The notes under the pieces were generated by a model that was given only the letters and a program-made list of their open reading frames with translations, did no database searches and was not told the origin of the DNA. Position numbers and translations under genes: made by a program. From the NCBI GenBank assembly GCA_964413705.1, contig CAYPSK010000001.1, positions 1 to 62,360 on the forward strand: a DNA stretch of 62,360 nucleotides, in the 5' to 3' direction. The first letter of the stretch is position 1; each line of letters begins with the position of its first letter. This DNA is from Candidatus Woesearchaeota archaeon. Lineage in GTDB: Archaea; Nanobdellota; Nanobdellia; Pacearchaeales; UBA284. Of this stretch, positions 1 to 62,360 are shown one piece after another.

Positions 1-852
1 TCAAATTTTATTTTCTTCATCATCTTCGGACTGATATTTTTGCTATTCCTGAGTTTAAGTTTTTATGCAACAACTCCCTTATATAGTGGGGCAATAATTA
101 ATACAAGCAATATAAACTTTATAACAATAGACCAAACCAATTACTCCCTTAATGAATTAAAAAATATAAACCTAAATATATTATCAGAAAAATCAATAGT
201 CTATACTGAAAACTCTTCATTCATTTTAACAAAAGACCTCTTTTCCCAACAATACCAGAATATTTCAAATCCAAAGAATAAAACCATCATAGCGTACTAT
301 AATGCACCATTGATAAATACAGATGTTAAAGGAGAAATCCTTGAAATAAATAGAATAAAAGCAACAGACCCAGCAGCCTTTACCTTTTTGGTGAACCACA
401 CAGCCCCTGGTCAAGTGATAGATATCAAAACAACAAAAGACACATACAAGATTATTGCAGATGAAAATCCAACAAATTCTTCAAAAGGATTTATAGGAAT
501 AAGCCACAGGAAACTAGCAAAAAGCTTTTCTGAAAAACTCCAAGAGGATGTATTAGGAATAAAAAATCCCTTTATGGCCTATGAACCATTTAACAGGGAT
601 ATATTCCCCTTCCTCTCTGTGTTCATGTTCTGGCTGGTCATGCTCCTCTTTGCAATTGCAACATTCAATATGCTTCCCTTCGGATTCTTAGATGGTGGAA
701 AATTCTTCTATCTAACAATGTTAGGACTAACAAAATCCAAAAAAAGCGCTGAAACCGGGTATAAAATAGCAAGCCTGATTATCGTCCTCCTAATTCTCGC
801 AATGGTTTTTGTCTGGCTTTGGAGAATATATCTTTTCAAAATTTTTATGTAA
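1..852 (+). CDS. Peptidase M50 (site-2 protease) family, C-terminal part; truncated by the window edge
   Basis: Frame 1 is open from nt 1. The C-terminal membrane segment carries the M50 signature NxxPxxxLDG (FNMLPFGFLDGGKFFY) after a soluble PDZ-like insert. The HExxH motif would lie upstream of the window. Confidence 0.6.
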   Translation, partial: SNFIFFIIFGLIFLLFLSLSFYATTPLYSGAIINTSNINFITIDQTNYSLNELKNINLNILSEKSIVYTENSSFILTKDLFSQQYQNISNPKNKTIIAYYNAPLINTDVKGEILEINRIKATDPAAFTFLVNHTAPGQVIDIKTTKDTYKIIADENPTNSSKGFIGISHRKLAKSFSEKLQEDVLGIKNPFMAYEPFNRDIFPFLSVFMFWLVMLLFAIATFNMLPFGFLDGGKFFYLTMLGLTKSKKSAETGYKIASLIIVLLILAMVFVWLWRIYLFKIFM

Positions 853-919
853 CAATTTGAATATTTCCCAAGATCTTAAATACAAAAATTTAAATTATCT
901 AGATCTCTTCTCAATTTAC

Positions 920-990
920 GGGCCGATAGTCCAACGGTAGAACATCTCGTTCGCAACGAGAAAACCTGAGTTCAATTCTCAGTCGGTCCA
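920..990 (+). tRNA. tRNA-Ala (anticodon CGC)
   Basis: Cloverleaf folded by hand. Acceptor GGGCCGA/TCGGTCC has the G3:U70 alanine identity pair. Anticodon stem TCTCG/CGAGA with loop TTCGCAA; T arm CTGAG-TTCAATT-CTCAG; discriminator A; no encoded CCA. Confidence 0.85.
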
Positions 991-1007
991 TTTTAAAGTT
1001 TTGAGAA

Positions 1008-1805
1008 TTGAACATAAATTTAAAAAAAAGGTTTACTTATAAAAAGATGACAAAACTCAAAGAACTTGTAAAATTTCTTGACAAAGAACTCAAAACAAAA
1101 AAAATTCCAGATATATCTGTAAATGGTCTTCAAGTAAAAATAAAAAACAAACAAGAAATAAAAAAGGTTGGTTTTGCAGTAGATGCTTGCCTATCAACAT
1201 TTGAAAAAGCAAAAAAAGAAAAGGTTGACCTTTTGATTGTTCATCATGGAATTAAATGGAAGCCTCAAAAATATATCAGAGTCCAAAAGAGAAGAAAAAC
1301 ATGGCTAAAAAAGAACAAAATAAACCTCTACGCCGTCCATGCTCCCCTTGACAAAAATGAAAAATATGGCCATAACATAGGATTATCGCGGCTTCTCGGC
1401 CTGAAAGATTTAAAGCGCTTTGGTAAATTTAACAGAACCTATTATGGCTTTGCAGGAAAGCTTAAAAGCCCCCTAGAAATAAAAGAAATTTCCAAAATAA
1501 TTGAAAAAAGATTAAAAACAAAATGCCGCGTCTTTATATTTAACAATAAAAAGATTTTTAGTATGGGAATTGTCAGCGGCTCAAGCGGAGTCGCAATAGA
1601 AGAAGCTGCTAAAAAGAAATTAGATTGCTTTCTCCTCGGAGAAATACGTTTAGGACAATTAAGACAAGCGCAAGATCTTAAACTAAATTTAATTGTTGCA
1701 GGCCACTATGCAACTGAAACTCCGGGCCTAATTCTTCTGAAAAAATTAATAGAAAACAAATTTCCAATAAAAACAGTTTTTATCGACGATGTAGTTAATT
1801 ATTAA
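1008..1805 (+). CDS. Nif3 (YbgI / GTP cyclohydrolase 1 type 2) family dinuclear-metal protein
   Basis: DLLIVHHG near the N-terminus and AGHYATE near the C-terminus are typical Nif3 metal-ligand motifs. The more likely start is the ATG at 1047 (MTKLKELVKFLD). Confidence 0.7.
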   Translation: MNINLKKRFTYKKMTKLKELVKFLDKELKTKKIPDISVNGLQVKIKNKQEIKKVGFAVDACLSTFEKAKKEKVDLLIVHHGIKWKPQKYIRVQKRRKTWLKKNKINLYAVHAPLDKNEKYGHNIGLSRLLGLKDLKRFGKFNRTYYGFAGKLKSPLEIKEISKIIEKRLKTKCRVFIFNNKKIFSMGIVSGSSGVAIEEAAKKKLDCFLLGEIRLGQLRQAQDLKLNLIVAGHYATETPGLILLKKLIENKFPIKTVFIDDVVNY

Positions 1806-2073
1806 AAAAATCACCAGAAATTAAAGAAAAATAAACTTTTTCCAGAAACCTGAAAAAAAGAAAAAGTATTTAAAGAAGTTATACATTAATTAATATCCAA
1901 AATTAAGATAATAAATCAAAAAAACACAAAAAAGAGGAGAAAAAAATGCCAAAAAAGAAAAAAGCAGCCAAAAAAAAGAAGAGATAAGATCTCTGAATAA
2001 TTTATTTTTTTATTTTTTTTTATTTAATCTTTTTTCAACCTAATTCTCAATAAATTGAATATAACTAAATAAT

Positions 2074-2436
2074 TCAGAATTCTGCGACGCCGTCTTTTGT
2101 CAAGGCAACAAACTTGATTCCAACAGGCAGATTTATCAAAGCAGACATCAGTGCCATGTGCTCTTTTCCGTCTCCAGAAGCTAAGCTCAGGGCAACTTCC
2201 ATGCCAGAGAACTTATCTTGTAGTTTTTTCTTCAAATCATCTATTACTTCAAGAATTGGCCTGTCAAAATTTGTTTTGATTATTGTTGCATTCTTTGCAA
2301 AATCAAATTCTCCTATTTTAGAAGCTGCAAATTCAGAACATACAAGAAATATCTTTTCCCACTGCCCTTTATTTATTATGCCTGCGACTTGACCCCAAGT
2401 TCCTTTTCCAGTCGACATCAATGATACAAATTCCAT
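2074..2436 (-). CDS. Hypothetical small alpha/beta protein
   Basis: A 120-aa ORF with non-repetitive composition, divergent from the 2503 gene. No motif I can name. The + strand ORF 2114..2392 is its shadow. Confidence 0.4.
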   Translation of the reverse strand: MEFVSLMSTGKGTWGQVAGIINKGQWEKIFLVCSEFAASKIGEFDFAKNATIIKTNFDRPILEVIDDLKKKLQDKFSGMEVALSLASGDGKEHMALMSALINLPVGIKFVALTKDGVAEF

Positions 2437-2502
2437 GAAAAAGATAATAATATAAAGTTTATAAGTATTATTAATCTAAAATAGATACTACTTATAATTA
2501 AA

Positions 2503-2946
2503 ATGAAAGAAACCCCTTTGTCTGAAATAACTCTAAGGAAATATGAAAAACCCTATGAGATGAATCAAAGAGAACTTGTCAAGAAGATATGCCTCTCCCT
2601 TGGACTTTTACAACCCGGGGATTCAAGAGACATTGCTGTTGATGTTCTTCTAGTCCTTTTAGATGCAAAAAAAGAGAAAAAAGAACTTGATTCTAATCAG
2701 ATTAAACAACTTGCAATAAAATCACGAGAAAAAGCAAATCTCGAGCTTAAGGGCATAGCTGAATCAAACATAAGAAGGCAATTGAAGAAGCTCCGCGATT
2801 TATTCATTATCGAGAAGCAGAATAATCTCTACAAAATAACAGAGTTCTCCAATCTAAACGAACTTTTTGAGAAGAAGATTCAGAATTTCTATCTTCCTGA
2901 GATTTTAGACAGGGTCAAGGAATATCTCAATGCTCTTGAGAAATAA
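2503..2946 (+). CDS. Hypothetical protein, possible winged-helix DNA-binding protein
   Basis: A 147-aa ORF directly upstream of the ribosomal L1 operon. Helical, basic pattern (QPGDSRDIAVDVLLVLL ... NIRRQLKKLRDLFIIEK). The family is not recognised. Confidence 0.4.
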   Translation: MKETPLSEITLRKYEKPYEMNQRELVKKICLSLGLLQPGDSRDIAVDVLLVLLDAKKEKKELDSNQIKQLAIKSREKANLELKGIAESNIRRQLKKLRDLFIIEKQNNLYKITEFSNLNELFEKKIQNFYLPEILDRVKEYLNALEK

Positions 2947-3039
2947 ATCTAAAATTCAAAGCATAATCTTTAAAAACCCAGAAAACAAAGAATTATATCC
3001 ACTAATACTACGTTTCTTAGCGTAGGAGGATGCAGAAAA

Positions 3040-3672
3040 ATGAATTTCAAACAAGCCTTAATCGAACTTAGAAGTGTGTCTGAAAAACGTGATTTTGATC
3101 AGACCCTAGACTTAGTCATAAATCTAAAAAGCTTTGATACTCAGAAAGAATCAGTCAATACCTTTGTTATTTTGCCGCATGCTTATAAGAAAAAAAGCAT
3201 AGCTGCATTCTTAGATTCTATAAAAAAATCTGAACTATTGACAAGAATCTTTACAAAAGATGAACTTGATAAGATACTGCCAAAAGAAATGAAGAAATTC
3301 GCAAAAAAGCAGGATTTTTTTATCTCTTCAGCTAAACTCATGCCCATTGTTGCTTCAAAATTCGGGAAAATCCTTGGCTCAGCAGGAAAAATGCCAGATC
3401 CAAAGATAGGTTGTGTTCTCATGCAAGAATCTGAGCAGAATCTAAAAGAGGCTGTAGAAAAGCTTCAAAAAACAGTCAAGATAAGGGCAAAAGAAAGAAG
3501 CCTAAAAATCCCCCTAGGTAAAGAATCTATGTCAGACGAGCACCTAATTGAAAACCTAGACAAGACATTTAAGACAATAGTGATGGCCTTGCCAAAAAAA
3601 GAATTTAATATCAGAGACACCCTAATCAAATTCACAATGTCTAAATCAATTAAAGTCAAGCTTGAAAAATAA
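3040..3672 (+). CDS. rpl1: 50S ribosomal protein L1 (uL1)
   Basis: N-terminal pattern ...KRDFDQTLDLVINLK...TFVILPH and its size (210 aa) fit uL1. It is first in an L1-P0-P1 gene order typical of archaea. GGAGG lies just upstream. Confidence 0.85.
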   Translation: MNFKQALIELRSVSEKRDFDQTLDLVINLKSFDTQKESVNTFVILPHAYKKKSIAAFLDSIKKSELLTRIFTKDELDKILPKEMKKFAKKQDFFISSAKLMPIVASKFGKILGSAGKMPDPKIGCVLMQESEQNLKEAVEKLQKTVKIRAKERSLKIPLGKESMSDEHLIENLDKTFKTIVMALPKKEFNIRDTLIKFTMSKSIKVKLEK

Positions 3673-3719
3673 ACTCTCTAAGACACATCTATATCAATAA
3701 ATAAAAAATCAAAAGCAAA

Positions 3720-3751
3720 CCAGCCAGGCCAAAAGGCACAATTGTGGCTGG
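3720..3751. repeat. Copy 1 of a 30-33 nt imperfect palindrome (CAGCCA-GGCC-AAAAGGCACAA-TTGTGGCTG)
   Basis: Outer arms CCAGCCA/TGGCTGG, inner GCC-AAAA-GGC. It is nearly identical (28 of 30 nt plus 3 indel positions) to the reverse complement of 6908..6940. Confidence 0.7.
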
Positions 3752-4619
3752 AAAATTAAAAAACTTACTCCAAAAAATATACAATAAAATGGCAGAAAAG
3801 AAAAAAACCAAGAGAGAAAAACAAGTTCCAGAAAGAAAACAGAATATCGTAAAAGAACTAGTTGACCTTATGCAAAAGAACCGGACAACTATGATTGCAT
3901 CTATTGAAGGGGTTCCATCTTACCAGTATCAAAAGATAAAAAAAGCACTAAGTGGAAAAGCATCAATAAAATTTGTCAAGAAGAACTTAGTTTTAATGGC
4001 AATAGACAAATCAAAAGAATTAGAACATTTAAGGAATAAAGTAGATAAGAATTTTGCAGTTCTTTTTTCACAATTAGGTCCTTTTGAACTAGCTGCAATC
4101 TTGGCAGATTTAAAAAGCCAGACAAAAGTTAAGCCAGGCCAAATTCCAGATAAGGATATTGTTCTTGAACCAGAAACAACAGACATCATGGCAGGTCCAG
4201 CTCTTGCAGAGTTCACAAACGCAAAGATAAAAGTCGGCGTTAATCAAGGAAAAATCGCAATCAAAGAAACATTCATAATTCAAGCAAATCACCCAGTTCC
4301 AGCAGAAGTCGCTTTAGTTCTTGAAAGGCTTGAGTTAAAACCCCTAACAGTAGGAATAAAACCTCTTGCTGCAATTGACCTTAAAGAACATAAACTCTAT
4401 GACAAAATAAAGGTAGACAAAGAAGAAGCGACAAAACTTATCTCAATTTGTGCTCATGAAGCGATGAATCTTGCAATAAACGCGAATTATATTTGCAAAG
4501 AAACAATAAACATGCTATTGGCCAAAGCAAACATGCACTCTTTAGCAATATCACAATTGCTAAATCAAAATGCTCCTCAGCCAGAATCACAAACTACTCC
4601 AAGTGCACCAAGCGCATGA
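3744..4619 (+). CDS. rplP0: 50S ribosomal protein L10 / acidic ribosomal protein P0 (uL10)
   Basis: Sits between L1 and L12(P1). N-terminal uL10-like region (KQNIVKELVDLMQKNRTTMIASIEGVPSYQYQKIKK). The likely true start is the ATG at 3789 (276 aa). It lacks the usual acidic C-terminal tail. Confidence 0.8.
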   Translation: MAGKLKNLLQKIYNKMAEKKKTKREKQVPERKQNIVKELVDLMQKNRTTMIASIEGVPSYQYQKIKKALSGKASIKFVKKNLVLMAIDKSKELEHLRNKVDKNFAVLFSQLGPFELAAILADLKSQTKVKPGQIPDKDIVLEPETTDIMAGPALAEFTNAKIKVGVNQGKIAIKETFIIQANHPVPAEVALVLERLELKPLTVGIKPLAAIDLKEHKLYDKIKVDKEEATKLISICAHEAMNLAINANYICKETINMLLAKANMHSLAISQLLNQNAPQPESQTTPSAPSA

Positions 4620-4696
4620 ATATAGATAAAGCACACAAAAAAATAAATTAATACCTATCAAAAAATAAAAATACTAAATAAAATCAAAAAAATAAA

Positions 4697-4978
4697 ATGG
4701 AATACATATACGCAGCTCTGTTGCTTAACAAACTAGGCAAAGAGATTACAGAAGAAAACATAAAAGCAGTTGTCAAAGCAACTGGAACAGACCCAGATGA
4801 ATCACAAGTCAAGTCACTTGTAGCCTCATTGAAGGGCGTAGATATACAAAAAGCGATTTCAGAAACAGCAGTAATGCCAGCTGCCCAAGCTACTCAAGGA
4901 GCAGCTAAGCCAGCAGAAAAGAAAGAAGAGCACAAAGAAGAAGAAGCAGCAGAAGGTTTATCTGCTTTATTCGGATAA
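4697..4978 (+). CDS. rpl12: 50S ribosomal stalk protein L12 / aP1
   Basis: [11 protein letters not shown]-terminus, an Ala/Lys/Glu hinge and the conserved C-terminal tail [13 protein letters not shown]. Confidence 0.85.
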
Positions 4979-5017
4979 ACATAAAACAAAGAACAGCGAA
5001 TGCAGTATTTACTTAGT

Positions 5018-5527
5018 CTACTTTCTAAAAATCGCTTTGACATCACTGTAAACAGGGATTTCTCTTATTCTAAAAACCTTAATGCTCAGAACCCATATCA
5101 AAAACACAAAAACTACGCTTAGAGCATACCAAAACACTAAATGAGCAACATCAAACAAACCTGATTGATTTACAAGTAATAAAGTCATCAAGAAGATTCT
5201 TACCACATTCACCACCAAGAAAACCGCGCTTGTGAATAAAAAAAGCAGAATTCTCTTCCAAGTTCCTATTAACCTTGTTGAAAGGTTTAAAAAAAGCAGT
5301 AAGAAATAAGCAATTCCTGCAACACAAGCATCAATAATCTCAATAGAATATCCCTTAAACAAGATAAAATTGCCACTCATCTGTGCCTGATAGAAAATCC
5401 TTATTAATCCATAACTCAAATAAGTAGTGACTGGCCTTAAAATAATATAAAACCAAGGCAGAGCAAAAATAGCCAAGATTATCAGAGCATACCTTATAAT
5501 CATTAACCAAATTCCCTGTTTTTCCAT
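5018..5527 (-). CDS. Exosortase/archaeosortase family protein (putative)
   Basis: A polytopic 169-aa membrane protein. It has the three family signature positions in order: Cys (IIDACVAGIAY), Arg (VVNVVRIF) and His (DVAHLVFWY). Confidence 0.5.
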   Translation of the reverse strand: MEKQGIWLMIIRYALIILAIFALPWFYIILRPVTTYLSYGLIRIFYQAQMSGNFILFKGYSIEIIDACVAGIAYFLLLFLNLSTRLIGTWKRILLFLFTSAVFLVVNVVRIFLMTLLLVNQSGLFDVAHLVFWYALSVVFVFLIWVLSIKVFRIREIPVYSDVKAIFRK

Positions 5528-5576
5528 TTCACAGATAAGAACGATTTATTTAAATACTATATGATTTAACTTAATC

Positions 5577-6245
5577 ATGCCAAAAACAAAAGAAAAGAAA
5601 AGCAAAACTTCGAATAAAAGCATTAGCAAGAATGGAATAATCTTTTTTGTGCTTATTGCCCTCTTTGTCCTAGCCCTGATATTTGATAATTCGCTTTTTG
5701 TCCTAATCCAACAATTTAGGATAAGCCTAAATCTCCCATTTAATTTTGACTTTATAGAAAGCTACTTTTTCTATGTAATTATTTTTGTTCTAAGCATGGT
5801 GTTTATTCTTCTAGATAATAAAGTCAAAAACAAGAAGAAAAACATATTCAGATATATAATTGGGATGGTTATGTCTGTCATCATCATGTTAATTTTAAAA
5901 TATACTGTCTCGAGACCAAGACCAATTCCCTCTCAAAGCAATTTCTTAGTAGAAGAAAAATCATTCCCCTCAGGACACACCACTTTCACATTCTCAACAC
6001 TCTCATTCTTAAAAAATTGGCTAGGCATAATCTGGCTCATCCTCTCAATAATTGTGGCCCTAGAAAGGGTCTGGATAGGGGCACATTTTCCAAGTGATGT
6101 CATTGCCGCCATAATACTAGGGTATTTCATTCCTATCCTCACCACAAAGATTATCAATAAGATAAGATTAAAAAATAATCAAAATAATCGGGCAAGAAGA
6201 AGTGTAAAAAAAAATAAAACAAGAAAATCAAAGACCAAAAAATGA
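5577..6245 (+). CDS. PAP2-family polyprenyl/lipid phosphate phosphatase
   Basis: All three acid-phosphatase motifs are present: KYTVSRPRP, PSGH and HFPSDV. Multi-TM with basic termini. Confidence 0.75.
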   Translation: MPKTKEKKSKTSNKSISKNGIIFFVLIALFVLALIFDNSLFVLIQQFRISLNLPFNFDFIESYFFYVIIFVLSMVFILLDNKVKNKKKNIFRYIIGMVMSVIIMLILKYTVSRPRPIPSQSNFLVEEKSFPSGHTTFTFSTLSFLKNWLGIIWLILSIIVALERVWIGAHFPSDVIAAIILGYFIPILTTKIINKIRLKNNQNNRARRSVKKNKTRKSKTKK

Positions 6246-6841
6246 GCACGCCCGAAATCACAAGGAAGGTTCTCCATATAATCTTCGGTATATTAATTCT
6301 AGTACTAGCCCTTTTATTTGAAAAAGGGGATTTTGTAAGGCTCTTGTTCATACTGCTTCTTCTTTGCATACTTTTAACACTCCTTCATCTAAAATATAAT
6401 ATTAAACCAATAGCTTGGATTTCTAAAGAAGAAGAAAAAATATTTCCACTTAAAGGTCTTTTATTTTTCATTGCCGGAGCAGGTCTAACAATCCTTATTT
6501 TTGATAAAAATATAGCCTTGGCGGCAATAACAATACTAACATTTGGGGATTCAATTAGTTCATTTGCAAATAAATTTGGTTCAAAATATGGAATTAATCC
6601 TTTTAAAAATTTCAAGAGTTTATTTGGAACACTCTGTGGTATAATTATCGGATTTCTATTTGCCCTAACTTTCATTGATCCTCTCTCAGCCTTAGTTGGC
6701 TCATTCTTCGGCATGATTACAGAAGCAGTAGCTATAAAGTTGGGGGAGTCAGATGCAGATGACAACATAATCGTGCCTCTAGCTGCTGCAACAGCAATGT
6801 ACCTCTTATCAAGACTACCAACCCTCGCTTCGATTGTATAA
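6242..6841 (+). CDS. CTP-dependent polyprenol (dolichol) kinase / cytidylyltransferase-like membrane protein
   Basis: Polytopic membrane protein with FGDSISSFANKFGSKYG and KSLFGTLCG. These resemble the GD..A..G and K(S/T)xEG motifs of the DolK/CdsA superfamily. ATGA overlap with the PAP2 gene. Confidence 0.4.
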   Translation: MSTPEITRKVLHIIFGILILVLALLFEKGDFVRLLFILLLLCILLTLLHLKYNIKPIAWISKEEEKIFPLKGLLFFIAGAGLTILIFDKNIALAAITILTFGDSISSFANKFGSKYGINPFKNFKSLFGTLCGIIIGFLFALTFIDPLSALVGSFFGMITEAVAIKLGESDADDNIIVPLAAATAMYLLSRLPTLASIV

Positions 6842-6907
6842 ATCAATTTCCTTAGATAACTTTTAAAAAGATAAAGGAGATTCAATATGTATCACAATTA
6901 TAAGTTT

Positions 6908-6940
6908 CAGCCACAATTTTGTGCCTTTTAGGCATGGCTG
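6908..6940. repeat. Copy 2 (inverted orientation) of the CAGCCA...TGGCTG imperfect palindrome
   Basis: The reverse complement reads CAGCCATGCCTAAAAGGCACAAAATTGTGGCTG, matching 3721..3750. It lies 44 nt upstream of the glyS ATG. Confidence 0.7.
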
Positions 6941-6983
6941 AACAAGTTATATTTAACATACAAACAGTTTATATCCTCTTAAA

Positions 6984-8483
6984 ATGTCAAAACCAGATAA
7001 AAATGAAGAAAAAGCCCAGGAAGCTAGCCTGAGCAAGATAATGGAAATAGCCTCTGTCCGAGGTTTCTTTTGGCCCACAGCAGAACTCTATTCAGATAAG
7101 CTAGCAGGTTTCTTTGATTATGGTCCAAATGGCCTAGCCCTGAAGAATAATATCTTAGATGTCTGGAGACAAGAGATAGTAAGAAAAGAGAACATGGTAG
7201 AGATAGATGGCTGCCAGATTCTTCCAAAATCTGTTTTTATAGCTTCAGGACATCTGACAAACTTCACAGATCCTTTGATTGCCTGTGAAAAATGTGGTTC
7301 AAAATTCCGGGCAGATAGGCTAATTCAAGAAAAAACAAACCTAGAACTTCCAGAAAAACTCTCAAATGAAGAGTATGATGAACTTATCAAAAAACATAAT
7401 ATTCTCTGCCCAAAATGTAAATCCAGATTCAAAAAAACCGAAAGATGGAACATGATGTTAAAAACAGGGATAGGCGCAGAACTTAAAGAAGCATATCTTA
7501 GGCCAGAGACTTGCCAAACAATTTTTCCAAGTTTCTTGAGAATTTTTAGGACTCAGAGAGTCAAACTTCCTTTTGGAATAGCGCAAGCAGGAAAAGTTTT
7601 CAGAAATGAAATCTCTCCAAGGCAAGGAATAACAAGGATAAGAGAAATAAATCAGATTGAATCTGAGATATTCTTCAATCCTGAAAAAGAAAACGAAATT
7701 AATGAAGAAAAATATCAACAAATAAAATCAAAAATACTTCCCTTGTATATCAAGGAAAAACAAATCCAGATAAGCATAGAAGAAACACTTAAGAAAAAAC
7801 TCATAAAAAGCAAGTTGGTTGCATATCACCTAGAACTTCTCAAACAATTCTATGTCAAAATAGGAATCCAAGAAGATAAAATGCGATTCAAATACGTTGA
7901 AAAAGAAGACCGGCCTTTCTATTCAAAAGAAACCTGGGATTTTGAAGTCCTCACATCTATAGGCTGGCTTGAATTATGCGCCTGTAACCATAGATCAGAT
8001 TATGACTTAAAAGGACATCAAACCATCACTCAACAAAGTATGGAAGTTCTTGATGAATCAACAGGGAAAAAAGTTCTTCCAAATGTTTTTGAACTCTCAG
8101 CAGGCCTAGACAGAGCCTTATTTGCCTTGTTAGACACTACATACAAAGAAGAGCCTGAAAATGACAGAACTCTTTTCAAACTTCTTCCAAGACTTGCTCC
8201 AATTCAAGTCGCTATCTTCCCTCTTGTAAATAAAGAAGGCATGCCTGAACTCGCCAAGAAAATCCATGAAATGCTAAAGTCCCAATCAAACCTAAAATGT
8301 TTCTATGATGAATCAGGCTCCATAGGAAGAAGATACAGAAGACAGGATGAAATAGGAACTCCCTGGTGCATAACAATAGACGGAGAGACACTTAAAGACA
8401 AAACAGTCACAGTTCGAGAGCGTGATTCTATGAAACAGCACAGGGTAAAGATTGAAAAGCTAAGAGAAGAACTGAGCAAGTAA
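6984..8483 (+). CDS. glyS: Glycine--tRNA ligase (archaeal/eukaryotic alpha2 type)
   Basis: N-terminal RGFFWPTAELY...GFFDYGPNG, class II core motifs (GKVFRNEISPR, FELSAGLDR) and a C-terminal anticodon-binding domain (RRYRRQDEIGTPWCITID). Confidence 0.9.
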   Translation: MSKPDKNEEKAQEASLSKIMEIASVRGFFWPTAELYSDKLAGFFDYGPNGLALKNNILDVWRQEIVRKENMVEIDGCQILPKSVFIASGHLTNFTDPLIACEKCGSKFRADRLIQEKTNLELPEKLSNEEYDELIKKHNILCPKCKSRFKKTERWNMMLKTGIGAELKEAYLRPETCQTIFPSFLRIFRTQRVKLPFGIAQAGKVFRNEISPRQGITRIREINQIESEIFFNPEKENEINEEKYQQIKSKILPLYIKEKQIQISIEETLKKKLIKSKLVAYHLELLKQFYVKIGIQEDKMRFKYVEKEDRPFYSKETWDFEVLTSIGWLELCACNHRSDYDLKGHQTITQQSMEVLDESTGKKVLPNVFELSAGLDRALFALLDTTYKEEPENDRTLFKLLPRLAPIQVAIFPLVNKEGMPELAKKIHEMLKSQSNLKCFYDESGSIGRRYRRQDEIGTPWCITIDGETLKDKTVTVRERDSMKQHRVKIEKLREELSK

Positions 8484-8515
8484 ATTTAAATATCCCCTGA
8501 ATCAAATTATCCCAT

Positions 8516-8587
8516 GGGCCTGTAGTATAATGGTTATTATGCGCCGCTGGCAGCGGTGTGACTCGGGTTCGACTCCCGACAGGTCCA
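8516..8587 (+). tRNA. tRNA-Ala (anticodon GGC)
   Basis: Acceptor GGGCCTG/CAGGTCC with G3:U70. Anticodon stem CGCCG/CGGTG with loop CTGGCAG; T arm TCGGG-TTCGACT-CCCGA; discriminator A. Confidence 0.85.
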
Positions 8588-8600
8588 TTCTATCTTATAA

Positions 8601-9950
8601 TTAAAATCCTTTTGCACATTCTAAACAAAGCTGATCCAATGAAGAAATCCTCCCATTTGAAAGCTTTGTGACAGTATTCAAAATATCCTCTGGTTGAGAA
8701 AAATATAATCCATCAAGTTTTAACTGAGCCTGCATTTCAGGAACAGATTTTACAGCCCCAATAAGTTCTCCTGGTTTAGTTGTTTTCCCATAAGGACAAT
8801 ACTTGTCTAAAAGTAACATTGCCATGAACGCATAAAGTTCTGTTGCCCCTTTTTCCTTAAGTGCACCTATTCTCTCCCCTGATTGTGATCCTCTAACCAT
8901 TGAATCATCTATCAAAATAAAAGAATGCCCCCTAATGAGAGACTCAATTGCATTCAATTTTTTTCTAGCTTCTTTTAATTGATCTTCCTGGTTAGCACGA
9001 GTAAAACTTCTATCTGAATAAGGGTATCTATAAAATGGAAGTGAAAAAGGAATTCCTGATTCCCAATGGAATCCAAGAGCATGATATATTCCCGAATTAG
9101 GAAATGGCGCAATAAAATCTGCTTTAACAGGGTATCTTTTTGCTAAAGCCCTACCGCATTCTATTCTAAATTGGGCCACATTTATTCCATCAATAATTGA
9201 ATCTGGGTCTGCAGTGTAAATCCATTCAAAAGTCCCTAAACATACTGGAACATCAAATTGTTTAATAGTTTTAATTCCATCTTCATTTATTAATACAACT
9301 TCTCCGGGATTAACATCTCTTACAATATCAAACCCGGCATTATCAAAAGAAACGCTCTCTGAAGAAACCATATATCTCGGTTTTTTAATTGAAGGATCTT
9401 TTTTACTTGGATCTTTCCGACCCAATATCAAGGGTTTTCTCCCATAACCTCGTGCAGCATAAATTCCTTCTTCTCTTAAAGCAACCACCGCAAAATCTCC
9501 TCTCAAAACATCCAATAATTTTTCAATCCCCGTAGCAAATTCCCTCTCACCAGCAATAATCCTGGAAATAATTACAGAATCGTTGACTTCTTTTGGCTTA
9601 TGGTGCCCAGTAAATACCGCCCCATTATCTAAGAACTTAGATCTTAAATCAAGATAGTTAATGACATTCCCGTCAAAAGCAAGAAGCATACCGCCTGCTT
9701 GAGAAAATGAAGAAACTGGTTGTCTATCTGTAGTCACACATCCTATGCCTGCTGCCCCATAAAGAATTTCAGCTCGTTTCTCGGGAAATTTTTCACCTAA
9801 TTTGCCTTCATGAGTTATTGGTTTCATGCCTCTTCCATCAGATAACCCAAGTCCACAGTAATCCTGTGCTCTATGTTGCAGATAGTGCGTACCTAAAAGT
9901 AAATCATCCCTGCATCCTGTATCTGAAAAAACCCCACATATTCCTGCCAT
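8601..9950 (-). CDS. purF: Amidophosphoribosyltransferase-like protein (class II glutamine amidotransferase + PRTase domains)
   Basis: N-terminal MAGICGVF (Ntn Cys nucleophile) and a C-terminal PRPP-binding loop FILIDDSMVRGSQS. Confidence 0.7.
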   Translation of the reverse strand: MAGICGVFSDTGCRDDLLLGTHYLQHRAQDYCGLGLSDGRGMKPITHEGKLGEKFPEKRAEILYGAAGIGCVTTDRQPVSSFSQAGGMLLAFDGNVINYLDLRSKFLDNGAVFTGHHKPKEVNDSVIISRIIAGEREFATGIEKLLDVLRGDFAVVALREEGIYAARGYGRKPLILGRKDPSKKDPSIKKPRYMVSSESVSFDNAGFDIVRDVNPGEVVLINEDGIKTIKQFDVPVCLGTFEWIYTADPDSIIDGINVAQFRIECGRALAKRYPVKADFIAPFPNSGIYHALGFHWESGIPFSLPFYRYPYSDRSFTRANQEDQLKEARKKLNAIESLIRGHSFILIDDSMVRGSQSGERIGALKEKGATELYAFMAMLLLDKYCPYGKTTKPGELIGAVKSVPEMQAQLKLDGLYFSQPEDILNTVTKLSNGRISSLDQLCLECAKGF

Positions 9951-10021
9951 TAAAAACCAGATTTTTATGCTTTTTAAATAATATGGTAATAAAATGCTAT
10001 AAAAATATTATAAAATAATAA

Positions 10022-10867
10022 TCAAGAACTTGCTTCAATCATGTCCTCGTTCTCAAGAATTACTTCTGGCTTGCCTTGATACAATTGAATTTTTCCCTTA
10101 ACCCTTACCAATTTATTTGCATATATCTCTGGATCATTGAACTTCTTTAAATCAGACTTAAAAATGACTGCAGTAAAACATGAATTTGGATAGGGCTTTT
10201 CAAAATTAATGAAAGTTGTTGAACTTGAGCTTTTATAGACATCAACAATCTTGCCCTGAATAATTTTTTCCTGCCCAATAAAATTGCCTGCATCACAAGC
10301 CAGGATAACATCTCTCTCATTTCCAATTAATCCTGTCCAAGCCCCTTCATTCTGGATATTGCTCCCAGGCAGCCAAGTTGAATTTTCCCATTTGCAACCG
10401 ATTCTATTTTCTCTTGCAAAATTTTCAGCACCAATAAAATCCCCTTGATACTTATCTTCTTCATTAGTCCTTGCAACAACAAATCCCTCTTGGACAAGCT
10501 TTAAGTTGATATTCTCTCCATTAAAAAGAACATATCTCAAATACCGGTCATAAATATCTTTGTCTTCTTTGCCTTGTTCAAGATAAACTTCTTTTCCAAG
10601 AACAAGCTCTTCAAGCTTTTCCTTGGCAGCAAAATAACAAGGATATCCTTTTTCATCAGCATCCATTCCAAGCATCCTCACACTCTCGCCGCCTGCAATG
10701 AATGTGTCTCCATCAATTATCTTTGTTACAGTCTTCATCTCCCTAATACCCTGGGTTGTTCCACTAGTCATGCTCCTTAATAACGCCCCATGATTATAAG
10801 TCAAGAAAAAGATAATTATCAAAACCAATAAAACTCCGAAAATACTCAAGATTTTCCCTTTTTTCAT
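10022..10867 (-). CDS. Secreted/membrane-anchored thermonuclease (SNase-like) with C-terminal OB-like domain
   Basis: N-terminal TM/signal (ILSIFGVLLVLIIIFF). SNase motif VTKIIDGDTFIAGGESVRMLGMDADEKG ... YDRYLRYV. Confidence 0.7.
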   Translation of the reverse strand: MKKGKILSIFGVLLVLIIIFFLTYNHGALLRSMTSGTTQGIREMKTVTKIIDGDTFIAGGESVRMLGMDADEKGYPCYFAAKEKLEELVLGKEVYLEQGKEDKDIYDRYLRYVLFNGENINLKLVQEGFVVARTNEEDKYQGDFIGAENFARENRIGCKWENSTWLPGSNIQNEGAWTGLIGNERDVILACDAGNFIGQEKIIQGKIVDVYKSSSSTTFINFEKPYPNSCFTAVIFKSDLKKFNDPEIYANKLVRVKGKIQLYQGKPEVILENEDMIEASS

Positions 10868-10961
10868 ATAGTTAAGGGTAAAAATACTATTTTAATTTAA
10901 CTATTCTAAAACATACTTTTTTGTTCACAAAGCTTTTTATATGCCCATTATTTAGAAAATC

Positions 10962-11084
10962 ATGGCAAAAAAAGTAAAGAAAAAAGAGGCATATGAAAAA
11001 ATAGAGGCTGAAATCAATAAAGATTTCAATCTTGAAACACCAGAAGAAAATCTTGAAAACAAAGATTTAAGATACATTGGATAA
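10962..11084 (+). CDS. Possible 40-aa charged micro-protein (MAKKVKKKEAYEKIEAEINKDF...)
   Basis: An ATG ORF in an otherwise empty 300-nt spacer. There is no homology evidence, so it could be non-coding. Confidence 0.2.
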   Translation: MAKKVKKKEAYEKIEAEINKDFNLETPEENLENKDLRYIG

Positions 11085-11108
11085 AATTTGCAAAACCTTT
11101 TTAAAAAT

Positions 11109-11140
11109 AAAGCGCATAATTACTGATTAAGGCGCATAAA
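11109..11140 (+). repeat. Bipartite GCGCA motif, copy a (AAAGCGCATAATTACTGATTAAGGCGCATAAA)
   Basis: Two GCGCA cores exactly 20 nt apart with an AATTACT centre, 27 nt upstream of the HIT gene ATG. Confidence 0.7.
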
Positions 11141-11166
11141 AAATTTTAATTCAATTATAAATCAAA

Positions 11167-11604
11167 ATGTCAGATAAAAAAGATTGCATTTTCTGCAAGA
11201 TTATCAAAGGAGAAATTCCTTGTTATAAAGTATATGAAGATGAAGATTTCTTTGCCATGCTAGACATTCATCCAGTAAACCCCGGCCATCTTCTTTTGAT
11301 GCCAAAAAAACATTCAGATACTTTTCTTGAAACAGATGACAAAATAATTGAAAAAATTTTTGTGGTTGCTAAAAAATTAGCAGAATCAATTTCAAGGCCC
11401 CTAAAAACAAATGATTTCAGCTTCACAATCAATAATGGAGAACTTGCCGGGCAGATTGTCCAACATCTCCATATACATATTATCCCTAGATTCAAAGAAG
11501 ATAATTTTATAAATTGGCCAAACAAAGCCCTTTCAGATGAAGAGATGAAAAAGATTACAGAGAAGATAAAGAATTCCTTAAAAGAAAAAACAACCCAGTT
11601 CTAA
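11167..11604 (+). CDS. HIT-family (histidine triad) nucleotide hydrolase/transferase
   Basis: CIFCKII N-terminus and the histidine triad HLHIHIIPR. Confidence 0.85.
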   Translation: MSDKKDCIFCKIIKGEIPCYKVYEDEDFFAMLDIHPVNPGHLLLMPKKHSDTFLETDDKIIEKIFVVAKKLAESISRPLKTNDFSFTINNGELAGQIVQHLHIHIIPRFKEDNFINWPNKALSDEEMKKITEKIKNSLKEKTTQF

Positions 11605-11629
11605 CTAGAATCATAAAAAGGGAAAAAAT

Positions 11630-11827
11630 TTATTTGCCAAAAAACTTTATCAGCAAGGGTATCATCAAAATTACCCCAAATATCAAGTACCAATACCATT
11701 CTAGTGCAAGAATTCCAGACCATAATTTGGCAATCATCAAGGCAAATGCTAAAACACATAACTTCAACAAAGAAATATGCCACCACTTATACCTCTTGAT
11801 TACCTTATTTAGATAACTAAAACACAT
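11630..11827 (-). CDS. Possible small two-TM membrane protein
   Basis: A 65-aa ORF with two hydrophobic helices. Overlapping ORFs exist on both strands, so coding is uncertain. Confidence 0.3.
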   Translation of the reverse strand: MCFSYLNKVIKRYKWWHISLLKLCVLAFALMIAKLWSGILALEWYWYLIFGVILMIPLLIKFFGK

Positions 11828-11889
11828 TTTATACCTCCTTTCAGTTTATTCTCTATTAAGAACAAAAAGAACTAATTCTTTATAAAGTC

Positions 11890-13479
11890 TTGCCCATTTT
11901 TCTAATCATGGCATTTGAATCTCCGATTATAACAAAGCCGAAAATAGAGCCAAGAGCCTATCAATCTTCCATTGTTGAAACATGCAAAAAAAAGAACTGC
12001 TTAGTTATCCTGCCGACAGGAATGGGCAAGACCCTAATTGCACTGATGCTGGCTCAAGAGCGTCTAAAAATCTATCCTAATTCAAAGATTCTCCTTCTTG
12101 CTCCTACAAGACCCTTAGTTGAACAACACTTTGATTCATTTAAAAAAGATTTCCTAGACTCTAAAAACTATGAGATGCACATCTTCACAGGAAAGATAAA
12201 CTCCTCAAAACGTTCAGAAATATGGAAAAGAGCACAAATAATTTTTTCAACGCCACAGTGTATCCATAATGACTTAGAAAAAGGCATACTCGACCTAAAA
12301 GATGTTTCTTTATTAATCGAAGATGAATGCCACAGATGCCTAAAAAATTATTCCTATACCTATGTTTCAAAAAAATATAAAGAACAAGCATTGCATGAGA
12401 GAATCCTTGGCCTGACAGCATCTCCAGGCTCTGATAAAGAAAAAGTCTGGGAAATCTGTGACAACCTGAATATAGAAGAAGTTGAAGTTCGAACTAGGGA
12501 CTCTGAAGACGTTTCTCCTTATATTCAAAAACTTACATTTGACCTTATCAAGATTGAATTTCCCCAAGAACTTCGAGATATCAGAGTTCTTTTAAAAACC
12601 CTTTATGATAAAAGAATTGAAGAACTTCAAAATCGCAAGCTTATCTTTAAACAAGTCACTAAAATTACTCTTCTTGAACTTCAAGCAAAACTAAGGAATA
12701 TGGTCATTCAGGGAAATAAAAATTTTAATGTCCTCAGGGGGATTTCAGTCTGTGCCCAAGCAATCAAAATAGGCCATGCTCTAGAACTTCTTGAAACACA
12801 AACTCTTGAAACACTGGTAAATTATCTCAATGACATGCACAATCAAGCTAAAGAGAAGAAAAGCAAGGGTGTTGTGCAGATAGTTAATTCAAACTATTTT
12901 CAAGATGCCTATCTCTTAGCAACAAATTTATATGAACAGGGATTTGAACATCCAAAAATCCAAAAACTTAAAGACACTGTTCTTGAAGAGATAAAGAAGA
13001 ATCCAAATGCCAAAATCCTTATCTTCTCGCAGTACAGAGACACTGTTTCCAAGATAAAGAATGAACTTGAAAAAAAAGGCATAAAAGCAGCGATATTCAT
13101 TGGACAAGCAAAGAAAAAATTAACAGGTCTCTCACAGAAAGAACAACACCAAGTCCTTCATAGGTTCAAGCAAGGAGAAATAAATGCACTCATCGCAACA
13201 TCAATTGGCGAGGAAGGTCTAGATATTCCTGAAGTCAACCTAGTCATTTTTTATGAGCCTATCCCAAGCGCAATCAGAAAGATTCAGAGAGCAGGAAGAA
13301 CAGCTAGACTAAAGCCGGGAAAACTTGTAATTCTCATGACTCAAGGCACACGCGATGAATCTCATCACTGGGCAGCGCATCATAAAGAGAAAAAGATGTA
13401 TAACATCCTTGATCAAGTCAAGAATGATTTAAGAAAAGATGCCCTGAAAGGAGATAAAAAACAAAAAACCTTATTTTAA
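11890..13479 (+). CDS. hef: Hef/FANCM-type SF2 helicase (helicase part only)
   Basis: Walker A LPTGMGKT, DEAH-type box IEDECHR, the inserted helical domain between RecA lobes, and motif VI QRAGRTAR. The likely start is the ATG at 11908. There is no ERCC4 nuclease domain in this ORF. Confidence 0.75.
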   Translation: MPIFLIMAFESPIITKPKIEPRAYQSSIVETCKKKNCLVILPTGMGKTLIALMLAQERLKIYPNSKILLLAPTRPLVEQHFDSFKKDFLDSKNYEMHIFTGKINSSKRSEIWKRAQIIFSTPQCIHNDLEKGILDLKDVSLLIEDECHRCLKNYSYTYVSKKYKEQALHERILGLTASPGSDKEKVWEICDNLNIEEVEVRTRDSEDVSPYIQKLTFDLIKIEFPQELRDIRVLLKTLYDKRIEELQNRKLIFKQVTKITLLELQAKLRNMVIQGNKNFNVLRGISVCAQAIKIGHALELLETQTLETLVNYLNDMHNQAKEKKSKGVVQIVNSNYFQDAYLLATNLYEQGFEHPKIQKLKDTVLEEIKKNPNAKILIFSQYRDTVSKIKNELEKKGIKAAIFIGQAKKKLTGLSQKEQHQVLHRFKQGEINALIATSIGEEGLDIPEVNLVIFYEPIPSAIRKIQRAGRTARLKPGKLVILMTQGTRDESHHWAAHHKEKKMYNILDQVKNDLRKDALKGDKKQKTLF

Positions 13480-13551
13480 GATCAGCCAAAATCTTTAAAA
13501 AGAAAGAGCACCATCAAAAGGATAAATTAAATAAGGAAATACCAAAAGAAA

Positions 13552-13776
13552 ATGCCCGAAGGTGGATTAGACCTTGCTCTTGCTGTAGCCAACACCCATG
13601 GTCCAGGGATTGCTCTTTCAATGTTAATTGGTACAAATAAACAGAGATTTGAAGAGTGCCAAAAAACTGGAGAAAGTATACTGGGTGAAGATATGCATAT
13701 AGGCCCAATTTCAGAGAGGCGTACAGAAGGCACAAAAAGATATCGTTGTGAACATTGCAATACTTGGTATTCATAA
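13552..13776 (+). CDS. Possible 74-aa protein in a GC-rich segment (alternative: structured RNA)
   Basis: The ORF has G-rich first codon positions (gaa ggt gga gac gct gct gta gcc ...), suggesting real coding. One CxxC (RYRCEHCNTW). The local GC is far above background and ORFs are open on both strands. Confidence 0.3.
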   Translation: MPEGGLDLALAVANTHGPGIALSMLIGTNKQRFEECQKTGESILGEDMHIGPISERRTEGTKRYRCEHCNTWYS

Positions 13777-14029
13777 ACAAAACATGGAAAAAGAAAATAA
13801 AATTATTGTATACAGCACCCAACAGTGCCCTTGGTGTCATGTTGCAAAGAACTTTTTTAAAGAACATGGCATAGAATTTCAGGATATGGATGTTGGTAAA
13901 GATAGAAAAGCAGCTCAAGAGATGGTTGAAAAATCTGGGCAAATGGGTGTTCCGGTAATAGATATCAATGGCTCAATCATCATTGGTTTTAATGAAGCAA
14001 AAATAAGGCAACTCTTAAAGATAGAATAA
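13748..14029 (+). CDS. Glutaredoxin/NrdH-like small redox protein
   Basis: IIVYSTQQCPWCHVAKNFFKEHGIEFQDMDV ... GVPVIDING is the classical Grx fold signature with a CPWC active site. The likely start is the ATG at 13784. Confidence 0.75.
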   Translation: MNIAILGIHKQNMEKENKIIVYSTQQCPWCHVAKNFFKEHGIEFQDMDVGKDRKAAQEMVEKSGQMGVPVIDINGSIIIGFNEAKIRQLLKIE

Positions 14030-14037
14030 GAATTCTT

Positions 14038-14652
14038 TCAATCAGGATAAGGAAACTCGAGAATCTTTTTCATTTCCCCGCTCTTATTTTTATCTAAATA
14101 TTTTTCTAAGTCTTCTTTCTTCGAATTAATGATTTTTTTTATTGTTTTAAATTCTTTTAAAAGTAGTTTAGCAGTTCTAGGCCCTATTCCTGGAAAACTT
14201 TCAAGAACAATCTGCTGTCTCTCTTGAATTGTATGCCCTATCCTTTTCATCTTTAAACTATTTTCATGTGGTTTTTTATCCTGTTTCTTATCCAATAAAA
14301 TAAAGAATTCTGCTGTTTCTTGAGAACTTTTTGAAAATATAATGGGAATATTAAAATCTAAAATAATAGACAACAACATGCCCCTAACTGCATTTGGATG
14401 AACTCCTCCTCTTGATTCATCTCCTTCCAGAATAAGAAGCTGTCTCGGAAACTGCTTCAAGTTCTGCAACTGAACCATCAATCTTTTTGAAATCATACTA
14501 GAAATAAAATCACTTAAAGTCTTTCTTTCTATTGCGATGTCTCCGATAATATAATCTCCAACTTCAAGATGTTCTAGCTTAACATCCTGGCCTCTTCCAA
14601 TTAATTCAGACAATACAAATGAATTCTTTTCCCTAAAATCCACTAAAATCAT
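14038..14652 (-). CDS. ERCC4 (XPF/Hef-type) structure-specific nuclease with C-terminal (HhH)2
   Basis: GDYIIGDIAIERKTLSDF matches the ERCC4 motif GDx(n)ERKx3D. C-terminal LESFPGIGPRTAKLLLKEF is a helix-hairpin-helix. Confidence 0.8.
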   Translation of the reverse strand: MILVDFREKNSFVLSELIGRGQDVKLEHLEVGDYIIGDIAIERKTLSDFISSMISKRLMVQLQNLKQFPRQLLILEGDESRGGVHPNAVRGMLLSIILDFNIPIIFSKSSQETAEFFILLDKKQDKKPHENSLKMKRIGHTIQERQQIVLESFPGIGPRTAKLLLKEFKTIKKIINSKKEDLEKYLDKNKSGEMKKILEFPYPD

Positions 14653-15170
14653 TTTAAAATAAATCTTTCAATATCTTCATAGACCGACCCCTTTGAAGTC
14701 AAAATTGATTTTTTAAGGACAAACTCTCCAACTTTGAATTCAATTGGCTTAACATTAATCTTTTTTATCTTACCTAAAAATTCTTTTTTATCGAGAATGC
14801 TTTTGATTCTTGCAAGAGTTATATGTGACTCAAAACCCCCTGGTTTATTCCCTAATATTTTCTCAATTTCTTCGTATAAAGCCCTTACTTTATCAGCAGG
14901 TTCAACACCAACCCATAAAACCCTTATAAGTTTTTCAGAAGGAAAAATACCTATCTTGCCAAGATTTGCTAAAAATGAACTTAATTTAATTTTTCTTATT
15001 TTTTCCCGAATCTTTGCAATATCTTTTTCATCAATCTCTCCCAAAAACTTCAAAGTCAGATGCAAATTCTCCTTTTCAACATATTTTCCAGAAAAACTAA
15101 ACTCTTTTCCAATTCTTACCAATTCATTCTTGACTTCATCTGGAACCTCAATAGCTAAAAAACACCTCAT
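14649..15170 (-). CDS. thpR: RNA 2',3'-cyclic phosphodiesterase / 2'-5' RNA ligase (2H phosphoesterase)
   Basis: Two HxTx motifs (HLTLKFLG and HITLARI) at the expected spacing. ATGA overlap with the ERCC4 gene. Confidence 0.8.
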   Translation of the reverse strand: MRCFLAIEVPDEVKNELVRIGKEFSFSGKYVEKENLHLTLKFLGEIDEKDIAKIREKIRKIKLSSFLANLGKIGIFPSEKLIRVLWVGVEPADKVRALYEEIEKILGNKPGGFESHITLARIKSILDKKEFLGKIKKINVKPIEFKVGEFVLKKSILTSKGSVYEDIERFILK

Positions 15171-15211
15171 AATATTAGAATAAATCTTAAGTTAATAATC
15201 TTTTCATCAAT

Positions 15212-15856
15212 CTAATGATGAAACGCATGCAAAGGATTCTGATTCAGTTTAATTTTAGCACTGACTATCTCATGGGTTTCTTTGCAGTCTGCTTGCCTCT
15301 CTTTTCTATGCTCTTTAGCAAAAAGCTGTAAAAGAATTCCACAACCCACTAGGCATAATATTCCCACAATAAGGAAAACAGGCCTAAAACCTATTTTTCC
15401 TGCAAGTGCCGAACCCCCAAGAGCTGCAAACGCAGTTCCAAATCCAACAGAACTTGAATAAATAGACCACTCCCATCCTCTTCGATTTTTATCCAGGTTG
15501 CCTGCAAATAATGAAAACCAGGCCGGATTAGCTAATCCTGCACCAATTCCATTTATTGTTGCAGCAACATAAATCCAAGTCAAGTTTTCAGCAAAAAAAT
15601 AAAGAAAAGGAACTGAAGCAATTAAAAGGGTCCCGCATACAGCCATATAATACCTATGTTTCGCTTTTGCAAAAAACCCAAATAACAACTGTAAAGAGCA
15701 CCTTATCATAATAGTTATTGTGCTTGCTATTCCAACTGCTGCTAGGGTTGCCCCAATATTTTCTTTAATAAAAATAGCAAGAATAGGAGAAACCAAACCA
15801 AATCCAGTTAAGACAAAAAGATCTGAGAATATCAATAATTTTAAAGTTCTTTTCAT
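15212..15856 (-). CDS. MFS-type transporter, half-length (about 6 TM); possibly truncated
   Basis: An MFS-like N-terminal half (LIFSDLFVLTGFGLVSPILAIF ...). The ORF ends after about TM6 in a charged tail, and no second half follows. Confidence 0.5.
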   Translation of the reverse strand: MKRTLKLLIFSDLFVLTGFGLVSPILAIFIKENIGATLAAVGIASTITIMIRCSLQLLFGFFAKAKHRYYMAVCGTLLIASVPFLYFFAENLTWIYVAATINGIGAGLANPAWFSLFAGNLDKNRRGWEWSIYSSSVGFGTAFAALGGSALAGKIGFRPVFLIVGILCLVGCGILLQLFAKEHRKERQADCKETHEIVSAKIKLNQNPLHAFHH

Positions 15857-15892
15857 TTTTCCTCTTTTTTTATCGCCTTTTTACTGCTTTTG

Positions 15893-16690
15893 TTACTTCT
15901 TTATGCTACGCTCTTTCTCAACCAAATCAATAATCATCCCTGATATTAAATTAAGAGAGTTATTATTTAAATCTTTTCCCACATTTAATTCAACAAGATC
16001 CATAGCCACAAAATTTTTCAAATCAAAAATCCTCTTCAAGAAATTCTTTACTTGATCTAAATTAAGTCCATCCTCTTCAAGATAACCTGTTGCATCAAGA
16101 AGTTTTGGATCCAAAACATCAACATCTAGACTTAGATATACGCCTTCAAATTCTTCAAGCTCTTTCCACTTCTCTTCATTTTTTAAAAAACCCCCAATTT
16201 CTCCCTTTTTTATTATCTTAATCTTATTTTTTTCAAAAAAATCCCGTTCTTCTTTGAAAATCTTTCTTGCCCCAATAATTACCAAGTTTTCTGGCTCAAA
16301 ACCTTGCTCAATTAGCGCCCTAAGCCACTCTTCGTGACTTGGCTCCTGCATTGCCTGCATAAGATCAACATGAGCATCCATCACAAATAAAAAGGAATTA
16401 TAGACCTGCCTAAAGGCATTTGCAAGCGGATAAGAAATAGAGTGATCTCCCCCTAAAAAAAGTATTTTCTCTTCACTACTCTTATGTTCTCTAAAAATCT
16501 TAATTGCCTCTGAAAAAATCACTCTTTGCGTCTCTTGAACATTATTATTATCCAAGTTAAATTCAACAACACTATACTTTAATTTCTTTTTCCTTAACTC
16601 TCTCTCAATCATGCAAGGACTATCTTCACATCCCCTAGTTCTCCCTAACCCATTTATTCCTGGAACTTTGACAAGTATCATGCTAAACAA
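15893..16690 (-). CDS. Ureohydrolase family protein (agmatinase/arginase-like)
   Basis: Mn-ligand motifs GGDHSISYP, DAHVDL and SLDVDVLDP. Confidence 0.8.
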   Translation of the reverse strand: MFSMILVKVPGINGLGRTRGCEDSPCMIERELRKKKLKYSVVEFNLDNNNVQETQRVIFSEAIKIFREHKSSEEKILFLGGDHSISYPLANAFRQVYNSFLFVMDAHVDLMQAMQEPSHEEWLRALIEQGFEPENLVIIGARKIFKEERDFFEKNKIKIIKKGEIGGFLKNEEKWKELEEFEGVYLSLDVDVLDPKLLDATGYLEEDGLNLDQVKNFLKRIFDLKNFVAMDLVELNVGKDLNNNSLNLISGMIIDLVEKERSIKK

Positions 16691-16736
16691 AAATAAGGCA
16701 TTTTAAATACATATCTAAAAGTAAACACCAATTTTT

Positions 16737-16766
16737 AAGCGCACTATTACTAACTAAGGCGCAGAG
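16737..16766 (+). repeat. Bipartite GCGCA motif, copy b (AAGCGCACTATTACTAACTAAGGCGCAGAG)
   Basis: GCGCA cores at 16739 and 16759 (20-nt spacing), in the divergent spacer between the ureohydrolase and the pilin-like gene. Confidence 0.7.
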
Positions 16767-16883
16767 ATTATAATTAATAATAGAACATATAGAGATAACT
16801 TATAAAAATATGCCCAAAAATACCAAAAGTTTAAAAATATGATTTATCCTATTAATGTATCATTATATTATTAAGTAATAAAA

Positions 16884-17591
16884 ATGGAAAATAAAAGAGG
16901 TCAATTAACTATATTTATAATTGTTGCTGTGGCAATTATTGTCCTAGTTCTTGTATTTTATTTTGGTGTCTTCAGAAATACTCAAACAAGAAATGAAAAT
17001 GATGCCAAAGCAATCAAAGCTTACATCACAGACTCTATTGAAACACGAATAATTAATAATATACTCCTGGTCTCAAACCAGGGCGGTTATGGCCTAGTTC
17101 CTGACGAACACTTTTTAACCCCTTTTTATCAAGTTGGCTTCTGGGTCAATGGCAATGAAACATTCTATCCTTCACTAACTGAAATTGAAGGCAACATTAA
17201 CTACCTAAATTATCTCTTAGGAGATATAGATTTGAACACAGTCTTTCCAGGGTATAATATAACCACCGGAGCATTGCATACAAACACTACAATCCTTCCA
17301 GAAAAAGTAATTGTTTCAATTGACTGGCCAATCACAATTAGAAAAGGAAACTCTGTTCAAACACTTGACAAATTTGATTATACTTATAATATAAGGCTTG
17401 GCAGACTATATAATGAAGCAGCCCAGGTAGCAGAAGCTGTCGCAAACAGAAACCTCCCCGAGAACATCAATCCAGAATTTAACCTAACTATCTACCAATA
17501 TGACGATGCTTCACTCTATGAAATTAAAGATACTAATAAAAATTATGGGATAAATAATGAATACTTCACGCTAGTATTTGCAGGAAAATAA
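16884..17591 (+). CDS. Secreted protein with class III (type IV pilin-like) signal peptide
   Basis: The N-terminus MENKRGQLTIFIIVAVAIIVLVLVF has a basic residue, G|Q and then a hydrophobic helix, as in archaeal prepilin peptidase substrates. The rest is not recognised. Confidence 0.5.
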   Translation: MENKRGQLTIFIIVAVAIIVLVLVFYFGVFRNTQTRNENDAKAIKAYITDSIETRIINNILLVSNQGGYGLVPDEHFLTPFYQVGFWVNGNETFYPSLTEIEGNINYLNYLLGDIDLNTVFPGYNITTGALHTNTTILPEKVIVSIDWPITIRKGNSVQTLDKFDYTYNIRLGRLYNEAAQVAEAVANRNLPENINPEFNLTIYQYDDASLYEIKDTNKNYGINNEYFTLVFAGK

Positions 17592-20352
17592 AATGAAAAA
17601 AATAACCCTTACACTAATAATAATTACTATATTTATGCTAAGTCTAAGTATGATTTATGCGCTAGACACCTCGATTGGAGATGTCCAAACAGAATCTGCT
17701 GGAGCAACAACTGCCTATCCAACCGTTGGACCTGCCTGCGTCGAGATAGTGCAAGGCAAATTATTCAAGCAAGCCGATGAAACAACTTTTGACCAAGTTA
17801 TCTTTGTTCCAACAGAAGTAACAATTATTGACTCAACAGCCTGCGCCTCATTAAGAGGCAAAGATTATAGTAACATCGCCCCCATAATTCCTGCATATTC
17901 TTTAGACAAAGTACTAACTGGGGTCCAAGATAAAACCCTTACAACAATTACTAGCAAAATTCTTCTTTCATATGATGACTTCTATACTCTTCTTGCCAAA
18001 AATACTGAAAAGATAAGTGCAAAAGCAAAGACCACAATAGATCAAACAATTCTTACACATCTAAAAAATATGGATACCGCAAACAAGAATATGATTGCCC
18101 TATCTAGTGTTCCTAAAGCACTATTTACTGCAAATAAATTAGCATTTCCCGACCCGACAAGGACAAAGAAAAGAGGAGAAGTATATCTTAGCCTAATTCC
18201 TGGAACTGCTAGTGCTAACCCAGATACTTCAGATTATGCTAATTTCTACCTCGAGAATATGATACTAGAACCAAATACAAATTCAAATGCCGCACTCGAA
18301 TTCACCTCCTTTAAAATAAATTCAGGAAATCAAGAAGTGCTGATAACACTAAACCACATTCTTGATAAAACAAAACAAGACATCAGCCTAAAATCTGATA
18401 AAAAACTTGACTTCTATTTAGATAATATAAATCTTTCAAAGACAGACTATCTTTACTTTAAGCAAGTAAAAGAAGTATTTTATGCTGAAAATGAGATTGG
18501 CACATCAATATATCTAAAAACAGATGGACTCGATATTAATAAGCCCACTGACATTTACTACTACTTCCCAAATGGAGTCGTAGTTTTTCCAGACAAAAAT
18601 GGTGAAGTAGACATCTTTGTTCTTATTAAAAATGACGAATCAGCAGTAAATGGCATTTCGCCAGCAGAAAAATCAAAAGGATTTGTTATTTTCACTCCCA
18701 AAAAAGTTCTCTTAGATAGATTACAAAAAATAGAAATTAAAGGAAAAGAAATAACCCAAATCATCCTAGACCAGGGCGATTCTTTATACTACGGTTATCC
18801 AAATGATTTAAATGTAATAAAGAACCTTGAGAGAGAACCCTTGAAGTTCGAATTTGGTTCTTCAGACAAGTTATTTAGATTTAAAAGTGACTGGACCGTA
18901 GAATTAGCCGGAAGCAAAAGCGCAGAAAATGATCTCTTTTTTACCTTTAATGATTTCTCTATATTTCTTGAAAAAGGAGTAAATCGCCAAAATACACAGC
19001 TTTCCTTAATACCTGCAATTATACAGAACAATCTTGTATCCACATCAAAAATAGTGGGCATGGCCGCGCATAAAGAAAAAATTGCTTTAGCTTCCGAGGT
19101 AGACCAAATAATCATATCCCCTACTGGATCAAAAAAACAAATCGGACCATATGGCATATCCTTCAAATTCGATGAAGCCATGAGAATACGAGACCTCATT
19201 GAAGCTGCTGAAAAACTTGAACTAATCCAAAAAGAAAAAGATACTACGCAAGCAAAAGAAATTGCCCATGCAACACTTCCAAAAGTAGAAATACCGGTTT
19301 CTCCTGAACCAAAACTCCAAGAAATACAAACTGACAAAGTCAAGATAATAAAAGCCACAACAGTTGCAGCATCCAATTATGACTCCTGTAAAACCTCTTT
19401 CTCAGAATATAGTTGCATGACCCCTTACTCTGATGGCAGAGATATAACCCAACCAATAACACCTATAGGCAATTACAAGTACGAATGCAAGATAAATAAA
19501 GATTGCAAAGATAACAACGGAGATGCAGCATGGTGTTGTCCATCAGCTGGATTTGAAACACGATGCTGTATAAAAACCGCACTTAAACTGCCTTCTGCAG
19601 GAGATAGATTACAACCCCCACTAGAATCTATTACAGAAAATCTTAAAGCACAAATAAGCATATCAAAAAACATATTTCCTTCTTCGGGAATAATAAATCT
19701 AAAAGACTTTAAAATGGAATATCCCCAAGCAGATGCATCAAGCACTAGCACATACAAACCAAACATAAAACTCGGAACTGGCTACACATACATAAACGAA
19801 TTTGAGGCTAATGGAAAAACATACTACAAAGTTCGAAACCCAGAAGGAAAAATACTGATTGTTGGAACAAAAGAAAATGGTGACCCAGACATGGCCCCAG
19901 CACTATATGGGACAATTGTTGCTATGCCCTCTGGCGCAATCGCGCCAATGGATAATACTAATCCCCTGACTGCCAAGGTTCAAAGTCTATCGAATTACTA
20001 TAAGTCACGTAGCTTTGGTGTTAGGACAGCAGCACTTTACAGAGAGCAATACGGGGGCACAATGCTAAGTGTCCCAACCCCTGCGTATATATTCAGAATT
20101 GATTTAGCTGACACAAAGGCATATATTTTATACGATAAAAATGGAGAAAAAGTAGGCCACGCCACATTTGAATTAGATGGCTTAAGATTACGGATAAACC
20201 AGGTAGGAGGATATATCAAAAACAGAGTCAATTTGGAACTTCTCAATTCTCTTAAAATAGGAATAACTGAAAAACAAGTACGAAATATGCTTCAAAATCC
20301 AAATGCCAGGGGGGAAATTGGAAGCATAACTTATACCCAAGCAACCAAATAG
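17578..20352 (+). CDS. Large secreted hypothetical protein (about 920 aa) with a C-proximal Cys-rich module
   Basis: The likely start is the ATG at 17593 (MKKITLTLIIITIFMLSLSMIYA signal). A long uninterrupted ORF with the Cys cluster CKINKDCKDNNGDAAWCCPSAGFETRCC. Confidence 0.6.
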   Translation: MQENKMKKITLTLIIITIFMLSLSMIYALDTSIGDVQTESAGATTAYPTVGPACVEIVQGKLFKQADETTFDQVIFVPTEVTIIDSTACASLRGKDYSNIAPIIPAYSLDKVLTGVQDKTLTTITSKILLSYDDFYTLLAKNTEKISAKAKTTIDQTILTHLKNMDTANKNMIALSSVPKALFTANKLAFPDPTRTKKRGEVYLSLIPGTASANPDTSDYANFYLENMILEPNTNSNAALEFTSFKINSGNQEVLITLNHILDKTKQDISLKSDKKLDFYLDNINLSKTDYLYFKQVKEVFYAENEIGTSIYLKTDGLDINKPTDIYYYFPNGVVVFPDKNGEVDIFVLIKNDESAVNGISPAEKSKGFVIFTPKKVLLDRLQKIEIKGKEITQIILDQGDSLYYGYPNDLNVIKNLEREPLKFEFGSSDKLFRFKSDWTVELAGSKSAENDLFFTFNDFSIFLEKGVNRQNTQLSLIPAIIQNNLVSTSKIVGMAAHKEKIALASEVDQIIISPTGSKKQIGPYGISFKFDEAMRIRDLIEAAEKLELIQKEKDTTQAKEIAHATLPKVEIPVSPEPKLQEIQTDKVKIIKATTVAASNYDSCKTSFSEYSCMTPYSDGRDITQPITPIGNYKYECKINKDCKDNNGDAAWCCPSAGFETRCCIKTALKLPSAGDRLQPPLESITENLKAQISISKNIFPSSGIINLKDFKMEYPQADASSTSTYKPNIKLGTGYTYINEFEANGKTYYKVRNPEGKILIVGTKENGDPDMAPALYGTIVAMPSGAIAPMDNTNPLTAKVQSLSNYYKSRSFGVRTAALYREQYGGTMLSVPTPAYIFRIDLADTKAYILYDKNGEKVGHATFELDGLRLRINQVGGYIKNRVNLELLNSLKIGITEKQVRNMLQNPNARGEIGSITYTQATK

Positions 20353-20380
20353 ATTTGCCCTTTCTTGATTTCTTAGATTC

Positions 20381-21580
20381 TTATCCAGGAATAATCATTC
20401 CCTGACTAAGGCCCTTTAGCTTCATTAAATCCTTGACATCTCCTATTTTAACAGAACTTATTTTTTCAGGATATTCATAAATTTCCTCGGCCCTAGTTGC
20501 CATCTCCTGCATAAATAACTGGACAGCCATAGCATCGCTCTGCTCATTCTGAACATTCCATCTTCCAATACACTGCTCTTTAGCTTGCTCAATCTCTCTG
20601 CTATTCAGGTTCTTCATTCCTTTAAGTTCTTTCAAAACCAACTCTTTCGTTTTCTTTAGATTTAGCTTTTCAACACCTGCATAAACCAAACAGTGCCCAT
20701 AATCTCTCTCTTGCTCAACAAAACTCTTTATAGTATAAGCCAAACCCCTTTTTTCTCTAATCTCCTGAAATAATCTAGAAGACATTCCCTCTCCAAGAAT
20801 CGCATTCATTACATCACAAGAGTATCTCTTTTTATTTCTTAAATTAGGAACATGAAATAAAAATCCCAGATGCGCCTGGTCAATATGCTTTCTTTTTTCA
20901 ATAAAATTTGAATTCCTTGGCACAAGATTGATTGCTGGCATCTCTTCATTGCCTGATTTCTTAAAAAATTTCTCACTGACCTTGAGTATATTTGAAAAAT
21001 CAGCACTTCCAACAACAGAGACAATCAGATTATTGGGATTATAAAACTTATTATGCCATCCTAAAAAAGTCTCTCTCTTAAACTTAAGGATATTTTCTTT
21101 AAATCCCAAAATAGACCACTTGAAAGGTTCTTGATAAGATATTTCCTTCATCTTGTCAAATAAGAATTGCTTTGGCTGGTCATGAATCATATTCATCTCT
21201 TGAATAATAACTCCTCGCTCTCTCTCTAATTCTTTAGCATCAACTTTAGGATTTAAGACCATGTCTGCAATAACCTCAAAACTTCCATCAAAATGCTTAC
21301 TAGGGACTTTACACCAAAAAGCAGTCATCTGTTCTGATGTAAAACCATTTAAAATTCCCCCAACTCCCTCAATAGCACTTGAAATCTTTTTTTGATCTCT
21401 CTTAAAACTCCCTTTAAATAACATATGCTCAAAAAAATGAGCAAGCCCCTTATTTTCCCTAACCTCATAGGCTGCTCCCGCCCTTGTAGCAACAACAATC
21501 GTTGCTATGGGCATTTTTCTCTTTTCAAATAATACTGTCGCCCCACTATCAAGTCTCTTTTTAAAAAATTCACCCTTCAT
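20381..21580 (-). CDS. Peptidase M16 (pitrilysin/insulinase) family zinc protease
   Basis: Inverted zinc motif HFFEH (HxxEH) near the N-terminus; size 399 aa. Confidence 0.8.
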   Translation of the reverse strand: MKGEFFKKRLDSGATVLFEKRKMPIATIVVATRAGAAYEVRENKGLAHFFEHMLFKGSFKRDQKKISSAIEGVGGILNGFTSEQMTAFWCKVPSKHFDGSFEVIADMVLNPKVDAKELERERGVIIQEMNMIHDQPKQFLFDKMKEISYQEPFKWSILGFKENILKFKRETFLGWHNKFYNPNNLIVSVVGSADFSNILKVSEKFFKKSGNEEMPAINLVPRNSNFIEKRKHIDQAHLGFLFHVPNLRNKKRYSCDVMNAILGEGMSSRLFQEIREKRGLAYTIKSFVEQERDYGHCLVYAGVEKLNLKKTKELVLKELKGMKNLNSREIEQAKEQCIGRWNVQNEQSDAMAVQLFMQEMATRAEEIYEYPEKISSVKIGDVKDLMKLKGLSQGMIIPG

Positions 21581-21916
21581 CCCATGTATAAGAAAAGGGC
21601 TTTTTTAAATATTCTTATCTCCTTGTTTAAATTTTTTAAAATCCTGGCAAAATCAGCTTAAGAAAACTATTTAAATCCAAGACCCATATATAATTAAAAG
21701 CTTTCGGGAACTGAAGGTGCCTGGAAAAAAGGGAAAAAAGACTTTTTCATATTTTTTTCTTTTTTCCAGCACTTTTCTTTCATTTTTTATAAAAAAATCT
21801 CAGAAAATTCTTTCCATAATTCTTTTTTTGTTTCTCATGAGTGTTCAGAAAGATTTATAAAAGAAAATTCTTTTTAAAGAAATTAAACTTCGGAAAAAAG
21901 AGCCAAAAAGAAAAAG

Positions 21917-22159
21917 ATGGCACAAACAGCAGGCGGATGCAGAGATTTAAGAAAGTATATGAATGACCAAAAGACACAAGAAATTTTTGGCTTCTTATTA
22001 AGTGGCAGAAAAGGTTATATCCCTGTTCAAGAAAAGAAAATTGAAATAGTTTATTGCAAAGGATGCAGAAGACAGATAGCTGAAGAAGAAAAATTCTGTC
22101 CAGAGTGCGGAACAAAAGTGGAAAAACCAGTTCCTGAACAAGAACAATCTCAAGCATAA
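21917..22159 (+). CDS. Small zinc-ribbon protein
   Basis: CKGC-x12-CPEC four-Cys ribbon (YCKGCRRQIAEEEKFCPECGTKV). Confidence 0.45.
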   Translation: MAQTAGGCRDLRKYMNDQKTQEIFGFLLSGRKGYIPVQEKKIEIVYCKGCRRQIAEEEKFCPECGTKVEKPVPEQEQSQA

Positions 22160-22226
22160 CCCTAACAAAAATACTTCTAAAAAACTTTTCTAGAAAGAAA
22201 TTTAAACCCCTTAACCCTAAAAAATT

Positions 22227-25157
22227 ATGAAAAGAGGATTACTTTTAGGTCCAGTAATTTTTATTATAATCTTGATTATCTTTCCACTAACAAATGCAAA
22301 CATATTTGATTTTTTTAAGGAAGTGCTGACCGTTGCTCCAACAAATAATCCCCAACAGGGCCCCGATAGTTCTTATTATCCTATCTGGGAACATCTAACC
22401 AACCCAGAAAAAGCCCTTTATGATAACAACTTCAATACTTTTTACCAAGAATTCAAAGAGATGGAAGCTTTAGGTGTTGTTAAGTGGCATCCTGAAGAGA
22501 AAGCAGTTATTTATGGAAGAGGTTATAATGTAAACGAAATCGGTTGTCAATTTCCTTTTTTTTTCAATAATTCTATTTTTTGCATGTCCACTTTTTATTG
22601 GGATTCTATATATAATCTTAATTTAAATGGAACTTTAGAAAAAGTGTTTGGATATAGAAATACACATTATTACCCAGATGGTTTTGCCATAGACAAAGAT
22701 TATATCTTCGTTACTGGTTTCGGGGATACAAATTCCCTCCAATATTTAAGAAGGTATTATTTTAATAATGCTACACCTGCCCCATTTATCTTAAATGGTC
22801 AAGAAACTTTTGAGGCAGTGTGTGCATCAGCAGGACACTCTTGCCCGCCAATTTATTCAGATGGAAAATTTTTATATCAAACAGATAGAAAAATAATATC
22901 CCGAGAGAATCTAGAAGTTATAGGACAACTAGTACTTCCACCAAGCATTTCAGGGGAAATAATCGATTTTGCTTCAAAAGATAATCTCCTCTTTGTTGAT
23001 TATGGCAGGCCTAGTATATATCAGCCTAACAGCACAATTTTGGTGTACAATACAGATGATTTTGGGCCACCTTACAGTCTAAACCCACAATTCCCAGAAT
23101 CCTATTTTGTAGTACCTAGTTCTTTCGGTTACACTTCCGCATCAATTTCAACTAATGGAACTTCTCTTTTTTACTTCTTTTTAAAAGGAGGGGATAGCCC
23201 ATCAAACAATTGTGAAAATTCAATGGATTGCGGTGCTGGGCAGGGTTGCATGTTTGACTCAGATCTTAGGGTTGGTAAATGTGAAAAAATTTGTAGTGCT
23301 CAAGAGGAGTGCGAAGGTTATTGTAAGACTCACGAATTGGGTTTTTGCAAGAATACTCCTTCTATTGTCACATGTAGAAAGAATAGTGATTGTCCTCCGC
23401 TGTCTTCAGAATGCATTAAAAACTGGTGCGATGATGTCCACCTATCTTCTATTTATTCTTTTAATGGGGCTCTGCTCGGCCAAAGAAATTTACAAGAATT
23501 AGATGATTATACTAGATTTAGTGGACGCAATATAAAATCTATGCACCTCTCTGGCAACTATCTGTCTTTCATTTCTGACGGGGTGATGTATATCTTTTAT
23601 AATAACAATTTATCCTTAGTTTCACAAACCCCCGTTTTTTCCCAACAAGGTCCTTCAGCCCAGTATGCTATGTTACCCCTTAAAACGGTACTGTTAGGAG
23701 GGGGTTATTTATCTTACTATCTTTGGCCTGGAACTTGGCCTAGTGGATGGCAAGTAGGACCGCCAAGAAAACCAAGCGGAGAATTAGTAACAAAGAATCT
23801 AGGAAATACTGAAATGAGCCAGAACCAAGAAGTATCGAATGATATTTGCAAGGGTTCTGAGGGAGGACAACAAAATGGCTACTATGATCATGCAACATTT
23901 AATAATCAAAAATACAAACTTGTAAGTTTTTTTGATCAAATTCCGGGCGTTAATGTTTTCGCGCTTCCAGATGAATCAGACTCTCAAAATTGTACATCGC
24001 ATGCAGATTGTAGAGCGGAATTCTACTGCAAAACAAGCCCATGGGACAAAACCAACAAAAAATGTAAAAAAGCCTGTGAAACAAACTTAGACTGCTATGA
24101 AATGCCCCAGGACTATATATTAGAATGTATAAAAGATGGTGTTTGTAGTAATAACGCCGATATTCCTTGTAAATCCAATTCAGACTGCAATGACCCTGAT
24201 TCAGACAACCCGCAAGGAGTATGCATTAAAAAATTTTGTGAAAAACAACCCCAATTCGTGAAGTTCATAAACTTTAGCACGATATATGATTATACTGGTT
24301 GGCCAGGCGGAGTGGCAGTGGACGATTCAACAATCCCCTGGAAGATGTATGTAAACTTTTTATGGGCACCTAGTAAAAATGGAAAACAATTGGGGGGTAT
24401 ACGAGTTTATTCTGTTGATCCAACAAATAATTTTGATTGGCAAGAATTGGGAGAGATCATTCCATCATCAAGAGAACAATTGCCTTATTGGCCATATGTT
24501 TCAGACGAATGGTGGGTCATTCCGACTTTTGGCTGGTATGATGGCAAGATACCTTGGGTAGACAAGCCATATAAAGGGGGTGGCGGAATTTGTTTAGTGA
24601 CCAATGAAGAAGGTAAAAAAAGAATTTATGTTGGAACTGGGAGACAAGGCAGAATAATTGCTTTTTTATCACCCAAAGTTTTAGGCCCACCTTATGAAGT
24701 AGCATATGACTCAGAACTTATTGAAGGTATAGGAACAAAAACTTCTCAAGATTCAATCACTTTTAAAAACGATGCCGCTATTTCGATAAATGAGCAAGAT
24801 CCCCCTAGAACAGAGATACAATGTGAACAACAAGGTGGCATTTGCATAGAAGCAGCATCTTGTCTTGAAGGATATACAAAGGCAGAGTATAGCTGTCAAG
24901 ACACCCAAGATACGGTTGATACGACAAGCGAAAGTGTAACCGGAAGCGGAATTTTTGATACTGCAAGTCAACCTTCTACAACATCTGGAACAACTTCTGA
25001 AACGACCCCTGCAACAAATCAAATCTGTTGCATTAAAACTCAAACACAAACAACATCAACAAGCGGCATATTCAGTTCCCTCACTGGCTCCGTAATAAAA
25101 GGACTCCCGGAAAAGATTTATGCTTCTATTTTTAACTTCATAAAAAAACTGTTCTAG
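22227..25157 (+). CDS. Giant secreted protein (976 aa) with repeated Cys-rich modules and a Ser/Thr-rich C-terminal linker
   Basis: N-terminal signal/TM (LLLGPVIFIIILIIFPL). There are two roughly 90-aa modules of the type C-x5-DC-x(n)-C (NCENSMDCGAGQGC... and NCTSHADCRAEFYC...), and a third Cys cluster before an S/T-rich tail. Confidence 0.6.
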   Translation: MKRGLLLGPVIFIIILIIFPLTNANIFDFFKEVLTVAPTNNPQQGPDSSYYPIWEHLTNPEKALYDNNFNTFYQEFKEMEALGVVKWHPEEKAVIYGRGYNVNEIGCQFPFFFNNSIFCMSTFYWDSIYNLNLNGTLEKVFGYRNTHYYPDGFAIDKDYIFVTGFGDTNSLQYLRRYYFNNATPAPFILNGQETFEAVCASAGHSCPPIYSDGKFLYQTDRKIISRENLEVIGQLVLPPSISGEIIDFASKDNLLFVDYGRPSIYQPNSTILVYNTDDFGPPYSLNPQFPESYFVVPSSFGYTSASISTNGTSLFYFFLKGGDSPSNNCENSMDCGAGQGCMFDSDLRVGKCEKICSAQEECEGYCKTHELGFCKNTPSIVTCRKNSDCPPLSSECIKNWCDDVHLSSIYSFNGALLGQRNLQELDDYTRFSGRNIKSMHLSGNYLSFISDGVMYIFYNNNLSLVSQTPVFSQQGPSAQYAMLPLKTVLLGGGYLSYYLWPGTWPSGWQVGPPRKPSGELVTKNLGNTEMSQNQEVSNDICKGSEGGQQNGYYDHATFNNQKYKLVSFFDQIPGVNVFALPDESDSQNCTSHADCRAEFYCKTSPWDKTNKKCKKACETNLDCYEMPQDYILECIKDGVCSNNADIPCKSNSDCNDPDSDNPQGVCIKKFCEKQPQFVKFINFSTIYDYTGWPGGVAVDDSTIPWKMYVNFLWAPSKNGKQLGGIRVYSVDPTNNFDWQELGEIIPSSREQLPYWPYVSDEWWVIPTFGWYDGKIPWVDKPYKGGGGICLVTNEEGKKRIYVGTGRQGRIIAFLSPKVLGPPYEVAYDSELIEGIGTKTSQDSITFKNDAAISINEQDPPRTEIQCEQQGGICIEAASCLEGYTKAEYSCQDTQDTVDTTSESVTGSGIFDTASQPSTTSGTTSETTPATNQICCIKTQTQTTSTSGIFSSLTGSVIKGLPEKIYASIFNFIKKLF

Positions 25158-25190
25158 AAAAAATTTTAAATGACTCTTTCATAGAAATTT

Positions 25191-26102
25191 ATGGCAAGCA
25201 CCAATGCACACCCAGAATATCTCGCAGCTGAAAAAAAATTCCACTTAGCCCAATCAAATGAAGAAAGACTTGAATGCTTAAAAGAAATGATGAGCTACAT
25301 GCCCCAACACAAGGGCGCAGAACGATTAAGAGCAGATTTAAGGTCGAGATATAAGAGATTAAAAGAAAAACTTGAAATTCAGAAAAAGAAGAAAAAAGCA
25401 TCAAGCAAGCCAGGCATTAAAAAAGAGGGCATCCAAGCAGTTCTGATAGGCTTGACAAATTCAGGAAAATCCTCTCTTCTCTCTATTTTAACAAATGCCA
25501 AGCCAAAAATCAGCAACCTCGACTATACCACTCAAAACCCAATCATTGGCATGCTTGATTTAGAAGGAATAAAATTTCAGATAATAGATATGCCCGCAAT
25601 AAATTATGAAACTTTTGATCAAGGAACAACGAATGTTGCAGATATTTTATTGATTATAATCACCGACTTGAAAGACCTAGAAAAAATATATCCCTATCTA
25701 AATAAGACAAGCGGCAAAAGAATAATTATCTTCAATAAATCAGATTTATTAAATGCGCAGGAAAAAAGAAAAATACAAGCGAATCTCCAGAGCAAAAGAT
25801 ATAATTTCTGCCTCCTTTCTTGCAAAACACACGAGGGCATAGATATTCTAAAAAATAAGCTCATTGAAAATTCAAATGTCCTGAGGATATATACTAAACA
25901 ACCAGGCAAACAACCAGATGAAGACCCTGTCCTCATGAAACCTTCATCAACAGTTGAAAATTTAGCAAAAAAAGTCTTTCACTCTGATATAAAAATAAAA
26001 GAAACAAGGATAACTGGCCCCTCAAGTAAGTTTCCTAATCAAACAATCGGCCTAAAACATGTCTTAAAAGACAAAGACATTGTAGAATTCCATACTGGGT
26101 AA
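25191..26102 (+). CDS. DRG/Obg-like GTP-binding protein with C-terminal TGS-like domain
   Basis: P-loop GLTNSGKSSLL, G3-like IIDMPAI, G4-like FNKSDL, and a C-terminal RIYTKQPGK...PV.M..SSTV segment typical of DRG TGS domains. Confidence 0.65.
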   Translation: MASTNAHPEYLAAEKKFHLAQSNEERLECLKEMMSYMPQHKGAERLRADLRSRYKRLKEKLEIQKKKKKASSKPGIKKEGIQAVLIGLTNSGKSSLLSILTNAKPKISNLDYTTQNPIIGMLDLEGIKFQIIDMPAINYETFDQGTTNVADILLIIITDLKDLEKIYPYLNKTSGKRIIIFNKSDLLNAQEKRKIQANLQSKRYNFCLLSCKTHEGIDILKNKLIENSNVLRIYTKQPGKQPDEDPVLMKPSSTVENLAKKVFHSDIKIKETRITGPSSKFPNQTIGLKHVLKDKDIVEFHTG

Positions 26103-26134
26103 AAATTTATGGAAAAGATAAATAAGAATCTGAA

Positions 26135-26269
26135 TTAATACGAATCCTTCGCCAATTTCAAAAGCCCAGCCCTATTCTTCTTGAATGCCCTCAAAAGAAG
26201 ATTAATTTCCTTTGCAACTGCATTCTTTAGGTCAAGAGGATGCAAAGGTTTAAATAGATTAGATAACTT
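26135..26269 (-). pseudogene. Displaced remnant of a tyrS 3' end (44 codons + stop)
   Basis: The minus-strand frame reads KLSNLFKPLHPLDLKNAVAKEINLLLRAFKKN...DSY-stop. This parallels the C-terminus of the intact tyrS at 27627..28757 (KKLHPLDLKIAIAEEIIKLLEPARKHF). No upstream catalytic part is present. Confidence 0.6.
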
Positions 26270-26271
26270 AA

Positions 26272-27615
26272 ATGAGTATGTTATATATATATCATTCCAA
26301 GCATCAAAATACAAAAAGTAGACTACTCAGAATTCAGATTCCAATAAAGATTTACGAAAAAATAAAAAATAGTTTTGTGAGTATAAAGATTAATAATGCA
26401 GAATTTTTTTATAAAATTTCTAATGAAAGAAGATTTGTTGTTCCAAAAGAATTAAAGGGGAAAATAAATTTCCAAAAAGAAAACCAGATTACAATAGAAA
26501 AACTAAAATTTATCAAAAGAACTGGAAAAAATATTGTTATAAAGAAAGAAAAACTAGACTTGCTTTCATTTATTCCCGACAAATTGCGTTCTGGAACCAA
26601 GATTAATCTTTTACTTTGGAAAAATAGTTTGATTTGTTTTTATAAAAGCCCTAAAGGAACATTAAGAAAAATAGAAATAAGAAAAGAGGTTCCTCTAGAA
26701 TTTTGTCGTCTTCTGGGTTATTACCAAGCGGAAGGAGGAAAGGAAAAGAAAATAAAAAAGAGCGGAAGACAAGTGGTTTTTACAAACACCCATATCAACT
26801 TAATTTCTGACTTTATTATTTTAAGCAAAAATTTGTTTAAAACAAATTTATGGAACGCAGAGATAAGAATTAAAAAAGCAAACAAAATGAAAGAAGCGCT
26901 TATTCAAAATATGCTAAAAAAACTAGGCATTAATAAAAAGAATATAAAAATAAGAATAGGAGATAATTTAAAAGATTTTAGTATAAGACTCTACATTTGT
27001 TCAACAATTCTTTCAGATATTATAATTAGGATTATGGAGAACATTAAGAATTATCTAATAACTGAAAATATTTTGAATAAGAAAAATAATCTAAAAATGT
27101 ATATATCTTTTATGCAAGGCTTGTTTGCAGGAGATGGAAATTATAATACCTATAAAAACAAAAAAGGCGGGGTTCACCATAGACTAATTTTCTATGAAGA
27201 AGATTACAATTATGCTCTTCAATATAAAAAATTACTCAAAAAAATAGGGATGGAAAGCAAAATAATAAAAATAAAAGATAAAAACTTGTTTATTATTAGG
27301 GCTACATTAAATTGGGATTTTTTGCTTTTGATTAAAGAATTAGGGCTATTTGATTGCCATATTCACCACAAAACATCTTTAATAGAATCTATCAAAAGAC
27401 ACAAATCCTATAGAAGCCACAAGTATCTTATTTCTATGCCTAATAAGATTGATATAAAGAAAGTACAAAAAGTAATAAAAAAAGAAAAGGTTATTTGTTA
27501 TAATTGGCTTAAAAAGATGGTTGAACGAGGAGTTATAATTAAGAGAGATGCAAATAGATGGGAGTTATCAGAAAAGGGAAAAAGAATAAAAAGGATTTTG
27601 AAAGAAATATCATAA
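26272..27615 (+). CDS. Free-standing double-motif LAGLIDADG homing-endonuclease-like protein with C-terminal winged helix
   Basis: Two LAGLIDADG motifs (FCRLLGYYQAEGG and FMQGLFAGDGNY) about 130 aa apart. An N-terminal extension of about 140 aa and a C-terminal wHTH-like tail (WLKKMVERGVIIKRDANRWELSEKGKRI). Confidence 0.75.
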   Translation: MSMLYIYHSKHQNTKSRLLRIQIPIKIYEKIKNSFVSIKINNAEFFYKISNERRFVVPKELKGKINFQKENQITIEKLKFIKRTGKNIVIKKEKLDLLSFIPDKLRSGTKINLLLWKNSLICFYKSPKGTLRKIEIRKEVPLEFCRLLGYYQAEGGKEKKIKKSGRQVVFTNTHINLISDFIILSKNLFKTNLWNAEIRIKKANKMKEALIQNMLKKLGINKKNIKIRIGDNLKDFSIRLYICSTILSDIIIRIMENIKNYLITENILNKKNNLKMYISFMQGLFAGDGNYNTYKNKKGGVHHRLIFYEEDYNYALQYKKLLKKIGMESKIIKIKDKNLFIIRATLNWDFLLLIKELGLFDCHIHHKTSLIESIKRHKSYRSHKYLISMPNKIDIKKVQKVIKKEKVICYNWLKKMVERGVIIKRDANRWELSEKGKRIKRILKEIS

Positions 27616-27626
27616 ACTCTGAAAAA

Positions 27627-28757
27627 TTATTTCGCGATTAATTTGTCAAGTTCTTCTAACATTTTTTTTGGCTTTCCACTAGCAAAATGCTTTCTTGCTG
27701 GCTCGAGTAACTTAATAATTTCTTCAGCAATTGCAATTTTTAAATCAAGAGGGTGCAATTTCTTGTTTAAGAAATCTTTTTCTAAATTAGAATAGCTTTT
27801 ATAAGCAATTTTTCCTCCAAACTTTTCTGGGCGATTTATTTCTAATTTTGAATTTTCATTACCAAAAACTAATGACTTTGCCCAATCAAGAACCGGATTA
27901 AATTCTGTCTCTCCTTCTGGACAAAAAGCATTTTTAATTTTAGTTCTAATTTCTTCTTCAGAATCATGAATAAATATGCATGTTTCTGGCTTGGATTTGG
28001 ACATTTTTAAAGAAGACCATAACTCTTGTAAATTTTCTTTTGGAATTGGCCAAATACTTGGTTTTCCTAAACCAAGAATAAGATGATGGTGTACCGCAAC
28101 AGGTTTTATTTTGTTCCCTTTTTTATCTAGAAGGGGCTTAATTTTTAAATTTAAAGCAACATCTCTTGCAATAACTTGGGCTTTTCTTTGATCTAAACCA
28201 GCATGAGGCATATTTATTCCTTGTGCAAAAATATCTGCAACTTGCATCGGAGGATAAATTAATTTGGCAAAGTCAACCAACTCTCCTTCTTTCCTACCCA
28301 TAATGGTTATGCTCCTCATCATTCTTGCTAAACTGGTATTTTTACTTATGTCGATCATCGTTTGCCAATATTCATCGTTATTATGATATAGATCAGATCC
28401 TAAAACAAATTTTAGTTTTTCTGGGTCTCCACCAACACACTTAAAACTTGCTTTCAAACCTTCTTTAAAGTAACCTCCAGCAACTCTTTTTATTGTTTCC
28501 ATATCTCCCCCGAGTTTATTATTAATCCAAGAATGCCAATCTGCCAAAAACAAAGAACACTCTGTTCCAGCATCCATAAAATCTTTTACCTTAGACATGC
28601 ACATAATTCCTGTCCCTAAATGAATTTTACCAGAAATCTCAAAGCCAATATAATGCTTGAGTTTTATTCCAGATTCTAATCTTTGTTTGAGATCTTCTTC
28701 AGTCATTATCTCTGCAGTATTTCTCTTAATCAATTCAAATCTTTTTTTTATATCCAT
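27627..28757 (-). CDS. tyrS: Tyrosine--tRNA ligase (archaeal type)
   Basis: HIGH-type motif SGKIHLGTG, KMSKS motif (LKMSKSKP), and a C-terminal RPEKFGG...LHPLDLK...LEP segment as in archaeal TyrRS. Confidence 0.85.
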   Translation of the reverse strand: MDIKKRFELIKRNTAEIMTEEDLKQRLESGIKLKHYIGFEISGKIHLGTGIMCMSKVKDFMDAGTECSLFLADWHSWINNKLGGDMETIKRVAGGYFKEGLKASFKCVGGDPEKLKFVLGSDLYHNNDEYWQTMIDISKNTSLARMMRSITIMGRKEGELVDFAKLIYPPMQVADIFAQGINMPHAGLDQRKAQVIARDVALNLKIKPLLDKKGNKIKPVAVHHHLILGLGKPSIWPIPKENLQELWSSLKMSKSKPETCIFIHDSEEEIRTKIKNAFCPEGETEFNPVLDWAKSLVFGNENSKLEINRPEKFGGKIAYKSYSNLEKDFLNKKLHPLDLKIAIAEEIIKLLEPARKHFASGKPKKMLEELDKLIAK

Positions 28758-28851
28758 AAAAAAGAGAATATTTCTAAATTCTTAAATCTTCCGCCCATAT
28801 GCTTATATTCTGAATATAAATTCTCTGTCTTCACTAAGGACTATTATTAAA

Positions 28852-28885
28852 AAAGCACATTAAACACCCTAAAGCGCACAAAACC
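28852..28885 (+). repeat. Bipartite GCGCA motif, copy c (degenerate: AAAGCACATTAAACACCCTAAAGCGCACAAAA)
   Basis: The first core has degraded to GCACA; the second is GCGCA at 28874. Same orientation as the other copies. Lies in the divergent spacer between tyrS and the OB-fold gene. Confidence 0.5.
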
Positions 28886-28926
28886 TAAAACCCCTTATAT
28901 CTTTTTAATCACTAAATTTAAAATTA

Positions 28927-29313
28927 TTGATTTCTTTGGAAAATATGCCCAACCTCCCAAAAAATCCCAAAACCCTCTGCCTAATTCTCTCACTCATTGG
29001 CATCTTCATCATTGTTATTCTTGCCCAAGTTCTCGAGCCAAAACTAATCAAGATTTCTGATATAAACAAAAAAATGCTTGATGAACATGTCAAAATTCAG
29101 GGTCAAGTAGAGGATGTTCAAAAAATAAAAAGCCAAAACTATCCAAATCCAATAGTTCTCATCACCCTAAAAAATCAATCAAGTCAAATTACTGTTGTCT
29201 GGAGACAGGATATAACTCTAACTCAAAATCAAATCATCCAAGTAGTGGGAAAAGTCTCAGAATATCGAAATGAAACACAAATTGAGGCAAGCAAGATAAA
29301 AATGCTGCTTTAG
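28927..29313 (+). CDS. Membrane-anchored OB-fold (tRNA-anticodon/RPA-like) protein
   Basis: N-terminal TM (LCLILSLIGIFIIVILA), then VKIQGQVEDV...ITLKNQSSQITVVW...IQVVGKVSEYRNETQIEA, the usual OB_NA-binding pattern. The likely start is the ATG at 28945. Confidence 0.5.
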   Translation: MISLENMPNLPKNPKTLCLILSLIGIFIIVILAQVLEPKLIKISDINKKMLDEHVKIQGQVEDVQKIKSQNYPNPIVLITLKNQSSQITVVWRQDITLTQNQIIQVVGKVSEYRNETQIEASKIKMLL

Positions 29314-29315
29314 AC

Positions 29316-29348
29316 AAAGCGCATAATTACTAAACAAAGTACATAAAA
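29316..29348 (+). repeat. Bipartite GCGCA motif, copy d (AAAGCGCATAATTACTAAACAAAGTACATAAAA)
   Basis: The first core GCGCA is at 29319; the second has degraded to GTACA at 29339 (20-nt spacing). It lies 22 nt upstream of the 29371 ATG. Confidence 0.6.
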
Positions 29349-29370
29349 AAGATTTTATTGCATAACAAAA

Positions 29371-30570
29371 ATGCTGGAAATCATCTTTGCAATCCTTATC
29401 GGAATCCTCTGCGGAATAATTACTGGGCTAATTCCAGGAATCCATATAAATCTTGTCGCAACTCTTTTATTTATTAACTCTGCAGCCTTTCTCTCAATAA
29501 CAAGCCCCCTTATTCTCGCCATATTCATAATCTCCATGACAATCTCTCATGCATTCATTGATTTTCTGCCCTCTATATTCTTAGGAGCTCCAGAACAAGA
29601 GACTGCCCTAAGTATCTTGCCAGGCCATCGCCTGCTGCTTGAAGGCAAAGGATATGAAGCAATAAAATTAACCTCTGTTGGTTGTCTAGCAGGAATAATC
29701 ATTGCAGGCGTCTTATCTATAATCTTTATTCCAACACTCTCCTTATTCTATCCCGCCCTATCCAAGATAATGGCTTTTCTTTTAATCTCTCTATCTCTTT
29801 TTTTGATTCTGAAAGAAAAAAAGAACCATAAGATTCTAGCTGCATTTATTTTTATTCTTGCAGGCATCCTAGGATATGCTGTCTTAAATTTCTCTGTAAT
29901 CAGACAACCCTTATTTCCCTTATTCACAGGACTTTTTGGAACCTCTCTATTGACTCTAAGCTTCTTCCAAGATGTAAAAATTCCCAAACAATCTCTTAAA
30001 AAAACAAAAATAAATAAAAAAGACCTTTTTAAATCTCTTAGCTTAAGTGTGGTATCATCAAGTCTTGTTTCTTTCCTGCCTGGACTGGGCTCTGCCCAAG
30101 CAGGAGTCATAGCATCTTCAATTAAAAAAATTCAGGAAAAATCTTTCTTGATTTTGCTTGGCGCAGTCAATTCAATAACTGTTCTCTTAAGTTTTGTTGC
30201 ACTATACTCCATCAATAAGCCAAGATCCGGCGTCGCAGTCTTTGTTGGAAAATTTCTTCCAAATTTTTCCCTCTCTGACCTCATGATTCTTATGGTTATT
30301 GCACTAATTGTTGGAATAATCCTCTTTCCACTGACTCTTTTTCTTGCAAGAAAGTTTTCACGATTCATAGAAAAAGTGAATTACAAATGGCTCTGCTTCT
30401 CAATCATCATCTTTTTAATAATCCTAACACCAATAATCTCTGGTTGGCTAGCTTTAATAGTCTTGATAACTTCTACATGTCTAGGCATATTCTGCTCCTT
30501 GCTAGGAATTAAGAAAATCTTTTTGATGGGCTCCCTGATTCTTCCAGTGATAATCTGGTATCTTATTTGA
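29371..30570 (+). CDS. TctA/DUF112-family polytopic membrane protein (putative transporter)
   Basis: About 10-12 TM segments. The N-terminal GILCGIITGLIPGIHINL and a later LPGLGSAQAG resemble the repeated G.lPG.g motifs of DUF112/TctA. Confidence 0.5.
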   Translation: MLEIIFAILIGILCGIITGLIPGIHINLVATLLFINSAAFLSITSPLILAIFIISMTISHAFIDFLPSIFLGAPEQETALSILPGHRLLLEGKGYEAIKLTSVGCLAGIIIAGVLSIIFIPTLSLFYPALSKIMAFLLISLSLFLILKEKKNHKILAAFIFILAGILGYAVLNFSVIRQPLFPLFTGLFGTSLLTLSFFQDVKIPKQSLKKTKINKKDLFKSLSLSVVSSSLVSFLPGLGSAQAGVIASSIKKIQEKSFLILLGAVNSITVLLSFVALYSINKPRSGVAVFVGKFLPNFSLSDLMILMVIALIVGIILFPLTLFLARKFSRFIEKVNYKWLCFSIIIFLIILTPIISGWLALIVLITSTCLGIFCSLLGIKKIFLMGSLILPVIIWYLI

Positions 30571-30614
30571 AATGAAGTTAGAAAGTTTTATTAATTAACT
30601 AAAATTGCCAGTTA

Positions 30615-31097
30615 ATGAATAAAAGAAGACTCTTGGGATTTATAGCAAAAGCCCATAGAAATACATACGCTGCTCAAAAAGAAACAAGAGCCAGGCATAA
30701 ATGCAAGGTTCCGATTCTTGCAGGCCATAAAGATTATGAATTTAAAGAAGGAGATTGGCTCTATCATGATTCATATGCGGGAAGTTTATGTGCGCCGGGA
30801 AGAGAGGTTGTTTTTTTCAAAGGTATCCCTGTTTGGTGTATGTCATATCAGGGACAACCTAATCCAAAACAGGAAGCACCCTTCTTTCAAGAGCAGTTAT
30901 TCCCATTTCTTAGAAGAGCATTAATGAATTTTGATGACAGCGTCCCCTTTCGGGGCCCAAAGGAATTCTCAGAGGGGGATTTTAAATATACTTTTGAAAT
31001 AAAAGGAGATTGCAACTATTTTAAAGGGCGAGAACAAGTTCTTTACAAAAACGAGAGGGTTTTCTTCCAAGATGTTATGGGATCCTTAATTAAATAA
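30615..31097 (+). CDS. Conserved hypothetical protein (DUF5680-like by recollection)
   Basis: FIAKAHRNTYAA ... WLYHDSYAGS...GREVVFFKGIPVWCMSYQG resembles the DUF5680 pattern as I remember it. Not verifiable here. Confidence 0.35.
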   Translation: MNKRRLLGFIAKAHRNTYAAQKETRARHKCKVPILAGHKDYEFKEGDWLYHDSYAGSLCAPGREVVFFKGIPVWCMSYQGQPNPKQEAPFFQEQLFPFLRRALMNFDDSVPFRGPKEFSEGDFKYTFEIKGDCNYFKGREQVLYKNERVFFQDVMGSLIK

Positions 31098-31157
31098 AAA
31101 ACAGAGTGCCCAAAATAGACTTTTCTTAGCTTTATCTCGGAAAATGAAAAATTAAGT

Positions 31158-31394
31158 TCAGCAGTATCCATTTGAATCGTCAACAGCAGTTATAGGGTCT
31201 ATCTCTTCAACCTTAATTCTTAACTTTCTTCCCTTATGATCCATTATTTCAACAGATTTGCCCTGCCGAGCATTGTCTGTTGCCCTAATTAACTCTGACT
31301 CATCCTCTCCGCCCTCAAATTCATCCCCGATTTCCTCTGCAAGTTCATCGTGAATGCCATCCTTGCCATCCTTAGCCTTTTTGTCTTCGGCCAT
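31158..31394 (-). CDS. Small acidic hypothetical protein
   Basis: A 78-aa ORF with a strongly acidic N-half and a beta-like C-half. No motif recognised. Confidence 0.35.
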   Translation of the reverse strand: MAEDKKAKDGKDGIHDELAEEIGDEFEGGEDESELIRATDNARQGKSVEIMDHKGRKLRIKVEEIDPITAVDDSNGYC

Positions 31395-31489
31395 TTTAGG
31401 AGGGAGAGATACAGGGTTTATAATATTTTCGGCGCTAAATTATACCATATAAATCATAAGACTTTTAAACCGCTCACTCATTTGAAATA

Positions 31490-31771
31490 ATGGCAAACAA
31501 AGCAAAAGCATCACACATTCTTGTGAAGACAGAAGAAGAAGCAAAAACCCTTCTATTAAGAATTCAGAAAGGCGAGAGTTTTGAAAAGCTTGCTCAAGAA
31601 TCCTCTCTCTGTCCATCAAAAAAGCGAGGCGGTTCTCTTGGAGAATTCGGCCGGGGCCAGATGGTTAAAGAGTTTGAACAAGCTGTATTCAATGCCAAGA
31701 AAGGCCAAATAGTCATGGTCAAGACTCAATTCGGCTGGCATCTCATCAAAGTCGAAGACATTTGGGGCTAG
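31490..31771 (+). CDS. Parvulin-type peptidyl-prolyl cis-trans isomerase
   Basis: ASHILV ... GGSLGEFGRGQMVKEFEQAVF ... FGWHLIKV is the PpiC/parvulin signature. Single-domain, 93 aa. Confidence 0.85.
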   Translation: MANKAKASHILVKTEEEAKTLLLRIQKGESFEKLAQESSLCPSKKRGGSLGEFGRGQMVKEFEQAVFNAKKGQIVMVKTQFGWHLIKVEDIWG

Positions 31772-31778
31772 TTAAGAA

Positions 31779-31812
31779 CAAAGCGCACAATTACTACATA
31801 AAGCGCATGAAA
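31779..31812 (+). repeat. Bipartite GCGCA motif, copy e (ACAAAGCGCACAATTACTACATAAAGCGCATGAAA)
   Basis: GCGCA cores at 31783 and 31803 (20-nt spacing), located between the convergent parvulin and DP2 genes. Confidence 0.7.
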
Positions 31813-31841
31813 ATTATTTATTTCTTATAAATTGCTTTTTT

Positions 31842-34800
31842 TTAAAAGAACTTTCCCAGTGCTTGCTGTTTCTCAGTCTGTTTTCCAAACATACTCTCTA
31901 TAGACCATCTTGCAAGATCCAAGCTCTGCTTAGTATAAGCAGGAACATCATAATTTTTTGCTAAGTTGGTCGCAGTCTCCAAATACTTCATAATTGAACC
32001 TTCGGCGATGGTAAATATAATTTTTCCTCCACAAATACTTTCATCATTCTTAATTCTTATGCATTTTCCAGATAAAGGCGGCCTTCTATAGATTTCATTG
32101 CAATCAACACACCTGAACTGCTGCTGAGTAAATTTATTAAAATTTCCTTTTATATCCCTGATAAAGTGCCTCTCAATTATTAATCTAGCAATATCTGCCT
32201 CGTCAACAGCCCTGATTTTCTGCACAAGTTCCATTTGTTTGTCTACTTTTTCATGCATGCTTGGAATTGATTTATAAGAAGAGTTTACAACACCATGATT
32301 AAAATCATCTGTGTCATGCGTGGACAGGGTATTTATCAAAGGGTCTTTGCCCTCTCTTAATCTCCTTTTCACATTATCAACTATAACTTTAGAAGAATGC
32401 TCTCCTTTTTCAGCAAGCTCATACATCTCTAGAGGATATTCAGATAATTCCAAGTCTAAAATCTGGTCATCTACTTCTCCAGGCCTGATTCTTGCATTTA
32501 AAACAAGAGGCGCATCTTGCGTACCCCCTCTATGCGCAGGCAAGAATTTTCTAGAGAAATTTAAAAGAACATCCAAAAGCAGCATCACTGCGACTTCATC
32601 CCCATCACATTGCCTGGTAAGTATTGAATTAGCAACAATTAAATGATTTTTATTATCCACGTTTAGGCAATAACTCTCTTTCTCTTCACTTCGATTGATG
32701 GAAACAATAGAATCATGCACAAAATCAGAATCTTGCTCTATTTTCATCCCCAATTTTTTCTTTTTTAAACATATATTCAAAATCTTATTTTTCTTATTTG
32801 ATAAAAATCCAATTTTTTTGAATTTATCGACAAAATCCGAACCAATAATCAATTTTATTATCTTAAATTTTGGGATTTTCCTTCCTTTTTTAAAATAAAA
32901 TGTTCTTACTCTTGGTCCTGGTTCTTTTTTATATTCATATCTTTTAACAAAAATCCCATATCTTAAAAGACAGAATTCCAAATCTGCTAAAAGACCCTCG
33001 CTAACACTATCGCATGAGACTCTTCTATCAGATGCGCTTACACTTCCGTCGCCTTCAAAATAACCTCTTAAAACATATGCTAATCTTTCCAATCCTAAAT
33101 TCAAAAATAAAGGGGGAATTCTTTTGTTTTTTGCATTGCTCCCTGTTTCTAAAATCTTTGTAAAAAACCAGTATAAAATCTTTGATGAAAACGTAACTCT
33201 ATCTTTTTTTCTTTCAGAAGGCACTAATCCAAATGATTTTTTCATAATCTTTTTGACAAAATTCCTTATTTTAATATCATTGGAAGCAATATAAACCTGA
33301 TTTAATCCTTTTTTTCCTTCAATACATCTTGAATAGCCTTCAGCGACATACAATCCAATAACCTCTAAAAGTTCATCGCTAATCTTTAGGATAATTGGAA
33401 CCTCAATATTATCTCTTTTAACCGCCAATTTGCCTTCGCAACATATCTTCTCTAACATATCCTTATTTAACTTTAAAATAAAATTTATTGGATAGCTGCT
33501 TCTTATATTAAAATTTTGAAATTGTCTTTTTGTAATTCCCAATTCTCTTAAAATTTTATCACGCTCTACTATTTTTAATTGTTTAATTATACCATTCACA
33601 TTTCGGACCATAACTTTTTCTTCTTTTAGTTCTTCTAATAAATTAATCTCTTTTATATCCTTAGATTCTATCTCTATTTTTTTAGGAAGAGGCAACCTAT
33701 CTCCTATTTTCAACTCTTCTGCCCTTACAATCTCCCCCTCAACTAAGAATTTATGACTCCCTGTAACACTTACCTTCTTCCCAAGATGAGTCTTAATTTC
33801 AATAAGGGGCATTTTTAAATGTTTTGTAAAATTATTTATTTTCACTTCTGAGATATTTTTATTAAGACCAATTGTTTTAAAGCCTTCAACTTTTTTTTCT
33901 TTTGTCCCATACTTATCAACAATCTTATCTGGATTCAAGTTTTCAACAAATTCCCCAACTTTGACTATCCTCCAAATTCCATTTTCTTTCAAAGGAAGAT
34001 AAGTATCATAATCAAAACAATCTCTTCTAACTGCTGCGTGCAAATAAGGAGAAGCAATTATGCCCTGAACTTTTGAAAAGCCTATGATTCTTGTGACAAC
34101 ACCTGCACAATTATGTGGCGCCATTGTAACAGTCAACTTTCCAATCAAATCCTCTTTTGTTCTGACATTATAAAACTCTTTCTGCCCATAGAGCTTAACA
34201 AGCAAAGCATCAATGAATTTAGTAGCATTGATAAACATGTGATCTGCTTTCTCATCATCAGAATCAGGACAAGAAGGAAGGACAATATCGTGCGGCTTAA
34301 GTTCTAGAATCTGATTATCATTCTCGAGCTTTTTGCCCCCAATATCAACATTATATCCTAACTCTCTCAGCTTCTCAATGCTTGTACCAATTTCTTTTGG
34401 CTTGAAATGAGTTATAGGCAATTCAGTCACATCATATCTTATAGTTCCATCTTTATTGACATGCAACCCAAAATTAGCTCTTAAGATTCCTTTTATGATA
34501 TTCTCTGGGATATGTGATTCAGAACTTGTCCCCCTAACCCCCTTAACAATTTTTAGAATATTCTGGATATCTGCTTTTTTCATAGCGATTTTATAATAAT
34601 CCCCAATATTGATTCTTCTTTCCATATAGGGTTTCATTTTCCCATGAACATTACATCCCTCGGAAAAAGATTTTTTTCCGCATAAATTACAGTAATTCAT
34701 CTTCCTGGCTTTTGAACCACACGTTTCGCAGATAAAATAAACAGTTTCTTTATTGCAAGTATCACAAAAATAAATAGGAAAATCTGCCCTTACACTTCCT

Positions 34801-36764
34801 TTTTCAATTGCTGCCTGAAAACTCCTTAACTTCCCCCCTTCTTCACCAACTGGAAAAAGGACATGTGGTGAACCTTTCAATTCTCTTGGCTTAGCTTTCT
34901 CAGGCCTCCCCATTCTCGCACCTATAAATGTTCCTGCTTTATCTTTTATCTTGAACTTAGATAAATTATTTATCAGAGCCAGTACTTTTGTCTCTTTTTC
35001 TTTTATATTCTCTATTTTTCTAGAATAACTCATAAATTTATCATCAAAATCTTTCTTTTCTATCCCTAAATTTATCAAAATAGCTCTGCTCTCTTCCTTA
35101 CTTAGAACAACATTCTCAATAGTAACATCATGCTCAACACCTAGTATCTCCAAAGCTCTTTTGCCTACCTTGAATTTGTCTTTCTCAACCCGATTATAAG
35201 GAAGAATCAACTTATCATCCCCAAGAACTCCAGATTTTATCCATTCAATTAAACTAAAAAAATCATCAACATTTATCTGGCTCCAGTAGAATATATACTT
35301 TGGATGAAGTGGGACTTTAAAGGTATTTGATAAAGAAACTGCCTGGTCAAGTGAGACATGATATTTTTCTACGTTCAAACTACTAAATTTCTCTTTCTTT
35401 TTTTCCTCATCCTCTTCTCCAATAGCTGCTGCTTTCTTTAACTCAAGCTCCCACCACTCTTCAACATAACCTGGCTTAAGCAGTTCATAGTTCCTGTTCA
35501 TTACATCCCCTAAAGAATATAAAATATCCCCAATATAGATGATTTCTTCAACATCTTTATAGAACTTTTTAGCCTCCTCAAAATCACTTAATTTCCTTGT
35601 GCTTCCATTCTTTAGCTTAACAATTGGCCCGTCAATTGAATCGCAAGAAGTTATAACACATCCTTTTGTCGGTTTCTCTGTTTTAAGCTGAGTTCCTGTT
35701 GATAAAAAACAATTTGATATGGCCATTGTCGCAGGATGTATGGATGTTGCAGAAAATCCTGAGACTCTTGATTTGCCATATCTAAATCTAAAACCTCCGG
35801 ATCTTGATGGATGAGAAAAAACAGGTCTTCCTGCAACAAGATCTTTAATATAGGTTGGAGAAGTGTCTGTCGTTCCTTTTTCTCTTTTCTTATGAATAAC
35901 AAGATACTCGTCTAAAAAATTCCATCCTGTTGATTTAAAGCCCTTTGCTTGAACCCCTTTTAACAGTCTTAATCCTTTTTGCGCTTTCTGAGCAAGGCCC
36001 TCTGAAAAAATCAAACACATTCCTCCCCGGATAAAATTTGTCTCTACTCTTGGCAAGTCTTTAAAGTTTGAGACCTCTCTTTTTTCAGTTGGCTCTCCGG
36101 CAATCTGTATAGGAAGGTTTTTTGCTAAGAATAAGGCCTCTTCCTCTGTCGGCAGATACTGCAAATTCGTGACTCTCTCATGATAATCATATATTTCTGT
36201 AACATATCTTTTAATTTCAAGCTCATCAGGATCATATTTAGCAAATCCAAACTTCTCTCTCAAATAATCAATTAACATCAAGACTACGCATGAGGCGGTT
36301 GTTCCTGCACTTCTTATTGGTCCGGAAAAATAAGCTTTAAAATATTCTTTTCCATCCCTAGTTTTCTCTATTTTAAGCGCTGTGAATCCTTCAATCGGAC
36401 TTGATACAACACCAAGAGTAGTATAAGCAAATCCGACCCTGATTCCAGCCTCTATTGCTTGTAATAAAGACTCAAACTTGCAGAATTTTTCCTTTGCAAT
36501 CTCTTCTGCAATCTTAAATGAGACTGCAGTATCCAAAGGCCCATACTCTTTTTCAAGTTCAAGTATCCGATTCACAATCTTTTTGTCATTAAGCTGGGGG
36601 TATATTGTTGAAATTAGTCCAAGGGTTTTTTCAGCAAGATTCGTTGCAAGTAAAACCTCTACTTTATCCATTGGGTCAAATCCTTTCTCTCTTGCAGCCC
36701 CTGCTACAGCATATTCGTGTTTAACATTTCCCTCAAGTTCATGAAAGTATTTTTCCATTTCCAT
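31842..36764 (-). CDS. polC: DNA polymerase II (PolD) large subunit DP2, interrupted in frame by one intein
   Basis: Zn-finger clusters (CDTCNKETVYFICETCG ... CNLCG) and the conserved ...APHNCAGV... and RRD|CDGDE catalytic region. 1640 aa including the 470-aa intein, giving a 1170-aa extein. Immediately downstream of DP1. Confidence 0.9.
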   Translation of the reverse strand: MEMEKYFHELEGNVKHEYAVAGAAREKGFDPMDKVEVLLATNLAEKTLGLISTIYPQLNDKKIVNRILELEKEYGPLDTAVSFKIAEEIAKEKFCKFESLLQAIEAGIRVGFAYTTLGVVSSPIEGFTALKIEKTRDGKEYFKAYFSGPIRSAGTTASCVVLMLIDYLREKFGFAKYDPDELEIKRYVTEIYDYHERVTNLQYLPTEEEALFLAKNLPIQIAGEPTEKREVSNFKDLPRVETNFIRGGMCLIFSEGLAQKAQKGLRLLKGVQAKGFKSTGWNFLDEYLVIHKKREKGTTDTSPTYIKDLVAGRPVFSHPSRSGGFRFRYGKSRVSGFSATSIHPATMAISNCFLSTGTQLKTEKPTKGCVITSCDSIDGPIVKLKNGSTRKLSDFEEAKKFYKDVEEIIYIGDILYSLGDVMNRNYELLKPGYVEEWWELELKKAAAIGEEDEEKKKEKFSSLNVEKYHVSLDQAVSLSNTFKVPLHPKYIFYWSQINVDDFFSLIEWIKSGVLGDDKLILPYNRVEKDKFKVGKRALEILGVEHDVTIENVVLSKEESRAILINLGIEKKDFDDKFMSYSRKIENIKEKETKVLALINNLSKFKIKDKAGTFIGARMGRPEKAKPRELKGSPHVLFPVGEEGGKLRSFQAAIEKGSVRADFPIYFCDTCNKETVYFICETCGSKARKMNYCNLCGKKSFSEGCNVHGKMKPYMERRINIGDYYKIAMKKADIQNILKIVKGVRGTSSESHIPENIIKGILRANFGLHVNKDGTIRYDVTELPITHFKPKEIGTSIEKLRELGYNVDIGGKKLENDNQILELKPHDIVLPSCPDSDDEKADHMFINATKFIDALLVKLYGQKEFYNVRTKEDLIGKLTVTMAPHNCAGVVTRIIGFSKVQGIIASPYLHAAVRRDCFDYDTYLPLKENGIWRIVKVGEFVENLNPDKIVDKYGTKEKKVEGFKTIGLNKNISEVKINNFTKHLKMPLIEIKTHLGKKVSVTGSHKFLVEGEIVRAEELKIGDRLPLPKKIEIESKDIKEINLLEELKEEKVMVRNVNGIIKQLKIVERDKILRELGITKRQFQNFNIRSSYPINFILKLNKDMLEKICCEGKLAVKRDNIEVPIILKISDELLEVIGLYVAEGYSRCIEGKKGLNQVYIASNDIKIRNFVKKIMKKSFGLVPSERKKDRVTFSSKILYWFFTKILETGSNAKNKRIPPLFLNLGLERLAYVLRGYFEGDGSVSASDRRVSCDSVSEGLLADLEFCLLRYGIFVKRYEYKKEPGPRVRTFYFKKGRKIPKFKIIKLIIGSDFVDKFKKIGFLSNKKNKILNICLKKKKLGMKIEQDSDFVHDSIVSINRSEEKESYCLNVDNKNHLIVANSILTRQCDGDEVAVMLLLDVLLNFSRKFLPAHRGGTQDAPLVLNARIRPGEVDDQILDLELSEYPLEMYELAEKGEHSSKVIVDNVKRRLREGKDPLINTLSTHDTDDFNHGVVNSSYKSIPSMHEKVDKQMELVQKIRAVDEADIARLIIERHFIRDIKGNFNKFTQQQFRCVDCNEIYRRPPLSGKCIRIKNDESICGGKIIFTIAEGSIMKYLETATNLAKNYDVPAYTKQSLDLARWSIESMFGKQTEKQQALGKFF
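32610..34019 (-). mobile_element. Intein (470 aa) with LAGLIDADG homing-endonuclease domain inside DP2
   Basis: The N-extein ends ...HAAVRRD. The intein starts CFDYDTYLPL (block A), has VTGSHKF (block B TxxH), LAGLIDADG motifs VIGLYVAEGYS and YVLRGYFEGDGS, and ends ...NHLIVANSILTRQ. It is followed by +1 Cys of CDGDEVAV. Coordinates were derived by back-translation on the minus strand and are in frame. Confidence 0.85.
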
Positions 36765-36765
36765 T

Positions 36766-38280
36766 TTAGCTGAAGTCCAGGATACTTGCTTTTCCTGTTT
36801 TCAAATTTAATAAAGGAACTTTACAAGGGTCTGGTTCATGCCCAAACTTTTCTTGATAAGAAGTTTTAGACTGCCAGCAAGCACACGAGATAGTCAAGAT
36901 TCCATTGTATCTTGAAACTCCGCTCTTGTGAATATGCCCTGCTGCAAAAACATCAGGAATCTTTTTGATTGTTAGAAAATCATTTTCAGCAGGATAGTAT
37001 GTTGTTGAAGTATGCGAGGGGGCCAGATGTCTCTTTTTCAGTAAGAAATGCATAATCATGTCTGGCTTAGTTTTGGAATTAATTAACCTTAAAGATTCAA
37101 CTCGGTCCATATAATAATCAAAAGAATCTCCATGATAGATTAAAACATCAATTCCAGAGAATGTTTTAGACTGTGCTATCCTTACCCATGAAGGGTTTGT
37201 TGTCAGAATCAGATTTTCCATTTCATACAAGCCAGGAGCAATATCTTTTGGGATTTTCGGCTGCGGTTCAACATGACAGACAGAATCATGTTTGCCCCCT
37301 GCGCACAAAATAATAATCACATCTTTTCTTATTTTTTTCAACATATCCGCAAGATATTTGTACTGCTCATAAATATCCTTAATTCTGAGTTCTGGCTCTT
37401 GCTTAGGATAAACCCCAACACCATCAATATTATCTCCTAAGACAAAAAGATATCTTATCTTCTTTGCAAGTTCTTTTTGTTTTTCAGAACCTATATGTCC
37501 ATTTAACCAATCAATAAATCTTAAAAAATTTGATTCTAAAAACTTAGAAGAACCAACGTGAACATCTGCAATAAATGCCGCATAATTTTCTTCAGGAGCT
37601 TTCTTTATTTCTTTTGCAACATCCATAAAAATCAAGTCATTTGCAAAAACAATTTCATTTGATCCTGATCCCCGAATAGCAATAACTTCATCTAAAATAA
37701 GGTCTCTTGCTTTTTCAATCAAATCTTGATTATTCTGCCTTATCAAAACACTTACTCTTCCAGTCAAGTCCTCTAGCTCAAGAATAATGTTTTTATTTTT
37801 AGTTATTCTTTTGTTATATACCATACCAATTATTGAGACTTGCCTCTGCTGTCCTGAAAGCTTGCCTATGCTGCAAAGCCCTTCTAAGTGCCTCTCTTGA
37901 AGTATTTCTTTTAAAAAAATGTATCTATCTCTAAAATACTTCACAAAATCCCCCACAGTTATTTTTTTCGTCTTAAATTCATACTCCTCCAATATTTCAA
38001 CTTCCTTTACTTCCCCACTTACTTTTGGTTCTTCTTTCTTGACTTCTGTCTTGCCAAATAAACTCTTGAGAACATCAGTGAATTGTCCAGAATAATTCAT
38101 CAGATTTGATAAGAAAAAATCTTTAGATACTAGCTTTGGTGATTTGATGTTGATGATTTGAGAGGCCAAGCTAGATAGCTCATCTTCTGAAACTCCTTTC
38201 TCAAGAGCCTCTCTAAAAAACTGGACTAAAGCAGACTCAAACAAGTATCCTTTGCCCAGATACTCCCTTATAAATTGCAT
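36766..38280 (-). CDS. polB: DNA polymerase II (PolD) small subunit DP1 (3'-5' exonuclease, calcineurin-like)
   Basis: An OB region, then phosphoesterase motifs FIADVHVGS, VLGDNIDG, CAGGKHD and AAGHIHK. Its stop lies 1 nt before the DP2 start. Confidence 0.85.
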   Translation of the reverse strand: MQFIREYLGKGYLFESALVQFFREALEKGVSEDELSSLASQIINIKSPKLVSKDFFLSNLMNYSGQFTDVLKSLFGKTEVKKEEPKVSGEVKEVEILEEYEFKTKKITVGDFVKYFRDRYIFLKEILQERHLEGLCSIGKLSGQQRQVSIIGMVYNKRITKNKNIILELEDLTGRVSVLIRQNNQDLIEKARDLILDEVIAIRGSGSNEIVFANDLIFMDVAKEIKKAPEENYAAFIADVHVGSSKFLESNFLRFIDWLNGHIGSEKQKELAKKIRYLFVLGDNIDGVGVYPKQEPELRIKDIYEQYKYLADMLKKIRKDVIIILCAGGKHDSVCHVEPQPKIPKDIAPGLYEMENLILTTNPSWVRIAQSKTFSGIDVLIYHGDSFDYYMDRVESLRLINSKTKPDMIMHFLLKKRHLAPSHTSTTYYPAENDFLTIKKIPDVFAAGHIHKSGVSRYNGILTISCACWQSKTSYQEKFGHEPDPCKVPLLNLKTGKASILDFS

Positions 38281-38329
38281 ACGAACTCCGATGGCCTTAA
38301 ACTGGCCAATTTTATTTAATGTGTGACAA

Positions 38330-39691
38330 TTAGATGCTCAGTGAGTTGACTAAAAAACCATTGATTTTATCACCAAGTGCTTCAGTCAAATCAACACGTA
38401 TCTCTCTTGTTCTGCCATATCTCCCCTTGCTTACCACCCTTGCATTAACCAACCCTAACATGTCAAACTCAGATATAATATCTCCGACTCTTCTTTGAGT
38501 TAATACTTCTGTATTTGTTCTCAAACATAACTCCCTATAGAGATTATAAGCATCCCCTGTAAAGATTTTGTCTTCATTGTTTTTGATTGATTTTTTGTAT
38601 AATTGCAGTATGGATAATAAAACAAGCTGGAATTGTTTTGGTTGATTCTCAACAGCCATCAAAACTTTATCTGCCTCAATCTTTTCCTTAGCCCTATCAA
38701 TATACTCTAAAGTGATTTTTTTCTTATGGTCCCTCTCCACAAGTTCACCTGCTATCCTTAATAAATCAAGAGCTCTTCTTGCATCCCCGTGCTCTCTAGC
38801 TGCATAAGCAGAACATTTTTCAATGACTCCATCAGAAACAACCTCTGTCTTAAAAGCTTCCTCTGATCTCGTTCTTAATATATCTTGAAGCTGCAAAGCA
38901 TTGTACGGAGCAAAGAAAATTTCTTCCTCACTTAATGAACTTTTAACCCTTGGGTCTAAAGAATCTAAAAATTTAATATCATTTGATATCCCTATCATAG
39001 AGATTTGCGCCTGGACCAGCTCTGTATTTAGTCTTGTAAAATTATATAAGAATTCATCCCCAATTCTCTTCACAGCCTGATCAATCTCGTCAAAAATAAG
39101 AATTACAACTTGTTTCTTAACATCTATCATCTCAACAAATTTCCTATACAGTTGGTCTGTGGGAAGTCCGGTCGCAGCCACTTTTCCTCCTAATTTTCTT
39201 ATTAATTCAGCAAGAATCCTATACTCTGTATCTGCAACTTTTCTTAATTTACAATTGACAGAAGGCATCAAAAGAGTTACTTTTTGCTCTTCTGCTTTTT
39301 TTAGTAATTGATTTTTGATATAACTCATAACAAGGCTTTTTCCTGTTCCAGTTAAGCCATAAAGAAAAAGATTTGAGGGCCTCTCTAATCTTAAACAAGG
39401 AGCTATAATCGGCGCTACTTGATTTATCTGCTTCTCTCTATGCAGAATATTATCTGGGGTATAATTTGATTGTAAAACTAATTTATTTTTAAAAATAGTC
39501 TGTTTAATAAAAGAATTAAAAATATCATCAACCCCTTTTTGAATCTGCATCTCCCTGCTTCTTGAGCCCTCTTTCTCTCTTCCTACTTCTCTTGTTAATA
39601 CTCCTTCCTTTCCTTTTTCTTTATTTCCCTCTTTTATTTTTTCTTTAGACATTTTATCTCCTCTCTTTTGACTCTTCGTCTCTTTTGGCAT
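38330..39691 (-). CDS. cdc6: Orc1/Cdc6 replication initiator
   Basis: Walker A LYGLTGTGKS, Walker B LIFDEIDQ, sensor regions and a C-terminal winged helix. Its N-terminus is a Lys/Glu-rich extension. Confidence 0.9.
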   Translation of the reverse strand: MPKETKSQKRGDKMSKEKIKEGNKEKGKEGVLTREVGREKEGSRSREMQIQKGVDDIFNSFIKQTIFKNKLVLQSNYTPDNILHREKQINQVAPIIAPCLRLERPSNLFLYGLTGTGKSLVMSYIKNQLLKKAEEQKVTLLMPSVNCKLRKVADTEYRILAELIRKLGGKVAATGLPTDQLYRKFVEMIDVKKQVVILIFDEIDQAVKRIGDEFLYNFTRLNTELVQAQISMIGISNDIKFLDSLDPRVKSSLSEEEIFFAPYNALQLQDILRTRSEEAFKTEVVSDGVIEKCSAYAAREHGDARRALDLLRIAGELVERDHKKKITLEYIDRAKEKIEADKVLMAVENQPKQFQLVLLSILQLYKKSIKNNEDKIFTGDAYNLYRELCLRTNTEVLTQRRVGDIISEFDMLGLVNARVVSKGRYGRTREIRVDLTEALGDKINGFLVNSLSI

Positions 39692-39758
39692 TTATTTTTT
39701 CCTCTCTAAAAATCTAACTCTAGACTCTTTTATAAATATTGTTGTTGTTTAATAGAAC

Positions 39759-39786
39759 ACACCCACCTTCATTTCCGATGGAACTC
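39759..39786 (-). repeat. ORB-like origin recognition box (reverse orientation)
   Basis: The reverse complement reads GAGTTCCATCGGAAATGAAGGTGGGTGT. This has the dyad TTCCA-nn-GGAAA followed by a G-string, as in the archaeal ORB consensus. Confidence 0.6.
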
Positions 39787-39866
39787 CCTTTCTCCCTTTC
39801 TCTCTTCTTTTTCTCTCTTTTCTCGAGGAAAAACAAAAAAACAAGAAACACATCAAAAAAAAACCC

Positions 39867-39948
39867 ATATACATAAACATATATAATATAATATATAATA
39901 ATATAATATATATAATATATAATACAAATATTTATAAATAAAAAAAGA
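39867..39948. other. AT-only duplex unwinding element candidate
   Basis: About 80 nt almost devoid of G/C, made of (TATAA/ATATA)n repeats, lying between the two ORB-like boxes. Confidence 0.55.
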
Positions 39949-39985
39949 GGAAGAAAAATCCTCGTCGGTTTATAAATCTTTCCAA

Positions 39986-40016
39986 CATTTCCATAAGAAG
40001 CATAGGGGGGAGGGGG
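39986..40016 (+). repeat. ORB-like box (forward orientation, more degenerate)
   Basis: CATTTCCATAAGAAGCATAGGGGGGAGGGGG has a TTCCA half-site plus a long G-string, inverted relative to 39759..39786. Confidence 0.45.
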
Positions 40017-40262
40017 TTTCGTAAGGAAAATGCCTCTTATTCTGCAATAATCCTTAAATACCTCAGAAAGAATAAAAAAGAATGAATCAACATAGTGCAA
40101 GTGATTTGATAAAAGAACATAATCCCCCTATGAATACTATATAATCTACTTCAATTAATTTTATAAAGTTAAACTTCTACATATATAAGAAAAAACTGAT
40201 GAAAACAAAGAGGTTTTAACTTGTTTCAATCACAAGAGAAAAGTTTATAAACAAAAAATCGC

Positions 40263-40556
40263 TTGAAAATCAGTTTTAAATATAATATCAACAAAAAAAT
40301 GGCACTTGAAAAAAGACCATCAAAAGAACTCCTCGGTAAACTAGTAGTAACAAAAGAGGGAAAAAAGATAGGTTTTGTGAAAGATCTTTCTTTTGAAGCA
40401 AGAAGTGGCGAGCTAATACATATGGTAGTAGCTTCTCCAACAGCATATGCCGCATCTCTTAGTGTAGAAGCAAAAGATGGCGGATTGCTTGTGCCCTACT
40501 CAGCAATTCTTGCAATAGGCGACTTTGTGGTTATCGGTGAAGAGGAAGTAAGATAA
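40263..40556 (+). CDS. PRC-barrel domain protein
   Basis: LLGKLVVTKEGKKIGFVKDLSFEARSGELIHMVV ... ILAIGDFVVIG matches the PRC-barrel pattern. The likely start is the ATG at 40299. Confidence 0.65.
   Translation: MKISFKYNINKKMALEKRPSKELLGKLVVTKEGKKIGFVKDLSFEARSGELIHMVVASPTAYAASLSVEAKDGGLLVPYSAILAIGDFVVIGEEEVR
40276..40285 (+). promoter_or_regulatory. TATA-box-like element upstream of the PRC-barrel gene
   Basis: TTTAAATATA is centred about 20 nt upstream of the ATG at 40299. The spacing suggests a leaderless or short-leader mRNA. Confidence 0.3.
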
Positions 40557-40581
40557 AAAGAGAGTTTCTCTATTTTATAAG

Positions 40582-41064
40582 ATGATAGTCGGTTTTAAAT
40601 TAAAAAAGATTCTTGCAGAAACCCTTGTAGAGGCATCAAGCCTAGAAAAAAATAAAGATATAAAAATAACAAAGATTAATACAAAAACAGACCTTATAGA
40701 GATATCTGAACAAAAAATAGAGATGAAAGATAAAGATGCTCTTGATATAGGTTTCTCTTTTCAGATAGATTACGAACCAAAAATTGCAAAAGTTGTTTTT
40801 GAGGGAAGAATAATTTCTTTAGTTGAAAAAAATCAAGCAAAAAAAGTCCTAGATGATTGGAAGAAAAAACAGCTTCCAAAAGACCTTAGATTAGAGGTAA
40901 TGAATACTATTTTGGCAAGATGCAGCATAAAAGCCCTGGAAGTTGAAGAAGACATAGGCATTCCTCCTCATTTCCCTCTGCCAAGATTCCAAATACAAGA
41001 GAAGCAAGATAAAGCCTCAGAAAAACAAGATAAAGGCAAGAACAATGCTGGCTATGCTGGTTAA
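40582..41064 (+). CDS. Hypothetical protein (weak SecB-like chaperone resemblance)
   Basis: A 160-aa ORF. Its C-terminal ILARCSIKALEVEEDIGIPPHFPLPRF is reminiscent of the SecB C-terminal segment. This is a weak resemblance by eye. Confidence 0.35.
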   Translation: MIVGFKLKKILAETLVEASSLEKNKDIKITKINTKTDLIEISEQKIEMKDKDALDIGFSFQIDYEPKIAKVVFEGRIISLVEKNQAKKVLDDWKKKQLPKDLRLEVMNTILARCSIKALEVEEDIGIPPHFPLPRFQIQEKQDKASEKQDKGKNNAGYAG

Positions 41065-41128
41065 TTCTTAAATATCATAACCTAAAAGTATAAATATAAT
41101 TTTTTTCTATATTCTTTTATAACCCCCT

Positions 41129-41222
41129 GCCCAGATGGGACAAAGGTACTCCGACGGTCTCGAAAGAATCCAAGATAACCGTTTTCCGCAAGGATATCCA
41201 GGTTCGATTCCTGGTCTGGGCG
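41129..41222 (+). tRNA. tRNA-Ser (anticodon CGA) with a putative 12-nt anticodon-loop intron
   Basis: Acceptor GCCCAGA/TCTGGGC with discriminator G. Long variable arm (TCC-GCAA-GGA), T arm CCAGG-TTCGATT-CCTGG and anticodon stem ACGGT/ACCGT. That stem encloses 19 nt, which is a 7-nt loop CTCGAA.A plus about 12 nt inserted after position 37. Confidence 0.7.
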
Positions 41223-41224
41223 TT

Positions 41225-41995
41225 TCAAATACCCTTTACCTTCCCAAATCTATATATTTTATCTCCAACAACAAAAACTTCAAATTCTTTTATGCTTTTC
41301 TCATTAAGAAAAGGACTTAGAAGTTCCTCTCTCTTGACATCTGTTCCCTCTGTTCCTAAAAAAGATGAAGGAATGACAACTAAGTTTTTTCCATGCCACT
41401 TTCCTTTTAAAAAGCATTTGAATTTCTCTTTCTTTATGTTGTCTTGGATTGAAATTGCAGGATGCTCATGCCCGATTATGATTGTCTTGATTTTTTTGTT
41501 GTAAATATCTTTATCAATTGGAATTTTATGCCCATGTAAAACAGCAATTTCCCCCAAAATAAGGAAATCTCTGACATCAACATCTCTTTTTCTTGCAATA
41601 GGTTCAAGAATCTTATCATGATTTCCTTTAATTAAGATAACCTTACAAGATTTAGGGATCATATCAATTATTTCAAGAGCTTCTTGCCACTCTTGAATCG
41701 AGATTTTTCCAAATTCGTGTTTTAAATCTCCATTAATTACAATTATCTTTGGTTTAAGTTTTAAAAGTTCTTCAATTTCTTTTTTCATCTCAAGAAACAT
41801 GCTTCTTGGCACAAGAAATCCTTGTTTTGCCAAAGCTTCTTCATAACCAATATGAAAATCTCCAAATATCAATGCCTTTTCACTTTTGATCCACAATGCT
41901 TTTCCTTTTATCTCAATCCCTTTAAGTATTTCCATGGAACAAGAAGAATAGAATGTATATAAAAATTTTATTGGTGACCAGTAATTCTCTTCCAT
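41225..41995 (-). CDS. Metallophosphoesterase (PdeM / MJ0037-like, Lhr-associated MPE type)
   Basis: ALIFGDFHIGYEEAL...GFLVP, INGDLKHEFG, IKGNHD, LHGH and IGHEHP motifs. The likely start is MEILKG at 41935. The stop codon abuts the tRNA-Ser 3' end. Confidence 0.65.
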   Translation of the reverse strand: MEENYWSPIKFLYTFYSSCSMEILKGIEIKGKALWIKSEKALIFGDFHIGYEEALAKQGFLVPRSMFLEMKKEIEELLKLKPKIIVINGDLKHEFGKISIQEWQEALEIIDMIPKSCKVILIKGNHDKILEPIARKRDVDVRDFLILGEIAVLHGHKIPIDKDIYNKKIKTIIIGHEHPAISIQDNIKKEKFKCFLKGKWHGKNLVVIPSSFLGTEGTDVKREELLSPFLNEKSIKEFEVFVVGDKIYRFGKVKGI

Positions 41996-42954
41996 GCAAA
42001 TGCTTGATAAACCGCAGTGGCGATTGTGTTATTTAAGGAGATAACTTCGACTTTTCCGGGATATTTATTTGGAAGAGCATCTGTAACAAAAACCCCATCA
42101 AGCCTGGCATATTTTTCAAAACCTGCATTAAATTCCCCAAATGCCACATATAAATAGACATGGGTAGCTCCTTTTCTTCTCGCTTCGCATTCACAATTTT
42201 TGCTTGTTCCGCCAGTTCCGCCAATGTCATCAACAAAAAGAACTTTCTTTCCAGAGACGTCTCCACTCAATTCTATTTGTCCAGCAACCTCTGCTTTTGG
42301 TCTGCTATGTTTATGGCAAGGAATAAGAGGGAGATATATGTCATAATCTTTAAGAAGTATGCTCTGAAGAATCTCTGTTCTTTTTAATCCACCTGCGTCT
42401 GTTGGGGCCAAAACAAGATTCTCTAAAAGGTGTCTTTTTCTACTTAAATGTTCTGCGACAGCATGTGAACTGTATATAATATTTGATCTTGTATCAAAAA
42501 AGCCAATTTCTTGTTCTGAATGCGGATCAATTAAGACTACTCTATCAACATATTTCGAAATGTCCTCTGCGACTCTTTTTGCATTAAGGACAGAGTTTTG
42601 TCTTTTGGGATCTTTATCATCATGATCTTGCCGACCATAAAGGAAATAGGGCATAAGTAAGGTGGTTTCAGTCACATAGCAATGGCCGCTTTTTTTTAAG
42701 AAAAAGGCTATTTCTTCTATTTCATCTTTCCAAATAGCAGGTGGTTTGCTTGAATCTGCAAAAACAAAGCATCTACCCACAGGCATTTCACTAAAAACTC
42801 TTTGGGGTTCATCATTTGAAAAAGGCATATTGATAACAGAGACAATATGCGCATCAACATTATGTTCATTTCTCAAAAAATTGCAAACATAAGCTACTAA
42901 GCCGTGCGGATGTGCGTCAGAAGGGGATATCAACGTAACTTTTTCATGCGTCAT
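41968..42954 (-). CDS. prs: Ribose-phosphate pyrophosphokinase (PRPP synthase) family protein
   Basis: PYFLYGRQDH, LIDPHSEQEIGFF, APTDAGGLKRT and the PRPP loop VLFVDDIGGTGGTS, all in the order seen in Prs. Confidence 0.7.
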   Translation of the reverse strand: MTHEKVTLISPSDAHPHGLVAYVCNFLRNEHNVDAHIVSVINMPFSNDEPQRVFSEMPVGRCFVFADSSKPPAIWKDEIEEIAFFLKKSGHCYVTETTLLMPYFLYGRQDHDDKDPKRQNSVLNAKRVAEDISKYVDRVVLIDPHSEQEIGFFDTRSNIIYSSHAVAEHLSRKRHLLENLVLAPTDAGGLKRTEILQSILLKDYDIYLPLIPCHKHSRPKAEVAGQIELSGDVSGKKVLFVDDIGGTGGTSKNCECEARRKGATHVYLYVAFGEFNAGFEKYARLDGVFVTDALPNKYPGKVEVISLNNTIATAVYQAFAWKRITGHQ

Positions 42955-43035
42955 TTAAAAAATGATTTTTATTCTTTATAAGGATTATTGCACAAAAAAA
43001 TATGCTTTATTCAATATTTTTTGTTTCTTGTTCTC

Positions 43036-45669
43036 TTATCTCTCCTTTTCTTCTATTCTTTTTAAAATTTTATCATGCATTCTTTTCAAGAACATCATTT
43101 TATTCTCCATTCTCATCAAGTCAGCATGGCCCTGCATCACAAGATTCATGGCAAAAGGGCTTGGCAAGTCAGTGGTAATATTTTCAATCTTCACTTTTCC
43201 CTCTTTTATAGACTCTAGAATCTTTAGAGTACTATTTATATCCATAGAATCCTCTAGAATCTCTCTTCTAGTCTCTTTTAGTATAGGGAAATCATCTGAA
43301 ATCTTTTTTATTGCATAGTAAATAAGGTCTGAACTGACCTGTTGCTTCCCTACTGTTTTGCTTCTCCCCTTGTAATTCCTTAAAATCATTAAAGACCTTC
43401 CTGCGCAGTGCCTGAATCTCCTTCTAAATACCTCTGTTTTTTCAACAGCCTCTTGAAGAATTCGCCTTAATTCCTTTGGCTTAGCAGATATCATCTTGAT
43501 AGCTTTTTCAACTTGAATTTTTTCTTGTGAAGCAATAAAAAAACCATTATCACTTATCCCTATTTCCAAGTCCCTTTTATTGCTTGCAACATAAGCCACA
43601 GCCCTGCTAAGGGCATCATTAACTCGCCTGCCATAGAGTGTATGAAAAATATAGTATCTCTTAGAACTTTCATCAATATATGTCTCAATCAACACCCTCT
43701 TTTCGTGTGGAATACCCAGATAGTGGAATTGTTCATAAAAATAATTATAGACTGCTTCACAAGAATTTCCATCAACATACAAATAATCAGAAATAAATTT
43801 CTTAATCTCAGCTTTAGAGTATTTTTTCTTGAACTTCTCTTCCATTAAGAGCCTAAATCTTTGGATTGCCATTGCAAGGTCAAAGCTTAAAGGCAGCATT
43901 TCAGAGTGCCATGAAGGGATTGTAGGTGGCCTTTGGACAGAAGCATTAACATAAGCATTCATGCCTCTAGAGTACAGGAATTGATATTTATGCCCGCCAA
44001 GAACAAAAACATCTCCTCTCTTAAGATGTTCAAGAAAAATTTCATCTATAACTCCGGCTCGCTCATTTTTTCTTTCTCCCACAGCCACAACAACATTCAC
44101 AAAACTCTCATCAGGGATAGTTCCTATATTTGTCATATAAATAACTCTAGCAAGTTTTCCTCGCTTTCCAACTTCATGTGTTTTTGGGTCATACCATATC
44201 TTGGCATAGACATTCCTGGTTTCTAAACCAGCATACTCCCCACTAAGATAGCTTATTACAGAAAAGAAATCCTCTCTACTTAGAGAATTATAACAATAGC
44301 TCTGCTTAACAACTTTAATCATATCCTCAATCTGCCATTTTTTTTCAATAGCCATGCCATATATATGCTGGCTTAGGACATCTAAACAATTTCTTGGGAT
44401 TTCAACTCTGTCTATTTTTCTTTCAACAGCCTCTTTTAATAAAACTCCGCACTCAACAAGGTCATCTCTGTCTAAAATTATCAGCCTTCCTTTACTTATT
44501 TCATGTAGCTTATGTCCTGCTCTTCCGCATCTCTGCAATGCTCTTGCAACAGACTTCGGACTTCCAAGTAAGATAACAAGATCAACATAACCAATGTCAA
44601 TTCCTAATTCAAGACTTGTTGATGTGACAACACACTTTAACTTTCCCTCTCTAAGTCTCTGTTCAATAGAGAATCTATGCTCTTTGCTTAGGCTGGAGTG
44701 ATGTGCCCCTATGCTCTCTTGAACAGCCTCATATCTATGTGGAAACATCTCTTTCAAATGATTAATAACTCTCTCAGTCGCACTTCGTGTATTTGTGAAG
44801 ATTATTGTTGTTTTATGTTCCTGAATAAGCCTGTCAATTAGACTATAGAGTTCTTCATGCATATTTTTTGAAGTTGTATTTATCAAGTCATTTACCGGAC
44901 TCAGTACAGCAAGGTCCATCTTTTTGAGATACTGGACATCAGCTAATAGGCAATCTCTCTCGACCCACTGCCGATTCTTTCTCTCAAAACCAACCAAGAA
45001 CTTTGCAATCTCTTCCAAGGGGGCGATTGTTGCGCTTAATCCAATTCTTGCAGGCACAATGACTGAGACTTGTTCAAGCCTTTCTAAAGATAATGAGAGA
45101 TGTGTCCCTCTTTTATTTGCCATTGCATGTATTTCATCAACAATCATAAATTCAACAGCACTGAGTCTCTCAACAAACTTCTTGCTCACTAATAATATAG
45201 CAAGAGTTTCAGGCGTAGTTACAAGTATGTGCGGTGCTTTTTTTAACATCTTAACTCTTTCATTTGTTGGGGTATCGCTTGTTCTCACAGATACTTTGAT
45301 GTCCTGCATTGCTTCTTGTTTTTTATTGATAATTTCTTCAATTTCTTTTAGCGGTTCAATTAAATTATGTGCAATATCATTGTTCAGGGCTTTTAAAGGA
45401 GAGACATAGATACAATAAACTTTATTTTCAAGCTCATTTTTTTTAGCCAAAGTAACAAGATAGTTTATTATAGCTAAAAAAGAAGTTAGGGTCTTTGTTC
45501 CGCCAGTTGGTGCACTTATTAAAATATTTTTTCTCTCAAAAATAGGCATGACTCCATAGAGCTGGGGCTGACTAAATTCTTTGAACTTGGAAAAAAACCA
45601 TTCTTTGACATCAGGGTCTAGGGCTTTCTCAATTTCTTGCTTTGTTCTTAGTTTAGCTTCTTTTATCAT
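43036..45669 (-). CDS. lhr: Lhr-type ATP-dependent DEAH-box helicase (Lhr core)
   Basis: Walker A SAPTGGTKT, DEIH box (MIVDEIHAM), motif VI RCGRAGH, and the long C-terminal Lhr WH/domain-4 region. 877 aa. Confidence 0.8.
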   Translation of the reverse strand: MIKEAKLRTKQEIEKALDPDVKEWFFSKFKEFSQPQLYGVMPIFERKNILISAPTGGTKTLTSFLAIINYLVTLAKKNELENKVYCIYVSPLKALNNDIAHNLIEPLKEIEEIINKKQEAMQDIKVSVRTSDTPTNERVKMLKKAPHILVTTPETLAILLVSKKFVERLSAVEFMIVDEIHAMANKRGTHLSLSLERLEQVSVIVPARIGLSATIAPLEEIAKFLVGFERKNRQWVERDCLLADVQYLKKMDLAVLSPVNDLINTTSKNMHEELYSLIDRLIQEHKTTIIFTNTRSATERVINHLKEMFPHRYEAVQESIGAHHSSLSKEHRFSIEQRLREGKLKCVVTSTSLELGIDIGYVDLVILLGSPKSVARALQRCGRAGHKLHEISKGRLIILDRDDLVECGVLLKEAVERKIDRVEIPRNCLDVLSQHIYGMAIEKKWQIEDMIKVVKQSYCYNSLSREDFFSVISYLSGEYAGLETRNVYAKIWYDPKTHEVGKRGKLARVIYMTNIGTIPDESFVNVVVAVGERKNERAGVIDEIFLEHLKRGDVFVLGGHKYQFLYSRGMNAYVNASVQRPPTIPSWHSEMLPLSFDLAMAIQRFRLLMEEKFKKKYSKAEIKKFISDYLYVDGNSCEAVYNYFYEQFHYLGIPHEKRVLIETYIDESSKRYYIFHTLYGRRVNDALSRAVAYVASNKRDLEIGISDNGFFIASQEKIQVEKAIKMISAKPKELRRILQEAVEKTEVFRRRFRHCAGRSLMILRNYKGRSKTVGKQQVSSDLIYYAIKKISDDFPILKETRREILEDSMDINSTLKILESIKEGKVKIENITTDLPSPFAMNLVMQGHADLMRMENKMMFLKRMHDKILKRIEEKER

Positions 45670-45791
45670 CTTTTAGAGGAATTATTTATGAAAAGTTTAG
45701 CAAATTTAGTGAATTTCTGTTTAAAATGAAACTAGATATATAAGGCTTTGCTTCACTCTATTATATATAAAGAATTATTTTGATGAGAATT

Positions 45792-46841
45792 CTATTTCAA
45801 TCCTCTTCTCTGGAGTTCTGCTTCAACATCCATTGGAACGCTGATCATAATATTACACACATCCCTATTTCCAGCCAACCAGTTTTGAGTGTATCCCGCT
45901 ATTTCTATATCCAAAATAAGCGCTTTTATGCTTTCCTCTCCCATTGTTATCTTAGTTTCAAATAATACTACTTTTCTAGGGATAAGTCCAGAATTAGCTT
46001 TAGAATAAAGATTTACATCAAAAACATTAACACGGAATATCTTTCCTAGCAAACCATAACAATACCATTCAAAATCATTTAAGTGAACATGATTTCCACC
46101 AGTAAGCCAATTACCCTGCTGGATTATCGTTTGTCTTTTTATATCTCTTCCATAATCCACTAATTCTGCCAAAAGTTTCTCAGCATCATTTAAATCAGAG
46201 ATATTTACTTTTACACCAACTGTTTTAAGTATAGCTTGTAAGCCTTTCTCAACTACTTGCTCTACTTTATTTCCTAAAAAAGAAGAAGGCACAAACCTTT
46301 CATCAGTAGTTGCATAAGAAGTAATCCCCTGGACTTCATTTATATCTATTTCATATGTTTTTTTGGATATGTTTGTTTGTTTAATACTTAGTGGATAGAA
46401 ATGCATACTATATATCCCCACAGACCTGATTATGCTCTGGTCATCTAAATATCCAAGAATCCTTAATTCTCCTGAACCTCCCCTCTCTCCACATTTATAG
46501 TCTGCTCTTAATCTTATGCTTCCTTGGTAGCATCCTAGTGTAAAGTAATGAGTTGCCCCAAAAAGAGGGAATACCTGGGCCCCCTCTTCTTGGCTTTGGC
46601 CTTTTCTTATAGTTCTCCAATCATCTCTGCATGGGACAAATGTTGGAGAGTAAGGTATGCAGGCTTGATTTTGAGCTTGAATAGATGCAGAATTTAATTG
46701 ATTCCCTGGACTAGTAGGGATAGTGGTTCCAGATTCTTGACCAAGAGTATTTTGGCCTAAAGCAATTCCTGGAATAGAGTTCGCAATAATACTACTTGCT
46801 AGAATCAAATCAACTAAAGAGGACCTCCTTTTTAACCCCAT
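45792..46841 (-). CDS. Secreted hypothetical protein
   Basis: Signal-like N-terminus (SLVDLILASSIIANSIPGIALGQ), then a Q/S/T-rich linker and a globular domain. No motif recognised. Confidence 0.45.
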   Translation of the reverse strand: MGLKRRSSLVDLILASSIIANSIPGIALGQNTLGQESGTTIPTSPGNQLNSASIQAQNQACIPYSPTFVPCRDDWRTIRKGQSQEEGAQVFPLFGATHYFTLGCYQGSIRLRADYKCGERGGSGELRILGYLDDQSIIRSVGIYSMHFYPLSIKQTNISKKTYEIDINEVQGITSYATTDERFVPSSFLGNKVEQVVEKGLQAILKTVGVKVNISDLNDAEKLLAELVDYGRDIKRQTIIQQGNWLTGGNHVHLNDFEWYCYGLLGKIFRVNVFDVNLYSKANSGLIPRKVVLFETKITMGEESIKALILDIEIAGYTQNWLAGNRDVCNIMISVPMDVEAELQRRGLK

Positions 46842-46861
46842 ATATAATTAAACTGAAAAAC

Positions 46862-46869
46862 TTTATAAA
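46862..46869 (+). promoter_or_regulatory. TATA-box-like element
   Basis: TTTATAAA is centred about 24 nt upstream of the ATG at 46890. Confidence 0.3.
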
Positions 46870-46889
46870 GATTATGTTTTATATCTGTT

Positions 46890-47198
46890 ATGCCAAGAAT
46901 ATCATCTAAAAAAGAGGACAAGATAAAAGAATCAGTACTGCATCTACTATTTCAGCAATCTCCTAAAGCACTGTTCACAGCCTCAATTTCTCAAGAACTT
47001 GCACGCGATGAAGAATATATCAAAAAACTTCTTCTAGACCTAGAGGGCAAGAAGCTAGTGGCCTCTATAAGAAAGAATAAAGCAGGCTTGCCCCTAAAAA
47101 AGAGAATAAGGTGGCATCTGACTCAACCAGCTTACGAGACATATAAGAAGATGCAGCCAAGCATAAATCCCCTCTATGATGCTCTGGACTTTGAATAA
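46890..47198 (+). CDS. Small winged-helix DNA-binding protein (putative regulator)
   Basis: 102 aa. The pattern SVLHLLFQQSPKALFTASISQELARDEEYIKKLLLDLEGKKLVASI fits a wHTH. Confidence 0.45.
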   Translation: MPRISSKKEDKIKESVLHLLFQQSPKALFTASISQELARDEEYIKKLLLDLEGKKLVASIRKNKAGLPLKKRIRWHLTQPAYETYKKMQPSINPLYDALDFE

Positions 47199-47293
47199 GC
47201 AAATTATTTTGCTGTTTTCTTTATTTTCGTATACTTTTAATATACCTAATAGAATACAATAAGTTATTTAAAGAAAGATAAGCAAAATTAAAT

Positions 47294-47962
47294 ATGATAA
47301 ATGAAGAGGCTGTTAAAGATTCTTTTAAGAAAATAAAGAGTGAGATGCACTATCTTGCATCAGAAATATTCTCAATTAAGAACCAGATTCAAGAGCTCAA
47401 TGATCTTATTTCTCAGATAAATCTAATAAATACTCAATTTAATCAATCCAGCACATCTGCAACAGACACACAGCAAATAGAAGAAAATCCAGCAGATAAT
47501 ACCTATTATAATGCTGAATTAAGCCTTAATTCCCAAAGTTCCATAGGAAATGAAGGGGTTCCAGCAGACAGACAACAGACAGACAGCAGACAAATTATTG
47601 GGGGAACGCCTGAAAAAAAGGCCCCAATGGAACTAGATGAATCTCAAAACATATCTCATCTTATAGATAGCCTAAAAAATGATCTAAAGCAAAAGTTCAG
47701 GAGCCTTACTAAACAGGAATTCCTTGTTTTCTCTTTAGTATATTCTCTTACAGAGGAGAGTGGCGAGGCAAGCTACAAAGAGATAGCTCTTCGATCTAAA
47801 CTTACAGAGAGCTCAATTAGAGATTATATCTCGAGGCTGGAACATAAAGGAATTCCTCTTATCAAGGAGAAAAAGAACAACAGGCTCGTTGTTATTAAGG
47901 TCCCAAAAGAGCTTAGGGACATAGCTGCCCTCGATAGTCTAGTTAAGCTCAATAAGAACTAG
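47294..47962 (+). CDS. Coiled-coil protein with C-terminal LuxR/sigma70-region-4-like HTH
   Basis: The C-terminus LTKQEFLVFSLVY...SYKEIALRSKLTESSIRDYISRLEHKG fits this HTH type. An N-terminal coiled coil and a Q/S-rich linker precede it. Paralogous in architecture to 48341..49084. Confidence 0.45.
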   Translation: MINEEAVKDSFKKIKSEMHYLASEIFSIKNQIQELNDLISQINLINTQFNQSSTSATDTQQIEENPADNTYYNAELSLNSQSSIGNEGVPADRQQTDSRQIIGGTPEKKAPMELDESQNISHLIDSLKNDLKQKFRSLTKQEFLVFSLVYSLTEESGEASYKEIALRSKLTESSIRDYISRLEHKGIPLIKEKKNNRLVVIKVPKELRDIAALDSLVKLNKN

Positions 47963-48340
47963 TTAGTAATTAATGAAAATCGTTTAACCGAATATCTATT
48001 AAGGAGTATTCCTGCCCCAATAAGCAAGTTCTTAGACTCTTCAATTTTTTGTTATATTGCTGAATTAGGCCCTATTTCCTCTTTTTAGTGTATCCCTCTT
48101 TTTTACCTCAATTTGAATTTTTTTCAGCGCTTTTTTACTCAACTACGACTCTCACTCACTTTTACCTATTTTTTGATTTTTTTTGCCATTTCACTATTTT
48201 TTCTCTTATTTTCTAGCTCTCACGAACTCTCACTTTTTCCTTTTTTAGTGTTTTTTATAGCTAAAATAAGGGATTGTACGAACCTTTTTCCCATATAAAC
48301 CCTCTCTTTTGCTTATTTTAGGCCATTTTTTTACCTATGT

Positions 48341-49084
48341 TTATATGGTATTTTCCTCAATTTCTTCACTATTTTTTCTCTTAATTCTAGCTCTATTCTT
48401 CATCTGTCTGATCAAACTTTCCTTTATTTTTGGGGCAATATAATATCTCTTTTTTCCATTATTTTCAAGTTGTTCTAAAATCAAATCAGCACTTTTGCTT
48501 TTTATGCTGTTCAATTGTCCGCGAACAGTCGCTTTGCTTTTTCCCAGCAAAACAGAAATATCATCGCAGCTTAATTTTAATTCTGAATTCAAAACAATCC
48601 AAACAATTGTTCTTTCACTAGCACTTAAATTCTTCAAAAAATTGTTAAAAACTGATGTTTGAACACCTGTTTGAACACCTGTTTGAACACCTTCAACAGC
48701 TGTTTGTTTATAAACAGCTGTTTGTCGTTGTTTAAACACCTTGCCATATTTTGATGTTTCAAAGAAAGAAATGAAACCTTTTATATCGTCGACATCTGCC
48801 TTAATTTTGAGAATTTCTTCAAACAGCTGTTTAAATTGATCCTCGTGTTTACCCCGATGGGTGTTTAAATGGCCAATCCACACACTAATCTTGTCAATAT
48901 CATCACGAACAGAATCAAAAGAACTAGCAATTTCATCCTTTAACTTATCCTCTTTCTTTTTTCCAAACCACAAAAAACCCATATAATTTATATTTTTTCT
49001 TGTTTTTAAATCTTTCTGAAAAATAGAGAAAAAACACAAAAATCGGAGCTCTCTTGAAAGATAAGGAAAAAAATATAAACTCAA
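48341..49084 (-). CDS. Coiled-coil protein with C-terminal HTH (paralog-like of 47294..47962)
   Basis: The C-terminus LSASERTIVWIVL...SCDDISVLLGKSKATVRGQLNSIKSK fits the same HTH type. There is an internal QTAV / VQTG repeat linker. The likely start is MGFLWFGKKK at 48982. Confidence 0.45.
   Translation of the reverse strand: MSLYFFPYLSRELRFLCFFSIFQKDLKTRKNINYMGFLWFGKKKEDKLKDEIASSFDSVRDDIDKISVWIGHLNTHRGKHEDQFKQLFEEILKIKADVDDIKGFISFFETSKYGKVFKQRQTAVYKQTAVEGVQTGVQTGVQTSVFNNFLKNLSASERTIVWIVLNSELKLSCDDISVLLGKSKATVRGQLNSIKSKSADLILEQLENNGKKRYYIAPKIKESLIRQMKNRARIKRKNSEEIEENTI
48656..48691. repeat. Perfect 3 x 12-nt tandem repeat (TGTTTGAACACC) inside the 48341..49084 CDS
   Basis: Read directly from the sequence. 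It encodes (VQTG)3 on the minus strand. A nearby AACAGCTGTTTGT duplication encodes QTAV twice. Confidence 0.9.
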
Positions 49085-49099
49085 ACTTCCTAAAAAATC

Positions 49100-49246
49100 A
49101 TGGTGGCAACAGTAATATATATCTCTGCAATTCTGACCATAATAATTGGCATTTTGATTTTGATTTGGCCAAAATTGATTAGAATAGGCTTAGGAATATA
49201 CTTGATTTTGGTAGGTATTTTATCGCTTCTCGGAACTTTAATCTAA
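49100..49246 (+). CDS. DUF3096-like small two-TM membrane protein (48 aa; below the ORF-track cutoff)
   Basis: The translation MVATVIYISAILTIIIGILILIWPKLIRIGLGIYLILVGILSLLGTLI has the typical DUF3096 pattern. Confidence 0.5.
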   Translation: MVATVIYISAILTIIIGILILIWPKLIRIGLGIYLILVGILSLLGTLI

Positions 49247-49298
49247 AGAAGAAAGAGGAGATAAAAATAACAAGTTTTTTCTTAGTTAAAACTTCGCT

Positions 49299-49334
49299 AA
49301 ATCTTCTGCTCAAAGCGCAGAACTTTTAGCATGA
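49299..49334 (+). repeat. Direct repeat copy 1 (AAATCTTCTGCTCAAAGCGCAGAACTTTTAGCATGA)
   Basis: Aligns with 49890..49925. In frame it reads KSSAQSAELLA-stop, versus KSSARR-stop-KLLA-stop in copy 2. Confidence 0.6.
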
Positions 49335-49421
49335 AGGAAATTCTGAAAAATTTAAAAAAAGATCAAAAAATTGTGCAAAAAATCACCATAAAGATTAAAA
49401 AGCAGAGGATTATGGACTAAA

Positions 49422-49910
49422 ATGGCCAAAACAAGACGAAAAGCAGAAAAAGCATCGAGAGATAAAAAACCAAGAGTCTACTTTACATTCTTCAGACCAT
49501 ATAGTCCAAATCTTGCCACCGCAAAAGAGGCAGCGATAGTTGGGATACTGGCCCGTTATGTGAGAAATGATTTGAACCGTAGAAAGACACATCCCGGTTA
49601 CCCCTTCAATACAAGGGTTGCATATAAACCTAAAGAAGATATTGAAGAAAACCAATTAGGTGTTACTAACAAACCACGGGTAGAAGGATTAATAGAAATG
49701 GTTCAATTAGTTTTTAGATACTGTAATGGAAGAGTTCTTTCAGAAAGACTGCCAGGTTATTTCTTTGCAAATGTTTCAGATTTAGAGGAGTTTGGGCAAC
49801 TACCAAAAAGAACAAGAGATAGTCTAAGAGAAGAAGTTGAAAGACACTACAGATCTCATGATTCTCTAGATCTATTAATATTTGGAGTCAAATCTTCTGC
49901 GCGTCGCTAG
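49422..49910 (+). CDS. Hypothetical basic protein
   Basis: A 162-aa ORF with non-repetitive composition, flanked by the 36-nt direct repeats. No motif recognised. Confidence 0.4.
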   Translation: MAKTRRKAEKASRDKKPRVYFTFFRPYSPNLATAKEAAIVGILARYVRNDLNRRKTHPGYPFNTRVAYKPKEDIEENQLGVTNKPRVEGLIEMVQLVFRYCNGRVLSERLPGYFFANVSDLEEFGQLPKRTRDSLREEVERHYRSHDSLDLLIFGVKSSARR

Positions 49911-49925
49911 AAACTTTTAGCATGA
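49890..49925 (+). repeat. Direct repeat copy 2 (AAATCTTCTGCGCGTCGCTAGAAACTTTTAGCATGA)
   Basis: Covers the last codons and stop of 49422..49910. The flanks AAATCTTCTGC and ACTTTTAGCATGA are identical to copy 1. Confidence 0.6.
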
Positions 49926-49965
49926 GTAAAAAATAGGCCAAAAATCTCAAAAAACAACCAAAAAC

Positions 49966-49989
49966 TTCACTTAATCAGTATTAAGTGAA
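49966..49989. promoter_or_regulatory. Perfect palindrome TTCACTTAAT-CAGT-ATTAAGTGAA (recombinase core-site-like or operator)
   Basis: 10-nt perfect inverted arms. It can also be read as 9-nt arms with a 6-nt spacer TCAGTA. It lies 67 nt upstream of the recombinase ATG. Confidence 0.5.
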
Positions 49990-50027
49990 CCCCCAAATTC
50001 TCATCTTTTCCACAAAAAAACATAATA

Positions 50028-50037
50028 TTTATAAATA
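50028..50037 (+). promoter_or_regulatory. TATA-box-like element upstream of the recombinase gene
   Basis: TTTATAAATA is centred about 24 nt upstream of the ATG at 50056. Confidence 0.3.
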
Positions 50038-50055
50038 AGGTTCGTTTTAATCTTT

Positions 50056-50997
50056 ATGAAAAAAGAGGATGTTGATAGTTATTTAGAAAAAGTCTCTACA
50101 GAGATTAAACTTAGAGGTCTAAGCAAAAGGACAATAGAGATATATTCCTTCTTTTTAAAAAAATATTTAGAAAGTTTAAATGTTCCTGCAGAACAAGCAA
50201 CAAGACAAGATGTTAATAATTTTTTAGCAAGTCTTGTTGATATCTATAAAAATCGAACAAGAGCTCTTGCAACATCTTCAATTCGATTTTTGTACAAAGA
50301 AATTTTAGATAAACCTGAAATAATTATCAAAATCAAAAATCCTAAAAAGCAGGAGGTTCTTCCAACAATCCTGACAAAAGAAGAAGTTCAAAATCTTATT
50401 AATTCAGTTAAAAGTCAAAAGTCAAAATTAATCATTCTTTTTTTATATGCCACTGGAATAAGGGTTTCAGAATTAACCAGCTTAAAAATTAATGATCTTG
50501 ACCTCCAGTATAGTAATGGGATAGTTCATGGCAAAGGGGGCAAGCAAAGACAAATTTACTTATCTAAGAACCTTGTCGAAGAACTAAAATTGTATTTTAA
50601 CAATAAACAAGAAAAAGAAGGAAATATCCAAAGTAATACCTCTCAGAGCCCCTATCTTTTTCCCAGCCATAAAGACCCCCAATTTCCATTAACTGTAAGA
50701 AACATCCAAAAAATAATCAAAGTTGCAACAAAAAAAGCAGGAATCAGCAAAAAAGTAACACCACATACTTTAAGACATTCTTTTGCAACACATCACCTTC
50801 AATCAGGCACAGATATAAGAAAAATTCAGATGTTGCTTGGGCACGCAAGAATAGACACGACCCAGATATACACTAATCTTTCAAATAAAGATCTAGAAAC
50901 TCTGAAAAATCCTGCAGATGATTTAGATTTTTCAGTTAAAGAAGAAGAACAAGTAAAAATAGAAGAAATAGAGGATAAACATGAAAAGTTAATTTAA
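50056..50997 (+). CDS. xerA: Tyrosine recombinase (XerA/XerC/XerD-like integrase)
   Basis: An N-terminal SAM-like core-binding domain. The catalytic region has ATGIRVSEL (Arg I), HGKGGKQR, TLRHSFATHH (His-x-x-Arg) and LLGHARIDTTQIYT (His and the Tyr nucleophile). Confidence 0.85.
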   Translation: MKKEDVDSYLEKVSTEIKLRGLSKRTIEIYSFFLKKYLESLNVPAEQATRQDVNNFLASLVDIYKNRTRALATSSIRFLYKEILDKPEIIIKIKNPKKQEVLPTILTKEEVQNLINSVKSQKSKLIILFLYATGIRVSELTSLKINDLDLQYSNGIVHGKGGKQRQIYLSKNLVEELKLYFNNKQEKEGNIQSNTSQSPYLFPSHKDPQFPLTVRNIQKIIKVATKKAGISKKVTPHTLRHSFATHHLQSGTDIRKIQMLLGHARIDTTQIYTNLSNKDLETLKNPADDLDFSVKEEEQVKIEEIEDKHEKLI

Positions 50998-51000
50998 GAA

Positions 51001-51324
51001 TCAAGCGAAAACTTCTTCTTTTTCAGGTTTAACTAAAGCAGCTTCTGATAATTTCATATCAATTGCAAACAATGCTTTAGCAATAGGATTATCTAAGTTT
51101 AATTTGTATAATCCACTTTTGCCAATTTTTCTTGTCTTGATAACAATTCCCTGTTTGATTAATCCAGGGATAATATCTATTAAAGTAGTATAAGCAACAC
51201 TACTTTCTTTTGCAATTTGTGTCAAAGAGAAATCCATTGCAAAATTATCCAGTAAAAAATCCAAGATTCTTATCTTAGGAGTATCTCCAAGATATTTCAA
51301 TAAAAATGATTCTTCTTTTTCCAT
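51001..51324 (-). CDS. Winged-helix transcriptional regulator
   Basis: LGDTPKIRILDFLLDNFAMDFSLTQIAKESSVAYTTLIDIIPGLIKQGIVIKTRKIGKSGLYKLN is a complete wHTH pattern. Confidence 0.55.
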   Translation of the reverse strand: MEKEESFLLKYLGDTPKIRILDFLLDNFAMDFSLTQIAKESSVAYTTLIDIIPGLIKQGIVIKTRKIGKSGLYKLNLDNPIAKALFAIDMKLSEAALVKPEKEEVFA

Positions 51325-51458
51325 ACAATTACTAATTAACTAAGTATTTAAATCTTTCTATTTTCGTATTTTCTTTATTTATTTCATAATTAAATTACAT
51401 AAACAACAACCTTTATATATATGTTACAATTTAGATAGGCATTAAAAGAAGCGATAGA

Positions 51459-51740
51459 ATGGCAGAATATAATTTACTTAAGGCAAATCTTTTGTTTAAA
51501 CTATACAGAAAAGGAAAATGGGGCGGAGCCCACACACCAATAAGGAATTTGTTCCATCTTTTAGATCAATCTAGTATAAAAGAATCTAAAAAAGCATTAA
51601 GAGAATTAATCAATATGGGCTTGGTTCTTATCAAGCCATCAACAGGCGAAGAACACATTAGTCTGAATTCACATAAAAGCAAAGAAATTAAGGATTTTAT
51701 TCTAAATGTTCTAAAAATTGATCCTAAATTATTAGAATAG
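51459..51740 (+). CDS. Hypothetical small protein (possible wHTH)
   Basis: A 93-aa ORF, divergent from 51001..51324. ALRELINMGLVLIKPSTGEEHISLN looks like a wing segment. Confidence 0.35.
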   Translation: MAEYNLLKANLLFKLYRKGKWGGAHTPIRNLFHLLDQSSIKESKKALRELINMGLVLIKPSTGEEHISLNSHKSKEIKDFILNVLKIDPKLLE

Positions 51741-51793
51741 GCCCACAAGATACATTATCCGTATTGCACTTTTCCAAGAAAAAGATGATGTTT

Positions 51794-52420
51794 TTAGCCT
51801 ATTGGATAAGATTTGACGATATCTAAAAATTCATCTAGATTATCAGTAATTCTGCGTATAGACTCAACAACTTGAAAAATATCTGTAGACTCTTCAATAA
51901 CATTTCTTCTTGTTTCTCCAGGCAACCAAATCTCCCCACCCAAAAACCAGGAATTTAATCTAGGTTGCTTGTTTCTCCATTCTTCTCCAGTAAGGCCTTC
52001 AAGACCTGCCCACCCATACAGTTTTAAATTAACTAAAAAGTTATCATAAGCGCCTTTAAAAGCGTCTGAAAATCCAAAAAGAAATGTTTGTTTTTTAATT
52101 TGATCAAGACGAAGATATTCTGCGGTTATGCTTTCTAAAGGCGCTCCCTGGGTTCCTCGAATGTAATTTTCTGCTGGTATATCTCCAGAAATTTCTCTAA
52201 GGGCATTTTGTGGGCTAGGGGTCTGTTGTGGATTACTAATTTTCAAACAAAGGTGTTCTTCTAATAGTCTATGATGGTTTGAAGTTCCAAAAACCTTGTG
52301 CATATTTGTAGAGTTCACATAAATAAGTGCAGGAGGTTTATTTGAAGATAAATCTGCTAACCAATCTCCCCCTTGGGATGAATCTTGATTTTGTTTTCCT
52401 ATGTTTTCTTTTGGTGGCAT
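51794..52420 (-). CDS. Hypothetical protein
   Basis: A 208-aa ORF, last gene of a same-strand cluster. No motif recognised. Confidence 0.4.
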   Translation of the reverse strand: MPPKENIGKQNQDSSQGGDWLADLSSNKPPALIYVNSTNMHKVFGTSNHHRLLEEHLCLKISNPQQTPSPQNALREISGDIPAENYIRGTQGAPLESITAEYLRLDQIKKQTFLFGFSDAFKGAYDNFLVNLKLYGWAGLEGLTGEEWRNKQPRLNSWFLGGEIWLPGETRRNVIEESTDIFQVVESIRRITDNLDEFLDIVKSYPIG

Positions 52421-52478
52421 GTTAATAGTTTCAAGAAAGATTAGGGGTTTTTCTATTTTTAAAGATTTCTGTGATTTT

Positions 52479-52880
52479 TTACTTTGGCAGATGAATACAG
52501 ATTATATCTTTAGGTCTAATATTTGTTCCAAATGTTTCGTAAACATATTCAACAGCAAGGTGCGTTTCTCTTGCTACCATTGCCCTATTTTCTTTAATTT
52601 TTTCTTTATTTTCTCCAGTTAGTTCTAATGGATTTTCACGATTTGTATAATAACCCCATATCTGGTATGCAACTGCTTCTTCAACACATTTATGGCCTTG
52701 AGTAGTAAAATAAAGCATTTGTAAACTGCCTTTATCTGTTCGGCAAACACTATAGCCTGAGCCTGGAAAAGATGAAGGCTCTTGATTTGGTTTAGAATAC
52801 CTGCCACAACCAGAAAAAGTAAATAATACTGCACTTGCAGCAGCAGCAACAATTAAAGCGATTAATCCTTTATGTTTCAT
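52479..52880 (-). CDS. Putative lipoprotein
   Basis: Signal peptide plus a lipobox-like FSGC (MKHKGLIALIVAAAASAVLFTFSGC). Confidence 0.5.
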   Translation of the reverse strand: MKHKGLIALIVAAAASAVLFTFSGCGRYSKPNQEPSSFPGSGYSVCRTDKGSLQMLYFTTQGHKCVEEAVAYQIWGYYTNRENPLELTGENKEKIKENRAMVARETHLAVEYVYETFGTNIRPKDIICIHLPK

Positions 52881-52946
52881 ATATTCTAGAAACTCAGGTA
52901 TTTTTAAGTTTTATTGTGATTTTTGGTGATTTTTGAGAAGTGTGCT

Positions 52947-53213
52947 TTAAAAGAAAAAGTCTAAAAGCTGTAATAAAAAACCAAGGCCCAATAAAACCAA
53001 AAATACAAACAATTTCTTTTCTTCTTTAGATATCTTAACTTCTTTAAGTCCTTTCTTGGTTTGATCGTAACGATATACTCTGCGCCTTTGTTCATCATCT
53101 GGATATTCAATTATCTGAAAAGATTTGGGTTTTCCAAAATTTATTAGAGTATCAAAAGCAAAATAAAAAGAACCTCCAAAACTCAAAATTAATCCGATTA
53201 AAGTTAAAATCAT
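52947..53213 (-). CDS. Small two-TM membrane protein
   Basis: 88 aa, with hydrophobic N- and C-terminal helices around a charged loop. Confidence 0.4.
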   Translation of the reverse strand: MILTLIGLILSFGGSFYFAFDTLINFGKPKSFQIIEYPDDEQRRRVYRYDQTKKGLKEVKISKEEKKLFVFLVLLGLGFLLQLLDFFF

Positions 53214-53225
53214 TTTTTATTTTTC

Positions 53226-53522
53226 TTATCTTATCAGGAGTTTTATCATTTCACTTATAGGGCCACAAATACCAATAACTTTTAAAATTGCCCAAATAAT
53301 AAATAAAACTATTGATAAAGGTAAAAAAGCAACAAATCCTCGTGTTTCAGTTCTTGTAAAAAAAGCTTCGCCAAAAAACAGCCATATCGCACCAAAAATC
53401 GCAACTAAAATAAGAATTTTATCACAATAATTTTGCGATAACAACCCCCAAAAAAGTAAGATTATTAAGAGTATAAGAATTATCCAAGCGAAGATAGTTT
53501 CTGCTTGTCCTTTCTTATTCAT
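53226..53522 (-). CDS. Small membrane protein with class III (pilin-like) signal-like N-terminus
   Basis: MNKKGQAETIFAWIILILLIILLF has KKG|Q followed by a hydrophobic helix. Two further TM helices follow. Confidence 0.4.
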   Translation of the reverse strand: MNKKGQAETIFAWIILILLIILLFWGLLSQNYCDKILILVAIFGAIWLFFGEAFFTRTETRGFVAFLPLSIVLFIIWAILKVIGICGPISEMIKLLIR

Positions 53523-53685
53523 TTTTTAAAACTTTTTTTAACTCCTTAAAACAAAAATCACACAAAGGAATTTCAGCTTGAGGAGAAGAGTATATGCCTT
53601 TAATTAAGATATTGTATTTAGCAGAGTGGCCCCTACAAACACATTGTTCGGAAATTGAATTACATTTAATTTCTACTCTACTCAT
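53515..53685 (-). CDS. Cys-rich 56-aa protein (below the ORF-track cutoff)
   Basis: The hand translation is MSRVEIKCNSISEQCVCRGHSAKYNILIKGIYSSPQAEIPLCDFCFKELKKVLKNE, with C-x6-CxC ... CxxC. Its stop overlaps the start of 53226..53522 by 8 nt, suggesting translational coupling. Confidence 0.35.
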   Translation of the reverse strand: MSRVEIKCNSISEQCVCRGHSAKYNILIKGIYSSPQAEIPLCDFCFKELKKVLKNE

Positions 53686-53755
53686 TCAAAATCCAATAAT
53701 AACTTATATTTAAACCTATCGCTTGGTACTAAGCACTTGGTAGTGGTAAGAAATA

Positions 53756-53763
53756 TTTATAAA
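53756..53763 (+). promoter_or_regulatory. TATA-box-like element
   Basis: TTTATAAA is centred about 25 nt upstream of the ATG at 53785. Confidence 0.3.
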
Positions 53764-53784
53764 TCCTTTTTTGTTAAGTAAATT

Positions 53785-54273
53785 ATGAAAAAAGAGGACG
53801 AAGAAAACAATTCTCCATTTGCAAGAGAAAGTGAAACACATGAAAGAATTCATTCTCATCTTAAAGCACATCCAAGAGGATTAACAACACAAGAAATAGA
53901 ACAGCAAACAGGAATTTCTAGAAAAGCAGTTGAAAAACATCTTCAAATGCTTTTATTTTCTAATGATATTTATATGAAACAACTTGGAAGTACAAGGGTT
54001 TATTATCCAAATCATAGGTATCATCATATAGATTTTAAATATTTTGATGTTGGCAAAAAAAGATTTTATATAGATTTAATTGAAAATGATTATGGTAAGT
54101 CTGTTCTTGTACAGCAAAAAATCAAGGAAAAAGACAAATGGATTACAAAAGGAAGTATCTTTATTCCAATAAATGCAACACAACAATTCTTAAAAAGCTT
54201 TAGCGATATAATAAACTCTAAGAGATTAAAAGATGAAATTAAAAAGGAGAAAGAAAATGGGAACAGAACATAA
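53785..54273 (+). CDS. Winged-helix protein upstream of the methyltransferase (possible R-M controller or regulator)
   Basis: IHSHLKAHPRGLTTQEIEQQTGISRKAVEKHLQMLLFSNDIYMKQLGSTRVYY is a wHTH pattern. Its 3' end overlaps the methyltransferase start. Confidence 0.5.
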   Translation: MKKEDEENNSPFARESETHERIHSHLKAHPRGLTTQEIEQQTGISRKAVEKHLQMLLFSNDIYMKQLGSTRVYYPNHRYHHIDFKYFDVGKKRFYIDLIENDYGKSVLVQQKIKEKDKWITKGSIFIPINATQQFLKSFSDIINSKRLKDEIKKEKENGNRT

Positions 54274-55072
54274 AATAATCTTAGGTGATGCTCTAAAAGT
54301 GTTAAAGAAAATTCCAGATAATTCTGTTGATCTGGTGTTTGCTGATCCACCTTACAACATGTCTAAGAAAAAAGGACTTGGTTGGGCTTATAGCAAACAT
54401 GTAACTATGCAGCAAGAATGGGATATGTTCTCTAAAGATGACTTTTTTAAGTTCAATAAAGAATGGATAGCAGAATGTTTAAGAGTTTTGAAACATGGTG
54501 GCAGTTTATGGATTTCTGGCAGTTTTCACAATATTTATCAAATTGGTTTTATCCTCCAACAACTACACCCAGAAATTAAAATAAATAATAGCATTGTTTG
54601 GTTTAAACCAAATGCTCAACCCAACATAACCTGCAGATTTTTTACAGAAAGTACAGAGCATTTAATTTGGGCTACAAAGAATGGAGATAAGAAGAAATGG
54701 AAATTTAATTATCAATTTACTAAAGATCATATTTTAGATAACATAAATCCAGAAGGGAAACAAACTAGGAATGTTTGGAGTATTCCCCTAACTCCTAAAA
54801 ATGAGAAATGGGCAGGAGCACATCCAACACAAAAACCATTTGAATTATTAAGACGAATCATTCTAAGTTCTACAGATGAAGGTGATACGGTTCTTGATCC
54901 TTTTGTAGGTTCTGGCACAACATCAGTAGTTGCTAAGTATTATGGCAGAAATTCAATAGGGATCGAAGTAGATAAAAAATATCAAGATATAATCAAAAAA
55001 AGATTAGAAAAATCACAAAAAACTGCTTCTGGAGAAGAAGCAGAGGTTATCTTTGAGGATTTTAAAGATTAA
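54233..55072 (+). CDS. DNA methyltransferase, beta-class (N6-adenine or N4-cytosine; DPPY type)
   Basis: Motif IV LVFADPPYN is near the N-terminus and AdoMet motif I DPFVGSGTT is near the C-terminus, which is the circularly permuted beta order. The likely start is the ATG at 54257. Confidence 0.85.
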   Translation: MKLKRRKKMGTEHKIILGDALKVLKKIPDNSVDLVFADPPYNMSKKKGLGWAYSKHVTMQQEWDMFSKDDFFKFNKEWIAECLRVLKHGGSLWISGSFHNIYQIGFILQQLHPEIKINNSIVWFKPNAQPNITCRFFTESTEHLIWATKNGDKKKWKFNYQFTKDHILDNINPEGKQTRNVWSIPLTPKNEKWAGAHPTQKPFELLRRIILSSTDEGDTVLDPFVGSGTTSVVAKYYGRNSIGIEVDKKYQDIIKKRLEKSQKTASGEEAEVIFEDFKD

Positions 55073-55677
55073 TTCATATACCAAAGAGGTTTGAGATTAC
55101 TTTCACATTTTTTATGTTTTTTATTCTCTTTATAAGTATATTTTGTTATTGGTGGTTGCCCATTACATACACTCATACATAAATTATCTATCTCTTTAGG
55201 GTTATCAATAAATTCTCTAATCCAACCCTGAAAAAACAGATTGGCAGGTTCAAAATAACTTTCTTTATTATATGCATACTCTTGTTCAATAAGAAATAAT
55301 TGTGCCAAAACTCCAATAATAAGTAAATCATTAAGATAATGCTCAAACTTTTCTTTTGACAGTTTAGCAAGTTCCTTTTCTGGGTTCGATCCATAAAAAA
55401 TATTGTCAAAAGCAAGTAATAAGTCTCTCTTTAAATCTTGTCTGCTTCTAACTCGGAGGTTTAAGTCAAGCATAACTCTAAGGTGATTTGGTCTAAATTC
55501 TCTTTCACCTTCTTTTAGCCATACCTGAAAATTCTTGTTTATATCATATCCTTTAAATCTTGGTGAAAGTATTGATGGCCTAAATAGCTGAACTTCTATG
55601 CCCTCTTTCTTAAATATAGTTTCCTTTTTATCAAAAGGCAGGTTTATCACGATCTTAAGCATTTCTGATTTAAGCAT
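55069..55677 (-). CDS. Hypothetical protein; positional candidate for the cognate restriction endonuclease
   Basis: Convergent with the methyltransferase, with a 4-nt overlap of the 3' ends. 202 aa. No catalytic motif could be assigned with confidence. Confidence 0.35.
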   Translation of the reverse strand: MLKSEMLKIVINLPFDKKETIFKKEGIEVQLFRPSILSPRFKGYDINKNFQVWLKEGEREFRPNHLRVMLDLNLRVRSRQDLKRDLLLAFDNIFYGSNPEKELAKLSKEKFEHYLNDLLIIGVLAQLFLIEQEYAYNKESYFEPANLFFQGWIREFIDNPKEIDNLCMSVCNGQPPITKYTYKENKKHKKCESNLKPLWYMN

Positions 55678-55713
55678 AAAACATTAAGAAACCCCAACTT
55701 TTTAAAAGGATCC

Positions 55714-55905
55714 TTGCCTAGTCTCTTCATGGCAATAATGGGTAGAACCAAAAGAGCAAATGCGCAGAGATGGAATGCTATTAATAAGCAAAGAGAAAAA
55801 GAAAATGATTGTGAACCTAAAAAAGAAGAAAAAAAGATTTCTAAAGGGGAAATGGGGAAATTAATTCAAATAATAAGGGAAGCGGCAGCAAAAAAGTCTG
55901 ATTAG
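55714..55905 (+). CDS. Possible small basic protein
   Basis: A 63-aa Lys/Arg/Glu-rich ORF. Its coding status is uncertain. Confidence 0.25.
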   Translation: MPSLFMAIMGRTKRANAQRWNAINKQREKENDCEPKKEEKKISKGEMGKLIQIIREAAAKKSD

Positions 55906-56064
55906 CCATTTTTCGCCCCCTCACACCACGCGCAACCCTTCGCAGGACACTCCCCATTCAAAAGATCTAGGGCCTCTTTCCAAACTCGCTCTACTATCTT
56001 TACATTGACTTCCATCTTAATAAGATTTGTATTGAATAAGACTTCTCCTGTCTCTAAAACTCCT
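55902..56064 (-). pseudogene. Orphan 3' end (53 codons + stop) of a Cas4-like nuclease gene
   Basis: The minus frame reads GVLETGEVLFNTNLIKMEVNVKIVERVWKEALDLLNGECPAKGCAWCEGAKNG-stop. This is colinear with the C-terminus of 57049..57768. Nucleotide identity is about 85% by eye over about 150 nt. No upstream part of the gene is present. Confidence 0.65.
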
Positions 56065-56419
56065 AGTTTTTATTCTTTTCTAAATCTTTTTTTATTTTTT
56101 GGATCTTTTCTTTTAAGTCCGGAAGATCTTTTTTGATAATATTCCAAACTATGTTCAAATCGACTCCAAAATAATGGTGAATCATTTTATCCCTTGTTCC
56201 TACAATCTCTTTCCAAGGTATTGAAGAATATTTTTCTTTTAAATTATCTGAAATATTTTTTATTGCTTCACCTATAATCTCTATCTCTCTTACAATTGCA
56301 CTCTGTTTCATCCTATTTGAAATTAATTCTTCCTTGTCCATATTTTTAGAAAATTCATCTATTGCATTGATACTTTCTAAAATATGTTTAATAAATATTA
56401 CATCTTCTTTATTATTCAT
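56063..56419 (-). CDS. hepT: HEPN (DUF86) toxin of a HEPN-MNT module
   Basis: WKEIVGTRDKMIHHYFGVD carries the Rx4H HEPN motif. 118 aa. 4-nt overlap with the upstream MNT gene. Confidence 0.8.
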   Translation of the reverse strand: MNNKEDVIFIKHILESINAIDEFSKNMDKEELISNRMKQSAIVREIEIIGEAIKNISDNLKEKYSSIPWKEIVGTRDKMIHHYFGVDLNIVWNIIKKDLPDLKEKIQKIKKDLEKNKN

Positions 56420-56889
56420 ATTATCCTCACTTCCTGACTTAAAATCTTATCTTTAAGATAAGGGCTTATTCCATTATAGCTTACTAAATCTACTTTTCTT
56501 TTTAATGCTTTTTCAAGTTCAAATTGAACTCCAACAAACTGCAAACCCATCCCCTTAGGGGGCTGTATTAAAATATCAATATCACTATTTTTTTTCTGTT
56601 CTCCCTTTACGTAACTTCCAAATATTCCTGCTTTTTTTATTTTATTTTTTTTTAAAATTTTAATTATTTTCGGTTTTATTTTTTCTATGACACTTTTCTT
56701 TGCATCTTTCTTTAATTTATTTTTTAGAAGCACTTTATCTGCTTTTTTTTCTTTTTCAGCTAATTCCTTATCAAACAAGTCAACACCCAAATATTTTCTT
56801 TTTTTTGAAACTTTATTTCCTTTTCTAACAGAGATAACTCTATAATAATATTTTTTTTTATTTCTCTTCTGTATTTCAGTATATACCAT
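56416..56889 (-). CDS. mntA: Minimal nucleotidyltransferase (MNT) antitoxin with a Lys-rich N-terminal extension
   Basis: GIFGSYVKGEQKKNSDIDILI matches GSx(n)SDxD of the pol-beta-type NTase. An extra basic segment of about 70 aa lies at the N-terminus (KKKYYYRVISVRKGNKVSKKRKYLG). Confidence 0.8.
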   Translation of the reverse strand: MVYTEIQKRNKKKYYYRVISVRKGNKVSKKRKYLGVDLFDKELAEKEKKADKVLLKNKLKKDAKKSVIEKIKPKIIKILKKNKIKKAGIFGSYVKGEQKKNSDIDILIQPPKGMGLQFVGVQFELEKALKRKVDLVSYNGISPYLKDKILSQEVRII

Positions 56890-57048
56890 GTTGTGTGTAT
56901 GTCTACATTGTTTATAAATCTTTCTGTAGACATATAAGCGAAGGGCATAAAAAATAGTTTGCTATATTATTTTAATCAATTATGAAAAATTGTGAAGAAA
57001 TAACTACTATTCTTCCTCTTTCTCCTCCTTAAACTCCTCCCAAACTTT

Positions 57049-57768
57049 TTATTTTTCTCCTTTTCCTTCACACCACTCACACCCCTTCTTAGGACACTCT
57101 CCATTCAAAAGCTCAAGGGCCTCTTTCCAAACCTTTTCTACTATTTTTATATTGACTTCCATCTTAATGAGATTTGTATTGAACAAGACTTCCCCTGTCT
57201 CTAAAACCTCTTTTGGATGATAGAATAATAGGAAAAAATGATCCCCTGTTTCAAATCCGTTTTTTTGTAATAAGAAATTATAGATATTCTGCTGCAACCT
57301 ATAGTGCTCTGCAGTATCTTCTTTTAATGGAAAGCCCCGAGTCTTATAATCTAAAACAAATAACTTGTTTCCATCAACTAATATATTATCAACAGCCCCA
57401 TGCAAAACATTTTCTTGTTCATCTGTCCAGGTAATTCCCTTAAAATTATTTCTCCATTTATCTAATAACTCTTTGTTGTTGAATAACTTCATGTTCTTGC
57501 AATGAACATGCTCTCTGATTTCAGGAGGCAAAGTCCCTTGTTCAGCAAACTTGTCAAAATGTTTTTTTAAAACTCCATCCATGCCACTTGGAAGACTTGG
57601 AAAAATCCCTAAAGGTCTTTTCCAAACTTCATGTTGTGTAAGCCAGAAACATCTTGGGCACTCTTTCATCAAGTTTAGTGTGCTTGGGGATAATTTGTAT
57701 GTTTGTGGCATTTTGTATAAAAAGGCTAGAGAATTGGATGTTTTAAGAGTTTCTATTCTAAGAACCAC
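57049..57768 (-). CDS. Cas4/RecB-like PD-(D/E)XK nuclease with Cys cluster, stand-alone
   Basis: An N-terminal Cys (ECPRCFW). Nuclease motifs GAVDNILVD...LFVLDYKTRG (D...D/ExK) and QQNIYNFLL (QhxxY). The C-terminal cluster is CPKKGCEWC. The likely start is MPQTYK at 57711. Confidence 0.7.
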   Translation of the reverse strand: MVLRIETLKTSNSLAFLYKMPQTYKLSPSTLNLMKECPRCFWLTQHEVWKRPLGIFPSLPSGMDGVLKKHFDKFAEQGTLPPEIREHVHCKNMKLFNNKELLDKWRNNFKGITWTDEQENVLHGAVDNILVDGNKLFVLDYKTRGFPLKEDTAEHYRLQQNIYNFLLQKNGFETGDHFFLLFYHPKEVLETGEVLFNTNLIKMEVNIKIVEKVWKEALELLNGECPKKGCEWCEGKGEK

Positions 57769-57772
57769 AGAA

Positions 57773-58129
57773 CTAATTGTAGACTAATACTTCTTGTCTG
57801 GGTGTTTTATGCCCCAAGTCCAAAGTAAGAGGGATTTGAACATTGACCTCTTTATCTTCTTTCTTGAATGTTATCATAAGTAAAACATAAACATGATTGG
57901 TTTTATAGTTTACAGACATTTTCATGCTTTTAATGTTCTTCAAGATGTTTTTGTCTATTCCTAAGTTCTCACTCGCATCCATAATCTCTATACCACAAAC
58001 AAGATTTTCATGATTTACATCTAAAACAAAATCCCCTATATCTATAGAAGCTTTTACTTTCTCCTCATTCGATATAAAGAGTATATCGCTATTTTCATCG
58101 TAATCTATTGTTTTAATTGGTTTTGCCAT
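57773..58129 (-). CDS. DUF2283-like protein (putative antitoxin)
   Basis: The N-terminus IDYDENSDILFISNEE... is the characteristic DUF2283 (YuzE-like) opening. It overlaps the upstream DUF4258-like gene by 25 nt. Confidence 0.55.
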   Translation of the reverse strand: MAKPIKTIDYDENSDILFISNEEKVKASIDIGDFVLDVNHENLVCGIEIMDASENLGIDKNILKNIKSMKMSVNYKTNHVYVLLMITFKKEDKEVNVQIPLTLDLGHKTPRQEVLVYN

Positions 58130-58422
58130 TTTCTATTGCTATTCCAAGCACTTATAACTTTTAAACCTTTTGGATTTATTTCAATGATAATTTCACTAAT
58201 GATAATCAAAGAGTATTTTTTGCTCATCTTAAACCATAGCTTAAACATATCTTTTTCTTTTCCTCTTTCAATTTTTTCTAATTTATTAGTTTGAGATAGA
58301 AAACTTCGAATCATGCTTTCATTTATGGGTCTTTCTTTAGTCCTTTTATAAAAATGAGGATCAAAAAGAACATCATTTTGATTTAATTCTTCAAGAAAAC
58401 TTTTAACCTCATTTAATTCCAT
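58105..58422 (-). CDS. DUF4258-like protein (putative toxin)
   Basis: 105 aa. FDPHFYKRTKERPINESMIRSFL resembles the H...R..(E/R)R.I opening of DUF4258. It is paired with a DUF2283-like gene, as in predicted TA modules. Confidence 0.45.
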   Translation of the reverse strand: MELNEVKSFLEELNQNDVLFDPHFYKRTKERPINESMIRSFLSQTNKLEKIERGKEKDMFKLWFKMSKKYSLIIISEIIIEINPKGLKVISAWNSNRKWQNQLKQ

Positions 58423-58537
58423 TTCGCATTCCTATTTTCTATAAGAAGACTATTATTTCAATTCTTTTAAGAGTTTCGTTTTCCGATTCTTTAAAACAAA
58501 AGGCAAAGTTTTTAAGTTTGTAACTCTCTAATTTTAT

Positions 58538-59353
58538 TTGAAAATGTTGCGAGCGACATCAAAAGTAAGAGAAATAGCAGAACGAATGGAAAAGTATAGA
58601 TGGGATATCCCGCGCCAGATAGAATATATGAAACAGGACCCTAGTACTTATGCTGATTGTCACACTCTAAGGCAGTATAGAGGGCTGATTTTTGAACTGG
58701 CTGCACAAGATGTCTTAAGGGGCCTTTCTTTTGATCCAGAAGCTCAAATGGAGCCAATTACTGGGGATCATCCAGATTACTGGGAAACTTTTGGCAGGGG
58801 CACTTCTAAAAAATTCGGGCCTGTTTGCTTGTCTGGAAAAGCCATGCTAACAAGAAAACGAGAGTATGATTCAGTTGTTAATATTGCAGGCACACCTACT
58901 GTATTTGAAGCCACTCTTTCAACTAGGAGGGTTCAAGAACTCGCAAACCCAACTAAAATTATAACTCGCCTACAGCCCCTTGAACATAGATTAAATCAAG
59001 AGGTCGCTTATGTTATTGTCACCATAGCTGATTCATTTGCAGGCACAAATCCTGAATCACGCGATATAAGGCGCAGTGTCTATGATTTCATGAATAAGGG
59101 TGGGGTGATAGTTAGAGCTCCATTCAGTTGCAGAGACTTTAAAGAAGAGGTCACTGGGCGCGTAATAGAATCTGCTTTTCCTGTTCATTTCGAGTCTTCT
59201 GCTCCTACCCCTGTGTATTCTTGGATGTTTGTGAGAATCGGAAAGTCTGGGAGGAAGTCAAATGGTACGTATACGCCCCACAAATCAAGAGAGACAGACG
59301 CTCATGTGAGAAGGTTTTTAAAATCAGAAGGAAAAAGACTTGGTCTTGTTTAA
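58538..59353 (+). CDS. Hypothetical protein, compositionally GC-richer than its surroundings
   Basis: A 271-aa ORF with non-repetitive composition. The segments GLIFELAAQDVL and EYDSVVNIAGTPTVFEATLS could be a degenerate nuclease-like core, but this is unproven. Confidence 0.45.
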   Translation: MKMLRATSKVREIAERMEKYRWDIPRQIEYMKQDPSTYADCHTLRQYRGLIFELAAQDVLRGLSFDPEAQMEPITGDHPDYWETFGRGTSKKFGPVCLSGKAMLTRKREYDSVVNIAGTPTVFEATLSTRRVQELANPTKIITRLQPLEHRLNQEVAYVIVTIADSFAGTNPESRDIRRSVYDFMNKGGVIVRAPFSCRDFKEEVTGRVIESAFPVHFESSAPTPVYSWMFVRIGKSGRKSNGTYTPHKSRETDAHVRRFLKSEGKRLGLV

Positions 59354-59470
59354 GGCTTTCGCCCATATTCCCCCTCCTTATTTTTCAGAACTCTGTGATT
59401 TTTATTCTCTATTCATTGCGGGCACCGTGATTCTTTTTCGATTTTGCGCTCAGTCGCCCACGGTTGTTTT

Positions 59471-59800
59471 TTATCTTCTTTCCTGATAATGCTTAACTAC
59501 AAAATCTAAGCCCTTTCTGATGCTTGGAATTAAAGAACGAGCATGATCTTTTATGAAATTTGCAGTAGATTCTCCAATACCGCTATAATATGCTGCAACA
59601 AATGCTTTTCCTGCCTCATATTTCATAAGAACATGATCTCTAAATTCTCTAAGAACATCAACTTGTGGGGCATTTATATTATTATAAGCCACTGTGGCAA
59701 CAAAGCAGATGCCTTTTCTTGGTATAGCTGGAGGACCATTAGATTCTGCAGGACCAATCTCCTTAAGGCCTCCCATCAAATTTTTATTATCAAATCTCAT
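59471..59800 (-). CDS. Hypothetical protein with a C(F/I)xAT.AY ... LR.FRD motif
   Basis: GICFVATVAYNNINAPQVDVLREFRDHVL is a motif I recall from a widespread domain of unknown function. I cannot name it reliably. Confidence 0.45.
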   Translation of the reverse strand: MRFDNKNLMGGLKEIGPAESNGPPAIPRKGICFVATVAYNNINAPQVDVLREFRDHVLMKYEAGKAFVAAYYSGIGESTANFIKDHARSLIPSIRKGLDFVVKHYQERR

Positions 59801-60086
59801 GTTTCTATCTGGCCTTTAGACTTTTTAAGGATTATTGCTTTCTATTATAATATAAAATCCTTTCGCCTCCTTCGCTCGGCTGATTCTTTTAAGAAACAGA
59901 AAACGAAATATTTAAATCTCTAAAAAACATATATAAAACATAGGGAAACAGACCCTGACGAAACCTATGCTTGACATAGTTAGTAGGATTGACTGGCCTA
60001 CTTACCCTATGTGTTCTAGGAATTTAGACAGATGATTTTACCATGTGGTTTAGAAATTCCAGGATTTTTAAGTTTTTGGTGATTTT

Positions 60087-60689
60087 TTGGATGATGAAGA
60101 ACATAAATTATTTAAAGAAGTTCGCATAATCTCACATATGAAAAAGAGAAAAATGAAGAAAATGAAAAAAAAGTGGGTACATCACTCCTTTAAAAAATAT
60201 AATCCTAATTTTCCAAAGTGGTTTGCTCAAGAAAAAAATAAATTAAAAAAGGTTCTTGGAAAAATTAAAAATGCAAAAATTGAGCACATTGGAAGCACAG
60301 CTGTTCCAGGGCTTGGAGGCAAAGGCATAGTAGATATTGCGATTTTTTTGCCAAGACAAGGGATAGATGCAGCAAAAAAGAAGATATCTAGTCAGGGATA
60401 TAAAGAGTGGCCTGTTCCTAAAAAACTGAATTTTTTTTCTTTTAAAAAATTTTATGGTCCAGAAACCTCCCTAAGCAAAGTTTTCCATATTCATATAACT
60501 GCAGATAAAAAAGTATTTGAAAAAATGTTTGTCTTTAGGGATTATCTAAGAGAGCGTCCAGATATTTCAGAGAAGTATGCAAAACTTAAGAAAAAAGCAT
60601 CTAAAATATGCAAGGGCAGCTTTATAGCCTATAGGAAATTGAAAAATCCATTTATCAAATCCATTATTAAAAAAGCTGAGAAAAATTAA
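60087..60689 (+). CDS. GrpB (UPF0157) family nucleotidyltransferase-fold protein
   Basis: HIGSTAVPGLGGKGIVDIAI and FRDYLRERPD are GrpB signatures. The true start is probably an internal Met (around 60129-60162). Confidence 0.7.
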   Translation: MDDEEHKLFKEVRIISHMKKRKMKKMKKKWVHHSFKKYNPNFPKWFAQEKNKLKKVLGKIKNAKIEHIGSTAVPGLGGKGIVDIAIFLPRQGIDAAKKKISSQGYKEWPVPKKLNFFSFKKFYGPETSLSKVFHIHITADKKVFEKMFVFRDYLRERPDISEKYAKLKKKASKICKGSFIAYRKLKNPFIKSIIKKAEKN

Positions 60690-60737
60690 AAGCCCTATCG
60701 ATGGTCCGATGAATAAAGAGATTTCTGAAAAAGATAA

Positions 60738-61361
60738 TTAAAAATAATCTTTAAAATTTTCTCGGATTTCATCAAAACTCTGTTCTGAAAGGTCAAAATT
60801 TCTCTGAGGCCCAGTATTATTAAGGTCTTCAAGAAGCTCAAAAAATTCGTCTTTATCAATTGGGTCAAGATGAAATTCTTTGCATACTTCTTTTATCTCT
60901 TGGATTATTCTGTCTGCATCTTCTTTTTCATGGACAATTCTCTCTGCTTCAAAATAATCCAATCCTGTTGTTTTTACAAGCGCGAATTCAGTGTCTTTAT
61001 AATTAAAAATATAAGCCTTTGTAGCAATTGTGACCCCATGGTTCCATTCTAACAATTTGAGCATTTCAACTGCTTTTTCAAAGTCACTAGTTTGTATTGG
61101 GATAAGAATCTCTTCTCTGCCTTCGCATCCGCTAAGTTTTCCGTATTTTAAAACTAATTCGGGTTTTTTATTTGTAATCCTTATCCTAAGGTCAACTAAT
61201 TCATTTTCAACATCTTCCCTAAGCGGCCTAGCCCCTTTTCTTAGAAAAAGCATAGTAAATCTATCCTTCTCCTTAACAAACTGGACGTCCTTATCTTTTC
61301 TAAATTTTTCAAGAGTTTCTTCAAAGTTCTCCACTCTTCCACGGACTTCCACTTCAATCAT
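60738..61361 (-). CDS. CYTH-domain protein (CyaB-like class IV adenylyl cyclase / triphosphatase fold)
   Basis: An N-terminal MIEVEVRG (ExExK-like), then DLRIRI, LVLKYGK and a later FEAER, as in triphosphate tunnel metalloenzymes. Confidence 0.65.
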   Translation of the reverse strand: MIEVEVRGRVENFEETLEKFRKDKDVQFVKEKDRFTMLFLRKGARPLREDVENELVDLRIRITNKKPELVLKYGKLSGCEGREEILIPIQTSDFEKAVEMLKLLEWNHGVTIATKAYIFNYKDTEFALVKTTGLDYFEAERIVHEKEDADRIIQEIKEVCKEFHLDPIDKDEFFELLEDLNNTGPQRNFDLSEQSFDEIRENFKDYF

Positions 61362-61427
61362 AAGAGTTTCAAGTGATTATACTATTAAAATTTTCGCTTT
61401 ATTTTCAAGAAACAGTTATACCCCGCT

Positions 61428-61952
61428 TTAAGCAAAAGCAGCCAAACCTGTTAAAACAGCTGCAAATGCAACCCATAGAAGATAGGGCACTAGCATCCAG
61501 GCTGCTTTCTTGTCAATTCTCCATGAAAGAATAAGCATGAATATAATAGATATCTCCATGGCAATTATTTCAATAAAAGCAAACAAAGGATTTTTTAAAG
61601 TAAAGAACAAAAGACTCCATACTATATTAAAGATAAAATTAAATCCATAAATCCAGACAATTCTTGGCTTATCATCCTCTTTTGCATTTGTCCAGGTAAA
61701 ATACAAAGCCAAGGCAATAAGTACAAAGAGAATTGTCCATGCAATTGGAAAAACAAAATTCGGCGGCGTTATACTTGGTTTAATCTGCTGATACCAAGCA
61801 GAGCCAGTTCCCTGGCTAGTAAATATACCCCCAAGATAAGCCACAAAAATAACAATGATGAAAGATATAAGAAATACTTTCCAGTTGAACTTCTTTTTCT
61901 TTGATTTTATCTTTGTAATCTTCTTTTTAACTGATTTCTTTTTTCTCACCAT
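61428..61952 (-). CDS. tspO: TspO/MBR family tryptophan-rich sensory protein
   Basis: WYQQIKPSITPPNFVFPIAWTILF..., five TM helices, and the Trp-rich pattern typical of TspO. Confidence 0.85.
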   Translation of the reverse strand: MVRKKKSVKKKITKIKSKKKKFNWKVFLISFIIVIFVAYLGGIFTSQGTGSAWYQQIKPSITPPNFVFPIAWTILFVLIALALYFTWTNAKEDDKPRIVWIYGFNFIFNIVWSLLFFTLKNPLFAFIEIIAMEISIIFMLILSWRIDKKAAWMLVPYLLWVAFAAVLTGLAAFA

Positions 61953-62066
61953 TTTTTACCTCTTTTAATAGACATAATACCAAAACTCTAACTTCTTTTA
62001 AATAGTTCGTTTACTAAAGGGTTTTTATAAAAAGTAAATTAAAATAAAATTTAAATTAATACTTCT

Positions 62067-62273
62067 TTATTCCTTCTTAAACAAGAAATAAATAGTATAT
62101 AGTGCAGCCACACCCACTAGGATGTAGACTATTGTTGAAACAACAGAACCCACTCCAAAGATAGCATCAACAAGGTTCCAATTAAAAATTCCAACTAATC
62201 CCCAGTTTAGACCGCCTATAATCACAAGGATTAAAGCAATCCAATCTACAGAAACTGTATTCGTACCTAACAA
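62067..62273 (-). CDS. DUF378 small membrane protein
   Basis: VDWIALILVIIGGLNWGLVGIFNWNLVDAIFG is the DUF378 signature. Confidence 0.7.
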   Translation of the reverse strand: MLGTNTVSVDWIALILVIIGGLNWGLVGIFNWNLVDAIFGVGSVVSTIVYILVGVAALYTIYFLFKKE

Positions 62274-62360
62274 AGAAAAGCAAGCTAAAGACGCTCACCA
62301 ATTGGAAGAAATGTTTACAGTTAATGAACCAGAACCAGAAACGGAAACAGAAACAGAAAC

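Follow-up and report, generated by a model that had tools for sequence, protein, structure and literature searches.

In the 62,360-nucleotide stretch of archaeal DNA analyzed here (the window), a free-standing gene for a LAGLIDADG protein lies between an intact tyrS and a convergent GTPase gene, and on its far side lies a second C-terminal fragment of tyrosyl-tRNA synthetase (TyrRS), which we call A2. We consider it likely that the product is a putative DPANN homing endonuclease specialised for the 3' end of tyrS, that its gene inserted after the resident tyrS, and that A2 is the relic of an earlier host. Every feature named in the original prediction for this locus was found where it had been placed (Table 1). 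The gap between the stop of the fragment and that of the GTPase gene is also real, its length being 32 nt and not the 33 nt claimed.

Table 1. Features of the tyrS-endonuclease-GTPase locus in window coordinates.
Feature	Position	Strand	Remarks
tyrS (TyrRS, 376 aa)	27627..28757	-	Pfam tRNA-synt_1b, E 1.3e-38; intact, resident gene of the lineage
Last ~17 codons of tyrS (..SGKPKKMLEELDKLIAK, stop)	27627..27678	-	Short donor-like patch; candidate co-conversion tract adjoining the endonuclease gene
Spacer, 11 nt	27616..27626		Between the convergent stops of tyrS and the endonuclease gene; read from the sequence
Putative LAGLIDADG endonuclease gene, free-standing, 447 aa	26272..27615	+	Pfam LAGLIDADG_3
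TTTAAATA box	26249..26256	+	Likely archaeal TATA element of the endonuclease promoter; promoter role inferred
A2, second TyrRS C-terminal fragment	26135..26287	-	TyrRS residues ~319 to stop; predicted relic, non-functional
Spacer, 32 nt	26103..26134		A2 stop to GTPase stop; holds the right-hand insertion junction
GTPase gene	25191..26102	+	MMR_HSR1 and TGS domains (Pfam); convergent with tyrS; far edge of the insertion

The history of the locus is most directly read from empty alleles. In two relatives, L001 and L052, whose TyrRS proteins are 89-90% identical in amino acid sequence to that of the window, the stops of tyrS and the GTPase gene are 0-1 nt apart and there is no endonuclease gene. 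Because these relatives have the two genes stop to stop, we conclude that the window carries an insertion of ~1.5 kb; the proposal that a LAGLIDADG-bearing segment of this size had entered the tyrS 3' end thus stands, and the insertion-less alleles that were to be sought by alignment with relatives exist. The inserted segment extends from ~26103-26135 to 27626, with a putatively converted patch extending a further ~50 nt within tyrS, up to about 27678. Its GC content is 26.2% (25.5% in the endonuclease gene), compared with 33.6% for the window. In a second pair of filled and empty loci, L047 and L048, homology stops exactly after the tyrS stop. In the lineages with empty alleles the other genes are only ~70-78% identical. 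All eight contigs that encode exactly this TyrRS also have the endonuclease gene, and no presence/absence polymorphism within the population was seen.

On the right-hand side of the insertion, the 32-nt spacer has no homology to the empty alleles of L001 and L052, and no similarity to L010, L025 and L026, three other loci with the endonuclease gene, was found beyond about 26160. Since this junction is without homology, a clean two-sided homing event into the window lineage is no more than a candidate. We considered a right-hand crossover within the GTPase gene and rejected it, as affinity never switches along that gene and no recombination signal is present in it. Its product is 74-75% identical between the window and L001 or L052, close to the 78% that separates L001 from L052, and on this basis we regard the gene as native to the clade.

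Judging from profile matches and the predicted fold, the inserted gene encodes a monomeric I-DmoI-like LAGLIDADG protein, a putative homing endonuclease. It matches Pfam LAGLIDADG_3 in two stretches (41.8 bits, the cut-off being 22.5), and its layout comprises an AbrB-like N-terminus (~aa 1-95), an I-DmoI-like double-LAGLIDADG core (~aa 140-360) and a winged-helix-like C-terminus (~aa 365-447). The two LAGLIDADG motifs, LLGYYQAEGGK and MQGLFAGDGNY, contain E154 and D288, which are invariant together with their flanking glycines in 15 homologues of 33-66% identity. Profile matches in the PDB include 2glw over aa 10-75 (E 1.6e-4) and PI-PfuI (1dq3, E 2.9e-4); at the C-terminal domain, HTH_45 is matched below cut-off (E 0.012). 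The AF2 model (pLDDT 90.5, pTM 0.87) has the alpha-beta-beta-alpha-beta-beta-alpha core fold, and in a Foldseek comparison with the PDB the best match is I-DmoI, at E about 1e-5, TM 0.55-0.69 on the target and 16-18% identity. The top 26 entries are all I-DmoI, as are most of the first 40, and intein endonucleases and I-OnuI come next. The features of LAGLIDADG family membership found here are a family match, two acidic-ended motifs, the core fold and mobility at one site. The endonuclease of a PolD intein in the same window was considered as a possible relative and shows no relation.

The family is small, with 18 protein clusters among 5.8 billion proteins, and is closely associated with tyrS. 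At ~22 distinct loci in several DPANN lineages the endonuclease gene is convergent with tyrS, the two stops being -47 to +50 nt apart; overall, the two genes are found paired in convergent, tandem and divergent arrangements. Across 153 locus pairs, endonuclease identity and TyrRS identity are uncorrelated (Spearman 0.10, p 0.23). The window and L047, for example, share 80% of their TyrRS residues and 37% of their endonuclease residues, and the corresponding values are 35% and 57% for L012 and 44% and 65% for L025. This lack of correlation indicates that the endonuclease moves between tyrS lineages. Mobility is thus marked by empty sites (L001, L052 and L048), by a constant site in ~22 loci, and by relatedness uncoupled from that of the hosts. 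Differences between filled and empty alleles, including L047 and L048, were also searched for a hint of the cleavage site, and no diagnostic block was found.

How much of the in-frame tyrS end came with the element could be addressed by comparing tails. Between -180 and -60 nt the intact end is 82% identical in nucleotides to L001, with which it has in common the clade-specific peptide NLEKDFLNKKLHPLDLK.AIAEEI.KLLEPARKHFA; the form FLNKKLHPLDLK.AIAEEI.KLLEPARKHFA is likewise common to the window and L001 and occurs nearly identically in P0002 and P0003. By these affinities the intact end is resident from -175 to -55 nt. Further toward the stop, codon alignments show a change of pattern and place a recombination breakpoint ~50 nt ahead of the stop. 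Sites that are L001-like outnumber those like L010 and L050 by 97 to 29 before tyrS nt 1080, compared with 1 to 11 after it (Fisher 3.8e-6, uncorrected for the choice of breakpoint). When L052 is added, the counts are 72 to 12 before and 0 to 5 after (p 1.5e-4), and all five of the latter sites lie at nt 1080-1087. The stretch GGAAAGCC..GACAAATTAAT matches L010 at 37 of 41 positions, as counted on the alignment, and the last ~10 nt of tyrS look L001-like again. On this comparison, only a block of ~8 nt in the region of the breakpoint is firmly donor-like, with the final 50 nt as the upper limit of the donor-like part. The terminal patch may be a co-conversion tract; the signal on this left side amounts to 5-11 clustered sites (p 1.5e-4 to 3.8e-6), and none is found on the right side, in the GTPase gene. 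Thus, of the proposal that the element brought its own tyrS 3' end, the part that holds is a small patch at the extreme 3' end, which looks imported, while the -175 to -55 nt region is resident. We also considered the SGKPKK tail as a marker of endonuclease-carrying alleles and set it aside, since L050 has this tail without an endonuclease gene, a finding that also counts against the co-conversion reading of the patch.

A2 itself is a genuine TyrRS C-terminus, as had been claimed for 26135..26269. Its minus-strand frame, which ends at 26135, reads ...KPLHPLDLKNAVAKEINLLLRAFKKNRAGLLKLAKDSY followed by a stop. In a single BLASTP comparison it has 17/30 identities with the window's own TyrRS (E 2e-6), and the profile search proposed in the original prediction, run with a TyrRS-tail profile over 11,438 six-frame segments from the window and 46 loci, finds it at E 3.1e-5, beyond chance. 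Homology detected by tblastn extends to 26287 and corresponds to TyrRS residues 319-359. A Pfam search of the 59-aa ORF of A2 gave no match because the ORF is too short. The two tyrS ends are about 61-73% identical in nucleotides, in agreement with an estimate by eye of two-thirds.

The fragment is not, however, the displaced resident end that it had been taken for. An HMM built from the L010, L025 and L026 fragments only finds A2 at 41 bits (E 8e-11), compared with 23 bits for the window's intact end and 24 bits for that of L001, both over the DLKNAVAEEI core only; the A2-family HMM also finds fragments beside the endonuclease start in L016, L027 and L028. From end to end and with its stop included, A2 groups with the fragments of L010, L025, L026, L027 and L028. 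The tail of A2, ..LAKDSY before the stop, is of the short type seen in L021 (..LYKKAYS before the stop) and not that of the window's own Pacearchaeota-like clade, and it matches real short-type TyrRS proteins of L021, L018 and L020. Nucleotide identity between the window and L025 begins at about 26160, reaches 62-91% over 26205..26295 and continues into the endonuclease gene, despite an identity of only 44% between the TyrRS proteins of the two hosts. Because the fragment family spans unrelated hosts and the tail matches short-type TyrRS, A2 is best read as the relic of an earlier host's tyrS. By these relationships it is a former host's tyrS 3' end that travels with the endonuclease gene and is non-functional as tyrS. 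Two other candidate readings of the fragment were rejected: a conserved small protein, since stops interrupt the frame in L010, L025 and L026, and a remnant of a resident tyrS replaced by whole-gene co-conversion, since the fragments in four unrelated hosts are mutually homologous. The polarity of the window, with the foreign end on the far side, recurs in an independent case, L033. No event that we could reconstruct accounts for the placement of an earlier host's gene end beyond the endonuclease gene, on its far (5') side.

A2 may nevertheless owe its persistence to its position. It shares DNA with the opening codons of the endonuclease gene, which lies on the opposite strand, and it contains the TTTAAATA box, antisense to ..LFKP.. 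codons. The box is invariant in the window, L010, L025 and L026. It precedes the first ATG by 16-23 nt and the universally conserved second ATG (26278), from which the ORF is 445 aa long, by 22-29 nt. The conserved box is probably the endonuclease promoter.

These observations suggest the following scheme. The enzyme would cut endonuclease-less tyrS alleles within the conserved 3'-terminal ~150 bp, the candidate cut sites being the stop-codon junction and the HPxDLKNAVAE codons. Repair of the break from an endonuclease-carrying copy would then copy the endonuclease gene in and convert some of the flanking tyrS. In the window lineage a segment of ~1.5 kb would in this way have gone between the once-abutting tyrS and GTPase stops, with tyrS staying intact and essentially resident throughout. 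A2 would be the fossil end of a short-type tyrS that probably arose once, via one-sided or illegitimate repair of the kind that the original prediction imagined. Because it sits directly upstream of the endonuclease start and holds the TATA-like box, it would have been dragged along since.

A bolder version of this scheme, which we put forward only tentatively, is that an I-DmoI-like lineage fused to AbrB-like and winged-helix-like domains has lasted across DPANN lineages by hopping between the tyrS alleles of cellular chromosomes, as an archaeal form of intronless homing, with the relic end as a working part. If so, the relic end would be the source of the promoter and might in addition serve as a portable homology arm, or as an operator or decoy copy of the target half-site, and this could explain entry into tyrS loci with unrelated downstream neighbours.

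We weighed the preferred scheme against other accounts of the duplicated end. The arrangement first envisaged makes the in-frame end (27627..~27770) the foreign one and takes 26135..26269 for the resident end, pushed aside; it has the gene order of fungal mitochondrial elements (PMC3630166), that is, gene, endonuclease gene and C-terminal duplicate. It also draws on the donor-like patch at the tyrS terminus, and in several loci the fragments have their 5' boundary close to the HPxDLK codons, which would fit a cut and insertion point there. It would have ..KKNRAGLLKLAKDSY and a stop as the functional tyrS end among the close kin of this genome. It is contradicted at the window locus by the clade-native in-frame end and by the grouping of A2, with its tail from a different TyrRS subfamily; there is no remnant of a native tail between A2 and the GTPase gene, and the reversed polarity recurs in L033. 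We therefore regard it as very unlikely here. A related candidate, Campbell-type single crossover of a circle carrying the endonuclease gene and one tyrS end, was rejected: it predicts a native tail abutting the GTPase stop, and what follows the far-side copy is an A2-family tail and then the unrelated 32-nt spacer. Also unlikely is a variant of homing with cleavage at the HPxDLKNAVAE codons, in which the fragment does work for the element: renewed in part whenever homing occurs, it would act as a portable right-hand homology arm and, as the right half of the target site, would allow entry into any tyrS, regardless of the gene downstream. Fragments from separate endonuclease clades (window, L016 and L033) indeed start within a few codons of HPxDLK and retain the archetypal DLKNAVA.E, and intact ends in carriers deviate from it (KIAIAEE in the window, KNSVSES in L010, KNATITY in L025 and KENVSRE in L033). 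Nothing is conserved past the fragment, which on this argument would mark the right edge of the element. Yet the empty alleles of L001 (KMAIAEE) and L052 (KCAIGEE) deviate too, the endonuclease-carrying L026 and L047 keep the archetype, and the fragment is conserved no more than the endonuclease gene itself. Under this variant, moreover, the in-frame end should be of donor type and the distal part of the fragment of resident type, and the window shows the opposite for both.

The remaining accounts dispense with mobility. The protein might be a domesticated, WhiA-like LAGLIDADG regulator of tyrS or of convergent transcription, with the fragment as its operator. Such a role would suit the constancy with which the gene accompanies tyrS in very divergent archaea and in three geometries, as well as the two accessory DNA-binding domains and a weak match to Pfam LAGLIDADG_WhiA (E 0.038, below cut-off). 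WhiA has lost its catalytic acidic residues, whereas those of both motifs are invariant here. In addition, the family is patchy and rare (its 18 clusters compare with >8,000 related TyrRS matches), the gene is missing in the closest relatives, its phylogeny is uncoupled from that of the host and its GC content is low, all of which make the regulator quite unlikely. Least probable by far, in our view, is an old tandem duplication of the tyrS 3' end in situ in a common ancestor, with the endonuclease gene settling between the two copies and the whole passed on vertically, or else chance similarity. The copies are in direct orientation and diverged (about 61-73% in nucleotides), and AT-rich sequence inflates chance matches; but the profile E-values exclude chance, the empty alleles sit inside the clade, the same fragment family accompanies related endonuclease genes in hosts with TyrRS 44% identical, and the tail type of the fragment is foreign to the window's clade.

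The homing scheme that we favour has partial counterparts in known systems. The original prediction held a replacement gene end to be unusual for a free-standing LAGLIDADG gene, whereas such ends are well known in fungal mitochondria (PMC3630166, PMC6279837). There mORFs occur in Allomyces macrogynus atp6 and in Glomus atp6, atp9, cox2 and nad3, and their foreign in-frame end and displaced native copy have been shown (PMC3630166); in Endoconidiophora, C-terminal duplications of cob and atp6 flank LAGLIDADG and GIY-YIG ORFs (PMC6279837). As in the window, an essential gene has a LAGLIDADG ORF at its 3' end; two diverged copies of the gene's C-terminal coding region, one of them foreign as shown against close relatives, flank that ORF, and the element is present or absent among relatives. 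In contrast, the polarity in the window is reversed, the in-frame end being resident and the downstream fragment foreign, and the insertion follows the stop codon and does not lie inside the coding region. Fungal mORFs are on the strand of the host gene and often in phase with it, whereas the endonuclease gene of the window is on the opposite strand, convergent and unfused. The window also differs in its host, an aminoacyl-tRNA synthetase gene on an archaeal chromosome, and in that fragments of the A2 type accompany the endonuclease gene from host to host.

Intronless homing in phages, of the T4 seg/mob type, resembles the present case in that conserved genes flank the endonuclease gene on both sides, relatives lack it at that site, and the target is presumed to be in the conserved neighbour gene. 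The short flanking tract of the window, which may be co-converted, would be a further parallel. The phage examples are GIY-YIG or HNH enzymes, whereas the window enzyme is LAGLIDADG, putative by sequence, resides in a cellular DPANN genome and carries a relic of the target gene. I-DmoI (PDB 1b24, 2vs8) is likewise monomeric, with two LAGLIDADG motifs per chain, each with a catalytic acidic residue. It is encoded in an rRNA intron and targets rDNA; the window gene is free-standing, its candidate target is a protein-coding gene, and its product adds the AbrB-like (~95 aa) and winged-helix-like (~80 aa) domains. The integrative elements of tRNA genes, an analogy offered with the original prediction, share with the window a direct repeat of the gene 3' end and a gene that stays functional. 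Unlike them, the window has no integrase, its repeat copies are diverged and not att-like, and the native tail predicted by a Campbell-type event is absent.

Both behaviours are thus known elsewhere, gene-end-targeting endonuclease ORFs with duplicates from fungal mitochondria and free-standing ones between conserved genes from phages; our literature searches turned up neither of them described on an archaeal chromosome or at an aminoacyl-tRNA synthetase gene. With ~22 natural insertions of one family at one site and matched empty alleles, the locus offers a testable system, suited to studying the persistence of such genes in tiny DPANN genomes and their passage between very different hosts with an essential gene kept intact. 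For annotation, it cautions that a gene-end duplicate beside a homing endonuclease may be cargo from an earlier host that carries the promoter, and not a displaced end. In practical terms, the family may provide a new scaffold for monomeric meganucleases, one that comes with two accessory domains predicted to bind DNA.

The tyrS locus of the window differs from that of its closest relatives by a discrete insertion. Among the loci compared from related contigs (L numbers), L001 and L052 (TyrRS clusters P0004 and P0003; 89-90% identical to the window's TyrRS) carry the same tyrS and GTPase genes in convergent orientation with no endonuclease gene between them; their stop codons lie 0 and 1 nt apart, and therefore about 1,524 nt (26103..27626) are extra in the window. 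The GC content of this insert is 26.2%, against 33.6% for the whole window. Comparison with related genomes has thus supplied alleles without the insertion, and the original prediction that an element carrying the endonuclease gene had entered here was right. In a second pair of filled and empty loci (with and without the endonuclease gene at tyrS), L047 and L048, homology is lost exactly past the tyrS stop codon, and the L047 endonuclease stop codon overlaps the final tyrS codons. The empty L001 shares its ENA sample of origin with a filled contig, L004, of a different lineage (identity 74-78% for the GTPase, 69% for TctA and 73% for PolD). All eight contigs with exactly this TyrRS contain the endonuclease gene, and no presence/absence polymorphism within the population was seen among them.

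Names on TyrRS relatives indicate a low-GC DPANN host of the Pacearchaeota/Nanoarchaeota type. Relatives differ in what lies between tyrS and the convergent GTPase gene: the interval holds a Fic gene, a NUDIX gene, a PemK toxin-antitoxin pair or small ORFs without annotation. An MgtC-family gene lies 5' of tyrS in L001 and L052 and was not found in the window by tblastn; for the neighbouring OB-fold protein, identity between the window and L001 is only 46%. Of the 11 nt that follow the tyrS stop codon in the window (TTTTTCAGAGT, read in the sense of tyrS), 8 match the reverse complement of the last GTPase codons of L001 (TTAGTCAGTGT), which could reflect a scrap of a donor GTPase end or a chance likeness in AT-rich DNA.

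Coordinates of features in the window and in compared loci.
Contig	Feature	Position	Strand or arrangement	Remark
Window	GTPase gene	25191..26102	+	
Window	Spacer, GTPase/A2			32 nt
Window	A2, second TyrRS C-terminal fragment	26135..26287	-	open frame, stop at 26135; reads ..KPLHPLDLKNAVAKEINLLLRAFKKNRAGLLKLAKDSY*
Window	TTTAAATA box	26249..26256		inside A2
Window	Endonuclease ORF	26272..27615	+	447 aa; LAGLIDADG_3 domain, 41.8 bits (cut-off 22.5)
Window	Spacer, endonuclease/tyrS	27616..27626		11 nt
Window	tyrS	27627..28757	-	intact, 376 aa
Window	Region compared for MgtC-family gene	28758..29313		
Window	PolD large-subunit (DP2) gene	within 31857..36629		
Window	PolD intein	32631..34016	-	462 aa
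Window	tRNA-Phe (GAA) call	41128..41223	+	96 nt
L001	MgtC-family gene region	5006..5793		
L052	MgtC-family gene region	66..539		
L050	tyrS/GTPase gap	5291..6241		variable
L047	tyrS/GTPase gap	6351..6836		variable
L048	tyrS/GTPase gap	1851..2436		variable
L010	tyrS/GTPase gap	2164..2575		variable
L014	tyrS/GTPase gap	2861..3850		variable
L022/L037	tyrS, then endonuclease gene	2726..5092	tandem, same strand	
L036	tyrS, then endonuclease gene	2659..5125	tandem, same strand	
L020	Endonuclease gene and tyrS	2710..5314	divergent	

The features read from the sequence in the original prediction, including a second TyrRS C-terminus, were confirmed. This fragment, A2, adjoins the endonuclease start codon and overlaps the first endonuclease codons on the opposite strand. 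It matches TyrRS residues 319-359, as tblastn confirms, with 17 of 30 identities (BLASTP, E 2e-6), and among 11,438 six-frame segments a TyrRS-tail profile recovers it at E 3.1e-5.

The origin of A2 can be judged from similar fragments on the far side of other endonuclease genes. Its BLOSUM62 scores are 82, 63 and 61 with those of L025, L026 and L010, and 28-42 with any intact end. A profile built solely from these three fragments matches A2 over its full length (41 bits, E 8e-11), whereas the intact ends of the window and L001 reach 23-24 bits, in the DLKNAVAEEI core only; the same profile finds further fragments directly 5' of the endonuclease start in L027, L028 and L016. Nucleotide identity between the window and L025 leaves background at about 26160 and is 62-91% over 26205..26295, extending on into the endonuclease gene; the tyrS genes of the two hosts match only at background level. 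Fragment and endonuclease gene are thus linked. The tail of the fragment family, ..KKDKKAxELAKIAY(S)*, is the one in which genuine short-type TyrRS proteins (L021, L018, L020) naturally end, and that of L021, ..KIRKDKKLKELYKKAYS*, scores 43.5 bits with the fragment profile. This grouping with endonuclease-linked fragments, together with the short-type tail, argues that A2 comes, on sequence comparison, from the 3' end of another tyrS lineage and is co-inherited with the endonuclease gene. In other words, the earlier proposal that the resident end had been displaced to the far side of the element is wrong, and A2 is a relic that the element carried. L033, from a distant endonuclease clade, is an independent case with the same polarity: its intact end matches relatives that are 85-88% identical, and the tail of its far-side fragment is of a type found in more distant TyrRS.

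The companion proposal, that the element brought a replacement tyrS end, survives in small part. Most of the intact end (A1) is resident: between positions -180 and -60 relative to the stop it is 82% identical to L001 in nucleotides, and it shares with L001 the clade-specific peptide NLEKDFLNKKLHPLDLK.AIAEEI.KLLEPARKHFA, and only its extreme tail deviates. In a codon alignment, informative sites up to nt 1079 are 97 L001-like versus 29 L010/L050-like, and beyond it 1 versus 11 (Fisher 3.8e-6, with no correction for where the breakpoint was placed); with L052 included the counts are 72/12 before and 0/5 after (p 1.5e-4), the five sites all falling in nt 1080-1087. Over the tail stretch GGAAAGCC..GACAAATTAAT, 37 of 41 positions, counted on the alignment, equal L010. 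The same tail type occurs in L050, an allele without the endonuclease gene. We read these sites, on thin evidence, as a putative short conversion tract beside the endonuclease gene, and a small replaced tail is therefore plausible.

Homologues of the endonuclease are rare, with only 18 protein clusters (33-100% identity) in a collection of 5.8 billion proteins. Context look-ups and two collection scans yielded about 30 distinct loci, whose contigs bear Woese-, Pace-, Nano- and Aenigmarchaeota labels. The endonuclease gene and tyrS are convergent in about 22 distinct loci, with stop-to-stop distances of -47 to +50 nt; tyrS followed in tandem by the endonuclease gene is seen under three locus ids, of which two denote one contig, and a divergent arrangement under one. 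Across 153 locus pairs endonuclease and TyrRS identities are uncorrelated (Spearman 0.10, p 0.23): the window has 80% TyrRS and 37% endonuclease identity with L047, 35% and 57% with L012, and 44% and 65% with L025. The endonuclease gene therefore moves horizontally between tyrS lineages, landing always at tyrS, and is specific for the tyrS 3' end. In the tandem loci the protein match ends near query residue 372-381, and these endonucleases may lack the C-terminal domain; L022 is labelled a Methanosarcinales MAG. Source records assign TyrRS clusters P0120 and P0166, which are of this DPANN type, to Caldisericia or Acidobacteriota; these are probably mis-binned contigs.

Sequence and model together predict that the protein is a monomeric LAGLIDADG nuclease, that it is active, and that it has two accessory DNA-binding domains. 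The acidic residues of both motifs, E154 (LLGYYQAEGGK) and D288 (MQGLFAGDGNY), are invariant. An AlphaFold model (pLDDT 90.5) has I-DmoI as the top Foldseek match of its core (E ~1e-5; TM up to 0.69 on target), with intein endonucleases next. Residues 10-75 match 2glw, a 92-aa archaeal protein (E 1.6e-4) whose fold is of the AbrB/SpoVT type, and one homologue carries the JGI name PrlF-type antitoxin; the last ~90 residues give a weak winged-helix match (HTH_45, E 0.012). An intein containing a LAGLIDADG endonuclease of its own interrupts the PolD gene of the window (Pfam Intein_splicing 1.6e-16, LAGLIDADG_3 1.5e-17); it is not related to the tyrS-linked enzyme (BLASTP E 0.04). The tRNA-Phe call comes from ARAGORN and is not reported by Rfam at gathering threshold; the tRNA may contain an intron, or the call may be false.

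We suggest that the enzyme would cut tyrS alleles without the endonuclease gene in their conserved 3'-terminal region, and that a filled copy would then serve as repair template, so that the gene is copied in and a short flank converted. One candidate target is the stop-codon junction, where the insertion point is fixed and from which the breakpoint lies ~50 nt upstream; another is the HPxDLKNAVAE codons of the archetypal tyrS 3' end (L048 type, ..HPMDLKNAVAEE..IITR*), where every fragment has its 5' boundary and several filled alleles are non-archetypal. A simple Campbell-type model fails for the window. No homology was seen at the window's right-hand junction and the GTPase gene is native; therefore entry into this lineage probably involved one homologous and one illegitimate join.

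A gene, an endonuclease ORF and a C-terminal duplicate also occur together in Allomyces atp6 and Glomus atp6, atp9, cox2 and nad3 (PMC3630166), and in Endoconidiophora cob and atp6 (PMC6279837). In these fungal mitochondrial mobile ORF elements (mORFs), however, the foreign copy is the in-frame one and the native copy lies downstream, the reverse of the window, where the endonuclease gene is moreover convergent and downstream of the host-gene stop. An event of the mORF type, in line with the original prediction but in an earlier short-type host, may well have been what first placed a host's gene end beyond the endonuclease gene. The logic of homing without introns in phages (PMC2988022, PMC2790892) resembles that of the window, with a free-standing gene between conserved genes and flank conversion, which is putative in the window; the enzyme class and the host are different. 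Our literature search found no prior description of archaeal free-standing LAGLIDADG genes linked to tyrS or other aminoacyl-tRNA synthetase genes. The underlying principle is already known from organelles and phages; as a natural system the family is tidy, and it may provide a new meganuclease scaffold.

A2 may have been retained for its position at the endonuclease start and for a putative promoter within it. Its distal part decays, with in-frame stops in L010, L025 and L026 and variable tails. The TTTAAATA box is invariant in the window and these three loci and lies 22-29 nt 5' of the universally conserved second endonuclease ATG. An archaeal TATA box serving a leaderless transcript has this spacing, and the TTTAAATA box is a putative promoter element of the endonuclease gene.

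What the first reader, a model, noticed from the sequence alone, without database searches (positions are those of the whole stretch)
26135..57212. Recurring signature: inserted genes flanked by diverged duplicates of a neighbouring gene's 3' end (possible common, undescribed insertion mechanism)
Three independent loci in one 62-kb window share the same architecture. They are tyrS with the LAGLIDADG gene, the Cas4-like gene with HEPN-MNT, and the 49.3-49.9 kb gene. In each, an intact gene is followed by inserted cargo and then a displaced orphan copy of the intact gene's 3' end. The two copies are diverged (about 65-85% identity), not identical as in simple att duplications. The cargo differs in each case (homing endonuclease, TA module, unknown gene). 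Only one tyrosine recombinase is nearby. This could reflect recombination-driven cassette exchange between strains using gene ends as homology anchors. It could also reflect a dedicated gene-end-targeting mobile system.
Basis: inference. Interest (0 to 1): 0.6.

Follow-up and report, generated by a model that had tools for sequence, protein, structure and literature searches.

The report
Homing-endonuclease scars: displaced gene ends
In this tiny symbiotic archaeon, leftover tail pieces beside tyrS and two other genes are scars of foreign gene copies that arrived with a selfish nuclease gene or a toxin-antitoxin pair; this is known from fungal mitochondria, not from archaeal chromosomes in the papers searched.

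Summary
Two of the three loci are real. They are tyrS/LAGLIDADG with an orphan at 26135-26269, and Cas4-like/HEPN-MNT with an orphan at 55914-56060. The 49.3-49.9 kb locus is only a 36-nt intergenic hairpin-type repeat around a variable gene.

A whole-genome scan added one clear case on contig C18: taw1, a 345-aa ORF and an orphan. It also added one short case on C36.

Relatives decide the reading:
- Same-genus genomes have empty sites.
- The orphans match the genus-native gene type.
- The working 3' end of taw1, and all of tyrS, match genes in distant genomes that carry the same cargo gene.
- The closest cargo homologues (3 LAGLIDADG, 5 of the 345-aa family) all lie convergent on the same host gene's 3' end, overlapping it by 9-79 nt.
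- Independent orphans start at the same conserved motif.

This is the mitochondrial "mobile ORF with foreign C-terminus" pattern, driven by a homing endonuclease, here on an archaeal (Pacearchaeota-type) chromosome. At tyrS a whole essential gene was displaced in place.

The Cas4-like/HEPN-MNT case has no DNA-nuclease cargo. It looks like recombination between functional alleles in a defence island.

So there is no single new mechanism. The result is a new variant of a known one, plus a candidate new endonuclease family. Read mapping was unavailable.

The parts
25191..26102 (+). Conserved flank: GTPase gene (MMR_HSR1 + TGS) convergent on the tyrS locus
   Evidence: Pfam. It is syntenic and directly abuts tyrS in G001 and G005.
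26135..26269 (-). Orphan: the last ~40 codons of the displaced resident tyrS, of the type found in same-genus G005
   Evidence: 17/30 residues match the intact TyrRS. It is 65% identical over 40 aa, to the very end, to G005 TyrRS (E 2e-13). It shares that type's C-terminal pattern.
26272..27615 (+). Free-standing double-motif LAGLIDADG homing-endonuclease-type gene (447 aa) with N- and C-terminal DNA-binding-like extensions
   Evidence: Pfam LAGLIDADG_3. Both motifs and their acidic residues (E154, D288) are invariant in 6 homologues. No match in 60 relatives. Matches in 12 of 401 genomes of the order, counting this genome itself; the three closest are all on a tyrS 3' end.
27627..28757 (-). 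Working tyrS, a xenologue that replaced the resident gene
   Evidence: Pfam tRNA-synt_1b. It is 89% identical to G001, 62-63% to other-family G032, G025 and G310, 43% to same-genus G004 and 35% to same-genus G005. The tree places it with HEG-bearing G310 at 97/96.
55914..56060 (-). Orphan 3' end of a Cas4-like allele (about 48 codons plus stop, frame open, Cys motif kept)
   Evidence: 87% DNA identity to 57065-57207. 17 differences in 138 nt, distributed 3/3/11 by codon position.
56063..56419 (-). HEPN/HepT toxin gene of the inserted module
   Evidence: Pfam HepT-like, E 1.8e-31.
56416..56889 (-). MNT (MntA-type nucleotidyltransferase) antitoxin gene of the inserted module
   Evidence: Pfam Polbeta and NTP_transf_2. 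Closest homologues are 65-73% identical, in another family of the order and in other contexts. DNA homology of the module spans 56064-56937.
57049..57768 (-). Intact Cas4-like PD-(D/E)XK nuclease gene
   Evidence: Pfam PDDEXK_1. The family is found in 142 of 401 genomes of the order. End fragments of it flank other cargo in relatives.
49299..49334 (+).
   Evidence: As DNA it folds to a nested hairpin with z -2.98.
49890..49925 (+). Copy 2 of the 36-nt repeat, overlapping the stop of variable ORF 49422-49910
   Evidence: The pair is unique in the genome. G001 has an analogous pair around a different gene.
50056..50997 (+). Tyrosine recombinase at the edge of a roughly 10-kb variable island (50.0-60.2 kb); no visible link to the orphans
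   Evidence: Pfam Phage_integrase. The island has no collinear counterpart in G001.

Best explanation
Two different processes leave the same scar.

(A) tyrS in the window and taw1 on contig C18.
- A free-standing homing-endonuclease-type gene sits convergent on the 3' end of a housekeeping gene, abutting or overlapping it. One is a double-motif LAGLIDADG enzyme. The other is a 345-aa wHTH protein with a probable PD-(D/E)XK-like nuclease domain.
- Because of that position, the gene can only travel together with that 3' end.
- Inferred cycle: the enzyme cuts endonuclease-free alleles at a conserved motif in the 3' part of the host gene. That motif is just before LHPLDLK in TyrRS and just before YM.VGF in Taw1.
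- The break is repaired from an endonuclease-bearing donor. Homology is available only on the 5' side, so the donor's 3' end (taw1) or the whole divergent gene (tyrS) is copied in together with the endonuclease gene.
- The far side is joined without homology. The resident gene's last 40-65 codons, starting at the cut, therefore remain as an orphan.

(B) Cas4-like/HEPN-MNT.
- A horizontally acquired toxin-antitoxin module entered a defence island together with the 3' end of a closely related, functional Cas4-like allele.
- This happened by homology-anchored recombination with an illegitimate (or single-crossover) second join.
- No cargo-encoded DNA nuclease is involved.

The 49.3-49.9 kb locus is unrelated. 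It is a pair of hairpin-type intergenic repeats around a variable gene slot.
For: Shown for tyrS:
- Same-genus G001 has an empty site, with GTPase and tyrS stops a few nt apart and no endonuclease gene or orphan.
- The orphan is of the TyrRS type of same-genus, syntenic G005: 65% over 40 aa, against 32-35% identity between the G000 and G005 TyrRS proteins.
- On the TyrRS tree, genus members fall into three clades, each supported 100/100. G000 and G001 group with endonuclease-bearing G310.
- tyrS is the most similar collinear gene between G000 and G001 outside the variable island: 84% DNA identity against 67-82% for the other collinear stretches.
- The three closest LAGLIDADG homologues (56, 49 and 37% identity) all overlap a tyrS 3' end by 9-17 nt. 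G310 also has GTPase, orphan, endonuclease gene and tyrS in that order.
- The two independent orphans begin 5 or fewer codons before LHPLDLK.
- The catalytic motifs are invariant.

Shown for taw1:
- G001, G002, G004 and G005 have empty sites.
- In the C-terminal tree, all cargo-linked ends form one clade (98/96). The G000 orphan sits in the genus clade (95/97).
- In the N-terminal tree, G000 pairs with G003 (100/100) outside the cargo-linked clade. The gene is therefore chimeric.
- Five homologues of the 345-aa gene from other genomes and metagenomes all overlap a taw1 3' end by 28-79 nt. One lineage has its own orphan starting at the same motif. A 31% homologue overlaps the gatD 3' end.
- The family is rare, with 26 proteins in 5.8 billion.
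- E200, D226, E239 and K260 are invariant, and the best fold matches are Hjc, R2-RLE and Mus81.

Shown for Cas4-like:
- The differences between the two copies are concentrated at third codon positions, 3/3/11.
- The closest relatives of the module are in another family of the order and not beside Cas4-like genes.

Precedent: fungal mitochondrial mobile ORFs (PMC3630166).
Against: - No cleavage activity or target site has been shown. The cut sites are inferred from where the orphans start.
- The nuclease fold of the 345-aa protein rests on weak matches (E 0.03, TM 0.36-0.42).
- G001 carries the xenologous tyrS type, and G003 the G000-type taw1 body. Neither has an endonuclease gene or an orphan, which requires either clean loss or separate clean replacement.
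- The TyrRS orphan comparison rests on only 40 residues.
- Other free-standing LAGLIDADG genes in this genome, such as the one on endA, show no orphan. The scar is therefore not obligatory.
- For Cas4-like, the data do not tell which copy is resident.
Confidence: 0.7

Rival explanations
1. Site-specific integration by a tyrosine recombinase whose attachment site lies in the gene end. The element carries its own copy of the end, as e14 and phage 21 do at icd of E. coli, so integration leaves diverged duplicates. The present inserts would be remnants, or elements mobilised in trans.
For: - It is an established way to obtain diverged 3'-end duplicates (my own knowledge of e14 and phage 21 at icd).
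- A recombinase gene lies at 50056-50997.
- In relatives, 5'-end fragments of the Cas4-like gene all break right after the CPRCFWL motif. In G015 a recombinase gene sits beside such a fragment.
Against: - No recombinase lies within any insert. The inserts are 1.0-1.4 kb, holding one gene or one toxin-antitoxin pair.
- The window's recombinase is 6 kb from the nearest orphan.
- The Cas4-like 3' orphans in different genomes start at different residues: 187 in G000, 217 in G001, and about 160-196 in three others.
- tyrS and taw1 cargo are endonuclease-type genes tied to one host gene.
Confidence: 0.12
2. Ordinary tandem duplication of the gene, or of its end, followed by decay of one copy and unrelated later insertion of cargo between the copies.
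For: - Tandem paralogues are common in this genome and dominate the local-similarity scan.
- Some relatives carry two Cas4-like genes.
Against: - Orphan and working end belong to different, well-supported clades for taw1 and to different TyrRS types.
- The taw1 orphan scores higher on Pfam Wyosine_form than the working end does, so it has not decayed.
- The two Cas4-like copies differ mainly at third codon positions.
- Cargo and host gene are associated across distant genomes.
Confidence: 0.06
3. Assembly artefact: strain variants in the metagenome were joined so that two alleles of a gene end appear on one contig.
For: - The genome is a 67-contig metagenome-assembled draft.
- Read evidence could not be obtained.
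Against: - The same architecture appears in independent assemblies: G310 for tyrS, and taw1 contigs L092 and L093 from two samples, with 14 contigs carrying that cargo protein.
- The tyrS and taw1 copies are far too diverged to be strain variants (37-57% protein identity).
- The cargo lies between the copies, with no shared sequence that could mislead an assembler.
Confidence: 0.04

Closest known systems
Mobile ORF elements (mORFs) of fungal mitochondria that carry a foreign C-terminus: Allomyces macrogynus atp6; Glomus sp. atp6, atp9, cox2, nad3 (PMC3630166 and the Allomyces work it cites)
   Same: - The order is host gene body, inserted foreign 3' end completing the frame, endonuclease ORF (LAGLIDADG or other), then the displaced native C-terminus.
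- The native copy is closest to near relatives and the inserted copy groups elsewhere.
- The explanation is endonuclease cleavage of ORF-less alleles.
   Different: - Here the setting is an archaeal chromosome, not an organelle.
- The hosts are translation-related genes (tyrS, taw1; gatD, the ribosomal P1 gene and endA for relatives).
- The endonuclease gene lies on the opposite strand and overlaps the host 3' end, rather than lying in phase downstream.
- At tyrS the whole gene, not only its end, is foreign.
Intronless homing of free-standing endonuclease genes in T-even phages (seg and mob genes; e.g. mobE, PMC2790892)
   Same: A free-standing endonuclease gene lies beside its target gene. 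A double-strand break in endonuclease-free genomes leads to copying of the endonuclease gene together with flanking markers.
   Different: - Phage homing happens between highly similar co-infecting genomes, with homology on both sides, and leaves no orphan.
- Here the donor and recipient genes are as little as 32-37% identical, and one join is non-homologous.
In situ xenologous gene displacement, well known for aminoacyl-tRNA synthetases (my own knowledge: comparative-genomics work of the Koonin group)
   Same: A foreign, deeply divergent version of an essential gene occupies exactly the resident gene's slot in conserved synteny. Three TyrRS types occupy one locus within one genus.
   Different: Such cases are normally inferred from trees only. 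Here a physical relic of the displaced gene, and a candidate driver (the endonuclease gene), lie at the junction.
Integrative elements that rebuild the end of their target gene (e14 and phage 21 at icd; dusA-specific integrases)
   Same: Diverged duplicate of a gene end on the far side of the inserted DNA.
   Different: Those elements encode an integrase and have defined att cores. No integrase lies in the inserts here.
HepT/MntA (HEPN-MNT) toxin-antitoxin modules
   Same: The cargo at 56063-56889 matches both Pfam families and has the overlapping two-gene layout.
   Different: Nothing is known to mobilise such modules by itself. Here the module is bracketed by two alleles of a neighbouring gene's 3' end.

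Membership tests
LAGLIDADG homing endonucleases (free-standing, single-chain) | Two LAGLIDADG motifs, each with a conserved acidic catalytic residue | tested here: met
   Pfam LAGLIDADG_3. The two motifs, with E154 and D288, are invariant in six homologues.
LAGLIDADG homing endonucleases (free-standing, single-chain) | Sporadic distribution that disagrees with the species tree | tested here: met
   No match in 60 relatives, including 5 of the same genus. Matches in 12 of 401 genomes of the order, counting this genome itself; the other 11 are all in another family.
LAGLIDADG homing endonucleases (free-standing, single-chain) | Constant association with one target gene or site | tested here: met
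   The three closest homologues all overlap a tyrS 3' end. Two independent orphans start at the same motif.
LAGLIDADG homing endonucleases (free-standing, single-chain) | Site-specific cleavage of the endonuclease-free allele and immunity of the occupied allele | not testable with these tools
   Needs protein and DNA substrates.
mORF-type element with foreign C-terminus | The native C-terminus, displaced downstream of the endonuclease ORF, groups with close relatives; the working C-terminus groups elsewhere | tested here: met
   taw1 C-terminal tree: cargo-linked clade 98/96, orphan in the genus clade 95/97. The tyrS orphan is of the G005 type.
mORF-type element with foreign C-terminus | Only the 3' part of the host gene is replaced (chimeric gene) | tested here: inconclusive
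   Met for taw1: the N-terminal part pairs with G003 outside the cargo-linked clade. Not met for tyrS, where the whole gene is of the foreign type.
mORF-type element with foreign C-terminus | Endonuclease ORF downstream of the inserted C-terminus on the same strand, often in phase with it | tested here: not met
   Here the ORF is on the opposite strand. It lies 11 nt from the host 3' end in the window and overlaps it by 9-79 nt elsewhere.
PD-(D/E)XK nucleases (for the 345-aa taw1-linked protein) | Restriction-endonuclease-like fold with a conserved acidic/Lys catalytic set | tested here: inconclusive
   No Pfam or PDB sequence match. The C-terminal domain model has pLDDT 77. Best fold hits are Hjc resolvases, R2 RLE and Mus81, at E 0.03 and TM 0.36-0.42. 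E200, D226, E239 and K260 are invariant in 27 sequences.
Integrase-borne integrative element targeting a gene end | Integrase gene inside the insert | tested here: not met
   The inserts hold only the LAGLIDADG gene, the 345-aa gene, or MNT + HEPN.
HepT/MntA toxin-antitoxin | Adjacent, overlapping MNT and HEPN genes matching both families | tested here: met
   Polbeta and NTP_transf_2 at E 9e-17; HepT-like at E 1.8e-31; 4-nt overlap.
   Copy 1 folds to a nested hairpin with z -2.98. Copy 2 is degenerate, with z -0.22. The G001 counterpart carries a GCACAAAA core. Family membership was not tested with a model.

The most novel reading that the evidence does not exclude
Free-standing homing endonuclease genes parked convergently on the 3' ends of translation genes (tyrS, taw1, gatD, endA, the ribosomal P1 gene) would be a general engine of in-place xenologous replacement of essential genes in DPANN archaea. 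That would give a physical mechanism for the long-noted rampant horizontal transfer of aminoacyl-tRNA synthetase genes. The 345-aa wHTH protein would be a new homing endonuclease family.
Probability: 0.35. Interest if true: 0.8.

Novelty: new variant of a known kind. Interest (0 to 1): 0.6.

Why it matters
Horizontal replacement of essential genes, aminoacyl-tRNA synthetases above all, is usually inferred only from discordant trees. How a cell swaps an indispensable gene in place is rarely visible.

Here the relic of the displaced gene, the foreign gene and a candidate driver lie side by side, with empty sites in sister genomes. The process becomes testable by cleavage assays on the inferred motifs.

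It also shows three further things:
- The mitochondrial mobile-ORF strategy exists on cellular archaeal chromosomes.
- An 812-kb symbiont genome carries a heavy load of such elements: 15 LAGLIDADG domain hits, about half of them free-standing.
- There is a rare, uncharacterised protein family that may be a new site-specific endonuclease.

For annotation, short "hypothetical" ORFs next to such genes should be recognised as gene-end relics.

Tried and rejected
- **Naive scan.** I compared the first, middle and last 50 aa of 743 ORFs with their 3-kb flanks, using swapped-flank controls. Tandem paralogues dominated the result. There was no C-terminal excess, and the scan was too insensitive to find the tyrS orphan. 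It cannot serve as an enrichment test.
- **Candidates discarded from the all-fragment scan.** Hits on C3, C7, C12, C2, C8, C23 and C11 are internal repeats or paralogues inside large genes. The C37 hit is a 16-aa exact repeat on a scaffold that contains an N run.
- **endA locus.** The 62-aa ORF beside the endA-linked LAGLIDADG gene is not an endA relic.
- **Cargo relatedness.** The two cargo proteins (447 aa and 345 aa) are unrelated.
- **HEPN-MNT.** Its closest homologues are not beside Cas4-like genes, so there is no host-gene-specific association.
- **Fold search.** The full-length search with the 345-aa model returned only wHTH regulators. A second model of the C-terminal domain was needed.
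- **Locus 3.** There is no tRNA or Rfam family at 49.3 kb. An integron-like reading was considered but not pursued: there is only one slot, and the recombinase lies downstream on the same strand.
- **** was a mistaken call and returned an error.
- **Literature.** Searches for homing endonucleases with DPANN, or with xenologous displacement, found no description of this arrangement in archaea. The library is limited to open-access papers.


Full report
**Setting**

The window is contig C1 of an 812-kb, 67-contig metagenome-assembled genome with about 34% G+C. Earlier notes of this scan call it a Pacearchaeota-type DPANN archaeon. I did not check that name myself.

**Checking the observation**

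Locus 1:
- tyrS lies at 27627-28757 on the minus strand.
- A 447-aa LAGLIDADG ORF lies at 26272-27615 on the plus strand, ending 11 nt from the tyrS stop.
- Beyond it, on the minus strand, an open frame at 26135-26269 matches the TyrRS C-terminus at 17 of 30 residues (E 2e-6). It ends 33 nt from the stop of the convergent GTPase gene.

Locus 2:
- A Cas4-like PD-(D/E)XK gene lies at 57049-57768 (-).
- After 159 nt come MNT (56416-56889) and HEPN/HepT (56063-56419).
- Directly after the HEPN stop comes a copy of the last ~48 codons of the Cas4-like gene, at 55914-56060. It is 87% identical in DNA and about 90% in protein.

Locus 3:
- It does not fit. The only repeat is 36 nt (49299-49334 and 49890-49925, 28/36 identical).
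- Copy 1 is intergenic. Copy 2 merely overlaps the last 7 codons of ORF 49422-49910.
- The pair is unique in the genome.
- Copy 1 folds into a nested hairpin with z -2.98.
- The same-genus genome G001 has an analogous pair around a different gene.
- I read it as hairpin-type intergenic repeats at a variable gene slot. They probably belong to the REP-like family noted earlier in this genome (e1-4515199). It is not a gene-end duplication.

**Genome-wide scan**

- A segment-against-flank scan of 743 ORFs gave no excess of C-terminal matches. At 22 bits or more there were 8 C-terminal, 22 N-terminal and 10 middle-segment hits, mostly tandem paralogues. It missed the tyrS orphan, so it is not a valid enrichment test.
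- An all-against-all comparison of six-frame fragments found one more clear case on contig C18 and one short one on C36.
- C18 carries taw1 (radical SAM + Wyosine_form), then a 345-aa ORF on the opposite strand overlapping the taw1 end by 67 nt. Next comes a 74-codon open frame matching Pfam Wyosine_form at E 7.5e-16, better than the working gene's own C-terminus. EF-1alpha follows.
- On C36, the last ~18 codons of an 86-aa gene recur 1.9 kb downstream, after a radical-SAM gene and an aldo-keto reductase gene. The match is about 55 nt at about 83% identity.

**What the relatives show for taw1**

- Same-genus genomes G001, G002, G004 and G005 have the empty arrangement: permease, taw1, EF-1alpha.
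- Their Taw1 C-termini are 71-75% identical to the G000 orphan but only 36-40% identical to the G000 working C-terminus (41-45% by the tblastn comparison).
- The 345-aa gene was not found in any of the 23 genomes searched of its own family (which include the 5 of the same genus). It was found in 6 of 356 searched genomes of another family.
- The family is rare overall, with 26 proteins among 5.8 billion.
- In all five other contexts examined (G352, G105 and three metagenome lineages) it is convergent on a taw1 3' end, overlapping it by 28-79 nt.
- One of these lineages, seen in two samples, has its own Wyosine_form orphan on the far side.
- A 31%-identical homologue overlaps the gatD 3' end in the same way.
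- The C-terminal tree puts all cargo-linked C-termini in one clade (98/96) and the G000 orphan in the genus clade (95/97). The second orphan falls among non-cargo types.
- In the N-terminal tree, G000 pairs with G003 (100/100), outside the cargo-linked clade.
- So the G000 gene is a chimera: its last ~70 codons came with the cargo.
- Both orphans begin at the same conserved motif, YM.VGF.

**What the relatives show for tyrS**

- G001 has GTPase and tyrS back to back, with no LAGLIDADG gene and no orphan.
- TyrRS falls into four deeply separated types, 30-45% identical between types.
- The genus holds three of them: G000 and G001 share one, G004 has another and G005 a third. The G005 locus is fully syntenic with G000; for G004 the locus fetched shows only the downstream GTPase gene.
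- On the tree, each genus member groups with genomes of other families at 100/100. G000 and G001 group with G310 (97/96), which carries a LAGLIDADG homologue.
- The G000 orphan is of the G005 type: 65% over 40 residues, to the very end (E 2e-13). The G000 and G005 TyrRS proteins themselves are only 32-35% identical.
- So the working tyrS is a xenologue, and the orphan is the last piece of the resident gene.
- tyrS is also the most similar collinear gene between G000 and G001 outside the variable island: 84% DNA identity against 67-82% for the other collinear stretches. TyrRS is 89% identical, above EF-1alpha at 85%.
- The LAGLIDADG gene has no match in 60 relatives. It matches in 11 other genomes of the order, all in another family (12 of 401 searched, counting this genome itself).
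- Its three closest homologues (56, 49 and 37%) all overlap a tyrS 3' end by 9-17 nt, and those tyrS genes are of three different types.
- G310 repeats the full architecture: GTPase, orphan, endonuclease gene, tyrS.
- The G000 and G310 orphans differ in type, yet both start 5 or fewer codons before the conserved LHPLDLK motif.
- More distant homologues (27%) sit convergent on the ribosomal P1 gene.
- Both LAGLIDADG motifs and their acidic residues are invariant across six homologues.

**Mechanism for tyrS and taw1**

The following points are shown:
- the empty sites;
- the lineage identity of the orphans;
- the foreign identity of the working ends;
- the strict association of each cargo family with one host gene;
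- the physical overlap of cargo and host 3' ends;
- the shared start points of independent orphans;
- the intact catalytic motifs.

The rest is inferred. The cargo proteins cut endonuclease-free alleles at the conserved motif. Repair then copies the endonuclease gene, with its inseparable host 3' end, from a donor. When the donor and recipient genes are too diverged, homology is found only further 5'. That point lies within the gene for taw1 and beyond it for tyrS. The 3' side is joined without homology, which preserves the resident end from the cut onward.

This is the 'mobile ORF with foreign C-terminal' of fungal mitochondria. PMC3630166 describes the same triplet and the same logic of native against inserted ends for Glomus, and cites Allomyces atp6 as the first case. 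It differs here in several ways:
- the setting is an archaeal chromosome;
- the hosts are translation-related genes;
- the cargo is convergent and overlapping;
- at tyrS a whole essential gene was displaced.

Literature searches found no description of this in archaea.

**Is the 345-aa protein a nuclease?**

- It has no Pfam family beyond a weak HTH match, and no PDB sequence match.
- The AlphaFold model is confident (pLDDT 85.7) and shows an N-terminal winged helix.
- A separate model of residues 190-345 (pLDDT 77) gives weak best matches: archaeal Hjc resolvases, the R2 restriction-like endonuclease and Mus81/ERCC4 (E 0.03, probability 0.98, TM 0.36-0.42).
- E200, D226, E239 and K260 are invariant in 27 sequences.
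- This suggests a PD-(D/E)XK-type nuclease but does not prove it.

**The Cas4-like/HEPN-MNT locus**

- It lies in a roughly 10-kb island (50.0-60.2 kb) that has no collinear counterpart in G001. The island also holds a methyltransferase with a convergent partner and a DUF2283 pair.
- The two copies of the 3' end differ at 17 of 138 positions, distributed 3/3/11 over codon positions. That makes 9 synonymous and 5 replacement codons, and the Cys motif is kept.
- So they diverged as working alleles, not by decay after duplication.
- The MNT gene's closest relatives (65-73%) are in another family of the order and never beside a Cas4-like gene. DNA homology delimits the module to 56064-56937.
- G001 and G004 are about equally distant from both copies, so I cannot say which copy is resident.
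- The most economical reading is recombination with DNA of a related strain that carried the module downstream of its Cas4-like gene. One crossover fell in the gene, and the other join was illegitimate, directly at the HEPN stop.
- Integrase action cannot be excluded.

**The Cas4-like family as a recurrent site of such scars**

- G001 has a probable HNH gene (HNH_3, E 0.0025, below the Pfam cut-off; an HNH-like His motif is visible in the sequence) between the Cas4-like gene and a 20-residue 3' orphan.
- G002, G015 and G112 have 5' orphans with Fic, NYN or DUF5678 / Asp-protease / DUF2283 cargo.
- The 5' fragments from six places in five genomes (G002, G015 twice, G112, G122, G226) all break right after the CPRCFWL motif. 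In G015 a recombinase gene is adjacent.
- That hints at a site-specific process at the 5' end. It would be distinct from the 3' events, whose orphans start at different residues in different genomes.

**Load of selfish nucleases**

- The genome has 15 LAGLIDADG domain hits. They fall in 5 large ORFs (the PolD one is a confirmed intein, the other four were not checked) and 6 short frames, 5 of them outside the window.
- The one on contig C47 is convergent on the tRNA-splicing endonuclease gene, overlapping it by 28 nt, with no detectable orphan. The one on C5 faces the Alba gene.
- PolD DP2 in the window (31842-36764) carries an intein with a LAGLIDADG domain that G001 lacks.

**Limits**

- The orphan comparisons rest on 40-65 residues.
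- G001 (tyrS) and G003 (taw1) carry the foreign or shared gene type without cargo or orphan. That needs clean loss or clean replacement, which I could not resolve.

**Verdict**

It is not one new mechanism. It is a new archaeal variant of a known endonuclease-driven process, plus an ordinary recombination scar in a defence island.

Noticed in passing
window 31842-36764 (-): The DNA polymerase D large subunit (DP2) carries an intein of about 460 aa with a LAGLIDADG domain (residues ~926-1381). The G001 orthologue lacks it.
   Followed up: partly
G000 contigs C47, C5, C40, C58, C14 (loci L101-L105): The genome has five more LAGLIDADG hits in short frames. The C47 one is convergent on the tRNA-splicing endonuclease gene endA, overlapping it by 28 nt. 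The C5 one faces the Alba gene. No orphans were detected at any of them.
   Followed up: partly
relatives: L042 (G002), L043 and L044 (G015), L033 (G112), L039 (G122), L038 (G226): 5'-end fragments of the Cas4-like gene recur upstream of Fic, NYN or toxin-antitoxin-like cargo. All break right after the CPRCFWL motif. The two G015 copies continue with the same foreign sequence, and one lies beside a tyrosine recombinase gene. This may be a site-specific integration site in the 5' end of this gene family.
   Followed up: partly
L017 (G001:C1) 887-2157: In G001 the Cas4-like gene is followed by a 174-aa probable HNH endonuclease gene (HNH_3, E 0.0025, below the Pfam cut-off) and then a 20-residue copy of its own C-terminus, before xseA. 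This is the same scar with a nuclease as cargo.
   Followed up: partly
window 49299-50055 and G001:C1 23186-23975: In both genomes a pair of about 36-60-nt direct repeats with hairpin potential brackets one small gene, and the gene differs between the genomes. A tyrosine recombinase gene lies 130 nt (G000) or 1.2 kb (G001) downstream. The layout is cassette-like and remains unexplained.
   Followed up: partly
window 50020-60160: This is a variable island relative to G001. Two of its stretches (57745-58478 and 59849-60033) are 92-94% identical to DNA elsewhere on the G001 contig, far above the 67-84% of the other collinear stretches. That points to recent exchange of mobile DNA between the two lineages.
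   Followed up: no
G000:C36 (L047) 3688-5950: The last ~18 codons of an 86-aa His-rich coiled-coil gene recur 1.9 kb downstream, after a radical-SAM gene and an aldo-keto reductase gene. Both copies end in a stop. This may be a fourth, short scar with metabolic cargo.
   Followed up: partly
window 30570-31841: Three small genes (30615-31097, 31158-31394, 31490-31771) have no counterpart in the collinear G001 region. Copies of an intergenic motif bracket the wider stretch that contains them (29314-29355 and 31778-31819, 81% identical).
   Followed up: no
L070 (G148:C38) 3895-4221: In G148 a fragment of a Cas4-like gene (residues ~59-131) lies directly upstream of the tyrS that carries the LAGLIDADG homologue.
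   Followed up: no

What the first reader, a model, noticed from the sequence alone, without database searches (positions are those of the whole stretch)
53785..59353. Compact defence island: methyltransferase with convergent partner, HEPN-MNT, solo Cas4-like nuclease, DUF4258/DUF2283-like pair and an orphan gene
Within 5.6 kb there are five components:
- A wHTH gene overlapping a beta-class DPPY DNA methyltransferase, whose 3' end overlaps by 4 nt a convergent 202-aa protein of unknown family. This is a typical type II R-M arrangement, but no known endonuclease motif is visible.
- hepT-mntA.
- A stand-alone Cas4/RecB-like nuclease.
- A second TA-like pair.
- A GC-richer 271-aa orphan gene.
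Such clustering is the guilt-by-association context in which new defence genes are usually found. The unknowns here (55069..55677, 55714..55905, 58538..59353) are candidates.
Basis: partly seen in the sequence, partly recalled or inferred. Interest (0 to 1): 0.6.

Follow-up and report, generated by a model that had tools for sequence, protein, structure and literature searches.

The report
Variable island with candidate new restriction enzyme
A 10-kb strain-specific island in a tiny-genome archaeon stacks several ordinary defence and addiction cassettes around one unusual gene: a 202-residue protein with no detectable match to any solved structure. Its gene almost always sits beside GATC-type DNA adenine methylases, so it is probably an undescribed kind of restriction enzyme.

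Summary
All the listed ORFs exist at the stated coordinates. Profile searches confirm the wHTH, the beta-class N6/N4 methyltransferase, HepT-MntA, a solo Cas4-like nuclease and a DUF2283 protein. Only the DUF4258 label is unconfirmed.

Synteny with the closest congener shows that 50040-60099 is a strain-specific insertion. It begins at a tyrosine recombinase gene, in a slot that holds different cargo in relatives.

The key item is the 202-aa partner of the methyltransferase:
- It belongs to a family of at least 767 protein clusters, spread patchily across DPANN archaea, methanogens and Firmicutes at 60-80% identity.
- It matches nothing in Pfam, NCBIfam, PADLOC or PHROGs.
- Its AlphaFold model is very confident (pLDDT 95.6) but has no match in the PDB.
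- In about 70 loci it lies next to a Dam/DpnM-like, a beta-class or a third type of adenine methyltransferase. It is often flanked by Dam-like plus beta, as in DpnII cassettes but without a DpnII nuclease.

It is most likely a GATC restriction effector with a new fold (about 0.6).

Caveats: three loci also carry a true DpnII nuclease, GATC depletion is genus-wide, and no catalytic mechanism is visible.

This scan had already flagged the family on other DNA (e1-4903481). The 271-aa orphan remains unexplained.

The parts
50040..60099 (.). Strain-specific variable island of about 10 kb
   Evidence: blastn/tblastx against G002 contig C19: collinear over 41656-50040 and 60099-62251, nothing in between. 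G002 has 1.9 kb of other DNA there. A 20-nt inverted match (18/20) lies at 49948-49967 and 60070-60089. No direct-repeat att site was found.
50056..50997 (+). Tyrosine recombinase at the left edge of the island
   Evidence: PF00589 at 1.8e-42 plus SAM-like N-terminal domains. It is the best PF00589 match in the genome. Homologues in G001 and G005 lie on the same contig as the Lhr helicase, within 5-8 kb of it, but are only 36-39% identical, against 70-72% for Lhr.
53785..54273 (+). wHTH protein (162 aa) overlapping the methyltransferase start; possible regulator
   Evidence: HTH_11, HTH_24 and DUF7342 at about 1e-4, all below their cut-offs. Absent from all other loci holding the 202-aa family. 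One paralogue fragment on contig C66.
54233..55072 (+). Beta-class N6-adenine DNA methyltransferase (a second ATG lies at 54257)
   Evidence: PF01555 at 1e-61; PADLOC MTase_II at 2e-85. Best PDB relative is CcrM at 2e-53. 71-87% identical to the beta methyltransferases paired with 202-aa homologues elsewhere.
55069..55677 (-). 202-aa methyltransferase partner: candidate new-fold GATC restriction effector
   Evidence: No family hits. 767 homologue clusters. AF2 pLDDT 95.6, pTM 0.92. No PDB fold match. Adjacent to methyltransferases in about 70 loci. dN/dS 0.12 against G001. P63, E131 and Q132 are invariant family-wide; H65, Q126 and R154 nearly so.
55714..55905 (+). Small basic protein (63 aa; 58 aa from the ATG at 55729)
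   Evidence: 72% identical homologue upstream of the Dam-like methyltransferase in G001. dN/dS 0.06, with dS saturated. One further homologue lies between R and M in L018; none in the other loci.
55918..56060 (-). Remnant copy of the Cas4-like gene 3' end
   Evidence: 87% identical to 57065-57207. tblastn 86% over residues 187-236. Together with the intact gene it brackets hepT-mntA.
56063..56419 (-). HepT (HEPN) RNase toxin
   Evidence: PF01934 at 1.8e-31; NCBIfam HepT_toxin at 1e-13, below its cut-off. Rx4H motif RDKMIH read.
56416..56889 (-). MntA nucleotidyltransferase antitoxin with a 60-aa basic N-terminal extension
   Evidence: PF18765 at 9e-17; PF01909 at 1e-13; PADLOC PDC-S09 at 7e-23. 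GSx10DxD motif read.
57049..57768 (-). Solo Cas4-like PD-(D/E)XK nuclease with Cys cluster
   Evidence: PF12705 at 5e-10; phrog_31195 at 9e-42; Cas4 models at 1e-7. The motifs VLDYK and QQNIY and the Cys residues CPRC...CPKKGCEWC were read. No Cas1 in the genome. 87% identical orthologue in the G001 island.
57773..58129 (-). DUF2283 protein (putative antitoxin)
   Evidence: PF10049 at 3e-8. 100% amino-acid identity to G001.
58105..58422 (-). 105-aa partner of the DUF2283 gene (putative toxin; family unassigned)
   Evidence: Overlaps the DUF2283 gene by 25 nt. 320 homologue clusters; the named ones are DPANN archaea, and none of the 120 listed carries DUF4258. The cassette 57745-58478 is 94% nt identical to G001.
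58538..59353 (+). GC-rich 271-aa orphan gene
   Evidence: GC 0.40-0.43. A single homologue cluster at 61% identity. One weak partial hit in 400 genomes of the phylum. AF2 failed, pLDDT 32.
58466..59916 (.). GC-rich segment bracketed by 30-nt inverted repeats (58466-58495 and 59887-59916)
   Evidence: Inverted pair I9, 80% complementary. It encloses the 271-aa gene and a 109-aa ORF.
59849..60033 (.). Non-coding 185-bp segment shared with G001 at 92% identity
   Evidence: blastn. Single copy in G000. No Rfam match and no folding signal.

Best explanation
The stretch is the right-hand two-thirds of a strain-specific island of about 10 kb (50040-60099). The island sits in a recombinase-associated hotspot of a small-genome (DPANN-type) archaeon and is a mosaic of independently acquired cassettes.

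1. The methyltransferase and the convergent 202-aa gene form a mobile two-gene restriction-modification module.
- The beta-class enzyme methylates adenine, most likely in GATC.
- The 202-aa protein, which has a fold with no detectable match among solved structures, most likely attacks unmethylated GATC DNA. It fills the place that the DpnII nuclease fills in DpnM-DpnA-DpnB cassettes.
- Shown: the linkage, the conservation and the lack of a fold match. Inferred: the specificity and the DNA-damaging activity.

2. hepT-mntA is an ordinary type VII toxin-antitoxin pair. It lies between the Cas4-like gene and an 87%-identical duplicate of that gene's 3' end.

3. The Cas4-like gene is a stand-alone nuclease of a virus-associated family, with no CRISPR context detected.

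4. The DUF2283 gene and the 105-aa gene form a toxin-antitoxin-like pair recently exchanged with a congener.

5. The 271-aa orphan rides on a GC-rich segment bracketed by inverted repeats. Its function is unknown.
For: Island:
- Synteny breaks at 50040 and 60099 against G002, and the same slot holds other cargo in G002 and G001.
- The TA-like pair is 94% nt identical to G001, while the housekeeping Lhr helicase is only 72% identical at the protein level.

Module:
- The 202-aa family was found in 2 of 41 relatives and in 21 of 401 genomes of the phylum, spread over 21 genera.
- Yet it is 58-77% identical in 42 of the 44 loci (39% and 45% in the other two), which come from DPANN, Methanothrix and Methanofastidiosum MAGs and from Clostridium and Haloimpatiens genomes.
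- In 47 of 49 loci a Dam-like, beta-class or 'M3' adenine methyltransferase lies within about 2 kb. It is usually convergent, with a gap of -10 to +100 nt. The other two loci end at the contig edge.
- In an independent sample of the phylum, 20 of 21 loci show the same, including remote homologues at E 1e-15 to 1e-7. Eight of them are Dam + 202-aa + beta trios.
- The Dam-like partner in congener G001 is closest to the GATC enzymes DpnM (4e-65) and EcoDam (1e-44).
- No DpnII-family nuclease was found in 41 relatives.
- GATC is the most depleted 4-bp palindrome in the genome, O/E 0.39 against 0.83-1.11 for the others. GANTC is not depleted.
- Purifying selection: dN/dS 0.12.
- Confident model (pLDDT 95.6) with no PDB neighbour. 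This parallels how the PabI family was found, as a gene linked to a methyltransferase that turned out to have a new fold (PMC10273834).
Against: - No nuclease or glycosylase motif or fold could be recognised, so activity is inferred from context only.
- L043 and L044 (Clostridium sp. KNHs214, Haloimpatiens) and L050 carry a bona fide DpnII-family nuclease (PF04556, 4e-98) beside the 202-aa homologue. There the protein is either a second effector of the same specificity, belongs to a neighbouring system of another specificity, or is an accessory factor.
- GATC depletion is just as strong in congeners G002, G004 and G005 (O/E 0.43-0.60), where neither the 202-aa gene nor a Dam-like gene was found. 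It is therefore not specific evidence.
- The window's own methyltransferase is closest in the PDB to CcrM, a GANTC enzyme.
- 60-80% identity across domains is high for a restriction enzyme.
- Whether the recombinase is an element integrase or the chromosomal XerA is unresolved, and no att repeats were found.
Confidence: 0.6

Rival explanations
1. The 202-aa protein does not damage DNA. It is instead a reader or accessory factor for GATC adenine methylation, analogous in role to SeqA or to a regulator that tunes the methyltransferase, and it travels with the methylase genes.
For: - It co-occurs with a complete DpnII-type system (nuclease plus Dam plus beta methyltransferase) in L043, L044 and L050.
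- Its sequence conservation is unusually high for a restriction enzyme.
- It is largely helical, with many conserved Arg residues on one helix, which fits DNA binding.
- No nuclease fold was detected.
Against: - In 41 relatives no DpnII-family nuclease was found that could supply the restriction function.
- The patchy, cross-domain, tightly convergent and overlapping layout with interchangeable methyltransferase classes is the signature of selfish R-M units, not of regulators.
- Family-wide invariant polar residues (E131, Q132 and the near-invariant H65) look more like an active site than a binding surface.
Confidence: 0.2
2. The module is a restriction-modification system, but its target is not plain GATC. 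It could be GANTC or a longer site, and the partner methyltransferases only look like GATC enzymes.
For: - The window's methyltransferase is closest to CcrM (GANTC) among solved structures.
- A third methyltransferase type of unknown specificity partners the family in about 9 loci.
- The module sits beside a separate DpnII system in three loci.
Against: - GANTC is not depleted (O/E 0.93-0.98), while GATC is at 0.39.
- Dam-like partners are closest to DpnM and EcoDam. They are 61% identical to a Dam-like enzyme that lies directly beside a DpnII nuclease gene in L050.
- 202-aa proteins that are 65-80% identical pair interchangeably with the Dam-like and beta classes, or with both.
Confidence: 0.12
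3. The clustering has no functional meaning. It is simply an integration hotspot where unrelated selfish cassettes accumulate, and the unknown ORFs (63 aa, 271 aa) have no defence role.
For: - The cassettes have different histories: 94% against about 77% nt identity to G001, on different contigs there.
- The 63-aa ORF accompanies only 3 of about 50 modules.
- The 271-aa gene is almost unique and sits on a separate GC-rich segment.
Against: This is compatible with the best explanation for everything except the 202-aa gene, whose link to methyltransferases is not explained by chance co-location.
Confidence: 0.08

Closest known systems
DpnII / MboI / LlaDCHI-type GATC type II restriction-modification cassettes (DpnM alpha methylase, DpnA beta methylase, DpnB nuclease)
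   Same: - Same methyltransferase classes. The Dam-like partner in G001 is closest to DpnM.
- Many loci carry both a Dam-like and a beta methylase flanking the third gene.
- Compact, mobile, patchily distributed.
   Different: - The third gene is not a DpnII/MboI-family nuclease: no PF04556 hit and no PD-(D/E)XK fold.
- This window has only the beta methylase; no Dam-like gene was found in the genome.
- In three loci a real DpnII nuclease is present as well.
PabI-family restriction glycosylases (HALFPIPE fold)
   Same: A methyltransferase-linked, mobile gene with no known nuclease motif and a fold not seen before. PabI was discovered through that context (PMC10273834).
   Different: No sequence or fold similarity: Foldseek returned no PDB hit at E<=0.001 and no PabI-family entry among the 50 best. 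PabI targets GTAC and pairs with other methylases. A glycosylase activity here is pure speculation.
HepT-MntA type VII toxin-antitoxin
   Same: HepT and MntA domains, overlapping genes, Rx4H and GSx10DxD motifs.
   Different: MntA carries a 60-aa basic N-terminal extension. The cassette is bracketed by a duplicated Cas4-like 3' end.
Stand-alone Cas4-family nucleases of archaea and their viruses
   Same: PD-(D/E)XK_1 domain, RecB-type motifs, terminal Cys cluster, strong match to a viral PHROG.
   Different: No cas1 was found in the 82%-complete genome, so it is not a CRISPR adaptation gene.
DUF4258-DUF2283 toxin-antitoxin-like pairs
   Same: Two small overlapping genes, the downstream one being DUF2283.
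   Different: The upstream 105-aa protein does not match DUF4258.

Membership tests
Type II restriction-modification system | DNA methyltransferase with intact catalytic (DPPY) and AdoMet (FxGxG) motifs | tested here: met
   PF01555 matched end to end, 1e-61. FADPPYN and DPFVGSGTT read.
Type II restriction-modification system | Adjacent gene whose linkage to the methyltransferase is conserved | tested here: met
   47 of 49 loci, and 20 of 21 loci in an independent sample, have an adjacent adenine methyltransferase.
Type II restriction-modification system | Partner protein belongs to a recognised nuclease fold (PD-(D/E)XK, HNH, GIY-YIG, PLD, HALFPIPE) | tested here: not met
   No family hit. 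No PDB sequence hit. Foldseek best E 0.67, TM 0.21, for a model with pLDDT 95.6.
Type II restriction-modification system | Methylation-sensitive cleavage of the cognate site | not testable with these tools
   Needs expression and an in vitro or in vivo assay.
DpnII/MboI/LlaDCHI GATC cassette | DpnII/MboI-family endonuclease (PF04556) | tested here: not met
   No PF04556 hit for the 202-aa protein and none in G000 or 40 relatives.
DpnII/MboI/LlaDCHI GATC cassette | Dam/DpnM-like alpha methylase plus DpnA-like beta methylase | tested here: inconclusive
   Only the beta methylase is present here. Both are present around homologues in about 18 other loci.
DpnII/MboI/LlaDCHI GATC cassette | GATC specificity | tested here: inconclusive
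   GATC O/E is 0.39, but it is similar in congeners where the gene was not found. The Dam-like partner in G001 is closest to DpnM. The window's own methylase is closest to CcrM.
HepT-MntA type VII toxin-antitoxin | HEPN toxin with Rx4-6H, plus MNT antitoxin with GSx10DxD, adjacent or overlapping | tested here: met
   PF01934 at 2e-31 and PF18765 at 9e-17. Motifs read. The genes overlap by 4 nt.
CRISPR-associated Cas4 | PD-(D/E)XK RecB-like domain with 4-Cys cluster | tested here: met
   PF12705 at 5e-10; Cas4 models at 1e-7. Cys and DYK/QxxxY motifs read.
CRISPR-associated Cas4 | Located in a cas operon, with cas1 present | tested here: not met
   No PF01867 match in G000, which is 82% complete. 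The neighbours are toxin-antitoxin genes.
DUF4258-DUF2283 pair | DUF2283 domain in one partner | tested here: met
   PF10049 at 3e-8.
DUF4258-DUF2283 pair | DUF4258 domain in the other partner | tested here: not met
   No hit at E<=0.1. None of the 120 homologue clusters listed (320 found) carries it.
Integrative element / genomic island | Absent from the syntenic site of close relatives | tested here: met
   G002 lacks 50040-60099.
Integrative element / genomic island | Flanking direct repeats (att) and a dedicated integrase | tested here: inconclusive
   A tyrosine recombinase lies at the edge, but it may be XerA. Only a 20-nt inverted match lies at the borders, with no direct repeat.

The most novel reading that the evidence does not exclude
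The 202-aa family is a restriction effector of a mechanistically new kind. It would be a small, mostly helical enzyme built around an invariant His / Glu-Gln / Arg site that damages unmethylated GATC DNA by chemistry other than the known nuclease folds, for example base excision. It spreads between archaea and bacteria with interchangeable methylases.
Probability: 0.25. Interest if true: 0.85.

Novelty: new variant of a known kind. Interest (0 to 1): 0.66.

Why it matters
Restriction enzymes with new folds are rare. PabI was the last clear case, and it redefined restriction as base excision.

This family is abundant: at least 767 clusters at 90% identity, present in about 5% of sampled genomes of the phylum, and also found in cultured Firmicutes. 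It appears to be the usual partner of GATC-type methylases in DPANN archaea, yet it is absent from Pfam, NCBIfam, PADLOC and PHROGs. Current defence-annotation pipelines would therefore score these methylases as orphans.

A simple dam+ versus dam- test in E. coli could settle its function. A positive result would give a new small GATC-directed enzyme and correct R-M censuses of archaea.

The island also shows how a recombinase-linked hotspot in a very small genome collects and swaps defence and addiction cassettes.

Tried and rejected
- Profile searches of all ten proteins in Pfam, NCBIfam and PADLOC, and of eight of them in PHROGs, gave nothing for the 202-, 63- and 271-aa proteins.
- PDB sequence searches with the 202-aa protein alone and with a 41-sequence profile gave nothing.
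- Foldseek against the PDB gave nothing. Foldseek against BFVD gave one uncharacterised Streptomyces phage protein (TM 0.55), which is uninformative.
- tblastn against annotated plasmids and phages, and a viral-contig scan, gave no match.
- GATC depletion was tried as a test of specificity. It was rejected as specific evidence because congeners in which the gene was not found are equally depleted.
- I considered that the 63-aa ORF is a controller of the module. It occurs in only 3 of about 50 loci, so this is not supported as a general component.
- The structure prediction for the 271-aa orphan failed (pLDDT 32), so no fold search was run. Searches of 5.8 billion proteins and of 400 genomes of the phylum gave one homologue cluster and one weak hit, and its only other context is uninformative.
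- A search for att direct repeats at the island borders found none.
- The conserved 185-bp segment has no Rfam hit and no folding signal.
- Literature searches found no description of this family.
Remote homologues were reached through the genome search instead.

Full report
**Setting**

The window is contig C1 of a 0.81-Mb, 82%-complete assembly with 34% GC. ARAGORN predicts an unusually long (96-nt) tRNA-Phe that Rfam did not call. Relatives named in public records are Pace-, Woese- and Nanoarchaeota. It is therefore a small-genome, DPANN-type archaeon.

**Observation**

Profile searches gave the following.

| Coordinates | Assignment | Support |
|---|---|---|
| 53785-54273 | wHTH | HTH families at about 1e-4, below cut-offs |
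| 54233-55072 | beta-class N6/N4 methyltransferase | PF01555 1e-61; PADLOC MTase_II 2e-85 |
| 56063-56419 | HepT | PF01934 2e-31 |
| 56416-56889 | MntA | PF18765 9e-17 |
| 57049-57768 | Cas4-like PD-(D/E)XK nuclease | PF12705 5e-10; phrog_31195 9e-42 |
| 57773-58129 | DUF2283 | 3e-8 |

- The methyltransferase overlaps the convergent 202-aa ORF by 4 nt.
- No cas1 was found in the genome.
- The 105-aa ORF (58105-58422) does not match DUF4258.
- The 202-, 63- and 271-aa proteins match nothing in four libraries.
- The 271-aa gene lies in a stretch of 40-43% GC.

**The island**

The closest congener, G002, has an Lhr helicase that is 93% identical.
- G002 is collinear with the window over 41656-50040 and again from 60099 onwards.
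- The 10 kb in between is missing from G002. In its place are 1.9 kb with a serine-recombinase-like ORF.

The insertion starts at a tyrosine recombinase gene, 50056-50997.
- G001 and G005 have tyrosine recombinases on the same contig as Lhr, within 5-8 kb of it, but they are only 36-39% identical, against 70-72% for Lhr.
- It is the strongest PF00589 match in the genome.
- I therefore cannot tell an element integrase from a fast-evolving XerA.
- No direct-repeat att site was found, only a 20-nt inverted match at the two borders.

G001 has a larger island in this slot. It shares the Cas4-like gene (87% aa) and the DUF2283/105-aa pair.
- That pair is 94% identical at the DNA level, far above the genomic background, so it was exchanged recently.
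- G001's copy of the 202-aa gene lies on another contig.
- The cassettes therefore have separate histories, as expected of a variable defence and addiction hotspot.

**The 202-aa protein: distribution**

- It has 767 homologue clusters; the best 120 are 67-80% identical. At 50% clustering there are 91 clusters.
- It was found in 2 of 41 relatives and in 21 of 401 genomes of the phylum, spread over 21 genera.
- It also occurs, at about 60% identity, in:
  - MAGs labelled Methanothrix, Methanofastidiosum and Thermococci;
  - genome records of Clostridium sp. KNHs214 and Haloimpatiens lingqiaonensis;
  - MAGs labelled Tissierella, Omnitrophota and Firestonebacteria.
- It was not found in viral contigs, plasmids or phages.
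- It is under purifying selection, dN/dS 0.12.

**The 202-aa protein: neighbours**

- In G001 the 78%-identical homologue is convergent with a methylase of a different class. That partner is a Dam-like D12 enzyme (PF02086, 6e-71) whose closest solved relatives are DpnM (4e-65) and EcoDam.
- Across 49 loci, 47 have a Dam-like, a beta-class or a third ('M3', permuted N6_N4) methyltransferase within about 2 kb. It is mostly convergent, with a gap of -10 to +100 nt. The other two loci stop at the contig end.
- In the independent sample of the phylum, 20 of 21 loci show the same. This includes remote homologues detected only by profile, and eight loci are Dam + 202-aa + beta trios.
- That trio is the DpnM-DpnA-DpnB layout with the 202-aa gene in the nuclease position. 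No DpnII-family nuclease was found in 41 relatives.

**The 202-aa protein: structure**

- With a 41-sequence alignment, AlphaFold gives pLDDT 95.6 and pTM 0.92. The model has an N-terminal helix, a four-stranded sheet and a helical bundle.
- Foldseek finds no PDB neighbour (best E 0.67, TM 0.21). The only viral hit is an uncharacterised Streptomyces phage protein (TM 0.55).
- In an alignment reaching down to 21% identity, P63, E131 and Q132 are invariant. H65, L72, Q126, L127 and R154 are nearly so.
- These residues lie on helices, not on the strands where PD-(D/E)XK residues would sit. The protein is not a recognisable nuclease.

**Specificity**

- GATC is the most depleted 4-bp palindrome in the genome: 1074 observed against 2788 expected, O/E 0.39. 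The other palindromes lie at 0.83-1.11, and GANTC at 0.93-0.98.
- Congeners in which neither the 202-aa gene nor a Dam-like gene was found are equally depleted, at 0.43-0.60. The depletion is a lineage trait and only weak support.
- The better argument runs as follows:
  - Nearly identical 202-aa proteins pair with DpnM-like methylases, with beta methylases, or with both.
  - The Dam-like partners are 61% identical to one that lies directly beside a real DpnII nuclease gene in L050.
- Against this, the window's own methylase is closest in the PDB to CcrM.

**Caveat**

L043 and L044 (Clostridium, Haloimpatiens) and L050 carry a true DpnII nuclease (PF04556, 4e-98) with Dam-like and beta methylases right next to the 202-aa homologue. 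In the two Firmicutes it has an M3 methylase of its own.

This could mean two adjacent R-M systems, two effectors of one specificity, or an accessory role. It keeps my confidence that the protein is a GATC restriction effector at about 0.6.

The PabI family is the precedent for a methylase-linked gene with a new fold that turned out to be a restriction enzyme of unexpected chemistry (PMC10273834).

**Other parts**

- **The 63-aa ORF.** It is real. It is 72% identical in G001, with dN/dS 0.06 (dS saturated). There it lies upstream of the methylase, and in L018 it lies between R and M. It is absent from the other loci.
- **hepT-mntA.** It sits between the intact Cas4-like gene and a 143-nt, 87%-identical copy of that gene's 3' end at 55918-56060. 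This points to cassette insertion or exchange by recombination within that gene end.
- **The 271-aa orphan.** It has one homologue cluster (61% identity) among 5.8 billion proteins and one weak hit in 400 genomes. No usable model was obtained. Together with a 109-aa ORF it lies on a GC-rich segment bracketed by 30-nt inverted repeats.
- **A 185-bp non-coding stretch (59849-60033).** It is 92% identical to G001 and unexplained.

**Prior notes of the scan**

The family had been flagged on other DNA. One follow-up (e1-4903481) reached the same reading, a probable new GATC restriction enzyme. I reached it from my own searches, but it is not independent confirmation.

**Verdict**

Most of the island is ordinary. 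The 202-aa family is a well-supported candidate for a new-fold restriction effector. Its function can be tested directly in dam+ and dam- E. coli.

Noticed in passing
window 55918-56060 and 57065-57207: A 143-nt, 87%-identical duplicate of the Cas4-like gene's 3' end lies just downstream of hepT. The hepT-mntA cassette is therefore bracketed by the gene end and its remnant. This suggests cassette insertion or exchange by recombination at that gene end.
   Followed up: partly
window 57745-58478 vs G001:C1:42834-43570: The DUF2283/105-aa pair is 94% identical at the DNA level between two congeners whose Lhr helicases are only 72% identical at the protein level. This indicates recent horizontal exchange of this small cassette.
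   Followed up: partly
window 59849-60033: A non-coding 185-bp segment is 92% identical to a segment 0.5 kb from the same TA-like pair in G001, but on the other side of it. It is single-copy in G000, with no Rfam match and no significant fold. It may be a recombination junction.
   Followed up: partly
window 58466-58495 / 59887-59916: 30-nt inverted repeats (80% complementary) bracket the GC-rich 1.4-kb segment that carries the 271-aa orphan and a 109-aa ORF. This is the geometry of a small mobile insert.
   Followed up: no
L016:5612-7183 (Woesearchaeota MAG CAYIGH010000002.1): A MORC-like GHKL ATPase gene (HATPase_c_3 plus Morc6_S5) is inserted between the 202-aa homologue and its beta methyltransferase. 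An earlier follow-up of this scan described the same arrangement elsewhere.
   Followed up: partly
L043:1255-5612 (Clostridium sp. KNHs214) and L044 (Haloimpatiens lingqiaonensis): Five genes lie in a row: a DpnII-family nuclease, a Dam-like methylase, a beta methylase, a third permuted N6_N4 methylase and, divergently, the 202-aa homologue. A type IIG-like methylase follows. This is an R-M super-cluster in cultured bacteria and would be a good test bed.
   Followed up: partly
G000 contigs C48:657-1394 and C66:2-265: The genome holds a second beta-class methyltransferase (44% identical) on contig C48. It also holds a paralogue fragment of the wHTH protein (42% identical) on contig C66. Both are short contigs, and a second wHTH-methylase module is possible.
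   Followed up: no
whole genome G000 and congeners G001, G002, G004, G005: GATC is the most depleted 4-bp palindrome in all five genomes (O/E 0.39-0.60), including three where no Dam-like gene, DpnII-family gene or 202-aa gene was detected. The cause of this genus-wide avoidance is open.
   Followed up: partly
window 51001-53716, minus strand: A run of small ORFs (56-208 aa) with no family hits fills the left half of the island, between the recombinase and the wHTH gene.
   Followed up: no
G001 contigs C26, C40, C43: Congener G001 carries four Dam-like methyltransferase matches on three short contigs, but only one 202-aa gene.
   Followed up: no
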